Positions 1-45,113 of a DNA stretch of 45,113 nucleotides are shown piece after piece. Made by a program: the position numbers and the translations under genes. The notes below the pieces were generated by a model. That model did not search any database. It was not told the origin of the DNA and saw nothing but the letters and a program-made list of their open reading frames with translations. Within the stretch, counting starts at the first letter, position 1. Every line of letters starts with the position of its first letter. Source of the DNA: a virus (Duplodnaviria; Heunggongvirae; Uroviricota; Caudoviricetes); IMG/VR virus record IMGVR_UViG_3300021255_002784, positions 152,416 through 197,528 of that record; one strand, written 5' to 3'.

Positions 1-2
1 CC

Positions 3-278
3 GGTATCATCAACTCCTCAAAGAAATGTGGAGTATTTGTTGAAGTTCCTGCACTGAGCATCACCGGCATGGTCAATGTCAAGGCCGAAGAGCTTGTCAA
101 TTACAAACCAGGGGATCGAGTAGGGGTACGCCTTGCGAACTTCGAAGAGAACGTCTATTACGACGACACATGGAAACAACTTCATCACGAGGAGCCTTAT
201 CACATCGAGAACGGTATCCTTACCAAATGCAATGTGAAACCTGTGTTGGAGTTCGTCGCAGATGTGCGTCCTGCGTAA
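3..278 (+). CDS. S1 (OB-fold) RNA-binding domain protein, ribosomal protein S1-like; 5'-truncated by the window edge
   Basis: The frame is open from base 3 and reads GIINSSKKCGVFVEVPALSITGMVNV...YKPGDRVGVRL, matching the S1-domain pattern G.V...GVFV....GLV....Y..GD.V.V. Confidence 0.6.
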   Translation, partial: GIINSSKKCGVFVEVPALSITGMVNVKAEELVNYKPGDRVGVRLANFEENVYYDDTWKQLHHEEPYHIENGILTKCNVKPVLEFVADVRPA

Positions 279-295
279 TTAAAACGTTCAAAAAG

Positions 296-324
296 AAAAG
301 GAGGCCTTTTGGGTCTCCTTTTTT
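296..324. terminator. Bidirectional intrinsic terminator
   Basis: AAAAGGAGGCC-loop-GGTCTCCTTTT hairpin with A and T tails between convergent genes. Confidence 0.8.
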
Positions 325-949
325 ATTGCTTTTCTTCGAAAGGTAAAAATTCGAAATCTATGTTGTTGTATTTGAAAGTCACGTCAAAATCACCTGATTC
401 GCGACTGGTCTTGTCGTATGCGAAATCCAACCCATCTATACCATCAATATGACAGTTTATGAATTTGATACGACCAGTCACTTCTCCAGTCTCATCTAAT
501 ATTTCTATATATAATACATCGTCGTTCGATGAATCTATATGTTTGACAAATCTACGAAGCACTGTTTCATATAACATGTAGTAGTTATACAAGCCCTGAT
601 TCATTCTGAAGGTTACTTTGAACTCGCGTTCAATCTTCTCTAATGGGTTAGTGGCAGATTTATAAGTCACGGTGTGTTGAGGCTCTACGTTGATACGACC
701 CAGGCCGGCAGGTTTTTCACTCTCTCGTTTTATAGAATTAGACTCTCTTTGTGTCTGCTCCACAGTTAAACCTGATATGCCTGGTATATGTATACTCTTG
801 ATAGATTCATTAAGATAATCGATAGGTGTGGTAATAACCCCAGCATTTTTTGAAAGCATTTTCGAGTATTTTGCTTGCAAGTCCGGATCTAGAAAATCTT
901 TGGGCAGATTAAATCGAAATAGATCAAATCTTGGATTTAGTGATAACAT
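323..949 (-). CDS. Tail terminator/tail-tube-fold protein (T4 gp3-like)
   Basis: 208 aa; F.F.LP, I.SI.IPG, F.VTF...YNY, ILD...I.F and F.VTFKY pattern typical of gp3/tube-fold proteins; TTATTAT motif upstream. Confidence 0.6.
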   Translation of the reverse strand: MLSLNPRFDLFRFNLPKDFLDPDLQAKYSKMLSKNAGVITTPIDYLNESIKSIHIPGISGLTVEQTQRESNSIKRESEKPAGLGRINVEPQHTVTYKSATNPLEKIEREFKVTFRMNQGLYNYYMLYETVLRRFVKHIDSSNDDVLYIEILDETGEVTGRIKFINCHIDGIDGLDFAYDKTSRESGDFDVTFKYNNIDFEFLPFEEKQ

Positions 950-1001
950 ATAGATTGATGTATTTTCTTATATATTATAATAACTCAGTATACAACGTTT
1001 T

Positions 1002-1727
1002 ATGGAAATTTCTGTATATAATTACAATCTTCTAAAGGACAAGAAATACAATCTTACACAAAACATTAAGTACTCCGAATCAAACCCTGACAAAATCAAC
1101 GAACACAAATCCCAGCTGAATAAGGTGAACGAGACTATTCAAGAAGCGGAGAAACAAGACAACATCATCCATTATCTAGATCTGTGTAAACGAAAGATTC
1201 GACTGCAGCAAACGATAGGTAGTTGGAAGTACTACAAAAAAGACACCAGTAAGATGGAAGAGGCTTTGTCCGAGGTGCAACAGGAAATAGAACAATTGGA
1301 AACACAGACGGAACGGATAGAAACACCTACAGTACAGAAACCAGTATCAACCCAGATAGAAACCGCTGATCCTGTGTTAGAAAAGTTGGACGAAATATTG
1401 AGTAAGCTGAATACACCACAGTTAACTCAGGTGTCAGAACCGACTTATTATATTATAAATCTTGCCTGGTCTAAGGGTCAGGGGAACGAGATTATCAACG
1501 CTGTACGAGACTTTCTGAATATGACCAACTATATCGAATCATATAGTGAGATGTCAGATGAGCGAGATGAACACGTCATTTCTTGGAAGTACACGTATGA
1601 TTCTCTCGAAGAGCAAGCAACGGTCAAATCTATCAGGATGTGTGCGAGCCATCTCCTGGACACCCTCAAGACCTGGAGGTCGGGTATGACAGATGCGGAG
1701 ATTTTTCATAAAGTGCAAAAATATTAG
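1002..1727 (+). CDS. Hypothetical protein with a coiled-coil N-terminal half
   Basis: 241-aa ORF downstream of a TTATATAT-type motif; no family recognised. Confidence 0.7.
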   Translation: MEISVYNYNLLKDKKYNLTQNIKYSESNPDKINEHKSQLNKVNETIQEAEKQDNIIHYLDLCKRKIRLQQTIGSWKYYKKDTSKMEEALSEVQQEIEQLETQTERIETPTVQKPVSTQIETADPVLEKLDEILSKLNTPQLTQVSEPTYYIINLAWSKGQGNEIINAVRDFLNMTNYIESYSEMSDERDEHVISWKYTYDSLEEQATVKSIRMCASHLLDTLKTWRSGMTDAEIFHKVQKY

Positions 1728-1737
1728 TATACTATAA

Positions 1738-3258
1738 ATGAACTTAAGTAAGTACTTACAAAAGAACTGCTTCCAACCTATATCACGTGGTCCTATATAC
1801 GAGAGTATTCGTAATAGAGACATCGAAAAGGCGCTGAACTCAGTATCAGCTTTTTTACGCAAGCGTGGTGTATTCTTGATCCCAGCTGTCGAAGCTGTAG
1901 ACATCGACGGTGTCACCAGTTTTGTCGTATACGGCTACAACAAAGATGGTATGGGGTGTGCATTCACATGGAAGCGTGGAGAGACAACCAGTCTATATTC
2001 TATTTGCTTCACCAAAGAGTTCGATAGTGCATACCTTGCACAAACTTATGATGAAGCTTTCAAGTGGGATGTCGAACTCAAGCTCAAAGGAGCAAGTATC
2101 ATTCGCGCTATTCAGTTGGTTGCTGATGTGATGAATGGACGTGTGAACATGGATAAAGCGGGTCTTAATCAAGCTGTTCGCGATGCTCAGATCTGGGAGA
2201 CTTTGGATGATGCTTGTGAAAACATCATCAAAGAGGATACATCTGACGCAGTCATTAAAAACATAGAACGTAAGAAAAACAACCTTTACCTACGAATCCG
2301 CGACTGGAAATCCAAAGGCAAGGATGCTTCCGAACTGGAAAAAGAATACGAGCTCATCAAGCAAGAACTGGCTGATGCGCGAGTATCTGTCCGTCAAGGA
2401 GTGGTGGTTAAACCTATTGGTGATCCTGCTGTAGCAAAGATGGAACAAAGATTTGAGGAAGAAGAGAGAGCTACACCGGATGAGCGTTTCAGCGATATGG
2501 AATCATACATCCTTAATGTGATCCTCGGCATCGATGTATCGGCACTCATTTGTGGAGCGCCTGGTGTTGGTAAGACCTATCGTATCATGCAGATGATCAA
2601 GAAAGAAGGTAAAGTTCGTGGTCGCGATTATGATGTCATCAAAGGCAAGTGTACCCCAATGGTGCTCTTCCAGATGCTCCACGACTATCAGAAGAAAGGT
2701 CAGTTGCTCGTTATCGATGACGCAGATGATATTATCAAAGACGAAACATCAATCAATCTTATCAAAGCTGCCACGGATTCCAGTGATGAGCGTATAGTGT
2801 CTTACGGATCTAATGTCAAGATCTTCGTACCAGAAGAGAAGCAAGGTATGTATTCAGACTTTGAACAAGACTCTCAAGGACGCTGGGTATACCCGAAAAA
2901 CTTCGTTTATGAGGGAGGTATCATTATCATCACCAATATGAACGCAGGACAGGTCGATACAGCCATCCGTTCACGTGCAATGATTTGTGATCTGAACTTC
3001 ACTACTAATGAGGTGTTGGATTTGGTAGCACAACTATCCCCACACATCGCTCCGGAGTTGTTGACACCAACATCCAAAGAACGTGCTCTCGACTATCTAC
3101 GCAGATTAGCAGAGAGTGGGGCTCCGATGGAAATATCTATTCGTTCCTTTATTTTGGTTTCGAAGCTGTATTTGAGTGATGCTCCTGTTGAAGCAATCGA
3201 GCGTCGTATTCGTGAGCAAATGAAACTGAAGTTCCTCCGTGGGGGTAAGCGCTACTAA
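1738..3258 (+). CDS. AAA+ ATPase with long N-terminal extension
   Basis: Walker A GAPGVGKT, Walker B LLVIDDAD, sensor-1 IIITN, Arg finger AIRSR. Confidence 0.85.
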   Translation: MNLSKYLQKNCFQPISRGPIYESIRNRDIEKALNSVSAFLRKRGVFLIPAVEAVDIDGVTSFVVYGYNKDGMGCAFTWKRGETTSLYSICFTKEFDSAYLAQTYDEAFKWDVELKLKGASIIRAIQLVADVMNGRVNMDKAGLNQAVRDAQIWETLDDACENIIKEDTSDAVIKNIERKKNNLYLRIRDWKSKGKDASELEKEYELIKQELADARVSVRQGVVVKPIGDPAVAKMEQRFEEEERATPDERFSDMESYILNVILGIDVSALICGAPGVGKTYRIMQMIKKEGKVRGRDYDVIKGKCTPMVLFQMLHDYQKKGQLLVIDDADDIIKDETSINLIKAATDSSDERIVSYGSNVKIFVPEEKQGMYSDFEQDSQGRWVYPKNFVYEGGIIIITNMNAGQVDTAIRSRAMICDLNFTTNEVLDLVAQLSPHIAPELLTPTSKERALDYLRRLAESGAPMEISIRSFILVSKLYLSDAPVEAIERRIREQMKLKFLRGGKRY

Positions 3259-3300
3259 ATCAACGAGTTACAAAATTTTAAGAAGTCTCAAAATAAAATT

Positions 3301-3332
3301 AGAGGAAATCATTAAAGATTTCCTCTTTTTTT
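3301..3332 (+). terminator. Intrinsic terminator abutting a class A promoter motif
   Basis: AGAGGAAATC-ATTAAA-GATTTCCTCT followed by a T run. Confidence 0.75.
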
Positions 3333-3371
3333 ATATATCTATATGTACAGAACATTATTTTAATCCAGTAT

Positions 3372-4007
3372 ATGGCAAATTATACAGACAAGCAGAAAAA
3401 CGAACTAACCAAACAGTACGAACCATTGATCAACAAACTCACAGGTCAATTTTATGCATCCGTTCAAATGGATTGGAACAGCATCAAATCTATGGCATAC
3501 GAAGGATTCGCTTTAGCGCTCAACAAATACGATGAGACCAAGAGCAGCATGTCTTTTATGTCGTTCGCTGCGTTTGAGATGCGCAACAACATCATGACCA
3601 GACTCACGGAAGAGTCCCGTACAGTGAAGCTACCTTTTGAGGAGCAGAAAAGACGAAAGAAATCCGGTGAACCGCTATTCAACACGGTATCAATCGATCA
3701 AAATGTTCGTGAGGACGATGATATCAAACCACGAGAGACTGTAATGGGTATGTACGAGACAGCTCGATTCGCTGACGGAGATGTCTTCAGTTATCTCTAC
3801 GAACGATTAGAAGAGAAGTTTCCTCAACGTGAATGCGATATGTTTTATATGTCATTCGGTCTTAAAGGGTTTGAAGATACGCCGAATCAGGATATAGCAA
3901 AGAAATTCCATGTCAGCGAGGGTTTGGTATCCCAAAAGAAACGCAAGATCCTCGATTGGATCAAAACTGATCGAGATCTGTGCGAAATGCTGTCCAACCT
4001 CGTATAA
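3372..4007 (+). CDS. Phage sigma70-family RNA polymerase sigma factor
   Basis: Region 2 (YEPLINKL...EGFALALNKYD...FMSFA...RNNI...RTVKLP) and region 4 HTH (FGL...NQDIAKKFHVSEGLVSQKKRKIL). Confidence 0.85.
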   Translation: MANYTDKQKNELTKQYEPLINKLTGQFYASVQMDWNSIKSMAYEGFALALNKYDETKSSMSFMSFAAFEMRNNIMTRLTEESRTVKLPFEEQKRRKKSGEPLFNTVSIDQNVREDDDIKPRETVMGMYETARFADGDVFSYLYERLEEKFPQRECDMFYMSFGLKGFEDTPNQDIAKKFHVSEGLVSQKKRKILDWIKTDRDLCEMLSNLV

Positions 4008-4014
4008 ATAAGTT

Positions 4015-4566
4015 ATGAATAAAACAGATTTGAAAAACTTTCCGTTCAAACATAACGGGCAAGAGTTCTGGTACAGTCGTTCGATTGTATCGTGTGGATA
4101 TGTGTTCTGTTATTGGTACAATACTTGGCATATCCTGGCTGTCAAACGAGGTGCTACACAAACCCTACCTAAGCAGTGGAATGTGCCTGGTGAATTCCTG
4201 GACCATAACGAGACGACACAATACGCAGCCAAACGGGAAGTAGCTGAAGAAACCGGACTCTATTTGGATACCTCGGATTTTCATTTGTTTAGTGTTGATT
4301 CAACTCCAACTGGTAAAAAGCAACATGTAGTCTTCAACTACTACTATAATATAGGTAAGGTGAAAGAACTACCGCAGCTGGATCCATCCAATTGTGAACC
4401 TGGCGAGGTAGAGAACGTTATGTGGATACCAGTAGAAGCTATTAAAAAGTTCAAATGGATCAATATTCAGTGGGTGAACATCGAATACGTATTTGACACA
4501 TATATCCATCCCAGTCTTTGGCAACGTATTCGTAATCACCTGAGCAATCAAATAGATAACGTGTAG
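4015..4566 (+). CDS. Nudix hydrolase
   Basis: Nudix box PGEFLDHNETTQYAAKREVAEETGL. Confidence 0.85.
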   Translation: MNKTDLKNFPFKHNGQEFWYSRSIVSCGYVFCYWYNTWHILAVKRGATQTLPKQWNVPGEFLDHNETTQYAAKREVAEETGLYLDTSDFHLFSVDSTPTGKKQHVVFNYYYNIGKVKELPQLDPSNCEPGEVENVMWIPVEAIKKFKWINIQWVNIEYVFDTYIHPSLWQRIRNHLSNQIDNV

Positions 4567-4587
4567 GGTGCATAAAACTTCATACGG

Positions 4588-4604
4588 TTTTTTATATATT
4601 TATA
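4588..4604 (+). promoter_or_regulatory. Class A promoter-like motif TTTT(N)TATATAT(T/A)TATA (representative copy)
   Basis: Related copies near 963, 3326, 6115, 7447, 8549, 9445, 13608, 24070, 37161 and 39116, each upstream of non-virion genes. Confidence 0.6.
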
Positions 4605-4622
4605 CGATAAACCATTATATAT

Positions 4623-5216
4623 ATGCAAATCAGAAAAGAGTTTAGAGTAGAAAGCGCACATATCGTGCGAAACTGTACCTCCGAACGTTGTTCGCATTCG
4701 ATTCATGGTCATAGCGCTGTGATTGAAGTCATTTTCGAAGGTCGCCAATTAGACAACGCTCAAATGCTCGTAGACTTCGGTTTGATGAAAGGTAGCATCA
4801 AGCAGTTTATCGATTCTATGGATCACTGCTATCTGCTCTGCTCGCACGACGAACCTAAGTTTCGTGAGTTTATCAAACAGAGTTGTGATCGGTACATTGA
4901 GTTACCATTCAATCCAAGTGCGGAGATGTTGTCTATGTTCATCATGATCGGTGTACAACGCATTCTGGACATGACAGAGTTCAATAACGGCGAAGAGGTG
5001 CCGGTACAAGTAACTGGTGTTCGTTATCATGAGACCACTACCGGTTATGCACAGTGCGATCTAACAGATTGTGCGAACTACGAGAACGTCATCAATTTCG
5101 ATCTCGTTGAGTTTTCAGATGGTGTTAAGAAAGACTGGTCTCGCGAACTTCGTGAGGCGCTGGAGTTGGGCCACCCTATTGTCAATCCAATTGTTGAACG
5201 TCAAATTGATCTGTAA
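4623..5216 (+). CDS. queD: 6-carboxy-5,6,7,8-tetrahydropterin synthase
   Basis: ESAH...C..SIHGHS, VDFG, DH, NPSAE, HET motifs of the PTPS/QueD family. Confidence 0.92.
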   Translation: MQIRKEFRVESAHIVRNCTSERCSHSIHGHSAVIEVIFEGRQLDNAQMLVDFGLMKGSIKQFIDSMDHCYLLCSHDEPKFREFIKQSCDRYIELPFNPSAEMLSMFIMIGVQRILDMTEFNNGEEVPVQVTGVRYHETTTGYAQCDLTDCANYENVINFDLVEFSDGVKKDWSRELREALELGHPIVNPIVERQIDL

Positions 5217-5217
5217 T

Positions 5218-6027
5218 ATGCTACCAGTAGTAGAAATGTTCACCAGTATTCAGGGGGAAGGAAAGTACGTCGGAATACCGAGCCACTTCGTAAGAGTGAG
5301 TGGCTGTAATCTTCGCTGTGTCTTTAAGGATAGTGTATGTGACACACCATATTCCTCATTCAAACCCGAAAAACCCATCGCCAAAGACCTAGCGGAGCTA
5401 GTAAGTTCGTTCAAAAAACTCCAAAAGAAGTCTCCGAAGGTTAAACATCTGGTTATTACTGGCGGAGAACCTTTGATGTATGCAAAAGATTTGGATATGT
5501 TCCTTCGTCATATCTATGATGACGAGATGGTTATTACTATTGAAACCAACGGAACCTATCCGATCCTAAATCCATTAAGCCCATACTTCAAAATCGCACT
5601 TTACAGTGTATCTCCGAAACTTGCAACTAGCGTTGGCAAGCCTGGTATGTACGGTAACATCGAAGTCACACAACAGATGGTGGACCGTCATAATCAATTA
5701 CGGATTGATCCTCAAAACCTGGTGGATATCGTGATGAACACCAACGACTATCAGTTTAAGTTCGTATATAGCGGGCCTGAGTGTATCGATGAGATTATGG
5801 ATATCTATTCGAGAATGGGTGCTATCGCAGAGAAGTACGACCCGTTTATGGTCAGCTTCTATTTGAATAACCATCCCAACAAGCACACTATGTTGATGCC
5901 GGAGGGTATTACCAATGAGCAACTCGCAGTCAAACGTCAAGAGATCGCAGATATCTGTGTTCAACGAGGATGGACGATGACTGATCGCGAACACATCATT
6001 ATCTGGGGAGATGTGCGTGGAAAATAA
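5218..6027 (+). CDS. queE: 7-carboxy-7-deazaguanine synthase (radical SAM)
   Basis: EMFTSIQGEG, RVSGCNLRC(x6)CDT, ITGGEP, IETNG, SPKL, H..IWG; ATG at 5218 directly follows the queD stop. Confidence 0.93.
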   Translation: MLPVVEMFTSIQGEGKYVGIPSHFVRVSGCNLRCVFKDSVCDTPYSSFKPEKPIAKDLAELVSSFKKLQKKSPKVKHLVITGGEPLMYAKDLDMFLRHIYDDEMVITIETNGTYPILNPLSPYFKIALYSVSPKLATSVGKPGMYGNIEVTQQMVDRHNQLRIDPQNLVDIVMNTNDYQFKFVYSGPECIDEIMDIYSRMGAIAEKYDPFMVSFYLNNHPNKHTMLMPEGITNEQLAVKRQEIADICVQRGWTMTDREHIIIWGDVRGK

Positions 6028-6133
6028 CGCCACCGAATCAGTCGTAACAGAGTATCTTTGTCATAACTGTTGGTATGTTGATTTTGTGATTGAGGGGATA
6101 TAAATCTCCTCAACTTTTTATATATTATTGCAT

Positions 6134-6961
6134 ATGAAGACAAATTGCGAATTACCATTATGTATGATGAACAAGAATATGGAATTGAATGATTTCGATT
6201 TCGTCTTATTCCATCTGTATCAGTCCAACAAGACTTATCGTGAGTACTATCAAAAAATGCGCCGAGACCATCCGGAACGACTCATGATCCTGGACAACTC
6301 TGCATACGAGTTCTTTGTTAAAGGAGAAAAACTGGATATGGCCCAATTCAAAAATACAATCAAGGAACTCAAACCGGATTACTATATATTGCCAGACGTG
6401 CTCCAGAACAAAGAAAAGACGCTACACGGCGTTCGGGAGTTCCTGAAGTGCTATGTGGATAAAGACATGGTATCCAAACCATTAGCTGTAGCACAAGGCA
6501 ATACCAGCATAGAATTGGTAGAGTGCTTCCAAGAATATCTCGAACTAGGTATTGATTACGTGGGAGTGCCATTCCACCTGGGGTTCTACAAGTACATGCA
6601 CATCACAGATGACATCTTGTTCGAGTTCGGAACGTCTTATGACGAGACGAAGTTCATAGATAGTGAAGACTACAGGTACGCAGTAGGTCGCGTTCAGTGG
6701 GTACGAGATCATGAAGAACTATTGAAACGATTCGACAAAGTGCATATGCTTGGTTCGCATTGCCCGCTGGAGAAAGTATTTTATCACGACTTCTATTCAA
6801 TGGACACTGGGTACCCTGTCAAGTTGGGATACGAGAAGAAACTCCTGGGTTCTGAAAGCCACAAACCGACATCTATTATAGATGATTTCATTGATGTGGA
6901 GTTGTCTTACATCAAGAAATACTGCATTGAGACCAATATCAAAACATTCCGAGACTTTTGA
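6134..6961 (+). CDS. TGT-fold 7-deazaguanine transglycosylase (DpdA-like)
   Basis: TGT-type motifs ILDNSAYE, ILPDV, AVAQG, VHMLG, SMDTG in the expected order; lies between queE and folE2. Confidence 0.72.
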   Translation: MKTNCELPLCMMNKNMELNDFDFVLFHLYQSNKTYREYYQKMRRDHPERLMILDNSAYEFFVKGEKLDMAQFKNTIKELKPDYYILPDVLQNKEKTLHGVREFLKCYVDKDMVSKPLAVAQGNTSIELVECFQEYLELGIDYVGVPFHLGFYKYMHITDDILFEFGTSYDETKFIDSEDYRYAVGRVQWVRDHEELLKRFDKVHMLGSHCPLEKVFYHDFYSMDTGYPVKLGYEKKLLGSESHKPTSIIDDFIDVELSYIKKYCIETNIKTFRDF

Positions 6962-6987
6962 TTATTATTGTAAAAAAAATATACAAT

Positions 6988-7365
6988 ATGAAGTCATTAA
7001 AAGATATGCTTACGGAAAGTCTAGTTTGCGAATCTGTTGAAGACAAGATTATTAAGACAGCAGAAAAAGCATTCAGATCATTGATGAATAAAACCAAGAG
7101 TATACCAGATGAGATCGATCCTCTTATCAAACAGAACTTCAATGTAGTGGGTGACCGCCTCAATCATACAGAAGGATTGATCTACGGCACTATCGAGGAT
7201 AGTGGAAAGAAATATACTCTATGTCTAGATTCTGAAGATGATTGGAACGTCAGCAAAGAAACGTTCAATCTCAAGAAGATCATTTGTGTGCCTGGTGACT
7301 GTGAGGCTGACGGCAAAGAGGGCGACAAAGTACTAGACTCAATGTATGCTGCTTTAGGATACTAA
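6988..7365 (+). CDS. Putative internal head protein with capsid-targeting peptide
   Basis: Starts MKSLKDMLTESLVCES (ATG 6988); TTATTAT motif at 6962. Confidence 0.65.
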   Translation: MKSLKDMLTESLVCESVEDKIIKTAEKAFRSLMNKTKSIPDEIDPLIKQNFNVVGDRLNHTEGLIYGTIEDSGKKYTLCLDSEDDWNVSKETFNLKKIICVPGDCEADGKEGDKVLDSMYAALGY

Positions 7366-7366
7366 T

Positions 7367-7423
7367 ATGAAGAGCCTTTACGAAAGCGTATTAGATGCAG
7401 ATGCATTAGACAAAAACAAATAA
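7367..7423 (+). pseudogene. 18-aa mini-ORF consisting only of the targeting peptide (gene relic)
   Basis: Translates MKSLYESVLDADALDKNK*; starts two bases after the upstream stop and ends in the terminator. Confidence 0.55.
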
Positions 7424-7451
7424 AGGAGTCGATAAAAACCGACTCCTTTTT
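7422..7451 (+). terminator. Intrinsic terminator
   Basis: AAAGGAGTCG-loop-CGACTCCTTTTT. Confidence 0.8.
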
Positions 7452-7477
7452 CTATATATTATATAAACAGCACAAAC

Positions 7478-8452
7478 ATGAATAAAGACGTTAAAGTAGT
7501 AGATTTGAAAAGAGGTTACGATAAGAACTTCGTGCCTTCTCAACAGTACCTCGACTCTATGCCGGATTTACAAAACGGTGAGTATAGTGATATCCCTATT
7601 GATTTTGTGGGTATTCAAAACTTCCATTTACCACTCAAGATAATCCAAAAGGATGGTAACATCCAAGAGGTCAAAGCAAGTATCACCGGCACGGTATCTC
7701 TCGAGGCTGAAAAACGAGGAATCAACATGTCCCGTATCATCCGCACGTTTTATAAGTCCAAAGATGATGTGTTCAGCTGCGATCATTTGGAGAATGTTCT
7801 TCGCGCCTATAAGAAAGACCTGGATACTTTCGATGCACATATCCTTATGAACTTTAGCTATTATCTCTGGCAGGACGCTCTTCGTTCAGTCAAGGAGGAT
7901 GGTACACCCGAAGGAGGTTACCAGTACTACAACATCACGTTCGATGTCAATCTCGATAAGACCGGTGAGTTCAAAAAGATCATGTGGGTAGACTTTGTTT
8001 ACAGTTCAGCATGTCCTTGCTCCACAGAACTTTCTCAACACGCAGCACTGGAACGCGGTGTTTATGGTATCCCACACAGCCAACGTTCGATAGCTCGTAT
8101 CGGAATGGAGTACACTGGGGATCTGTGGATCGAAGATGTCATTGATGCCGGTCGAGCAGCACTTACCACAGAGACATTAGTATTCTGCAAGCGTCAGGAC
8201 GAACAAGCGTTCGCAGAGAAAAACGGAGCACAGACCAAGTTCGTTGAAGATGCTATTCGTTATCTGAAGCATGAATTGGACAAGAACCCGGTTATCCGTG
8301 ATTACAAAATCATTTGTCTCCATGCTGAATCGCTGCATAGTCATTCAGCAGTAGCGGTTACGACGAAGGGATTGAAAAACTCAATCTTCAACCACCACGT
8401 GACATTGGGTGAATGGAGAGATGTCGAACTTTCTGTGGCTGGAGTTTATTGA
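7478..8452 (+). CDS. folE2: GTP cyclohydrolase I type 2 (FolE2)
   Basis: PDLQ, I..VGI, RGINMSR, SACPCS, PHSQRS, KRQDEQ.FAE, FVEDAIR, ESLHSH motifs. Confidence 0.95.
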   Translation: MNKDVKVVDLKRGYDKNFVPSQQYLDSMPDLQNGEYSDIPIDFVGIQNFHLPLKIIQKDGNIQEVKASITGTVSLEAEKRGINMSRIIRTFYKSKDDVFSCDHLENVLRAYKKDLDTFDAHILMNFSYYLWQDALRSVKEDGTPEGGYQYYNITFDVNLDKTGEFKKIMWVDFVYSSACPCSTELSQHAALERGVYGIPHSQRSIARIGMEYTGDLWIEDVIDAGRAALTTETLVFCKRQDEQAFAEKNGAQTKFVEDAIRYLKHELDKNPVIRDYKIICLHAESLHSHSAVAVTTKGLKNSIFNHHVTLGEWRDVELSVAGVY

Positions 8453-8477
8453 GATTGAGAATTTCCAAAAACATTTC

Positions 8478-8514
8478 TAAAGGCACCGATTCGTGAGAAT
8501 AGGTGTCTTTTTTT
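8478..8514 (+). terminator. Intrinsic terminator
   Basis: AAAGGCACC-GATTC-gtga-GAATA-GGTGTCTTT hairpin plus T run. Confidence 0.7.
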
Positions 8515-8569
8515 ACACCCATCCTAAAAAATCCAGTGTCCACTGTCATATTATATATATGTATATCAG

Positions 8570-8645
8570 ATCATCCTGAGATATCGGGGTACGGCAGGAC
8601 CCTTTGAGTGTTGCAACAGACACGATGATGCGTCAGGGAAGTTGA
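8570..8645 (+). ncRNA. Candidate structured 5' leader RNA
   Basis: GC-rich island in an AT-rich spacer; CCTGA/TCAGG closing stem enclosing GGGT/ACCC and GTGT/ACAC hairpins. Confidence 0.3.
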
Positions 8646-8664
8646 AAATAAACAAAATTGACTT

Positions 8665-9417
8665 ATGACAAATGAAAACATGACGGCTATCGCTGTCAAC
8701 AAATCACTCCTGAAGGAGTATTCCTCTAATGGTGTTCGTACAGTATTCATGGACGATCGTACCGAGTTTCAAATCAGACTTTTTAATCCACTCACCACCA
8801 GAGTATCTGCTCGAATCGAAATCGACGGCGAGTCTTTAGGTAACGAACTTATTCTACGCCCAGGTGAGACTGTATGGCTGGAGCGTTATTTTAACAAACC
8901 TAACAAGTTCGTATTCGAGACATACACTGTTGAATCCGGCTCGGTCGCAGTAGAGCGAGCTATTCGTAATAATGGTGTTGTCACTACATCTTTCTATAAA
9001 GAGAGACCCAGTCTTCCGGTTCAGATTCCGACATACCGAAGCATAGCGCCTATGTACAGTGGAGGTTTCAAAGGTATAGGTCCGGTTGAGCCCGGTACGT
9101 GGTCATGCAGTTATAATGTCAGTCCGGCGGAGATAGACTGTAGTATCACAACCGCGAATAGTTTCACAACGAGCACTTCTTCTGCAAACACAAAAGAAAC
9201 AGGTCGTGTATCGGAAGGTTCGTATTCCTCACAACGATTTCAAACTGTTGATATGGATACAGAGATCATTCCGTTCACTACAGAAACAATTAAGATCCTA
9301 CCCCGTTCTCAAAAACCTTATACCAAAAACGATCTGGAGAAGGTTTACTGTACTAACTGTGGACGTAAGATTAAACCCAAATTTAAGTACTGCCCATTCT
9401 GCGGGACAAAACAATAA
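8665..9417 (+). CDS. Hypothetical protein with C-terminal zinc ribbon
   Basis: Beta-rich N-terminal domain; ends YCTNCG...KYCPFCG. Confidence 0.8.
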   Translation: MTNENMTAIAVNKSLLKEYSSNGVRTVFMDDRTEFQIRLFNPLTTRVSARIEIDGESLGNELILRPGETVWLERYFNKPNKFVFETYTVESGSVAVERAIRNNGVVTTSFYKERPSLPVQIPTYRSIAPMYSGGFKGIGPVEPGTWSCSYNVSPAEIDCSITTANSFTTSTSSANTKETGRVSEGSYSSQRFQTVDMDTEIIPFTTETIKILPRSQKPYTKNDLEKVYCTNCGRKIKPKFKYCPFCGTKQ

Positions 9418-9482
9418 AAAATCTGGAGGAATTATATTTCCTCCTTTTTTTATATATATTTATACAAACACCAAACACATTT

Positions 9483-9680
9483 ATGACTATGACAAAAGCA
9501 AGACCAATGATAGTAACAGAGCTCTATGAATTCGCGAAAGAGCACGGCTTTGAAGATGCACAAATTTGGTCTCCATCAGACACTAATGTAAACACCGTTG
9601 CTGAAGACGCGCGATTGGAAGTTCGGGCTCGCGGTGACGAAGATGACGAAACACCGAAACGAATCTACCTTGTGGGATGA
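9483..9680 (+). CDS. Small hypothetical protein
   Basis: 65-aa ORF after a terminator and class A promoter motif. Confidence 0.65.
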   Translation: MTMTKARPMIVTELYEFAKEHGFEDAQIWSPSDTNVNTVAEDARLEVRARGDEDDETPKRIYLVG

Positions 9681-9805
9681 ATGACCTAAACTTTATCAAG
9701 AAGTTGATTTATGAAATCACCTCTGTAAAAAAACAAGACATGGATAAGATTAGTCTAAGTCCACGTGGATTAGGACCACTTCGTGTCCGGCGTACATATA
9801 TATGA
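9677..9805 (+). CDS. 42-aa hypothetical protein (not in ORF track)
   Basis: MNDLNFIKKLIYEITS...RRTYI*; ATGA overlaps with both neighbouring genes. Confidence 0.45.
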   Translation: MNDLNFIKKLIYEITSVKKQDMDKISLSPRGLGPLRVRRTYI

Positions 9806-10056
9806 AAGTCGTAAAACCACCTATTAAAAAAGTGACAGAGGACCCTCTATACGAAGTAGAGTGTCCGGTCACTGTAGTTCCGGTACTCCAGGGGTGTGGC
9901 GCCATGCTACAGTTCCGCAAGAGTGAAATTCAACACATAAGTGATCAACGAGATGGAGATGCTGATTATATCGTTTGTCCATGCTGCGGTCGCACTATAT
10001 GGGATTCTCCTGTTAGTCGTTTTCGTCGAGTAAAAGAATCTGATGATAAATCATAG
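9802..10056 (+). CDS. Small zinc-binding hypothetical protein
   Basis: ECP...GCG and CPCCG cysteine pairs. Confidence 0.65.
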   Translation: MKVVKPPIKKVTEDPLYEVECPVTVVPVLQGCGAMLQFRKSEIQHISDQRDGDADYIVCPCCGRTIWDSPVSRFRRVKESDDKS

Positions 10057-10081
10057 ACACCCCCTGTTTATTATTTATATC

Positions 10082-11326
10082 ATGAAACAATTATCTGCAT
10101 ATTTAGTAGAAAACGTTCGAAACATGTTCGAAGGAGGTCAGTCAGGTCACATGGCGCACCCCTTTGACTATACCGAGTTCACACTGCGCGACCTTAAAGG
10201 TCTCATCCGCAATCTATTTTCAGGGCGCATCGAAGACATAACCGAAAAAGTAGACGGCACCAATATCCAGGCCACTGTTAACAAAGAAGGTCAAGTGGTG
10301 TTCATTCGCAACAACGGCGACCTCAATAGCGCTGCTGGAGGAATGTCTATCTCGGACATGGCTACCAAGTGGGCCGACAAACCCAGTGTGGCCAAAACTT
10401 TCTTGACTGCCGGGGAGACCATCACCAAGGTGTTCGGAGCCATTCCTGATCCGGTGAGCTTCTTCAATCCTAAGGAAGGAATCAAGCGAGTTGTCAATTG
10501 TGAATGTGTGGTAGCAGGCAAGACTAACATTATGCCGTATGCATCAGCACAAGTAGACTTTCATAATATCTGGACATACGAGTTCGACGGTACTAAATGG
10601 GAGAAAGCCGACGTGTCCAAAAAAGGACTAGACGTCATCCAAAAAGCTTGCGAGACAGTAGACGGAGCTCAGATTACCCCTCATGTTTTTATTAAGACTA
10701 CTGAGGAGTCGGCAAAGGTTATGGTTGACTTTATCAAGGAGTTGGATAAGATTTGGAAAAGCGTAAGTCTCAACGAATATTCTACTATTGACGAATGGAA
10801 ACGAGCTCGTTTCAATGACCTCGTTTTGAGAGACTATGATTGGATCGCATCTAACATTGAGGGTATGGAAATTCTTTACAATCGTTGGTTCAATGCCGAC
10901 AGGTCCACTAACATCCGTCTCATCAAAAAACTATATCCAGATCACGAAGCTGAGTTGACAGCTCTCGAGGGTAAAGAAGCGAAGAAATTGGTGGATCGCG
11001 CTATGGAGCCACTAGATACCTTCTTTGGCAAGTTCGGCAACGCTGTTATTAAACAATGTGATGGTATTCTGAATGCGGGTCTTGAAAGTGCAACAATCGA
11101 ACAACTCAAGAAAGATATTGAAGAGGTAACTAATGACGTTCGCAAGAATGGCTCAGCTGAACTCAACGATAAACTCACTTATCAATTGGATCGTCTTGCC
11201 AAACTAGGCAATGAGATCAATCCAATTGAAGGTATTGTATTCCGATATAAAGGAAAGCTCATGAAATGCACTGGCTCCTTCGGTTCACTGAACGCTGTGC
11301 TCGGTAGCTTGAAGTTCCAACGATAG
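10082..11326 (+). CDS. RNA-ligase/covalent nucleotidyltransferase-superfamily protein with capsid-targeting peptide
   Basis: Starts MKQLSAYLVEN; GHMAHP; motif I TEKVDGTN; motifs IV/V IEGIVF...MKCTG. Confidence 0.7.
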   Translation: MKQLSAYLVENVRNMFEGGQSGHMAHPFDYTEFTLRDLKGLIRNLFSGRIEDITEKVDGTNIQATVNKEGQVVFIRNNGDLNSAAGGMSISDMATKWADKPSVAKTFLTAGETITKVFGAIPDPVSFFNPKEGIKRVVNCECVVAGKTNIMPYASAQVDFHNIWTYEFDGTKWEKADVSKKGLDVIQKACETVDGAQITPHVFIKTTEESAKVMVDFIKELDKIWKSVSLNEYSTIDEWKRARFNDLVLRDYDWIASNIEGMEILYNRWFNADRSTNIRLIKKLYPDHEAELTALEGKEAKKLVDRAMEPLDTFFGKFGNAVIKQCDGILNAGLESATIEQLKKDIEEVTNDVRKNGSAELNDKLTYQLDRLAKLGNEINPIEGIVFRYKGKLMKCTGSFGSLNAVLGSLKFQR

Positions 11327-11396
11327 AACATTCACACTTGCTAAACAAATACTTGGGATTCATTTATTATTTAATATAATAGATGAATTCTTTTTT

Positions 11397-12362
11397 ATGT
11401 ATCATTACTTTTATAAGATTACAAACAAATATAACGGCAAATTTTATTACGGTGTTCATTCTACAGAAGACTTAAACGATGGTTACATGGGGTCTGGTTC
11501 AATAATTAAACGATTATATAGAAAATACGGTACTGATGGTTTCACTAAAGAGATACTTAAGTTCTTTGACTGTGAAGAAAAGATGTTTGAATATGAACGA
11601 CAAATCATTACTGAAGAACTCGTTAATGACCCAAATTGTTATAACCTCACAACTGGTGGTAAAGGTTATAGATTAGGTCACCCATGCCCAGATGAAGTCA
11701 GAAAAATTATATCAGAAAAAAATAATGGAAAGCCTTCGGCCACAAAAGGATATAAGTACTACCACAAAGATACTAAATCATGCTTAGTCCCTCCTGAATT
11801 GTGTGAACAATATGAGAATAATGATTGGTTGCCAGGACCATACATTTCACCAGAGTCTCGCGAAAGGCTTAGATCATATGGCATGAAAGGCAAACATATT
11901 TCTGCAGAATCTCGAAAACTTATGTCGGATATTAAAAAACGTCAATTCGCTGAAGGGACTTGGATATCACCGTCAAAAGGAGTACCAATGTCTGAAGAAC
12001 AAAAAGAGAAACTCAGGCAAGCAAATCTTGGCAAAATAATGTCTGAGGAAACCCGCAAAAAAGTTGGTGCTGCTCATAAAGGCAAAAAGCACCATGATGA
12101 TTGGAAACGGAATCAATCCATTGCCGTAAAAGAATGGCATGAACAAAATCCAACCAAAGAATCAACAAAACAAAAAATAGGAATGGCTAACAGCAAGCCA
12201 ATCTTGCGGATTGATGCACTAACCGGAAAAACAACGGAATTTGCTTCCATAAAGGACGCAGAAATTTCGCTCGGATTTAAGCCTGGAAATAGTAGTATAT
12301 ATAGATACTGCAAGCTCCCAAATAAATCATATAAGTCTTATTATTGGAGATATAAAGAATAA
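11397..12362 (+). mobile_element. Free-standing GIY-YIG homing endonuclease with NUMOD3/NUMOD1-like DNA-binding repeats
   Basis: YFYKITNKYNGKFYYGVH...YMGSG; repeated (H/M)SEE.(K/R).K.S-type units; C-terminal F.SI.DA...I..YC...Y.W.Y; more AT-rich than neighbours. Confidence 0.9.
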
Positions 12363-12381
12363 ATCCAACAAGAAGTAATAT

Positions 12382-13527
12382 ATGAAAGATCTAACAACAT
12401 ATTTGAACGAAAACGTTGCACCAATGTTTGAATCCCACATGCAAAGGAAAGAGTGGGAACATCGTGGTGACTATAAATATGCATACGCCGTGATAGGTAT
12501 GTTGATCAACGGCAAACCGATTGCTACAGGTGATAAGACTGCAACCGGCTCATATGAAGCAACACCGGAAGAGATAGAGATTCTTAAATCCTTCGACCCA
12601 ACAGAGCATACCATGGAGGATTTCAATGAGATATTCCGCGGCAAATTGAAATGGCAAGACATTTTCAAAGGAAGTTTTTCCGGATATGAAGGCGGTCTTG
12701 CATCAGGCAACCAAGGTAAAGCCTTTGAAGATGAGTTTTGTAAGGACTTCGAATCTAAATATCGTGAGGACATGGAAAAAGCTCTTGGTCTTAAACCCGG
12801 AGAACTAATGGGATATGAAGCCACTCCACGCGGTGCCGAGAATCAGCGTCGACCTCTAACTATGGATGGTAAGAACATTGTATTAAGCATACCAAACGGT
12901 AACAAGAATATTGGTGAAACCGTAGTAGATGTCGAAGTGGCTCCTCTTTACGAATTGAAGAGTAAGGATAAAGACGAATCTATCATGCTGTCACTCAAAT
13001 TCGGACCAAAAGTTACCTTCTGCAATGCTGGTATTACTCATCTATTCCCAAAGACTGCGTTCAGCAAATTCGAAAAAGATGGTGAGTTCGTCCCTCAAAA
13101 CGTAGGACAAATCAAAGGACAAACTATGCTGGACATGTTTGGTCTGGATCCCAACAAGTTTGCGGAAACCTTTGTCAAGTATCAACAAAAGAAAGACTAT
13201 GACACAGATGTTGATGTCACTGACAAGATAGACAAAGATATGATATTCGCGTTCCTGGAATCTGTTGTGGGGTACGGGTACGTACTTGTTCACAAGTTGG
13301 GCAGTAAGACACATTACGTTGATCTTCGAGAAAAACGCGATATGAACAAACTGCTTGGGCATTCGATCAAAAAAGCCGTAGTTCATTACGGTGGTAAAAA
13401 AGGTACATCCAAATATGTATCTGTTGACATGGAACTTGAACATATGGATTTGCAATTTGACTTCCGGGATAAACAAGGAGGATCGTTACCGAGAAGTCTG
13501 ATGGCTAATTATACTATCAAGTACTAA
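12382..13527 (+). CDS. Putative internal head protein, possible PD-(D/E)XK nuclease fold
   Basis: Starts MKDLTTYLNEN; G..FE helix, VVDV and LSLK motifs resemble restriction-endonuclease-fold active sites. Confidence 0.5.
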   Translation: MKDLTTYLNENVAPMFESHMQRKEWEHRGDYKYAYAVIGMLINGKPIATGDKTATGSYEATPEEIEILKSFDPTEHTMEDFNEIFRGKLKWQDIFKGSFSGYEGGLASGNQGKAFEDEFCKDFESKYREDMEKALGLKPGELMGYEATPRGAENQRRPLTMDGKNIVLSIPNGNKNIGETVVDVEVAPLYELKSKDKDESIMLSLKFGPKVTFCNAGITHLFPKTAFSKFEKDGEFVPQNVGQIKGQTMLDMFGLDPNKFAETFVKYQQKKDYDTDVDVTDKIDKDMIFAFLESVVGYGYVLVHKLGSKTHYVDLREKRDMNKLLGHSIKKAVVHYGGKKGTSKYVSVDMELEHMDLQFDFRDKQGGSLPRSLMANYTIKY

Positions 13528-13534
13528 AAATAAA

Positions 13535-13613
13535 AGAGGAAATCATCTACAAGGTCTTGAAAGTCCAAAGTCATAAAAAACTTTGGACTTTCATTAAATA
13601 TTTCCTCTTTTTT
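13535..13613 (+). terminator. Long nested hairpin/terminator containing a variant of the 32-bp repeat
   Basis: AGAGGAAAT...TGAAAGTCCAAAG-loop-CTTTGGACTTTCA...ATTTCCTCT plus T run. Confidence 0.7.
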
Positions 13614-13661
13614 CTTATATATACATAACTCATAAATTAACACATATAACAATATAAGACT

Positions 13662-13844
13662 ATGACTGCGAAAGAATTGGCGGAAAAGTTACTTGAAAAT
13701 CCTGATTTCGAAGTTAGAACATGTATTGATGAACAAGATATCTACAGTGCTTACGGATTTACGGTACGAGACTTTAAGGTTACTGGGATCGGAGATATAG
13801 GTTACAGTGATAAAGTTATTCTTTTAAGTGTGGAGGAGGAATAG
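13662..13844 (+). CDS. Small hypothetical protein
   Basis: MTAKELAEKLLENPDFEV, a typical small phage ORF, behind a class A motif. Confidence 0.7.
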   Translation: MTAKELAEKLLENPDFEVRTCIDEQDIYSAYGFTVRDFKVTGIGDIGYSDKVILLSVEEE

Positions 13845-14136
13845 GAGTTAAATAAAAGACAAAACAAAAATAATTATGAGAGATCGCAACATTTATAGAC
13901 AGTGTGAGGAGTATGTTCCGCAGAAACCTATGGAAGTTAAATATACTGAAGTGGGTATATTGTATGTAAAAGCAACATTGGGGCAATTATGAAAGCTGGG
14001 ATAATACTGACAATTTCGAGCAAAAATAAATGAAACTCGTCGATGAGCTTACCCTAAGACAGCAGACGGTTGGTACGTTGTTATATCAAATAAATTATAA
14101 ATCGACATAAAGCGTGTTTATTTTGAGTATAACAAA

Positions 14137-14178
14137 AGATCTCCTGGATACCTTATAAAGTATTCAGGAGATATTTTT
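14137..14178. terminator. Hairpin between convergent transcription units
   Basis: ATCTCCTGGATAC-cttataaa-GTATTCAGGAGAT flanked by A and T runs. Confidence 0.6.
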
Positions 14179-14218
14179 GATGCGATTAAATCAAAGATTT
14201 TAGGATACGTAGTACGTG

Positions 14219-14656
14219 TTAGCGAATCATATCAAAAAATTTGGCATCAGCCATATTGAACTTCGGTACATCTACTACGCGCACGATCCCATTTTTGTCT
14301 GGAGTCTTGCTCTTCGCACCCAACCAACACAATTCAAGACCGAGATTGTCTCCGAGTTTTGCAACCCAAGTCCTCTCTCTCATATTCAGTCCCATGCGCA
14401 CAGATTTGATCTCTTTGTCTGTCAGTTCTGTCAGGTCGTATGAATCGGCGAATTTTTCAGCTGACTTAGCATCGGGTACTTCGACGTTTATAGATATCTC
14501 TGCATCGTACAGTTCCGGGTCGTTTTTTATCTTCATCCCACAAGAAGTGATGGCTTTTTTCAAATCATCTACTGTGACGCCATGCTTCTTTAGCAGCCGG
14601 TTGTCCAGAGTGGTCTTGTTTAGTGCTTCGTTTAGATAAGCAGTTATTGTTTTCAC
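14219..14656 (-). CDS. Putative internal head protein with capsid-targeting peptide
   Basis: GTG start at 14656 gives MKTITAYLNEAL. Confidence 0.6.
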   Translation of the reverse strand: MKTITAYLNEALNKTTLDNRLLKKHGVTVDDLKKAITSCGMKIKNDPELYDAEISINVEVPDAKSAEKFADSYDLTELTDKEIKSVRMGLNMRERTWVAKLGDNLGLELCWLGAKSKTPDKNGIVRVVDVPKFNMADAKFFDMIR

Positions 14657-14666
14657 GACGCAATAT

Positions 14667-15278
14667 TTATTTAGTGGGAACGGGTTTGAACTCAATTGGA
14701 TTAGCCATGCGACAGTAGTACGATCCTAGTACATCTGGTAGAGCCCTGGTCTCGAATCCTACAAACAAGCAGTTCCAGATTTTGGCCACCCGGATCTTCC
14801 AGGCATCAGCATCTGCCTTACGTTGGTCAGAAACGAAATCTGTTCCTTTGCGGCGGCAGAAACAACTGTACACCGAACTCAAATAGAAATCCGGTTCAGG
14901 ATTGTCTTCCAATGAAAGAGTGATCTTGTGAACGTATGTGTTGAAACCTGAGTAATCAATAGTCTCGGTGTACGTACCCCACCCAGATATGGTATAGGTG
15001 ATGGTAGAGGTGATACCCCCGGCACCGTTTTGTTTTTCTGTATGGACTTTGTTGCCCCAGATCAACTTGAGTGCTTCAGGAAAATTACCCGACCAGAACG
15101 CCTTGACTGCATCACGTGCTTTTTCTTTTGTGATACCTAGTTCAGCCTGACGAGCATCCAGACGTTTGAGGAACTTCTTGGTCTCTTCGGTACGCCAGTC
15201 ATTACCCTGCACCTCAAAATCAGAGGATAGTTTTTCGGTTATTCGTTTTACTTCATTTATGCCTTGCATATGCAACAT
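14667..15278 (-). CDS. Hypothetical protein
   Basis: About 203-aa ORF in the minus-strand operon; start uncertain. Confidence 0.65.
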   Translation of the reverse strand: MLHMQGINEVKRITEKLSSDFEVQGNDWRTEETKKFLKRLDARQAELGITKEKARDAVKAFWSGNFPEALKLIWGNKVHTEKQNGAGGITSTITYTISGWGTYTETIDYSGFNTYVHKITLSLEDNPEPDFYLSSVYSCFCRRKGTDFVSDQRKADADAWKIRVAKIWNCLFVGFETRALPDVLGSYYCRMANPIEFKPVPTK

Positions 15279-15285
15279 TGATTTT

Positions 15286-15825
15286 TTAGAGCATGTCTTC
15301 AAAAGAAACCATCAGTGCACGAATATATGCTTTGTACGGACTCTTCAGATTACGAATTGCGAGCACAATCTTGTCGTGCTGTGGCGAATCCATGAAAGCA
15401 CGGATCTTCTCTTCCATCTCATCATTCCACATGTCTTGTGCTTCTGTTTCTGCGTTATCAGCTAGATCATCGGGATCGTCGCCGTTCTCTACTGCAATCT
15501 GAAATACCTTCCATGGATTCCAGGAGTCTTCTGGTAGTTTATCGCATAGATTGCGAAGAACATCTTCATCGTGTCCTTCAACAACTAGGCTTTCGTTCAA
15601 ACATTCTTGTAATGATTTCATAGTATGCTGTTCTGTATTTATTGAATCTTCGAGATGTTCCTTAAGACCTTTAGTTTTTGCAAAGTCTTCCAATTGCTTG
15701 TCAGTCATATCTGAATTGACGATCTTCATCACTTCGTCATCCACCTCTGACTTGTTCATATCACCTTTGCGTACGGCTAGTGCCATAGCGAACAAGGCTC
15801 GTTGTGCTTTTGATTTTGCTGGCAT
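15286..15825 (-). CDS. DUF3008-like N-terminal domain fused to a targeting-peptide-bearing helical domain
   Basis: MPAKSKAQ...ALA..KG...M.DKQLEDFA.TKGL resembles DUF3008; internal MKSLQECLNESL at 15621. Confidence 0.6.
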   Translation of the reverse strand: MPAKSKAQRALFAMALAVRKGDMNKSEVDDEVMKIVNSDMTDKQLEDFAKTKGLKEHLEDSINTEQHTMKSLQECLNESLVVEGHDEDVLRNLCDKLPEDSWNPWKVFQIAVENGDDPDDLADNAETEAQDMWNDEMEEKIRAFMDSPQHDKIVLAIRNLKSPYKAYIRALMVSFEDML

Positions 15826-15843
15826 ATGATGTAACTAATTGAT

Positions 15844-16641
15844 TTATAAGGTGTTTGGCTGGAAGAAATAATCGCATGCACGATTCCGTTCCGCCCATTC
15901 TTTTATTTCATCATAATCTTTGTCGGCCTGTTCGGATAGATTACTATAGTTAATAGTCACCCCACCAGGCAGTTTGAACTCGAACGTACCGTAAATAGTG
16001 TTCAGTGCCCGTTTGACGAACGCTACTACCAATCTGAAAAAGTAGTAGTTGTTATACAAGTCCTGGATACGACAGCGCACCATACAATCAATCAGGATAT
16101 CTGACCAACCGAGATCACCCATAATGTTGAGTTTACTAGAGTACATATTAAAACTGTACGTCAGTGGTGGGTTGAGCATCTGATTGAAAGTATCCACTTC
16201 GTACATACTGGCCATGACGTCTGTTATGGTGTATCCTGCCATACCTGTAGTACCGTTGAATCCGCCTCCGACTGTGCCGGTGCCCCCGAACATACTATAA
16301 GTCGAGAGCATCATGCGTTCAAGAGAAAAGTCTCCCATGGCACCGTACTTCATGTGTTCTTGGATCTTGAAGCAGCCGTGTACACCCATGATCTGGGGTG
16401 GGAGTTGAACCATCTTGTTGAGTTTGTTACCCTTACATATATCGGAGTTCTTAATCACGTACATACGCTCTTCACAAGCCATGTCTACGTTCTCCCAGAA
16501 CCACTGAGCCGCCTGAAGGATGTACTCCGGTATGCGTTCGGCGGGTACAGCAAATGGGAGGGCACAACTCTGTGTGACCTCTTTCTGCACTCTCGTGATG
16601 AACTGATAGTCAATATTATCTTCGTATTCTGGTGTCCACAT
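15844..16641 (-). CDS. Neck/head-completion protein (T4 gp13-like)
   Basis: A.QWFWE near the N-terminus and C-terminal F.LPGGVTIN...A..D..EI motif of gp13-type neck proteins. Confidence 0.75.
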   Translation of the reverse strand: MWTPEYEDNIDYQFITRVQKEVTQSCALPFAVPAERIPEYILQAAQWFWENVDMACEERMYVIKNSDICKGNKLNKMVQLPPQIMGVHGCFKIQEHMKYGAMGDFSLERMMLSTYSMFGGTGTVGGGFNGTTGMAGYTITDVMASMYEVDTFNQMLNPPLTYSFNMYSSKLNIMGDLGWSDILIDCMVRCRIQDLYNNYYFFRLVVAFVKRALNTIYGTFEFKLPGGVTINYSNLSEQADKDYDEIKEWAERNRACDYFFQPNTL

Positions 16642-16644
16642 ATA

Positions 16645-16956
16645 TTACCATTTATATCCCAGGTAGGCTCCGACAGCAGTCAGTACCATGCGTGAAGTGA
16701 GCAGTGTGCCCAATGTAGAACGACTATCAATACCCAGTGCCTTGCAAACAGCTTCCATGATAGACTTGCCTGCGGTGCCACCTATCACGCCACCAACGAT
16801 GCTAGACAACAGTCCTTCATCGATGAGTTCTGCAACCGGCTTACCCTCAGCTTGCGCTTTTTGTGACACTTCAATGATGTAGTCTTTGAGAGTATTAGTA
16901 TGCTCTTTAATCATGTTTTGATATTGAGTGTCTTGAATTTCTTGAATAGAGTTCAT
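16645..16956 (-). CDS. Small glycine-zipper membrane-type virion protein
   Basis: LIDEGLLSSIVGGVIGGTAG and a hydrophobic C-terminus; TTATTAT upstream. Confidence 0.6.
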   Translation of the reverse strand: MNSIQEIQDTQYQNMIKEHTNTLKDYIIEVSQKAQAEGKPVAELIDEGLLSSIVGGVIGGTAGKSIMEAVCKALGIDSRSTLGTLLTSRMVLTAVGAYLGYKW

Positions 16957-17021
16957 GTATATGTTTTCTATTTTTATATATAATAATATGTCTGAATCAT
17001 ATCATAGAACAAAAAGCCTGA

Positions 17022-17585
17022 TCACCGGAACACAAAAACACATCCACTATCGTCGATTTTTGGTGTTTGTTTGAATATATTTGATAGACGTTTTATCCAT
17101 TTATTATCACTAGTGGCATCCACTTGAATAACCCTCGGTTTTATATCCAGAGGATCATATCTGAACTCCATTATGCATGGGATTACGACTGCGTTTTTAA
17201 GGCCGCCTCGATTGATGATCCCACCATTCTTTTTGTCCTGCGTTCTCCAATAACCATCGATAACCACAGAATAGAATAGTCTGTTTGCCTTACGAGTATT
17301 CAAGGAACTGGTTACACGCAGTTCGTATTTGATAGGCGCCTCTTCAACACATTTTGTACCAAAATTGGTATTGTATTGTTCGACTATTGATGGCCACTCG
17401 TCATCATGAGGCAATAAGTCGTACTTTTTGATCGCATCTTTTATATTATGTTTGACTCGAGGGGCGTTATATTCTTCACGCAGACCTTTTTTCAAAGGTT
17501 CCCATATAGATAAAAACATTTCTGCGGATTTATCGGCTTTATCTATGATGTCGTCATCTAATATGCTTTCGTACAATGTTTTCAT
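17022..17585 (-). CDS. Putative internal head protein with capsid-targeting peptide
   Basis: Starts MKTLYESILD (ATG 17585); TTATTAT at 17594-17600. Confidence 0.65.
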   Translation of the reverse strand: MKTLYESILDDDIIDKADKSAEMFLSIWEPLKKGLREEYNAPRVKHNIKDAIKKYDLLPHDDEWPSIVEQYNTNFGTKCVEEAPIKYELRVTSSLNTRKANRLFYSVVIDGYWRTQDKKNGGIINRGGLKNAVVIPCIMEFRYDPLDIKPRVIQVDATSDNKWIKRLSNIFKQTPKIDDSGCVFVFR

Positions 17586-17620
17586 ATATATAAATAATAA
17601 TGTGATCAAACCGAGACATT

Positions 17621-17652
17621 AAAAAAAGACCCGATCATATGATCGAGTCTTT
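17621..17652 (-). terminator. Intrinsic terminator
   Basis: AAAAAAAGACCCGATCATATGATCGAGTCTTT palindrome with the A run giving a minus-strand U tail. Confidence 0.75.
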
Positions 17653-17683
17653 CGTGTGGTATTTTGCTAGGTTACTTATCGGG

Positions 17684-18118
17684 TTAATCTAATTGATAAG
17701 GATTTACATAGTAATAAATATAATTCTTAGTCGTTTTTCCTGGTTTTAATGATAGGGCATCTTCCAATTTCTTTATCCATTTTTCGTCGATATAATCTGA
17801 TATAGGCACCGCCAATACATTTCCAGTCCGGTTTGTTTGAAAAATATAAACATCTGTGGTCCCTCCATGATCGACACCTCCATCAACATCTTTTACATAT
17901 TCATATCTCGCTTTATAACGCGAGTTAGCTAGTCTCCAATATGCGCCATTTATTGCAATACCCAATATATCCATATATCGGTCCAACTTCTCTAAATTTT
18001 TCTCAGAACCACCTGCGAATAATATGTCAGATAGCTCCATTTTTATTCCAGCCTTGTCCTTTACTGAAATAGTCTCATTTGTCAGACTTTCTATAAGTAC
18101 TTCACTTAAATTTTTCAT
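17684..18118 (-). CDS. Putative internal head protein with capsid-targeting peptide
   Basis: Starts MKNLSEVLIESLTNET. Confidence 0.65.
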   Translation of the reverse strand: MKNLSEVLIESLTNETISVKDKAGIKMELSDILFAGGSEKNLEKLDRYMDILGIAINGAYWRLANSRYKARYEYVKDVDGGVDHGGTTDVYIFQTNRTGNVLAVPISDYIDEKWIKKLEDALSLKPGKTTKNYIYYYVNPYQLD

Positions 18119-18134
18119 ATTTTGTTTTTTTTTT

Positions 18135-19391
18135 TCAATCTTCTGCTGTCTGCAAGTCTTGTGCCATTTGTGAAAGGATTGCGAGCTTGGTTGGGTCGTC
18201 TTTGAACTTCTCTGTCAAGTTTGCGATACGATCTTTGATACCTTGGAGTTTTGCCTCTTTGAGATCATTTGCAATACGTTGTTTATCTTCTTCAGATGCT
18301 TGTTCGATAACGGCTTTCACCTGTTCGTTGAAGTTTTCTGATAGGCTTACTCGTGTGCTCTTCTTGATAGACTCAAGAACCTCCACTACATTTGCACTGT
18401 AGGTCCATGGTCCAGAATGGTTACTCTTGATCAAGGTTGCGAACATATTGGTACCTTCGTTTACTACGAGGAACTTGTCGCCACGTGTTTCGTAGATGCC
18501 GGTATTGTCCATTTTGGCGATACGGTCGAAGTTTTCGCAAGTCAATGCAACAGCCTCGAGTACCTGTGCCATCTGATTGCGGAAGCGTGGGTTAGCGGTC
18601 ATGAGCATGAGACGGTTGTGATCACGGAACTGCTCTACAGTCATCTCTTTCTCTTCTTGACCTGTCAACTTAACCAATTTGTCGGCTTCGTTGATCTGAT
18701 ACTCAGCTTCGTTATACTTGATAGTAAGAGACTCGCTGGTTGCGTCGAATGCGCAGATGTCTGATTCGAGCAATGATGATACTGTACGGAAGGTGTTAGA
18801 TACTTCGTTCCAGTTTCCTTCTACGATAGTCTTGTCTGCTGTGATCTTGATAACCCGTCCAGCTGCTTCGAAGAGGTAACCATCCCCACAACTCTCTACC
18901 AATGAGATAGGACGTACTACTGTATAATCTGCAGCAGCCTCTACCATAGGCATGTCGTGGTATACTTGTTTTGCCACATTACGGAACTCAGTCACGTACA
19001 TAACGTTCTTGAGTGCGCCGGCTTTGATATACTTGTTAACGGTCTCTTCATCGTTTTCCAAAAGCTTCTCTACCTGAGCGATAGCTGACTGACTGAGGTA
19101 GTTGTAAGAAGTCTGCCCACGACGGAGATTCTCACATACTGAAGCCAGAGCCCAAGATGTCTTGTTGCTTTGGATGTAATCAGCCACTTTCTCGAGTACT
19201 GTGTTGACACCATTGTCGTAACGATACTGTTGACCTTCTGTTATGAATCGGTTCACCAAACCACAAGTCGACTCATTAGCCATGAGGTATGACTTGAACT
19301 TATTTAGGAACTCTGATCCGGTTTGTGTTTGAGCCATAGACTCACTAACGATGGAGTTGAACTCCAAATCTGCTAATAGTTTATTGACCAT
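18135..19391 (-). CDS. Probable virion/prohead core protein
   Basis: 418 aa; TTATTAT upstream; several hydrophobic-x-E(S/A/G) sites (VSES, MVEA, LVES, INEA, VNEG). Confidence 0.55.
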   Translation of the reverse strand: MVNKLLADLEFNSIVSESMAQTQTGSEFLNKFKSYLMANESTCGLVNRFITEGQQYRYDNGVNTVLEKVADYIQSNKTSWALASVCENLRRGQTSYNYLSQSAIAQVEKLLENDEETVNKYIKAGALKNVMYVTEFRNVAKQVYHDMPMVEAAADYTVVRPISLVESCGDGYLFEAAGRVIKITADKTIVEGNWNEVSNTFRTVSSLLESDICAFDATSESLTIKYNEAEYQINEADKLVKLTGQEEKEMTVEQFRDHNRLMLMTANPRFRNQMAQVLEAVALTCENFDRIAKMDNTGIYETRGDKFLVVNEGTNMFATLIKSNHSGPWTYSANVVEVLESIKKSTRVSLSENFNEQVKAVIEQASEEDKQRIANDLKEAKLQGIKDRIANLTEKFKDDPTKLAILSQMAQDLQTAED

Positions 19392-19463
19392 ATAGTATTT
19401 TTGGTATATTTAACTATATAATAAAAAACAACCCCGTTCGAATTGAATGAGGTTGAATTTTCA

Positions 19464-21710
19464 TTATTTGTACTTGATGATGAAGTTGATTGCGAGATAT
19501 GGGGGTACGTTATTATGATGTGTCGGCGCATACGTATCGTCAATTCGAACACCTGTTGTTTGAGGGTTATAATAATCTATACCGTTGCTACCTTGTGCCG
19601 TTTTAGCATCACGTGCTACAGGTGATTCATGATAATGTTGCATCTCATCTTCAGATAGTGTATGATATTCTTCTCCTCCATGTTCCCCTATACCGTGAGC
19701 ATGGCCAAATACTCGATCTTCGCCATTTGTTAAATTACCAGCACCCAATGGAAATCTTTGTTGAAGGTCGGGTAGTGTCCAAAAAGCGGGCAGTCCTGTG
19801 CTCGGATCAGGATCACCTTTGCCCCATTTATTTTCTATTTCTTGCAGAAGTGGGTCGAGTTCTTTTACATATGTATCTTGAGTGAATTCTTTTCCGCCGA
19901 CAATCTCCGATCGATCGGTAGCATATGGCCATATAGGTATACCAAGGTTTAGATTTACATATATCCGCGACCCATCGCACAACAACCACCCCTCTGGTAC
20001 TGTGGTTCCAGCCCACATAACAACAGTTCCTATAGGACATCCTAAATAAACATTCGGAACATTATTCACTTTTGCAGTAGCTGTACCATTGATGGTTGTT
20101 GCGCCTAATGATGTATTGCCCGTTGCTGTCAACGTTCCTGTTGAGATATGGTTCGCGCCTATTTTGCTTACATTGAGGTTCGACTCTCCAGGCATGTCTA
20201 CTGTGGAGTTCACACTGAACCGAACCAATGAATTGGAACCTATTGAGACATCGTTTCCGAAAATGTCGTTCGTGCCGATGCCTATTCGGACACCATTTGT
20301 GTCGTCATCATTATGACCTGCAAAAATGACATTATTATAATCGAATACTAATGATACTGGATTATCTGAATATCTTGATTTATATATGCAATCCTTATAC
20401 GAACTTAGTCTACTTCCATCTAAACCACCTTTTCCACTCAAATTACTAGCAGCAGTACCAATTCCAGCATACGTGAGCATCGGTGATATATGGAGCTCTG
20501 AAAATATCGAAGCGTAATTTCGCATAGACGCGTGCCAAATTGCATGAACTGGTGCATCATTATACGAACTATTAGGACTCGGAGGCACGATAGGTACGAA
20601 AAGTCCTTTCAATGTCTTGTCTACACGGATACTAGCAAAAGTAGCAGCTAACCAATTAAGATTCAAATTAGTCTGGATTCTGTTTTCATTTGAACACGAT
20701 ACTGCGAACGATTCATCTTCTCCTTTCACTATCTTTCCAAAATATGATGCAGGGGTTTCACCATATTCAGCACCTTCGATCGCTGTCGGTTCAAACGCAA
20801 TACAGTTGGAGCCATCGAAATCTGCTGGTGCTGGGTGTTCGGCGAGTTCGACCCATGTACCATTGGCGGTCATGTATTTTGTCACATTTATCATAGATGG
20901 TGCAGCAGGCGCATCCGGAATCGGATGATATTGATCTCCTAATTCGACAATATAGAATGCTGCATTTTGTCCAGAATCGCCTTTTGGACCTTGTGCTATG
21001 AGACCGGTGTTCAGTCCACCAATTCTCCAACAAAACGCCTGGATGTTCGTGTCAAAATACAAAGTGGGCGCATTCTGAATGACTACAAATTTTTTGGTGG
21101 GTGTTTTGATCCCGGTATCCGGGTCCTCTTCCTCATACGCTTGAAGATGCACCATACATGAACAATCGTATAGCGAGCTGTAAGCCTCATCATAACTATC
21201 CACATCGATCACAAACCGACGGTCCTTGAATACATAGTCATTAGTGGCTCCGATAGTATACTGGTTGCTAGGATTTATAGGGTCGTACACATATATTTCA
21301 TTGAACAGGTCGCCGGGTACGATACTGTCAATCAGACTGATATCATTGACTGATTTTAACGCATCAATCGTTTCTAACCAAGCCTTCACAGTCTTTATGT
21401 TCTGGTGCTCTTCGTCATCAGCATCGTACACATACCGTTGATCAGTTATCTCTTCGATGATAGCGTTCAGTACATCGATACCTTCTTTGGTGAAGTATGT
21501 TTTTTTCACATTATTCTCGTCCTTGGCTTCGTATAGGATGTGTAATTCGTTGTATCCGATACTCCATCCCTGATCACCTTTGACAAAATCTTGATTACCA
21601 AGTATTTTGAAATTGGCATCAATCTGTTCAAACACGTTTTTGATACCAGCACCATAACCAGATTGGCTCAACTCCGGCGCTATTATGTCGTTAATCAAAC
21701 TGTTTCCCAT
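19464..21710 (-). CDS. Tail fibre protein with phage tail-collar domain
   Basis: PIGTVVMWAG...PEGWLLCDGS...LPDLQQRFPLG...HNNVPPYLAINFIIKY; short collagen GPKGDSG; start taken at 21710. Confidence 0.85.
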   Translation of the reverse strand: MGNSLINDIIAPELSQSGYGAGIKNVFEQIDANFKILGNQDFVKGDQGWSIGYNELHILYEAKDENNVKKTYFTKEGIDVLNAIIEEITDQRYVYDADDEEHQNIKTVKAWLETIDALKSVNDISLIDSIVPGDLFNEIYVYDPINPSNQYTIGATNDYVFKDRRFVIDVDSYDEAYSSLYDCSCMVHLQAYEEEDPDTGIKTPTKKFVVIQNAPTLYFDTNIQAFCWRIGGLNTGLIAQGPKGDSGQNAAFYIVELGDQYHPIPDAPAAPSMINVTKYMTANGTWVELAEHPAPADFDGSNCIAFEPTAIEGAEYGETPASYFGKIVKGEDESFAVSCSNENRIQTNLNLNWLAATFASIRVDKTLKGLFVPIVPPSPNSSYNDAPVHAIWHASMRNYASIFSELHISPMLTYAGIGTAASNLSGKGGLDGSRLSSYKDCIYKSRYSDNPVSLVFDYNNVIFAGHNDDDTNGVRIGIGTNDIFGNDVSIGSNSLVRFSVNSTVDMPGESNLNVSKIGANHISTGTLTATGNTSLGATTINGTATAKVNNVPNVYLGCPIGTVVMWAGTTVPEGWLLCDGSRIYVNLNLGIPIWPYATDRSEIVGGKEFTQDTYVKELDPLLQEIENKWGKGDPDPSTGLPAFWTLPDLQQRFPLGAGNLTNGEDRVFGHAHGIGEHGGEEYHTLSEDEMQHYHESPVARDAKTAQGSNGIDYYNPQTTGVRIDDTYAPTHHNNVPPYLAINFIIKYK

Positions 21711-21712
21711 AA

Positions 21713-23989
21713 TTATTTGAGTTTCATTTTTATCGTATAGACGTAAGTATGTATGTCTTGTGGGTTCGCATACTCCCAATCGGATTCCCAGTTATACAGT
21801 TTATATATATAATTTGTCTGCGACTCATCCGTTCTGTACAGGCTCTGGATATATCTCAATATGTTTTCTTCAACACTTTCAGTATCCTGAAGAGTCAATG
21901 TGAAATTGAGTTCTGGCTTGAGCATATACAAATTACTAGTCGTGTACCAGTGGTGCTCGTACGGTAACTGCTTTTCATCCAAGACCGGCATCACATCTCT
22001 GGTATTGTCTGGTTGTGGATGTTGCAAATTATGAATCTTCCAAGGATAGTATCCTAAACTTGGATATTTTGGAGGATATCCTGTTTTGTGATATTTAGGA
22101 AATACTGAAGTATTATAGTCATCCTCAGTGAGTTTTATTTTGGTATACACATTGTTGTTTTCTATATCTACAAAAGAAGGACGTATGTATCCACCCATTC
22201 GAATTATCTTCGTACTTTCTGATGTACCATAGTGTTCCAGTTCATCATTCCCGAAGCCTTGTGCGAACATGAATCCTAATTTCTTATCAAGGGTTATCAT
22301 GGTAGGAGGTACCACCGAAGACATCCATTCGTACATTGGTTTGGCCCAGCCCGGGTTGTTGGTCTTGTTTTCGTTAAGGATTTTAATGAGTTTGGACAAT
22401 CCTCCGAATGATAAAATATCTCTTGTACTACCAGGTTCTTCGTTACAAAAAAGACATAATATATAATCACCATCCGATATAAACCATCTTGCATAAAAAC
22501 AAGGTTGACCACTCGTATCACCTTTTTCGTCGCATACAAAATAGCCATCATTACCTTCAGCCTTAGATATTATATCATTCTCCACAGTAGGCCACACACT
22601 ACTCGTGCAAGGCATCAATAGGATGAATAAATTATTTGGATGGTTGGTGTAATTAACATGTTTAATCCAAGGATCTTTTGTGCTGGTAGCTCTTTGTTTC
22701 AGTTCATTCACACTTATTTCCAACTTAAAATACTGATCAATAGTTGTTATAGGATAATCATTCGCCCAACCATTAGTATTAGAGTTATCTGAATATTTTT
22801 CCAGCCATATGTTTGGTGTGTTTTGATAAAGCTGCCCTATTTTGTGCACCTCTTTGTCACCAGTCATATAAAATCCTCCAAACTCTGGATACACATTAAA
22901 TATATATTCATCATCTCCCACTATAGACCAATGACAAATACGTTGGGTTATCTTGTTTTTGTCGATCAAATCAATATCTTTGTTGTCTTTTAAACCATCG
23001 AATATATTGATATTAACATTTTCTGAAGCACCATGAACGCATATACACGGAATGCGGTCGTAATTTGTATAGAAGTCTTTGATTTTCAATTCTTCATTGC
23101 CAAATTCTTCATTGCCAACTTTTACTCGAACATCCAATATAATCTGATTACCACTTATCATGTTCATAATAACAGGCGGGAAAAAATCCTCCAGATTGAA
23201 CAGAAAGTTGAAATTGAACAACTGTTTAGCGATCATCTGATTATTCGCGTACTGCTCGATAATCATACTGTCCGCGTCCATGAGTAGGCGTTCTTTGTCG
23301 GTTAGATCCTGTGCCAACTTATCGATGTTTATGGTCTTAGATAGACCTGTGGAAGCATCAATACCTGTGATAGATGCAGTATTATCGTCCAGGTCTATAT
23401 GGATCATATGGTCGTCCAATTCTATATCTTTTATATATTGATATAGGTAATTGACGAATCTATCATGAAAATCGTTGTTTGTTGTTTCTTCAGGTAAGAT
23501 TTTCAGTGTCTTCGAACAAAGAATCATTCCACTATTGTTTTTAACATCGAATACGAACGATAAAGGTTTCCACCCATTGATGAAAGCCATATCTTCCAAC
23601 CATACTGGGCAAAATATCTCAACCTCTTTTCCGTATACTGAATATCGAGCGCGTTTGGCACCCATATCGAACGTATCGTCATGCAGGTCCATGAAGTCTG
23701 CTCTGTCATTCACATCGGATATGTACGGTTGGTCTGATGTCAATAATGGATTAGCATACGAAAGATAGAAGGAACTTTCTATCCGTTTGTAAAATGATCT
23801 GATATTCTCCAAATGACTGTAATTCAATAAGTTATCATGTGCATATCTATTAAACGGTACTCTTTCACTGATAGGAACTATATGAAAATCGCTCACAAAC
23901 AAACCATCGGGACCATTATCCACAGATATGTTCCATTTAAGTTGACCACTAAGGGCTACGTTCGTTCTATATAGTTGATAGTTATTCAT
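21713..23989 (-). CDS. Putative tail/baseplate structural protein
   Basis: 758 aa, co-transcribed with the tail fibre, TTATTAT upstream. Confidence 0.55.
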   Translation of the reverse strand: MNNYQLYRTNVALSGQLKWNISVDNGPDGLFVSDFHIVPISERVPFNRYAHDNLLNYSHLENIRSFYKRIESSFYLSYANPLLTSDQPYISDVNDRADFMDLHDDTFDMGAKRARYSVYGKEVEIFCPVWLEDMAFINGWKPLSFVFDVKNNSGMILCSKTLKILPEETTNNDFHDRFVNYLYQYIKDIELDDHMIHIDLDDNTASITGIDASTGLSKTINIDKLAQDLTDKERLLMDADSMIIEQYANNQMIAKQLFNFNFLFNLEDFFPPVIMNMISGNQIILDVRVKVGNEEFGNEELKIKDFYTNYDRIPCICVHGASENVNINIFDGLKDNKDIDLIDKNKITQRICHWSIVGDDEYIFNVYPEFGGFYMTGDKEVHKIGQLYQNTPNIWLEKYSDNSNTNGWANDYPITTIDQYFKLEISVNELKQRATSTKDPWIKHVNYTNHPNNLFILLMPCTSSVWPTVENDIISKAEGNDGYFVCDEKGDTSGQPCFYARWFISDGDYILCLFCNEEPGSTRDILSFGGLSKLIKILNENKTNNPGWAKPMYEWMSSVVPPTMITLDKKLGFMFAQGFGNDELEHYGTSESTKIIRMGGYIRPSFVDIENNNVYTKIKLTEDDYNTSVFPKYHKTGYPPKYPSLGYYPWKIHNLQHPQPDNTRDVMPVLDEKQLPYEHHWYTTSNLYMLKPELNFTLTLQDTESVEENILRYIQSLYRTDESQTNYIYKLYNWESDWEYANPQDIHTYVYTIKMKLK

Positions 23990-24023
23990 GCTGATTAAAT
24001 AATAATTTATAGGTATGTATCAC

Positions 24024-24059
24024 TAACGCAGTCATAAATTCCTGCGGGATTTCATTAAA
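24024..24059 (+). repeat. Single copy of the 32-bp repeat
   Basis: TAACGCAGTCATAAATTCCTGCGGGATTTCAT-TAAA. Confidence 0.65.
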
Positions 24060-24109
24060 TTTTCCTAAGTTTTTCATATATATAATCAACAACAAAAACA
24101 TTCACTCAT

Positions 24110-24421
24110 ATGAAGTTCACCAGACAAACTCTCAGAACATTCGAAAAGTTGATGATCCAGTTCATGAACGATAACGGTTGGGATCGATTCAATTTCACAC
24201 CAGGCAGTGTATTTTATTCATTATTGGGCTTGTCTGAGGTACGGGTGGTCATGATCAACGAAGACGATATAGATGGCCAATGGCAACTGCTGTTCACCAG
24301 GCGAGGTGAAGAGTACTCCCCGGTCAAGCATCCTATTCTCGCACAGGAACTTCTCTCTTCTATCCACGACTACAATCGTCTCTGGGATGAGATGATGGAG
24401 CGAGCCAAACTTCAATATTGA
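24110..24421 (+). CDS. Hypothetical protein
   Basis: 103-aa ORF behind a class A motif. Confidence 0.7.
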   Translation: MKFTRQTLRTFEKLMIQFMNDNGWDRFNFTPGSVFYSLLGLSEVRVVMINEDDIDGQWQLLFTRRGEEYSPVKHPILAQELLSSIHDYNRLWDEMMERAKLQY

Positions 24422-24447
24422 CACCACCGTGTATTATTATTGAAAAT

Positions 24448-25002
24448 ATGAAACGCGTCAACTTAATGATAGGTCGATTCCAACCATTTACGACCGGGCA
24501 CTATAAATGTGTCGAAGAGGCTATGAAGAAAAAGGGTCTGCCTACTGTAGTAGCTATGATCAACACTACTATGGAGAAGGTAGATGAAAAACACCCTTTT
24601 CCTTCTTCATTGACACTTCCACTATACAACGACCTATTCAAAAAAGACAAGAACCTAGAAAAGTTCATCCTGGTCAACAGCGCAGATATCGTTAAGATTA
24701 GTGAGGAGTTCGCCAAAGAAGGATACCAGATCGCCAGTTGGACTTGCGGTACAGATCGTATCGATGCCTATACTCGTATGTCGGATAAGTATCACGACCA
24801 GGCTAATCTGGCTGACGACTTCGAGATGATTGAGATTTTCCGTACTGGAGATGACGTCAGCGCAACCAAGGTACGTAAAGCACTCATTGATGGTGACAAA
24901 AAGGCATTCTATTCTATGGTACCTATGGTACACCTATCTACTCGTTTAAAAAATGATTACTACGAAATACTTAAAGAGCAAATTGACAAGGTAGTTAAAT
25001 GA
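24448..25002 (+). CDS. HIGH-class nucleotidyltransferase (cytidyltransferase/NMNAT-like)
   Basis: GRFQPFTTGH, CGTDR and SATKVR motifs. Confidence 0.88.
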   Translation: MKRVNLMIGRFQPFTTGHYKCVEEAMKKKGLPTVVAMINTTMEKVDEKHPFPSSLTLPLYNDLFKKDKNLEKFILVNSADIVKISEEFAKEGYQIASWTCGTDRIDAYTRMSDKYHDQANLADDFEMIEIFRTGDDVSATKVRKALIDGDKKAFYSMVPMVHLSTRLKNDYYEILKEQIDKVVK

Positions 25003-25361
25003 AAAGTCTAGTTGAATCTATATCCGAATCATTGCGTCGAACAGATGATGCTTATGAACAAATCAATGATATTTGTAGTAAGTTGGTTAAAAAGGACCCG
25101 GATTGCTGGGACCCTCGGAGCTGGATCCAGGAGATGATCAAAGATTGGGGTCGTCAGGACCTAGATGAGCTTGATATCGAAGAAAAAATAAGAACGATCG
25201 ATCGCGAAGTGGACGACATGGACAACGAGACGATCGATGAGATCAAGGCGTTGCTAAAACACAAAAAAGAATACAACCAGTTACTAGTAGCACTGGACGA
25301 ATGGTATCATCCTATCGCAAAATACATCGTCGCCCTGCTGAAGGAAGTGGAATATAAATAA
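24999..25361 (+). CDS. Putative internal head protein; paralogue of the C-terminal domain of 15286-15825
   Basis: Starts MKSLVESISES; shares C.KL...D.W.P and I.A....Y/H..L..AL....P...YI.AL. Confidence 0.65.
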   Translation: MKSLVESISESLRRTDDAYEQINDICSKLVKKDPDCWDPRSWIQEMIKDWGRQDLDELDIEEKIRTIDREVDDMDNETIDEIKALLKHKKEYNQLLVALDEWYHPIAKYIVALLKEVEYK

Positions 25362-25936
25362 TGAAAAGCCTATCCTCATATCTAAAACTACATGGTAACT
25401 TTACTGTGGCTGGGACCAAGTCGGAGAAACTTCTTATCTTCGACGTGGACGATACTCTTATCCACACCAGCGCCAAGATATGGGTGATGAAGGACGATGA
25501 ACACATCAAGACTCTGACCAATGCAGAATATAATGACTACAAGAAGAAGCCGGATGAGTGGTTCGACTATCGAGAGTTCAACGATCCGAAGATCCTCTCT
25601 CGGGAAACTTTCACACGCTATTGGGGCACTCTCAAACGCGAGTACCACAAAGGAACCCACATAAACATACTCACTGCACGAGGAGATGCTCGTATGATTC
25701 GCCGTTTCTTTCTTAAGAACGGTATTGATATCAAAGACGAATTAGTGTTCGCTGTTGGCGATCCGCGTCTGGGTCTGGCTGGGTCTATCCAGGAAAAGAA
25801 AGCAACCATCATTCGTGAACTGGTGGCACTAGGTTATCATACTCTCGTTTTCTTCGATGACAACGAAGGTAACCTTGAGGCTGCTAAAGCGCTTGAAAAA
25901 GAATTAGGTATAAAAATACATACTGTAAAAGCATGA
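25361..25936 (+). CDS. HAD-superfamily phosphatase (Pnkp 3'-phosphatase-like) with targeting-like N-terminus
   Basis: FDVDDTL (motif I), LTARG (II), K (III), FFDDN (IV); starts MKSLSSYL. Confidence 0.82.
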   Translation: MKSLSSYLKLHGNFTVAGTKSEKLLIFDVDDTLIHTSAKIWVMKDDEHIKTLTNAEYNDYKKKPDEWFDYREFNDPKILSRETFTRYWGTLKREYHKGTHINILTARGDARMIRRFFLKNGIDIKDELVFAVGDPRLGLAGSIQEKKATIIRELVALGYHTLVFFDDNEGNLEAAKALEKELGIKIHTVKA

Positions 25937-27420
25937 AAAGTTTATCAGAATACATGCAAGAAAGCCTCAGAATCAGTACAAATGATTCAGATTCTAAAGA
26001 ATACATATTTGAAAACGGCGATGATTCTATTTTATACCAGCTTGCCAAGAACATCTGGAACTGGCAAGTTAAAAGAGCCCGTCGTAATTGCGAATCTGCA
26101 ATGAAAAAATATAAGATCAACCAAAACGACCCCAGACCAGGCCTTCTCCGTTGGTTCAAAGATAACTTTCCTCCTATTCCAGACAGCGGCAAAGAGATTA
26201 TCCCTCGCGATCAGTGGGATATACAAGGCATCATCGGGCAGACAGAAAACCAGATCATGCACAAACACTATGATGAGATTGTCAAGTACCATTGTCAACA
26301 TCCGGATAAAAGACATGATGTGCTAGTCATTTTCGAGTGTTCTAACAAGAAACCCTATGATGATGTAGCATCTAATCGGATGTATCTTCGTGTGTTTGGT
26401 AATTATGTTGATTTCGCTAACGCGGATTACGGATTGATCCCATATGCGTACTGTGAATTATATCCATATCGATATGATGAATGGGATCACTATAGTGAAG
26501 GAGAATATGGGTCGTGGTGGTACAGAGAAGTTAGTAAGATTAACTTTAAGATCTTCATGGATGCTTGGGGATACAAGCGTGCTGTGGTTGTGATGCAAAA
26601 CCCCCACCCTCGCCAGTTCCTCAAAGAGATTAAAGAGCAAAACTTATTTGGTTGGGGAGACAAGATGGATTTCGTCACAGACGATGCTTTCGATAAAGAG
26701 ATGAGCGACAAATATAAGTCTGTTTTCGGAGGTGGCGGTCTTTTGATAACTCGTATGATGGGTTTACAAGAAACAAAAGCCAAAACAGCCAAACTCATCA
26801 AGAAAGCTTTGGAAGAAATCGGCGGATCTAAAAAGGATATTAAAGAACTGGGCGAGATATATCACGTATTCAACACAACGGATTCAAAAGATAAGCCCAC
26901 CAAGAAACTGATCGAACTAGGTCTATATAGCAAGCCTGCTTATGCAGAGTGGCCTTACGGAGAGAAGAAGGAGAAAGTAGACGAATCTTTTGTTTACGAA
27001 GGCATGAATCAACATGATTTCGGTAAGAAGCTAACCCAACTTCAAAAAGAACTCGACGGTCTGGACATCGATGATATCAAGGAGCAGAAGATTGAAAAAG
27101 ATATGGGTGATGACATTGATCTCGTCAAGAATCCAGATGACTTATATAAAATATATCAATGGGCTTGGCCTTGTGGCAAATTGCTTTATTGGATGAAGGG
27201 AAAGAAATTGGATACCAATCTCCAAAAAGAATATGAATCTTTGAGAGATTTCATGCATAACCAAAAGGATTGGGGTTGCATCAACAATTACTTCTTCTAT
27301 TATAAACCCATCACTGATAAGTTGGGTTGGAAAGAAAGTGATGTTTGGGATAAAGCTCTTAAGATACATTTTATTGAGGACGAAAAAGCAAACGTAAAAA
27401 AAGATATAATATGGCCGTAA
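25933..27420 (+). CDS. ArcS/DUF5591-like (archaeosine synthase core) protein with capsid-targeting peptide
   Basis: VLVIFECSNKKPY followed by YGLIP...E.YP...DEWD, matching the ArcS core C-x3-KPY...G.VP...E..YP...YD; starts MKSLSEYMQES. Confidence 0.6.
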   Translation: MKSLSEYMQESLRISTNDSDSKEYIFENGDDSILYQLAKNIWNWQVKRARRNCESAMKKYKINQNDPRPGLLRWFKDNFPPIPDSGKEIIPRDQWDIQGIIGQTENQIMHKHYDEIVKYHCQHPDKRHDVLVIFECSNKKPYDDVASNRMYLRVFGNYVDFANADYGLIPYAYCELYPYRYDEWDHYSEGEYGSWWYREVSKINFKIFMDAWGYKRAVVVMQNPHPRQFLKEIKEQNLFGWGDKMDFVTDDAFDKEMSDKYKSVFGGGGLLITRMMGLQETKAKTAKLIKKALEEIGGSKKDIKELGEIYHVFNTTDSKDKPTKKLIELGLYSKPAYAEWPYGEKKEKVDESFVYEGMNQHDFGKKLTQLQKELDGLDIDDIKEQKIEKDMGDDIDLVKNPDDLYKIYQWAWPCGKLLYWMKGKKLDTNLQKEYESLRDFMHNQKDWGCINNYFFYYKPITDKLGWKESDVWDKALKIHFIEDEKANVKKDIIWP

Positions 27421-27424
27421 AATT

Positions 27425-27754
27425 ATGAAAAATCTAACAGACTATATATCAGAACGCTTGATGTTAGAAAGCGAAAACCACACCATTGCAATAAAATTGT
27501 CAGACGTTAAAGATAAAGAATATTACGTTGAACAATATGCAGAAAAACTTAAATCCGAAGGATATAATGTTGATGATATTATATATGACGATTCTGAAGC
27601 CATAATACAACTTAAAGGGTTTTATAAAAATAAAGATGTTTTGAAGTTATATAAGAAATATAAGTCGATGCTGGTTGTTGACAATTCTGATTGGACAGAC
27701 GAAAACAAATTATTAAATTATCTTAAGAAAAAAACAAAAATAGAAGATATATGA
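27425..27754 (+). CDS. Putative internal head protein
   Basis: Starts MKNLTDYISERLMLES; noticeably AT-rich. Confidence 0.65.
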   Translation: MKNLTDYISERLMLESENHTIAIKLSDVKDKEYYVEQYAEKLKSEGYNVDDIIYDDSEAIIQLKGFYKNKDVLKLYKKYKSMLVVDNSDWTDENKLLNYLKKKTKIEDI

Positions 27755-28131
27755 AAAGTCTATACGAATCTGTCCTAGAGAAGAACATGGAGTTCACCAA
27801 AAAGATTGAGCTGGACTTCACCATCAATAAGACTTTGCATGCCACCGAACGTCAGTCACGTCATGGTACGGATAAGGATAACTTCATCAGTGATGACGAG
27901 ATACTCGAAGAGGTAAAACGTGCATCCGAGACTATCATTGAGGATATTCTCCAGAATAATATACGGCTAGGATGGAGATTCATCGTTCGGAACCCCGATA
28001 CCGATCTGAATGTGGTGTGCTCACTGCATAAAGGAGAGGCTAAGGATCATTTCCGTGTAGACATCATTACTGTTATGAGATCAGACGAGTTTCGTAACCA
28101 GAAAAATACGTGGATTATTACCAACAAATAA
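27751..28131 (+). CDS. Putative BECR-fold (DUF4258/RelE-like) RNase with capsid-targeting peptide
   Basis: T.HA.ER..R...IS..EI...IITVMR pattern; starts MKSLYESVLE. Confidence 0.5.
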   Translation: MKSLYESVLEKNMEFTKKIELDFTINKTLHATERQSRHGTDKDNFISDDEILEEVKRASETIIEDILQNNIRLGWRFIVRNPDTDLNVVCSLHKGEAKDHFRVDIITVMRSDEFRNQKNTWIITNK

Positions 28132-28144
28132 AAATCGTATCGAT

Positions 28145-28447
28145 ATGAAAACACTAACAGAATCAATCGGGAGTGGATTAAGAACGACGTTCAGTATTGC
28201 TGAGACAGACTCTAATAAAGGTGCTGCATATACTACTATAGATACAGTAGATCCTAAACGTAGCTATAAGCACGGTTTTCTTTCTTATTCACAATATGAC
28301 GAATCCATCTTTTTAGTAGCATTCGACACAGTAGAAGAACTCCAAGAATTACTCGATACAGACGATGATGATTACAGTCGTCTTCTTAACATGAAACCTC
28401 AGGAATGCAAAACGATTCGCGGTGAGTTGTTTGTTAAATTATGGTAA
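28145..28447 (+). CDS. Putative internal head protein
   Basis: Starts MKTLTESIG. Confidence 0.6.
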   Translation: MKTLTESIGSGLRTTFSIAETDSNKGAAYTTIDTVDPKRSYKHGFLSYSQYDESIFLVAFDTVEELQELLDTDDDDYSRLLNMKPQECKTIRGELFVKLW

Positions 28448-28462
28448 AAAACAAAGCAAAAT

Positions 28463-28693
28463 ATGAAAAGTTTATATGAATCCCTAAATACAACCGACGA
28501 GATAGTAGTTTTGAGCCCCGATGAATTAAAAGAATTACTGAAATTCGTCAAAGGGAACGAAAAACGAGGGGTGTGCATCCGGTATCAGGCGGACTACAAT
28601 AATGAATGGAATCAGACGTCTGTATGTTTTTACGACGAACGAAATGGCAAGGGACCTCGAAATTGGCCTTGGAAGACAATTGCTTCAAATTAA
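28463..28693 (+). CDS. Putative internal head protein
   Basis: Starts MKSLYESLN. Confidence 0.6.
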   Translation: MKSLYESLNTTDEIVVLSPDELKELLKFVKGNEKRGVCIRYQADYNNEWNQTSVCFYDERNGKGPRNWPWKTIASN

Positions 28694-28738
28694 ACAAAAG
28701 GCTTTTTTTTTATTTTATGTATAAATAAAACAAAACAC

Positions 28739-29254
28739 ATGAAATCACTAAAAGAATGTTTATTGGAGGCAATATCAGTAGATACTGAAGATCTTTCCAA
28801 AAAAGAAAAAGCTGCAGTAGAAAATTTGGATACATATCTCAAGTTTATTGAGGATAAATTAGCAGATAATATAAGCGAAGATTGGCTTAAACATCATAAG
28901 AAACCTTTTGCTATTTATTCAAATGAAATGAAAGGACCTGTGTTCACCTTTGAACGCAAAGCTAAGGATTTGGAAAATGACAAGATATCTGACGAGCCTA
29001 TTTGGAAGGAAGTGTGTGATTACACTCCTAAGGGTTTTGTTTCAAAAACATATCTTACACCGACCTACTATGAAAAACTGCTAGCAAATACTGGTGTCAT
29101 GTTTGTATGGAGTGTATATGGCTCGTACGGTCCAGAAGGAGGTCACGACCGAAAATTTGTCGATATTTGTTTGGATATCAAGTTTAGACCATCATCATAT
29201 AAATTCTTACAAGAATATGTATGCGATAAATTGACGGAAATGTTAATAAAATAA
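28739..29254 (+). CDS. Putative internal head protein
   Basis: Starts MKSLKECLLEA. Confidence 0.65.
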   Translation: MKSLKECLLEAISVDTEDLSKKEKAAVENLDTYLKFIEDKLADNISEDWLKHHKKPFAIYSNEMKGPVFTFERKAKDLENDKISDEPIWKEVCDYTPKGFVSKTYLTPTYYEKLLANTGVMFVWSVYGSYGPEGGHDRKFVDICLDIKFRPSSYKFLQEYVCDKLTEMLIK

Positions 29255-29277
29255 TTAAACTTAAGTGAAATCATTAT

Positions 29278-29310
29278 AATCCAGTTCTCTTAAACAGGGG
29301 GCTGGATTTT
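29278..29310 (+). terminator. Intrinsic terminator overlapping a TTATTAT motif
   Basis: AATCCAGTTCTCT-taaac-AGGGGGCTGGATTTT. Confidence 0.65.
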
Positions 29311-29339
29311 ATTATTTTATACATATATAAACGAAATGT

Positions 29340-29876
29340 ATGAAATCACTTCAGCAATACCTACTCGAAGCACTGCAACAGACCAAAATAGACTCCGAAC
29401 AACTATATCAGTTGTACACGGATCAGATTGAGGTCAAAGCGTTTGCTTTGAATAACAAAATAACAGAAAAAGAAGCCCAGCACGTATACGATGTGCTTCA
29501 TTCTGACGATATTGTCATTGTTTCTGAAGAGCAGATGCGAGCCAAATATGATAAAGACGAAGTCAAAGAGATATTTGATCATATCGGTGACTTAGTTGCC
29601 GCTGGTACCCGCTACGGTAATCAACTCGGTTTATCCCCTGAAGAGAAGAAACAACGAGAAGAAGCAGAAAAAGCACTCGCAGATAAGACTGGTGAAAAAC
29701 CAAAAAAATCTAAAGTGGATGACCTGGACTTTGTCAATCAATGTAATACAGACTTTGTAGGAGTGGCTCCCGAATCCATATCTGAGTTCTTCTGGAAAAA
29801 GAGTGGAGATTCGGGTTATCTGTACTTTATTATTAACTCAACTCCTGATGTTGAAGATTTACTCAAACAAATATAA
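29340..29876 (+). CDS. Putative internal head protein
   Basis: Starts MKSLQQYLLEA; TTATTAT upstream. Confidence 0.65.
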   Translation: MKSLQQYLLEALQQTKIDSEQLYQLYTDQIEVKAFALNNKITEKEAQHVYDVLHSDDIVIVSEEQMRAKYDKDEVKEIFDHIGDLVAAGTRYGNQLGLSPEEKKQREEAEKALADKTGEKPKKSKVDDLDFVNQCNTDFVGVAPESISEFFWKKSGDSGYLYFIINSTPDVEDLLKQI

Positions 29877-29883
29877 TTGATAT

Positions 29884-31467
29884 ATGTTAGCAACGTTATT
29901 AGCAGTTGGTATGTGTGCTTGGTTTTGCTCTCAAGCTCTTCCTGAAGGTATGAAAGGTGGCGGAGCCGGCATAGGTGCAGGCATAGGTGGTTTACTTGCA
30001 ACCTGCATAATGGGTCTCCTTCCTGAAAACCGCCGTAAAAAAGAGGAGGACAAGCTAAAGCATGAAATCGAAATGACCAAGCTTCGCAAGGAGTTGGAAA
30101 ATGTCAAGAACGGTAAGAAAGATGACCAGAAAAAAGAAGAGTTGGAAAAATCTGATAAGGAAAATGAAGCCATTCTTAATGAAGGCATGAGTGATCCGAA
30201 GGTATTCGCCAGTATAGTAAAGTCTTGCGATGCCATTAAAGACCCGGTTGAAAAGGAAACCATGACGCAGCGATTTAATATGATTCGTTGTGCACAATAC
30301 GATAAGGATGGTAATCCACGCACTCAGAAAGATGTCCAAAAATGGATGACAGAGAACATCCCGGCTGAAGACCTACAGACCATTGTCGAATCAGCCAACA
30401 AACAAATAGGCAACACTGAATTGACTCCTGAACTAGCTGAAGAATTAAAAAACAGTATTCCTGAAGCAACTGACGAAGACATACAAGCTGAAAAGGAAAA
30501 AGCTACCAAAATATCTGCAGAGATGGGTGTGCAGCTCGAAGCTGATGCGACTAAACGCAAAGAGATGAAGGCTGAAATCGAACGTCTGGGGCAAGAAAAA
30601 GAAGCCAAGCAGGCCGAACTAGATAAATCCATTGCTGACGCAGGTGCTGATGAAGAAGCTATCAAAAAAGCAAAATTAGTTAAAGCTGAGTTCAACAAAA
30701 ACATCACCACACAGATATACGACAAGAAGAAGGAGGCAGCTGAGTTTGAATCTAAATGTCAGACAGCTAAGTTCCTAGATAGTACTAATCCTGCACGAAA
30801 AGATCGCGTAGAAGCAGCCATCAAAAAGGTGGATGAGGAACGCAAAACAGCCATCGATGCAATAGATAAAGAGATTGCTGATGCTGGTGGTAAAGCTGAG
30901 ACTAAAAAGGACAGCAAAACCGAAGAAATCCCTGGATACGATGCTGATGGAGATCCTGATGGTACAAAATGGGTAAAGACCGCAGACAAGAATGGCAACG
31001 AAACATTCGCACTGCTCGATAAAGATGGTAACAAACTTGATGCATCCAAAGAAGACTTCGAAAAGGCTAAAAAGGATCACGAGGAAAACTCTAAAAGTGA
31101 TGACGTATCCAATGGAGATGATGAAAAAGATGGTGATGTAGATACAGATGCTAATGACGCTGATGGTGAAGAAGTAGATGATGGCAATGGTGGTAAGAAA
31201 AAGGTTTTGAAAAACCCCGCACAGGCTTGGCATAAAAAGAAAAACAAAGCTACAGGAAAGACAACCAAATCATACTACAATAAAAAAGGTGAATCTATCT
31301 CTCAAAAGGAGTTTCATGAGAAAATGCAGAAGTATCAAGCAACCAAGGCTAAAATGAAACGAGAAAGTGTAAGTTTCAAAGAATTTCTATCAAATCATTA
31401 CATAGCAGAATCAGGCAAACAATACTCATCATTACGTGACTCAATCCTTAAAAACATACACGACTAA
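29884..31467 (+). CDS. Membrane-anchored-type coiled-coil protein with acidic low-complexity region
   Basis: Hydrophobic N-terminus with GAGIGAGIGG zipper, long K/E/A coiled coil, D/G-rich tract, C-terminal SFKEFL...IAES. Confidence 0.7.
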   Translation: MLATLLAVGMCAWFCSQALPEGMKGGGAGIGAGIGGLLATCIMGLLPENRRKKEEDKLKHEIEMTKLRKELENVKNGKKDDQKKEELEKSDKENEAILNEGMSDPKVFASIVKSCDAIKDPVEKETMTQRFNMIRCAQYDKDGNPRTQKDVQKWMTENIPAEDLQTIVESANKQIGNTELTPELAEELKNSIPEATDEDIQAEKEKATKISAEMGVQLEADATKRKEMKAEIERLGQEKEAKQAELDKSIADAGADEEAIKKAKLVKAEFNKNITTQIYDKKKEAAEFESKCQTAKFLDSTNPARKDRVEAAIKKVDEERKTAIDAIDKEIADAGGKAETKKDSKTEEIPGYDADGDPDGTKWVKTADKNGNETFALLDKDGNKLDASKEDFEKAKKDHEENSKSDDVSNGDDEKDGDVDTDANDADGEEVDDGNGGKKKVLKNPAQAWHKKKNKATGKTTKSYYNKKGESISQKEFHEKMQKYQATKAKMKRESVSFKEFLSNHYIAESGKQYSSLRDSILKNIHD

Positions 31468-31485
31468 TCGCAACATACTGATAAA

Positions 31486-31518
31486 AGGAATCCGATCCTC
31501 AACCGGGTCGGATTTTTT
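31486..31518 (+). terminator. Intrinsic terminator
   Basis: AATCCGATCC-tcaacc-GGGTCGGATTTTTT. Confidence 0.75.
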
Positions 31519-31538
31519 AATTCATAGGATTCACGTTT

Positions 31539-31545
31539 TTATTAT
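31539..31545 (+). promoter_or_regulatory. Class B (late-type) promoter-like motif TTATTAT (representative copy)
   Basis: Plus-strand copies at 6962, 10068, 11364, 24434, 29309, 33075, 45044; minus-strand copies at 977, 16980, 17594, 19418, 23999, 41861, 44992; mostly 7-35 nt before virion or tagged genes. Confidence 0.6.
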
Positions 31546-31578
31546 TAGTTAAATCAAAACAAAAAACTATTACGTAAT

Positions 31579-33006
31579 ATGGCAAAAAATTGTTTGGTAT
31601 ACGAAACACTTCAACCGATTAACGAGATGCAACGCACCGTCACCTCAGACGGATTGATGCATTTGAAAGGTACATTCGGTGTATGTGGTGTCAAGAATAA
31701 CAACCAACGCATCTACGAAGCCGGCAACTATGGTAAGATGGTGGCAGAGATGAAAAAACGTCTTGAGCACAGTCCTATTCTTGGTGAGCTTGAACATCCT
31801 TCAACCATGAACATCACCCTCGAAAACGTATCGCACAAGATCACGGATATCAATATCGATGAGAATGGTGTAGTTACTGGCGAAGTCGTTCTTTTGAACA
31901 CTCCGAAGGGTAAGGTAGCCCAGGCTATCGTTGAGGGCGGGGCACCACTTTATATTTCTTCACGAGCACAGGGCATGGTGGATCCACGTACAAGCGTTGT
32001 TACATTGGAAAACCTAGCAACTTATGACTTGGTCGGATCGCCGGGTTTCTCTCAGGCAGAACTCCATCTTAATGAGGGTCAGGTTGCTGAATCAATCTGT
32101 GAGTCCTGTGGAGTAGTGTACATCAGCGAAGGTCAAGATTCTAATGCAAACGAAACAAATGTAAATCAAGATATGGAAAAAGAAATACTTGAAAAGATCA
32201 CTGCGCTCGAATCCAAAGTGGCTGCTTTGGAAGCAGATAACGCAAATCTTAAAGAGCAGCTCGAAGATACCGACAAATTCGACAAGAAAGCACTCTGCGA
32301 TGGTATTCAAAAATGGATTCTCGAAGAGTTCGCACCAACTATCCAGAAGTACATCGTTGAGCAGTACTCACCAGAAGTACAGAAGTGGGTTGTTGAGTCA
32401 TTTGCACCAGAAGTACAGAAATGGGTGGTTGAGCAGTACTCACCTGAAATCCAAAAATGGATTCTCGAACAGTACTCACCAGAAGTACAACGTTGGACAC
32501 AAACCGAGTTCGCAACTGGTGTTCAAAACTGGTTTATAGACGAATGTGCACCAGCCTTCGAGAAGTGGGTAACCGAGAACTACGGTTCAGAAGTAGCAAA
32601 CCAAATCACCGAAGCAGTCGAGAAGAGCAAGAAGAACAGCTTGTCCAACATCGAAAGTACGCTCAACCTGTTGGAAGGTATCCAACCAACCAAACCAGCT
32701 TATCCTGGACAAACACCAAAGTCACAAATCGTTACAGAAGGTGCACCTAAGTACATCTCTGAGATGCCTGCAGATGCACGTGTTAAGTACGATTTGGCAA
32801 GTCAGGATATCAAAGAGGCTATTGAGCGCCGCGCTAAATTGTTTGATTTCAACAAACACTCTGTTAACGAGTTCTGGGCTGGTGTTAACTTCGACACCAT
32901 TAAACCTGTAACTACTATCGTGGAAGGTGCAACAGTAATCACTAACGAACGCGAACGTGCTATCCGTGCTCAGTTGGCTTCGTGGCACAGCAAACGTTTC
33001 GGTTAA
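31579..33006 (+). CDS. Prohead maturation protease (T4 gp21-like) with scaffold-like C-terminal extension
   Basis: N.N.RIY, LGELEHP, VSH.I, L.TPKG, ISSRAQG, TYDLVGSPGF motifs, then coiled coil and 12-aa repeats. Confidence 0.9.
   Translation: MAKNCLVYETLQPINEMQRTVTSDGLMHLKGTFGVCGVKNNNQRIYEAGNYGKMVAEMKKRLEHSPILGELEHPSTMNITLENVSHKITDINIDENGVVTGEVVLLNTPKGKVAQAIVEGGAPLYISSRAQGMVDPRTSVVTLENLATYDLVGSPGFSQAELHLNEGQVAESICESCGVVYISEGQDSNANETNVNQDMEKEILEKITALESKVAALEADNANLKEQLEDTDKFDKKALCDGIQKWILEEFAPTIQKYIVEQYSPEVQKWVVESFAPEVQKWVVEQYSPEIQKWILEQYSPEVQRWTQTEFATGVQNWFIDECAPAFEKWVTENYGSEVANQITEAVEKSKKNSLSNIESTLNLLEGIQPTKPAYPGQTPKSQIVTEGAPKYISEMPADARVKYDLASQDIKEAIERRAKLFDFNKHSVNEFWAGVNFDTIKPVTTIVEGATVITNERERAIRAQLASWHSKRFG
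32305..32595 (+). repeat. About 8 tandem 36-bp (12-aa) intragenic repeats
   Basis: (I/V)QKW(I/V)(L/V)E(Q/E/S)(Y/F)(S/A)PE units. Confidence 0.9.
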
Positions 33007-33026
33007 ATTCCGACACACATTATTTC

Positions 33027-33061
33027 AGACCTCAATTTCACACGAAGTTGGGGTCTTTTTT
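33027..33061 (+). terminator. Intrinsic terminator
   Basis: AGACCTCAATTTC-acac-GAAGTTGGGGTCTTTTT. Confidence 0.75.
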
Positions 33062-33090
33062 ATTGCATCTCTTGTTATTATATAGTATAT

Positions 33091-33534
33091 ATGAATTATC
33101 GAGTTCTTGAGAATAAACGCAATATCACGAACGCACGAAGTGGTGAAGATATAAAGGATCTTTTGACCCTTACTTTTATTATGCCTGAACAAGCTGGATT
33201 CACTATGTTCAAGGTGACACATGAATATGTGGCTCGTCCGGATCTTATATGCCTGGCTCATTATGGAACTGACGACCCAGTCGATATCGTATGTAAGATC
33301 AACGGCATCAGCAATCCTTACGAATTGAATGAGGATACCATTCTCGCTCTACCGGATGCGGCTGACTTATGGAAATACATTTACGACGGAGACACTATTC
33401 AGCAAGATTCAGAATCTGATAAAGATGACAATCCTGCACCTAAGACGCGTATCGAAAAACGCAAACCAAACGAAGCTGTTATTGGTGACAAACGATTTAA
33501 GATCGACAAAGAGCACCGAGCAGTCATATACTAA
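33091..33534 (+). CDS. Baseplate wedge protein (T4 gp53/LysM-like)
   Basis: RPDLI...HYG...DIVCKINGISNP..L.E..IL.LP. Confidence 0.8.
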   Translation: MNYRVLENKRNITNARSGEDIKDLLTLTFIMPEQAGFTMFKVTHEYVARPDLICLAHYGTDDPVDIVCKINGISNPYELNEDTILALPDAADLWKYIYDGDTIQQDSESDKDDNPAPKTRIEKRKPNEAVIGDKRFKIDKEHRAVIY

Positions 33535-33537
33535 TAT

Positions 33538-34977
33538 ATGGCACAAATCGAAGTTAAATTTGATCATCAACTCAAGCAGACTCCTATTGCGATTCCTCTT
33601 GTCACCCCAGACGGCAGTGAGGAACAAGGCGTCAATGAGATGACAGGATCCAATGTACCTATCAAGCAAACGGCTATGTACGGTATCCGTGTCCCTCTAA
33701 TCAAGATAAAAGATATAGTTGTGGACATGAATAACATTGTGCGTATGGAGTTAGATGGTCGAGGCCCCTTACCCAGATTAAATCTCTCCGTCATCGATCG
33801 CGATAATAAAATACGTGGATTACAGAATCCTGAATCAGATAACGAAATTCGCATTCAGATTCTTCCGCGATTCGAGAACGCTTACAAGAAGATAGACCTT
33901 ACCTTTTATGCTGAAAACTATCGAGCTCAGGGATCTGTCTTGTCCTTTAACTGTGTGTACAAACTACCGGCTCTGTATGATAGTCGCATCAGATGTTTTG
34001 GCAAGGTGTCTACATACGACATGTTCGAACGGATAGCTCAGGAATGTCAATTAGGCTTCGCATCTAATGTAGAAGCCAGTGATGATATAAGATATTTATA
34101 CTGTGCCAACACGTCTTACAACAACCTAATGGAGAGAGCCATATCTACTTCTGGTACATCCGGGGAAGACATATCATCTCAAATCATGTACGATTATTGG
34201 GTAGACTTCTGGAACAATCTTAATTTTGTGGATGTCTATGAACGATATAATACGGTTGAACCAGACGAGAACATCCAAGTGTGGATAGGTCCATCAGAAA
34301 TAGCGGTTGATCAAGATGAGGATGATGAACACACATACTCGAAAGAAACTGCGATCATATCCAATAATCCTTTAGCCAACGGTACAGAGTTGTTTATCGA
34401 TCATTACAACATCATCAACAATTCTACACAATCCCAAAGTGGATCTGATAGGGTACTGTCTATATATAATATGAATGCTGGCGAATCCCTGGACTACCTC
34501 TTATCAGACGGTGACCAACAGAAAGATGTGTTTATCAAATATGAATACGTAGGAGAGTGCTACGGTGACTTCAACTATTTACTGGCTAGTCGATGTCGTA
34601 ATATGATGAAAAATAAAATGGGGCAGCAGATCGTCGAAGTGGTGCTTGGTTCGCCTATGTTATCTTTGACAAGAGGTGGTAAAGTCAATCTTGCTTGGTA
34701 CGATATGGGTTCTAATCTCGCCGACATAAAAGCGGAATTGGGTGACGTTGTCCAACCCACATCTTCTAATATACCTCTCCCTGATGATAAAGAGGATATC
34801 GAAAAGGCCGGACCTATGTTTCGTCTGAACAGAACGATAACAGGTCAGTATTATATACTTAACAGTGTGATCAGATTTGAAAATAGTCGATGGACTAACA
34901 CCTTACAATTAGTACGCCCACGAGACAAAGTGATGAGTCCTGTAGACATGACCGAAGCATATGAAAATATTGAATGA
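33538..34977 (+). CDS. Putative baseplate hub protein (gp27-like)
   Basis: Follows the gp53-like gene; P.L.L...D, IA....L, Y.YWVD, and C-terminal LTRG.KV...TGQY.I......L.L.R pattern. Confidence 0.6.
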   Translation: MAQIEVKFDHQLKQTPIAIPLVTPDGSEEQGVNEMTGSNVPIKQTAMYGIRVPLIKIKDIVVDMNNIVRMELDGRGPLPRLNLSVIDRDNKIRGLQNPESDNEIRIQILPRFENAYKKIDLTFYAENYRAQGSVLSFNCVYKLPALYDSRIRCFGKVSTYDMFERIAQECQLGFASNVEASDDIRYLYCANTSYNNLMERAISTSGTSGEDISSQIMYDYWVDFWNNLNFVDVYERYNTVEPDENIQVWIGPSEIAVDQDEDDEHTYSKETAIISNNPLANGTELFIDHYNIINNSTQSQSGSDRVLSIYNMNAGESLDYLLSDGDQQKDVFIKYEYVGECYGDFNYLLASRCRNMMKNKMGQQIVEVVLGSPMLSLTRGGKVNLAWYDMGSNLADIKAELGDVVQPTSSNIPLPDDKEDIEKAGPMFRLNRTITGQYYILNSVIRFENSRWTNTLQLVRPRDKVMSPVDMTEAYENIE

Positions 34978-34979
34978 TA

Positions 34980-36494
34980 ATGAGCTCAATCGATAGAAAA
35001 TTGGAACGCGGTGCTGATTTGAAAACCATGTACGAGGTGGATCCACTTTCATACAAGGTTATCAAAAACCTTATATACGACTGGAGACGTAGTGGTACCA
35101 GATCATCAGAATTCAATCGTTTTGATGTACCTGGTCATCTATTCTTTAAGATAGTGTTCCACTTCTGGAACGGCGACGCCTATAATGTGGATGAGAGCTA
35201 TGCCAATCACAATGGTCTGCTAACTCCGGCCTGGTTGTACATGAGCGAGGCTGACAGTCAATCTATGAGAAGTAAGATGAACGACAAACAAGAACAATTG
35301 GAAAAAGACCAGATGGGAGATCACTACGATCCACATCAGTATCTTGAACAAGCCCTGAGGCAGAACTGTGCTTATAACTTCCTCATTCGTAATGATGAAC
35401 TAGAGCGAGCCGATCTGCTTAAACAGTTCATCACCTTGCTATCAAACATCAGTACATACAGCCCGTGGTATTTTGCAGAAGTATCTGGTTTGGATGCAGT
35501 CATGGAGCGCCCTTTCAAATCAGATGACGATTACAAGGTGGAGAATCCAAAGCAGATTACCATTAAATGCATGCCAGATGCACAAGATAATCGTGTGGCC
35601 ACCCTACTGGATCTGTATCGTTCTGTAGCTTATTCGTACGTATGGCACAAAGAGATTCTTCCTGCCAACCTGCGTAAGTTCGATATGAGTATATACATAT
35701 TCAGTTCACCGGTTACCAATCTCCATTCCAAAAAAGGTGCTTATGGTGCAACCATGGGTATTGAAGATAATGGTTTTCGCAAGTTACAATCTGAAGACTT
35801 CTGGTTCTCGTCATACAAATGCATCGAACTACATGATTGCGAAATCGACTACAATGCTCTCAAATCAGGGTATGGAACCCTGACTAATGCAGAAGGATTC
35901 GCTCAGGAGTTCTCCATACCCATCGCAGTAGGAGATGCTTTCGAACAGCGTTACAACCCATATATCGATCGTCTGATTGGAGATGCTATTGCTATCGATG
36001 TAGTGCGCAATACTTATTCGCCAAATGGTGCTATCAATTATATATTCACAGATGAAGAACAAAAAGATAACGACACTGTACTGGATGCTTTCAAACGTCG
36101 ACTATACAAGTATGACTCCAATGTATCTGGAATAGAGATTGATGCGCTCAGATTGATAGATGACACAACCGGTAACGTGGTTTCGAACTTTACTCAGAGT
36201 CAACTACTCGGCAACATCTTCAAAGCATCCATTGGGGATCTGACTCGAGACTTCCGACGCCTGTCTCAATCAGCTCAGGCTGGTAACATAGGAGGAGTCA
36301 TAGGAGGAGGCAAAGCCTTTCAACAGTTAGGAAATGGATGGGTTTATAAAGCACCACCAAAAACAAACATTTATAATCGTCAGGAAAACCGCGGAAGTGA
36401 TCAGAGTAAACTTCCTGAAACGAATATATATGACGGTACGAACTATAAAAATACTGATAAACCCCAGAATCCTAATAATATATTCAATCGATAA
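34980..36494 (+). CDS. Putative baseplate/tail-tube initiator-type structural protein
   Basis: In the baseplate operon; V.GLD...ITI.C...D.R...LLDLYR...P.NLRKFDM.IYI tube-like pattern. Confidence 0.5.
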   Translation: MSSIDRKLERGADLKTMYEVDPLSYKVIKNLIYDWRRSGTRSSEFNRFDVPGHLFFKIVFHFWNGDAYNVDESYANHNGLLTPAWLYMSEADSQSMRSKMNDKQEQLEKDQMGDHYDPHQYLEQALRQNCAYNFLIRNDELERADLLKQFITLLSNISTYSPWYFAEVSGLDAVMERPFKSDDDYKVENPKQITIKCMPDAQDNRVATLLDLYRSVAYSYVWHKEILPANLRKFDMSIYIFSSPVTNLHSKKGAYGATMGIEDNGFRKLQSEDFWFSSYKCIELHDCEIDYNALKSGYGTLTNAEGFAQEFSIPIAVGDAFEQRYNPYIDRLIGDAIAIDVVRNTYSPNGAINYIFTDEEQKDNDTVLDAFKRRLYKYDSNVSGIEIDALRLIDDTTGNVVSNFTQSQLLGNIFKASIGDLTRDFRRLSQSAQAGNIGGVIGGGKAFQQLGNGWVYKAPPKTNIYNRQENRGSDQSKLPETNIYDGTNYKNTDKPQNPNNIFNR

Positions 36495-36919
36495 TGAAAC
36501 AACTGTCTGCTTATTTATTGGAGAACACCAAAGATCCGGCGCGCATATTTGTGATTGTGAAACCAGGATTCTACAAGTACATTCATGAGATTCTTGAACG
36601 CTTCGAAAAGGATGATTGGAAGTTGGAAAAAATCACTACCAAGCAACTTCTACTCAAGGAAGCGAAACGCCTTTATGCCATCCACAAAGATGAAGAATGG
36701 TACGAGGATCTGTGTGAGTACATGTCCAGCGAACCTACTACAGCCATGATTCTCAAAAACGAAAACATGGTAATGAGCCCTGAGATATTCGATAAGGTCG
36801 ATGTCATCAAGGACGAGATCCGTAAGAAGTACGGTGAGGACGAAATGCGTAATGTAATCCATTCCAGTGATTCCATGGTTCATATGAACAATGAAAAATC
36901 CGTTTATTTCGCGATTTAA
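36494..36919 (+). CDS. ndk: Nucleoside diphosphate kinase with capsid-targeting peptide
   Basis: FVIVKP, Y..H....Y..L..YMSS.P, IR..YG....RNVIHSSDS (catalytic His), E...YF; starts MKQLSAYLLEN. Confidence 0.9.
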   Translation: MKQLSAYLLENTKDPARIFVIVKPGFYKYIHEILERFEKDDWKLEKITTKQLLLKEAKRLYAIHKDEEWYEDLCEYMSSEPTTAMILKNENMVMSPEIFDKVDVIKDEIRKKYGEDEMRNVIHSSDSMVHMNNEKSVYFAI

Positions 36920-36983
36920 TGCGATCTAACGTAAGATCTTTTAAGAATAATATAATTATTCAGTTCGAACAAGATCGTCGATT

Positions 36984-37116
36984 ATAATGCAATTCTGCAG
37001 GTCTTACATGACATACGTTAACGAAGTACCAAAGGCACATCGTGACTTTGTTAATGAAATCCTGTAGGCTTTCAAGACTACGTTAATGAAACCCGTAGGC
37101 TTTCAAGACTACGTTA
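36984..37116 (-). repeat. Four tandem 31-33-bp repeats
   Basis: Units start near 36984, 37018, 37051 and 37083; the last two are nearly identical (TTAATGAAATCCTGTAGGCTTTCAAGACTACG). Confidence 0.85.
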
Positions 37117-37197
37117 CTCAAAATAATTAGTCTATTTAATCTTCTAAAGATTGAATAGGCTTTTTATATATTTATACATATTAAAATCAAAAATACT

Positions 37198-37413
37198 ATG
37201 GCAACCGAAAACAATTCAATGAGCATCAAGATGCATAACTACTTCACTACCGTGAGTTGGGAGCACGAAATTCGGGACGCGAACTTGGAAACCATTCTGG
37301 ATGGGGTTTGCACTTGTTTGATAGGGTTGGGATGGCATCGCGATTCTATCCTTCAAGCAATGGAGGAGTATGCTTACGATCGCTTGCCAAAAAATGACGA
37401 GAACGATCAATGA
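37198..37413 (+). CDS. Small hypothetical protein
   Basis: 71 aa; ATGA overlap with the gp46-like gene. Confidence 0.7.
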   Translation: MATENNSMSIKMHNYFTTVSWEHEIRDANLETILDGVCTCLIGLGWHRDSILQAMEEYAYDRLPKNDENDQ

Positions 37414-39053
37414 AAGTACAGCGAATCAAAATCTCTCGATTCAAATCCATATACGACACCCTTGAAATAAACTTCGAGGATGTTCGTGGTTTTTGGGAAA
37501 TAGGTGGTGCAGTAGGCACCGGCAAAACCACCATAGGAGAAGCCATCATATTCGGACTGTTCGGATCTGTTGGTGGTAAGAATAATGGTGATCTTATATC
37601 TTGGGGACAAAAACATGCTTTGGTAGAATTGTGGTGTCAGTCTAATGGATATGACATTTATATCAAGCGGGAAATTAACAAATACGGTCAGTCTCCCATC
37701 TATGCTGAAGTAGATGGGGAGGAACTTGTGTTCAGTAATAAAAGAGATGCACAGTCACAGTTAGAGTCAGAGTACTACGATGTGACCCGTACCACACTGG
37801 AGCTACTGTGTATTATATCTTTTAATAACTTCAAGTCTCTAGCCACACTTAATGCTAGCGACACCAAGAAGTTCCTGGATCAGGTACTGGGATTCTACAC
37901 CTTATCACAATACTCTGAAGCTTGTAAAGAACTCCGTAGACAGACTATATCTGAAGGTGCCAAATTGGATACTCAGATAAATAGTAATACTGATCAAATC
38001 AACAAGATAATGGAGTTGGCTAGTCTGGCTCGTATCGAAGGAGATATGCAGGAGACCATGTCGGATATCAAAAAACTTGAAAAAGAACGCGATGAGTACG
38101 ACAGCCAAATGGCCGAAAAGCTGATGGGTATGCGCAAAGAGTGGGCTGGATACCAGGCAGAGATCAGCAAGATCAAAACCTTGGGGTCCAATAAGAAAAA
38201 GGAAATTGACTTCATCAAGAAAGGTACCTGCCCTACCTGTGGCGCGCCTATCGATCAATCATCGCTTCCTATCAAAGAACAAGAACGCCAGGTACTTTTG
38301 GATCAGTATAATGTTGTTACAGAGAAGGCTAACAAACTTCAGACGAACATTGGTCAGGTCGAACTAATTGTCAAAACAAAAGATGGGCAGTTCCGGGATA
38401 ATCTAGTTGAATTACGCAATCTATTGACACAATTGAAAGAGCAAGAGAAGCGTTCCGCCATCAATATGGATGCTGTCAAACAGCTGGAGAAAGAGAATAA
38501 AAAACTCTCCAAAAACCGGGATAACATCTCTGCTGAAGAGGCTGAATGGGACGAACTGTATAATATACTTAACGAAGGTGTGCGATCTAGAATACTCGCA
38601 TCTTTCATACCCACTCTCAATAAAAACATCCTTAAATACACCCAGCAGTTATATCAACCGTACGTAATCGAATTCGACCCATCATTCAAATGTCGCATCA
38701 AAATATGCGGTATGGATGATGAAATAGCACTAAGTTCTTTGTCTACCGGACAACTCAAGACGGTAGATATGTGTGTCATTATGGGAGTACTGGGTACCAT
38801 CATGTCAAACATATCATTCAATATCACATTCTTGGATGAGTTATTTAGCAATATGGATGCAGAATTGCGTTCTACTATGTGTCAGGTGCTACGTCAAAAT
38901 CAAAAACCCGGACAGACTCTGTTTATCATTTCGCATGTGGAATTGGATAACAAATACTTCGATGGACAAATCAATGCTAAATTAGAATATATCGACGAGG
39001 TACATAAGAAATCAGTTTATACCATGACCAAAAATATTATAGAAGGGCAATAA
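37410..39053 (+). CDS. Rad50/SbcC/T4 gp46-like recombination ATPase
   Basis: Walker A GAVGTGKT, coiled coils, zinc hook CPTCG, signature LSTGQ, Walker B FLDE, IISH. Confidence 0.93.
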   Translation: MKVQRIKISRFKSIYDTLEINFEDVRGFWEIGGAVGTGKTTIGEAIIFGLFGSVGGKNNGDLISWGQKHALVELWCQSNGYDIYIKREINKYGQSPIYAEVDGEELVFSNKRDAQSQLESEYYDVTRTTLELLCIISFNNFKSLATLNASDTKKFLDQVLGFYTLSQYSEACKELRRQTISEGAKLDTQINSNTDQINKIMELASLARIEGDMQETMSDIKKLEKERDEYDSQMAEKLMGMRKEWAGYQAEISKIKTLGSNKKKEIDFIKKGTCPTCGAPIDQSSLPIKEQERQVLLDQYNVVTEKANKLQTNIGQVELIVKTKDGQFRDNLVELRNLLTQLKEQEKRSAINMDAVKQLEKENKKLSKNRDNISAEEAEWDELYNILNEGVRSRILASFIPTLNKNILKYTQQLYQPYVIEFDPSFKCRIKICGMDDEIALSSLSTGQLKTVDMCVIMGVLGTIMSNISFNITFLDELFSNMDAELRSTMCQVLRQNQKPGQTLFIISHVELDNKYFDGQINAKLEYIDEVHKKSVYTMTKNIIEGQ

Positions 39054-39203
39054 CAAGGGCTTGAAAGCCCTTGGAATTTCATTAAATTCACGATAAATCT
39101 ACTAAAATTTTTGCATTTTTTCTTATATATTTACATAACGCAGACATGTAAGTCTACGGGATTACATTAACAAGGTCTTGAAAGCCCTTGGGATTTCATT
39201 AAC
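39051..39203 (+). repeat. Three copies of the 32-bp repeat (one single, two tandem)
   Basis: Copies start at 39051, 39136 and 39168, e.g. TAACAAGGTCTTGAAAGCCCTTGGGATTTCAT. Confidence 0.85.
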
Positions 39204-39217
39204 ACAAACACATATAT

Positions 39218-39574
39218 ATGGAAGTAACAGGAACAGTAATTTTTACCGAGACCCAATCCGGTACCTCCAAGGCAGGACGCCCTTGGAAAAAGAAAGTGTT
39301 TACCATTGAGTTCATGGAAGGCACGTATACCAAACATCTCGCATTCGATCTCTTTGGTGAGGAACGTATCGATAACAATCCATTCAGAAAAGGACAGACA
39401 GTCACCGTTTCATATGATGTCGAGTCCGAAGAGTATAACGGACGCTGGTACACAAGATGTACAGCCTGGCGGGTAGCCAAATTCGATCCATCGACTTCGA
39501 ACACACAACAACCGGTGCAGCCCGTATCGTTGAAAGATGCCGGATCAATAGATACATCAGATCTTCCGTTCTAA
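39218..39574 (+). CDS. DUF3127 OB-fold ssDNA-binding protein
   Basis: MEVTG...SG.S..G..WKK...YTK...F..FG...V.V..D..S.EYNGRWYT...AW; acidic tail ending DLPF; family typical of Bacteroidota. Confidence 0.85.
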   Translation: MEVTGTVIFTETQSGTSKAGRPWKKKVFTIEFMEGTYTKHLAFDLFGEERIDNNPFRKGQTVTVSYDVESEEYNGRWYTRCTAWRVAKFDPSTSNTQQPVQPVSLKDAGSIDTSDLPF

Positions 39575-39605
39575 AGAACTCACAAACATCCAATATATTA
39601 TACAT

Positions 39606-41717
39606 ATGGAAAATAAGAAATGTGTTATCTCGATGTCCGGAGGACTTGACTCCACATCACTTGCGTTATACATGCTCTCACAAGGCTATGAAATCCGAGC
39701 TTATAGCTTTAACTACGGGCAGAAACATGACGTAGAACTCAGCTTGGTGAAGAAAAATATTGTATATCTACAGTCGAAAGGTTATCCTATTGTGCATCAG
39801 ACGATCGATTTGAGGGATGCTTTTTCTGATTCAAGTTCATCTCTGCATAAGGGTGGAGACACTATTCCGGAAGGGGACTACCGGGACGAGACTATGAAAA
39901 GTACCGTGGTAGAAAACCGTAATGTCATCTTCAGTTCTATCATCTATGGCAAAGCACTAGCATGGGCTAACAAAACACAATCGGATGTGGTAATCACACT
40001 CGGACTGCATGCAGGGGATCATTGCTTTGCAAAGGAAACAAAAATACTAACTCCGGATGGTCTAAAAACCATCACAGAATTAAAGTGTGGGGACGAGGTT
40101 TATTCGTGGAATGATGACAATAAATGCGAAATTGACAAAGTCACAGACTTGATCCATGTTGGAGTATCAGATCAATTATATAATATATCAACAACAACCG
40201 GTAACCTTCGAGTGACTCCAGACCATAAACTGTATAAAATACAATTGTCAAATTTCGACCCATCTAAAGGATACGAAAAAAAATTAGTTCAATGTTACGC
40301 AAAAGATCTGGCGGAAGGAGATTTGTTGTTGACATCCAGGAGTTTACCTTCTAAGAAAAATACAATAACATACGATTGTGTAGACTTGGGTATTTTTGAC
40401 GACGGAAAATTTATCATTGATGAAGATTCAGTTTATATTAAGGAAAACAAAAAGACACCCAGATACGTAAAATCAGAGTATATTGTAGCCTTAATGGCCT
40501 GGTATATAACGGAAGGTTGGACATCTAAACCCAAGAAAAAATCAGACAGTAATTATAGTAGCCGTTTTTCTCAAAGTTTATGGAAGAATTTTGAAAATTG
40601 TGAAAACATACAAAGCCTGTTTACAAATTCCGGTATTCCCGTGAAATACGAATACTCAAAACAGGTTGAAAATGGAATCCCCAAAGAAATAACATATTAT
40701 ATCAGTGGTATTGTTTCAAATATGTTCAAAACTGCAGGTCACTGCGCAGATGAAAAACATATACCCGGTTGGTTGATGAAAATACTCAAAAAAGATTCAA
40801 ATTTGCGTAAGATTTTTATCAACAATATGATAGAAGGGGATGACCATTACGATAAAATTTCAGGATTGACATCATATATATCAAAATCCCATAAGTTAAT
40901 TGAGGATATGTCTTTTATAGTAAAATTGGAAGGTTATGCTATTAAAACATATCGAGGTAAATCCACAGAAATTATTTCTTTCGGTAATTTCAATAGAAAA
41001 AGTGGATTGGTGAACTTTGGTGATGGTGCAATGACAAAAATCACAAACATCATCAAAGAGGATGTTCAAGAGGATATATTTGATATCACGGTTGAAAAAA
41101 ATCACAATTTCTTCGCAGGGTCTTTAGGAAATATTTTAGTGCATAATTGCATATATCCGGACTGCCGCCCAGAGTCGCAAGAAATGGCTCGAGAATTGTT
41201 CCGCATATCCAATTGGGGTTCTGAACGTGTTGATTATGTGGCGCCGTTCATTACAATTGACAAAGGTGAGGTGCTCAAGAAAGGTATCGAGGCATGTGAG
41301 AAACTTGGAATCGATTGGAGAGTTATCTATTCGAACACGATCTCCTGCTACAACCCAGACGAACTCGGTCGGTCCTGTGGTAAATGTGGTACCTGTGTAG
41401 AACGTATCGAAGCTTTTGAGAAACTAGGTCTGAAAGATCCTATCGCTTATCAAGACACGCCGGAAGTCGAACATAAGTTCGTTCTGAGATTCTTCAATTC
41501 GAAAAACGAGGAGATGAGTACATCAGAAATCCTAGTCAAAAGCAATATCGTTGACAAGGAGGTAGTATTCAATACCCTTCCGTTCTGTGACCCATTTGTT
41601 AGAGAAGCGAAAGAACGTCTATATAACTCCCATTCCATAAGACAAGAGATTGTGCAGGTAGGAGTGACTGGGCTGACTGACGACAAATTCGGTTGTTTGT
41701 TTGTTGCACGTGTCTAA
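39606..41717 (+). CDS. queC: 7-cyano-7-deazaguanine synthase, intein-containing
   Basis: SGGLDS, FNYGQKH, T.VENRN, YPDCRPE, SCY...CGKCGTC.ER..AF...DP. Confidence 0.95.
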   Translation: MENKKCVISMSGGLDSTSLALYMLSQGYEIRAYSFNYGQKHDVELSLVKKNIVYLQSKGYPIVHQTIDLRDAFSDSSSSLHKGGDTIPEGDYRDETMKSTVVENRNVIFSSIIYGKALAWANKTQSDVVITLGLHAGDHCFAKETKILTPDGLKTITELKCGDEVYSWNDDNKCEIDKVTDLIHVGVSDQLYNISTTTGNLRVTPDHKLYKIQLSNFDPSKGYEKKLVQCYAKDLAEGDLLLTSRSLPSKKNTITYDCVDLGIFDDGKFIIDEDSVYIKENKKTPRYVKSEYIVALMAWYITEGWTSKPKKKSDSNYSSRFSQSLWKNFENCENIQSLFTNSGIPVKYEYSKQVENGIPKEITYYISGIVSNMFKTAGHCADEKHIPGWLMKILKKDSNLRKIFINNMIEGDDHYDKISGLTSYISKSHKLIEDMSFIVKLEGYAIKTYRGKSTEIISFGNFNRKSGLVNFGDGAMTKITNIIKEDVQEDIFDITVEKNHNFFAGSLGNILVHNCIYPDCRPESQEMARELFRISNWGSERVDYVAPFITIDKGEVLKKGIEACEKLGIDWRVIYSNTISCYNPDELGRSCGKCGTCVERIEAFEKLGLKDPIAYQDTPEVEHKFVLRFFNSKNEEMSTSEILVKSNIVDKEVVFNTLPFCDPFVREAKERLYNSHSIRQEIVQVGVTGLTDDKFGCLFVARV
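40023..41147 (+). mobile_element. 375-aa intein with LAGLIDADG-type endonuclease domain
   Basis: HAGDH|CFAKET, block B VTPDHK, LMAWYITEG, NNMIEGDD, FDITVEKNHNF, LVHN|CIYPDC. Confidence 0.95.
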
Positions 41718-41732
41718 TCCGGCAGTGCTCAC

Positions 41733-41763
41733 AAAAAAAAAGGAACTCGAAAGAGTTCCTTTT
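41733..41763. terminator. Bidirectional intrinsic terminator
   Basis: AAAAGGAACTC-GAAA-GAGTTCCTTTT. Confidence 0.85.
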
Positions 41764-41764
41764 G

Positions 41765-41850
41765 TCATATATAAGTGTATCATTATATTCCCCACCGGGG
41801 ACACCAGGATTTAGTTTGCGCACAGGAAACCTAGAGCGCGACATACCTGA
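41765..41850 (-). ncRNA. Candidate small structured RNA
   Basis: GC-rich hairpins between a TTATTAT motif (41861-41867) and the terminator. Confidence 0.3.
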
Positions 41851-41870
41851 TATCGAATATATAATAAACC

Positions 41871-44800
41871 TTATCTGGTCTTTTTGAAATAATGAATTCG
41901 CCCTACAAATGAAATTCTTAAATCGGCATTTGAGTATATCCCTCGGCGACTATCCGTATCGCGCGTCGTTCTGGCGTTAGGCATAACTCTATATAAGTAC
42001 CCAGTTGATCCAGGACGATCGAACAGTGCTACTTCGAGATATGGTAAATATTTACGTCTGCAGAATGAACTTTCTCCTTCGGAGTCATGTAATTTGATAC
42101 TACTTCCTCTCAATTTGTTCTTATTGAACAGTTTCCACAAGTTTGCCCAATCAACAAAATGCCCTTTTTTTACATCAAGTTTGAGGTCTCTACGCCAGAC
42201 GTATTTGCTACCGGTTTTTAGTCCTGCTATGGGAGCAGTGGCACCCTCCTTTGCTTTATGTGAACGCGTAGGCCATTTGATCCATACATCGGGAGCCACT
42301 CCGTGTCCATCTTTGTCAATGTACATAGGATATATCAATTCCCATTCTCGATCAGCATTTTGTCTGATGATACGCGAACATAAGTTAATCAGAGTTTGGA
42401 TTGCTTCCGGTTGTTGTTTTTTTCTAATATATCTATTGATGGTCCATATTGCGCTTTTCGACATGAGACTATCAGGATTATGTGATATGTCTTCATTACC
42501 AAAATCATTACCCAAACAGGTTAGATTATGACGTGTAACAGTTACAGCACCTCCCTTAGGTTCGAATATCCATTTCAGAGAGGTATTATCTTCACTGATT
42601 GTTTTGTAATCATATGAAGCATAAATGACGCCACTGCCTTCGTATTTTTGTTCTGTTAGAAGACAATACTCATCAAAGGTAATGTACAAGTGGATAGCAG
42701 CCATTCTCTTATTTATGTAGTACTTCTCTTTCATTCGAGCGTATGCATTAGCATTTACGGTGTGTGTGATATCAGAAGTCCAATCCTCATATCCATATGT
42801 GCATATACTTCTTGTGCAACTACCTGAACGTATAATATATTTGTACGATTGAGCATCTGCAAATATACCCACCGGGACCAATTTGAATGTCACATTATTG
42901 CCCGAATATTCCTCAGTTACGGTATAAGGTATCTCCACCCACAAGTCGTTGCCTTTGCTATGGTATACCACATTATCCCAACAAGCGTAGTTACGTTGGA
43001 ATGATGAGAATTGTGGATCTCCGTGAACAAACTTATTGATTCTGCAACTAATAGTGGATCCGTCGGACATGGTTACCAATATATCAGTGTATGTTGGGGT
43101 TTCTGTAGGAACCATGCTTACGATTTGCACACCTTTTACATTACCTTGCAGGCTACCAACTCGACAGGTTTTATATGATACCCCAACTGATACTTCAAAC
43201 GTCTCATCGGTCATCACATACAAATCGTACTGGTTGGCTTGATTATTAGAAGGACCAGTATATATCACTAAATCGCCTGGATTGCATTTCTGATTCGAAT
43301 CGTCAATGAACCCTACTCGGTTATTGCTCAGATAGCAAACACTTCTACACATTGTGCTGTTACCATCCACACCGTCTGTACCGTCGGCACCATCCTCACC
43401 TCGCTCTCCACGATTGCCTTTTAGTGTGAAATCAGATACGCGAACCCATTTCGCAATAGCATCATTGGATTGATATTCATATACATCTCCAGTTGTTTCG
43501 TTGATATAAAGATCGCCTACTCGTTGAGCTACACCATAATGATCAAATATATGCGAATCAGGATTAGGGTCTGCTCCAGAAAAATTCAAATCTGTGCCAT
43601 GATACCACCAGTTGCCAGCCATTCCAGCACGACCTGGTTCACCTGGTGCACCAGGAGCGCCTGGTAGTGATTTCACCCAGTCCTCTTCAGTACCTACGTA
43701 TCCATGTTCAACTGCTATCTCATATGCTGATTTGCCATTCCCGCCTGCACAAATACCTGTATTGCGTCCGTTAACAAACCAATAAGGAACGTTATTTATC
43801 AGAATGATATAAGGTACGTTAACACGATAATTTCTAAAGTTTGCCAGATGATCCTTGATGTCTGAGGATTCTTTTACAATTTCCTCTAATACATTATTCA
43901 TCACGGATTGGGACTTTGCCATGGCATCCATAGCACGAGAGAACCCCGCATACTGATCTGCCACATCTAGTTCTATATTATTGATAGTGGTGGCATTAGC
44001 CGTGACTGTATACCTCGTACACAAGCGAAGTCCGTAGGATGTTCCTGCACCGTATGCATCATCACTGCGGCTATATTTAAGTACTTTGTTGGTGACTGAA
44101 CCATCCGTACTGATAAGTCCTGTCAAGAACATAGCCATGGGCACATTCTTGTATGCTGTAGTGATGTTAGCGTCAGCATCTTTTACCATTACGTCATATA
44201 GGACTATAATGGTGTTGAATTCAAATGAATCCGCCGATTGTTCACCGTCCATAATAGGAATTGCGTGATAATCAGCATTTTCATCCTGATGTGTAAATAC
44301 GGAATAAAATGGGTTCTCGTAATAGTAGTTAGGGTTTTTGATGTCTGGAGTCAGTGCGCCAGCAACAGACTTCAAATCATCGTCATATCCTTCAATATAC
44401 GATTTGAGATCGGCATAGTAACTATCATTATCGCCAGGAGTCACTTCATATTGAGTCCCTTCCGCAGCATTAGGTATATAACAGTACACTTCACTATAAC
44501 CCACACCATCGCGTGCTTCATATGAGTGGATGTCTATATTACCTACGTACTTAACTTGCGGAATGATATTGATGGTCTCTCCTTTTACAGTTGCAGTAGA
44601 GTATCCAATCAATTTTGATTTGAGTAAAGCATTCCAGAACAAGTTAGTAGAAATATCCGGATTCCATTTGGTCGGATCCCAGTCTTCACCTATCGTGTTA
44701 CCTCTCATCCAAGCACAACCATTCTCAAAATAGTTCTGCATGTATGTAGGAATATCTATATTAGGATTGGTAGGACTCGATGGTATAAACTCTTCAGGTG

Positions 44801-44966
44801 CTTCGAATGCACTATAGTCGATATTCAATGCTACAAAACGCGAAGGTATCACGTCGTAGTTATCGTGTTGTACATAGCACTGTGTAAGGTCCTCGCTGTA
44901 TTGCGAGAACATCATAACGTTGCCTGTTTTCTTGGATAATGATCTGAAAAGATTACAAATAGCCAT
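41871..44966 (-). CDS. Large tail fibre/structural protein with collagen-like segments
   Basis: GKSAYEIAVEHGYVGTEEDWVKSL, GAPGAPGEPG, GD.Y.N..TGDVY, GERGEDGADG motifs. Confidence 0.75.
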   Translation of the reverse strand: MAICNLFRSLSKKTGNVMMFSQYSEDLTQCYVQHDNYDVIPSRFVALNIDYSAFEAPEEFIPSSPTNPNIDIPTYMQNYFENGCAWMRGNTIGEDWDPTKWNPDISTNLFWNALLKSKLIGYSTATVKGETINIIPQVKYVGNIDIHSYEARDGVGYSEVYCYIPNAAEGTQYEVTPGDNDSYYADLKSYIEGYDDDLKSVAGALTPDIKNPNYYYENPFYSVFTHQDENADYHAIPIMDGEQSADSFEFNTIIVLYDVMVKDADANITTAYKNVPMAMFLTGLISTDGSVTNKVLKYSRSDDAYGAGTSYGLRLCTRYTVTANATTINNIELDVADQYAGFSRAMDAMAKSQSVMNNVLEEIVKESSDIKDHLANFRNYRVNVPYIILINNVPYWFVNGRNTGICAGGNGKSAYEIAVEHGYVGTEEDWVKSLPGAPGAPGEPGRAGMAGNWWYHGTDLNFSGADPNPDSHIFDHYGVAQRVGDLYINETTGDVYEYQSNDAIAKWVRVSDFTLKGNRGERGEDGADGTDGVDGNSTMCRSVCYLSNNRVGFIDDSNQKCNPGDLVIYTGPSNNQANQYDLYVMTDETFEVSVGVSYKTCRVGSLQGNVKGVQIVSMVPTETPTYTDILVTMSDGSTISCRINKFVHGDPQFSSFQRNYACWDNVVYHSKGNDLWVEIPYTVTEEYSGNNVTFKLVPVGIFADAQSYKYIIRSGSCTRSICTYGYEDWTSDITHTVNANAYARMKEKYYINKRMAAIHLYITFDEYCLLTEQKYEGSGVIYASYDYKTISEDNTSLKWIFEPKGGAVTVTRHNLTCLGNDFGNEDISHNPDSLMSKSAIWTINRYIRKKQQPEAIQTLINLCSRIIRQNADREWELIYPMYIDKDGHGVAPDVWIKWPTRSHKAKEGATAPIAGLKTGSKYVWRRDLKLDVKKGHFVDWANLWKLFNKNKLRGSSIKLHDSEGESSFCRRKYLPYLEVALFDRPGSTGYLYRVMPNARTTRDTDSRRGIYSNADLRISFVGRIHYFKKTR

Positions 44967-45068
44967 AATTTACGTCAATTTCTTATAAAATATAATAATA
45001 TGTCCCCCAAACCTTCTTGACTAAATCACGTGGTTCATTCCATTTATTATTGTATCAAAGTTATAACT

Positions 45069-45113
45069 ATGACAGAATATCAATTACAAATACTTCGTAA
45101 TGCTGCTGTGATG
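45069..45113 (+). CDS. Start of a gene truncated by the window edge
   Basis: ATG at 45069 downstream of TTATTAT (45044-45050); open to the end. Confidence 0.45.
   Translation, partial: MTEYQLQILRNAAVM

Follow-up and report, generated by a model that had tools for sequence, protein, structure and literature searches.

We analysed a window of 45,113 nucleotides from an uncultured 197-kb phage (positions 152,416 to 197,528 of IMG/VR record IMGVR_UViG_3300021255_002784) and found all 18 tagged N-termini that the original prediction had placed in it, each at its position and on its strand. On the plus strand, a 125-residue ORF (MKSLKDMLTESL, 6988..7365) without a Pfam family, with TTATTAT at 6962-6968, is followed by an 18-codon ORF (7367..7423, +) that holds the tag only (MKSLYESVLDADALDKNK) and ends in two stops and a hairpin terminator. 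The same strand carries a 414-residue RNA-ligase-like enzyme (10082..11326), whose leader MKQLSAYLVENVRNMFE precedes the invariant GGQSGHM, and a 381-residue ORF (MKDLTTYLNENV, 12382..13527; TTATTAT at 12338). On the minus strand lie a 145-residue ORF (VKTITAYLNEAL, 14219..14656), which has a GTG start and is the weakest call of the set; a 179-residue ORF (15286..15825) made of a DUF3008 domain (first 52 residues), an internal tag (MKSLQECLNESL at 15621) and a 100-residue body; a 187-residue ORF of the class with Asp at tag position 10 (MKTLYESILDDD, 17022..17585; TTATTAT at 17600-17594); and a 144-residue ORF (MKNLSEVLIESL, 17684..18118).

The remaining tagged genes are on the plus strand. 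A 120-residue ORF (g209; MKSLVESISESL, 24999..25361) comes second in an operon that TTATTAT leads (motif at 24434), and its product is denser in hydrophobic-x-Glu sites than any other protein of the proteome. It is followed by a 191-residue HAD-like hydrolase (MKSLSSYLKLHG, 25361..25936), a 495-residue protein that weakly matches DUF5591 (ArcS-like; 25933..27420), and ORFs of 109 (MKNLTDYISERL, 27425..27754), 126 (MKSLYESVLEKN, 27751..28131), 100 (MKTLTESIGSGL, 28145..28447), 76 (MKSLYESLNTTD, 28463..28693), 171 (MKSLKECLLEAI, 28739..29254) and 178 residues (MKSLQQYLLEAL, 29340..29876; TTATTAT at 29309). The tags at 25361, 28145 and 28463 are partial and have no acidic residue at position 10. 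The last carrier, a 141-residue nucleoside diphosphate kinase (NDK; 36494..36919; Pfam NDK 7e-22, residues 18-139), has a 17-residue leader ahead of the NDK domain and is the final gene of a baseplate-like operon led by TTATTAT.

Genome-wide, the estimate of about 18 carriers is an undercount, since the consensus M-K-[STN]-[LI]-x-[EQ]-[YSF]-[IL]-x-[ED] starts 36-39 of ~227 genes (~16%; ~0.4 expected by chance), including a further 18-21 tagged genes outside the window. The expression M[KRQT]x[LIFM]xxx[LIVMF]x[ED] matched 23 N-termini at the first ATG and 6 at a Met that is clearly the true start among 227 predicted genes (~0.43 expected), giving 29 strict and at most 39 relaxed N-termini. At internal Met residues, it matched 11 of 1369 (2.6 expected), namely 6 mis-called starts, 3 chance-like matches and 2 genuine internal tags, the clear exceptions to N-terminal placement. 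The suggested weight-matrix scan (positions 3-12 only, six frames of 197.5 kb) gave 35 matches of at least 14 bits, of which 32 fall on a Met.

The bodies behind the tags are unrelated, as had been claimed: all-against-all BLASTP of 38 bodies, minus the first 14 residues, turned up no more than two related pairs, neither of them from the window, and the largest carriers reach 966 residues. Ser3 is encoded by AGT, AGC, TCA, TCG and TCC, i.e. both serine codon families, and Leu4 by five different codons. This variation in synonymous codons shows that selection acts on the tag at the peptide level. A Shine-Dalgarno-like site precedes only 6% of genes, A makes up 46% of the bases in upstream regions, and Met-Lys opens the product of 26% of all genes; this is best read as a phage clade without Shine-Dalgarno sites, as in Bacteroidota phages.

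The motif TTATTAT is 12-fold enriched upstream of genes and lies ahead of capsid, portal, sheath, protease, baseplate and fibre genes, and we infer that it is a late promoter. Most carriers had been said to lie behind this motif, which is the case for the transcription unit (30 of 36 tagged and 82 of 191 untagged genes are in TTATTAT-led units; odds ratio 6.6, p = 7e-6) but not for the position directly upstream, where only 9 tagged genes have it. The tag is not equally frequent on early or replication genes: the plus-strand block at 31-100 kb, presumed to hold early and middle genes, has only 4 tagged genes, and few genes there are in TTATTAT-led units. Also consistent with the original prediction, QueD, QueE, the DpdA-like protein, FolE2, the QueC-like protein, the sigma factor (3372) and the SbcC/gp46-like protein (37410) are all untagged.

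A prohead protease of the T4 gp21 family is encoded at 31579..33006 (+), with the protease in residues ~1-237 and a scaffold-like C-terminal part. Its earlier recognition as gp21-like was corroborated by matches to phrog_207 (1e-37) and Peptidase_S77 (34.2 bits; cut-off 27) and by the invariant His73 and Ser127/128, which align with LGELNHP and VSSRG of T4 gp21; S80 scores 29.4. The C-terminal part contains 7-8 tandem 12-residue units PEVQKW[VI]VEQYS (~32296-32550), and the protein ranks second in the proteome in hydrophobic-x-Glu density. Upstream, a 527-residue protein (29884..31467, +) with a hydrophobic N-terminus and a very K/E/D-rich, coiled-coil-like body may be part of the prohead core or scaffold; family searches gave no match for it, and it is untagged here, while its homolog in relative G003 starts MKNLNEHIIQ. 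Outside the window, the capsid protein (phrog_138; genome 7654-9384) has an N-terminus, MILTE/N..IISE/S..MFE/A, that aligns with the gp23 propeptide region of T4 and is similar to it, and the portal matches phrog_213 (genome 29549-31252). The gp23-like capsid protein, the gp20-like portal and the protease beside a scaffold make up a T4-like (Straboviridae-type) head module. Overall, the phage has little similarity to T4 and is no close relative of it.

The capsid targeting sequence (CTS) of T4 is reportedly the subject of work by Mullaney and Black in 1996. It is carried by IPI, IPII, IPIII, Alt and gp24 and removed by the prohead protease gp21 (PMC9026906, PMC3012670); residues 4 and 7 set targeting and residues 8 and 10 processing, and Asp at position 10 keeps targeting and blocks processing (PMC9026906). 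In the T4 record, IPII and IPIII start MKTYQEFIAE/A, IPI MKTFKEF..., gp24 MAKINELLRE/S, Alt MELITELFDED and gp22 MLKEQLIAE/A. Among 123 tags, the most conserved positions are 4 (L93/I26), 6 (E), 7 (Y48/S46/F12), 8 (I70/L45) and 10 (E73/D38), although these tags were chosen on positions compared with T4, so this count is partly circular; position 11 is S44/D18/G14/N13. The conserved positions 4, 7, 8 and 10 match, by alignment, the targeting and cleavage positions of the T4 CTS. Asp is at position 10 in about a quarter of tags (MKSLYESILDD...), a residue that blocks cleavage in T4. T4 gene 61.1, which lies next to the primase gene in an early region and has no known virion role, also starts MKTFKEFIKE. 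Hence, a CTS-like start alone is no proof of packaging.

Tagged bodies include NDK, a MATCAP peptidase, RNA ligase, DUF285 and DUF5591, and in the phage NDK and RNA-ligase-like families the tag is almost universal. It is present on 48 of 51 phage-type NDK homologs, and in both NDK and the HAD-like hydrolase it lies outside the Pfam domain. NDK orthologs vary at position 10 (K, P, S). Hence, cleavage at position 10 cannot be general. The layout of the ORF at 15286..15825 recurs in metagenomic NDK homologs, as DUF3008, a tag-like linker and NDK. The RNA-ligase-like protein has a fold matching RNA ligases, and its AF2 model shows residues 1-22 as a detached low-confidence helix and the body at pLDDT ~90. 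Across 120 homologs, the leader can be as short as 10 residues or as long as a complete domain of 198, and Glu always directly precedes the invariant GG[AQ][SA]GHM, mostly as hydrophobic-x-Glu; this Glu before GGxSGHM might be part of the enzyme core instead of a cleavage site.

The 123 tags come from five related genomes and represent 83 body families, and the tag is kept in relatives of 31-41% GC. In a relative whose protease is 95% identical, the same sites hold other tagged genes. Between the DpdA-like gene and FolE2, relative G001 carries three tagged genes of full length (492, 184 and 106 residues), where the window has only the 18-codon tag and terminator at 7367..7423, the remnant of a deleted tagged gene. 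Close relatives thus exchange tagged genes at fixed sites. The cultured relative PTm1 has only a few possible tags, a point against the capsid-targeting reading below.

The reading we favor, and consider reasonably probable, is that the peptide is a T4-type CTS and that the phage has an enlarged propeptide system. We infer core binding, cleavage, virion presence and ejection of the tagged proteins. They would be produced late, alongside virion proteins, and the tag, as a short amphipathic N-terminal helix, would dock on the assembling prohead core, which is probably formed by the scaffold part of the protease-scaffold fusion and neighboring charged proteins. The gp21-family protease would then cut after the Glu of hydrophobic-x-Glu, at tag positions 8-10 or at a second site a few residues downstream, freeing the mature protein within the head for ejection with the DNA, by analogy with T4 IPI-III and Alt. 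Proteins with Asp-10 would probably be targeted and left uncut at position 10, and internal tags, placed between two domains, would probably be cleavable joints. The system proposed originally is supported in part. Its core, a portable T4-like propeptide handled by a gp21-type protease, agrees with every computational test made here: the CTS agreement, the S77 His and Ser, the peptide-level selection, the spread over 83 or more unrelated body families, the TTATTAT-led units shared with virion genes, and the cassette turnover. The Asp-10 quarter and the internal tags qualify the proposal.

The tag may instead target the prohead core while most carriers are core or scaffold parts that are degraded and lost, not injected cargo, which we consider unlikely. 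T4 gp67, gp68 and gp22 are the model for such degraded components, T4 core proteins have similar N-termini (MEGLIEAI, MLKEQLIAE), many carriers are small orphans adjoining the protease and the charged scaffold-like protein, and the hydrophobic-x-Glu density of g209 fits such a role. However, NDK, RNA ligase, MATCAP, the HAD-like protein and the leucine-rich-repeat-type DUF285 are unlikely scaffolds, and the fast turnover of carriers in close relatives suits accessory cargo better than an essential scaffold.

It is also improbable that the tag sends late proteins elsewhere, i.e. to a different part of the virion, to an enzyme complex of the late phase or to a chaperone. The tagged nucleotide and RNA enzymes (NDK, RNA ligase, HAD-like) are of a housekeeping type and unexpected as head cargo, so the tag could have another use; one tagged gene lies within a baseplate operon (genome 106589-107317) and NDK closes a baseplate-like one, which counts against a capsid destination; and NDK orthologs lack a conserved cleavage residue. 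Nevertheless, the tag fits the T4 CTS by position, the only experimentally mapped signal so shaped, the gp21-type protease and T4-like capsid propeptide are present, and no co-occurring alternative receptor was identified.

Very improbable is a motif that arose as a by-product of initiation or mRNA bias, of 5' homology for recombination or of an ancestral paralog. The few Shine-Dalgarno-like sites, the A-rich upstream regions and the frequent Met-Lys starts would suit it, as would gene replacement sites that coincide with tag boundaries, but synonymous variation is free at conserved residues, the amino acids at positions 4, 6, 7, 8 and 10 stay conserved over the whole GC range of the genomes, the bodies are independent folds with cellular homologs, and the motif is rare in the presumed early block, which the same ribosomes translate. 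Least probable of all is a leader for a modifying enzyme, as in RiPP systems, since, despite the peptidase-like MATCAP proteins in the tagged set, the carriers are folded proteins, not short precursors, and the single radical-SAM gene per genome (5/5) is QueE-like and belongs to the 7-deazaguanine pathway, one of these five tag-bearing genomes having a second, sub-threshold radical-SAM match.

The favored capsid-targeting system most closely resembles that of T4. Both have a 10-residue N-terminal peptide that starts Met-Lys-Thr/Ser, with hydrophobic or aromatic residues at 4 and 7, Ile/Leu at 8, Glu at 10 and then a small residue; both place it on unrelated, fast-evolving proteins whose set is hypervariable between related phages; and both have a gp21-family serine protease gene in the head module. 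Carriers are expressed late in T4 and, judging by their TTATTAT-led units, may be so here. The present system differs from T4 in having ~36-39 carriers (fewer than 10 in T4), among them enzymes of a housekeeping type, namely NDK, RNA ligase, the HAD-like protein and MATCAP. Its tags nearly always have Leu/Ile at position 4, where T4 has Tyr/Phe; their Asp-10 subclass is large, and some of them sit inside a protein, between two domains. The protease is joined to a scaffold part with repeats, and translation signals are of the Bacteroidota type. The T4 system has been mapped experimentally, whereas the present one is known from sequence.

In the giant phages phiKZ, 201phi2-1 and SPN3US, many head-internal proteins are cut after Glu by a gp21-related protease, there are paralogs with identical N-termini and the virion RNA polymerase is packaged (PMC5694885, PMC7411985). 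Their protease family is Peptidase S80, which also matches the protease here. Their propeptides are mostly 80-270 residues, with no shared 10-mer and an S/A/G-x-E motif (PMC5694885, PMC7411985), whereas the leader here is short, uniform and T4-like. A parallel, by analogy only, is that of another short and portable tag. The cargo-loading peptides of encapsulins direct unrelated enzymes into an HK97-fold shell; they usually sit at the C-terminus, no protease cuts them off, and the shell contains no DNA and injects nothing.

Overall, it is probable that the phage loads its capsid with a large set of proteins that changes fast. The principle is already known from T4, and this system would extend its scale and the range of its carriers.

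We found all 18 of the N-termini that the original prediction had listed as sharing one peptide, each at its position in the window; this tag spans about ten residues (M-K-[STN]-[LI]-x-[EQ]-[YSF]-[IL]-x-[ED]). One of these tagged ORFs starts with GTG (14656, minus strand), the tag at 15621 (minus strand) lies inside a 179-aa ORF, behind a DUF3008 domain at its N-terminus, and three tags (25361, 28145 and 28463) have no acidic residue at position 10. Genome-wide, a strict pattern (M[KRQT]x[LIFM]xxx[LIVMF]x[ED]) matched 29 true starts among 227 predicted genes vs. 0.43 expected, and 36 to 39 genes carry the tag when relaxed variants are included. When tag positions 3-12 alone were scored in all six frames of the genome, 32 of 35 strong matches coincided with a Met; hence, the motif is specific to N-termini. 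At internal Met residues (n = 1369), just two clear tags rose above chance.

The window makes up the final 45 kb of a phage record that is complete (197,528 bp) and has terminal direct repeats. In addition to the head protease, it contains a 7-deazaguanine gene set (QueD, QueE, a DpdA-like gene, FolE2 and a QueC-like gene), a sigma factor, a NUDIX hydrolase, homing endonucleases, tail-fibre and baseplate-like genes, and an SbcC/gp46-like gene. Outside it are the genes for the major capsid protein (genome 7654-9384), the portal (genome 29549-31252) and the sheath. Homing-endonuclease genes are found between two tagged genes (window 11397-12362, plus strand) and directly 3' of the capsid gene (genome 9536-11248). 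When the head module was compared with GenBank phages by Megablast, nothing matched, and a protein-level search with the head protease identified the jumbo Tenacibaculum phages PTm1 and pT24 and the Prevotella Lak phages as the closest cultured relatives (32-37% identity). Since Shine-Dalgarno-like sites precede just 6% of genes, upstream regions are A-rich (46% A) and the protease relatives infect Tenacibaculum and Prevotella, the host is likely of Bacteroidota type, probably a species with a GC content of about 40%. PTm1, considered as a proxy with a virion proteome, was rejected, as the neighbours of its protease gene have no tag and its whole genome has only about seven pattern matches; it also has a homing-endonuclease gene, two genes past its capsid gene.

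The claim that the bodies behind the tag are unrelated held, in that BLASTP of the bodies found only two related pairs in the genome. Comparing this genome with four whole related IMG/VR contigs (protease identity 95%, 53%, 52% and 48%), we found that 123 tagged ORFs fall into 83 body clusters. Searches of Pfam and PHROGs placed only 14 of 122 tagged proteins in a Pfam family: NDK (4), MATCAP peptidase (3), DUF285 (2), RNA ligase (2), and DUF5591, FIMAH and PepSY (one each). At genome 130749-133119 (minus strand), two tagged paralogs of the MATCAP (DUF1704) metallopeptidase family stand in tandem, 3' of a 540-aa gene led by TTATTAT. In another two relatives, at 41% protease identity, the pattern matched 19 and 26 times vs. 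1-2 for a reversed-pattern control. The Pfam domain begins at residue 18 in NDK and at residue 23 in a HAD-like protein; hence, the tag is an add-on in both. Similarly, AlphaFold models residues 1-22 of the RNA-ligase-like protein (window 10082-11326; mean pLDDT 88) as a helix of low confidence detached from the body, and the modelled body matches RNA ligases.

Tagged genes also turn over rapidly. The relative with 95% protease identity is without several of the tagged genes beside the head module of the window and has different ones of its own instead. Between its DpdA-like gene and FolE2, this relative has three tagged genes (492, 184 and 106 aa), whereas the same site in the window has one 125-aa tagged gene, an 18-codon ORF and a terminator. 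At window 7367-7460, the 18-codon ORF consists of the tag alone and is followed by a GC-rich hairpin and a T-run; it is evidently what remains of a tagged gene that was lost.

Of all 7-mers, TTATTAT shows the strongest enrichment upstream of genes (41 genes vs. 3.4 expected), and it stands ahead of the genes for the capsid, portal, sheath, protease, baseplate wedge and fibres; the identity of these genes suggests that it marks late transcription. The proposal that most tagged genes lie behind this motif stands when operons are counted and fails for direct adjacency: TTATTAT is directly upstream of only nine tagged genes, and TTATTAT-led units include 30 of 36 tagged vs. 82 of 191 untagged genes (odds ratio 6.6, p = 7e-6). 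Tagged genes thus concentrate in these units, and only four are in the long plus-strand block at 31-100 kb, whose genes are presumably early or middle; hence, the equal frequency on early genes that the original prediction had named as its refutation is not what the genome shows.

The tag resembles the capsid targeting sequence (CTS) of phage T4, whose use by T-even phages to load diverse proteins is already published (PMC3012670, PMC9026906). The first 10 residues of IPIII are enough for incorporation into the T4 head; residues 4 and 7 of the CTS determine targeting, residues 8 and 10 determine processing, and Asp at position 10 blocks processing and leaves targeting intact (PMC9026906, a review of Black's work). 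The positions conserved in the tags of this clade are 4 (Leu/Ile), 7 (Tyr/Ser/Phe), 8 (Ile/Leu) and 10, exactly the T4 determinants, plus Glu6, a count that is partly circular because the tags were selected on those same positions. Among the 123 tags, position 10 is Glu in 73 and Asp in 38, and position 11 is often a small residue. In the T4 record, the leaders are MKTYQEFIAEA (IPII and IPIII), MKTFKEF (IPI), MAKINELLRES (gp24), MELITELFDED (Alt) and MLKEQLIAEA (gp22); the Asp-10 subclass (MKSLYESILDDEE..., and MKSLxESLFDKDL... in relatives) is similar to the Alt leader. T4 gene 61.1 (NC_000866 18966-19130, 54 aa, beside the primase gene) begins with MKTFKEFIKE, which is nearly the IPI leader. 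In the genome studied here, two tagged Asp-10 genes (genome 68876 and 69388) immediately follow an island of 26 tRNA genes (genome 60100-68685), and T4 ipI is likewise a few genes away from the T4 tRNA cluster. We found no literature linking the CTS to Bacteroidota phages.

The gene at 31579-33006 had been predicted to encode a protease like T4 gp21, and its product scores above Pfam's cut-off for Peptidase_S77, to which gp21 belongs, and keeps the His and Ser aligned with those of gp21; the protease domain is encoded at window 31579-32290. Its C-terminal half is scaffold-like, with a coiled-coil stretch and seven to eight tandem 12-residue units (PEVQKW[VI]VEQ[YF][SA]; window 32296-32550). 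Every unit contains a hydrophobic-x-Glu site, the protease has the second highest density of such sites in the proteome, and the units are kept in all relatives with varying copy number; they may be a docking platform for the tags or a self-degradation region. The start of the capsid protein (MILTE/N...IISE/S...MFE/A) is reminiscent of the T4 gp23 propeptide. Immediately 5' of the protease gene, a 527-aa protein (window 29884-31467, plus strand) starts with a hydrophobic stretch rich in glycine, continues into a body in which Lys, Glu and Asp are extremely abundant, and had no family match; its homolog in one relative (G003) has a tag-like start.

The RNA-ligase-like protein has 586 metagenomic homologs, and among the 120 listed, the 10-residue tag is the commonest leader (75/120). 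Other leaders have 13 or 17 residues, are coiled-coil-like (24-41 residues) or consist of a whole 198-residue NMNAT domain plus a tag-like linker. In all 120 listed homologs, the last leader residue is Glu, mostly within a hydrophobic-x-Glu site, and the invariant GG[AQ][SA]GHM follows immediately, which is how a conserved cleavage junction would look; this Glu could alternatively be part of the enzyme core. The upstream fusion of an NMNAT-like cytidylyltransferase is seen in metagenomic homologs such as P0007 and P0008, and in this genome an untagged NMNAT-like gene (window 24448-25002) leads an operon of tagged genes. Of 51 phage-type NDK homologs, 48 have the tag, and no cleavage residue is conserved among NDK orthologs. 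DUF3008 is found repeatedly at the N-terminus, followed by a tag-like linker and then a cargo body; four NDK homologs (P0165, P0166, P0168 and P0170) have the order DUF3008, tag-like linker and NDK, and window 15286-15825 (minus strand) shares this layout with a 100-aa body of its own.

Taken from the sequences, the tag is probably a T4-type capsid targeting and processing signal that has expanded to about 16% of genes. One copy of every tagged protein sums to about 0.85 MDa, and internal protein of the T4 head is on the order of 10-20 MDa; hence, tens of copies of each would fit in the head. We count as doubts on packaging the housekeeping-type enzymes among the tagged proteins, the tagged genes in baseplate operons, the NDK orthologs without a conserved cleavage residue, and the CTS-like start of T4 gene 61.1, for which we know of no report as a head protein and of no virion role. 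It is unlikely that the tagged proteins are degraded core components instead of injected cargo, and to a similar degree improbable that the tag addresses proteins to another destination. The tag is very unlikely to be a mere by-product, whether of biased initiation, of recombination or of shared ancestry: Ser3 is encoded by AGT, AGC, TCA, TCG and TCC and Leu4 by CTA, CTG, CTT, TTA and TTG, and relatives retain the same peptide across GC contents of 31%-41%, a pattern in which conservation is on the peptide, not the RNA. Since codons vary freely and the peptide is kept, mRNA bias and recombination homology are insufficient alone. A leader for a modifying enzyme such as a radical-SAM maturase is also very unlikely, since in each of five tag-bearing genomes the only radical-SAM gene found is the QueE-like gene, with one further sub-threshold match in one of them.

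Returning to capsid targeting, a fuller reading, which we hold tentatively, is that in a large and widespread uncultured clade (160-280 kb, Bacteroidota-type translation signals) about one gene in six would encode capsid cargo addressed by a single 10-residue tag. Part of this cargo would be functional enzymes that enter together with the DNA (NDK, an RNA ligase, an ArcS-like enzyme, a phosphatase and peptidases). Glu-10 tags would be cut off and Asp-10 tags kept, and within polyproteins of the domain-tag-domain type (DUF3008-tag-NDK and NMNAT-tag-ligase) the tag would double as a joint open to cleavage. The principle is established in T4, to which this case adds scale, host range and type of cargo; what is new is the clade, the scale, a tag on nearly every member of the NDK and RNA-ligase families, the Asp-10 class and the domain-tag-domain fusions. 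If the tag works as in T4, its natural variants (Glu-10 vs. Asp-10, internal tags and Glu-ending leaders of varied length) could be used to test how targeting is separated from cleavage, and it would be a ready protein-loading tag to engineer phages of hosts where T4 tools fail. The injected proteome would then be readable from sequence for a whole group of abundant uncultured phages, with dozens of candidate anti-defence or takeover proteins per genome, plus enzymes acting before phage gene expression.
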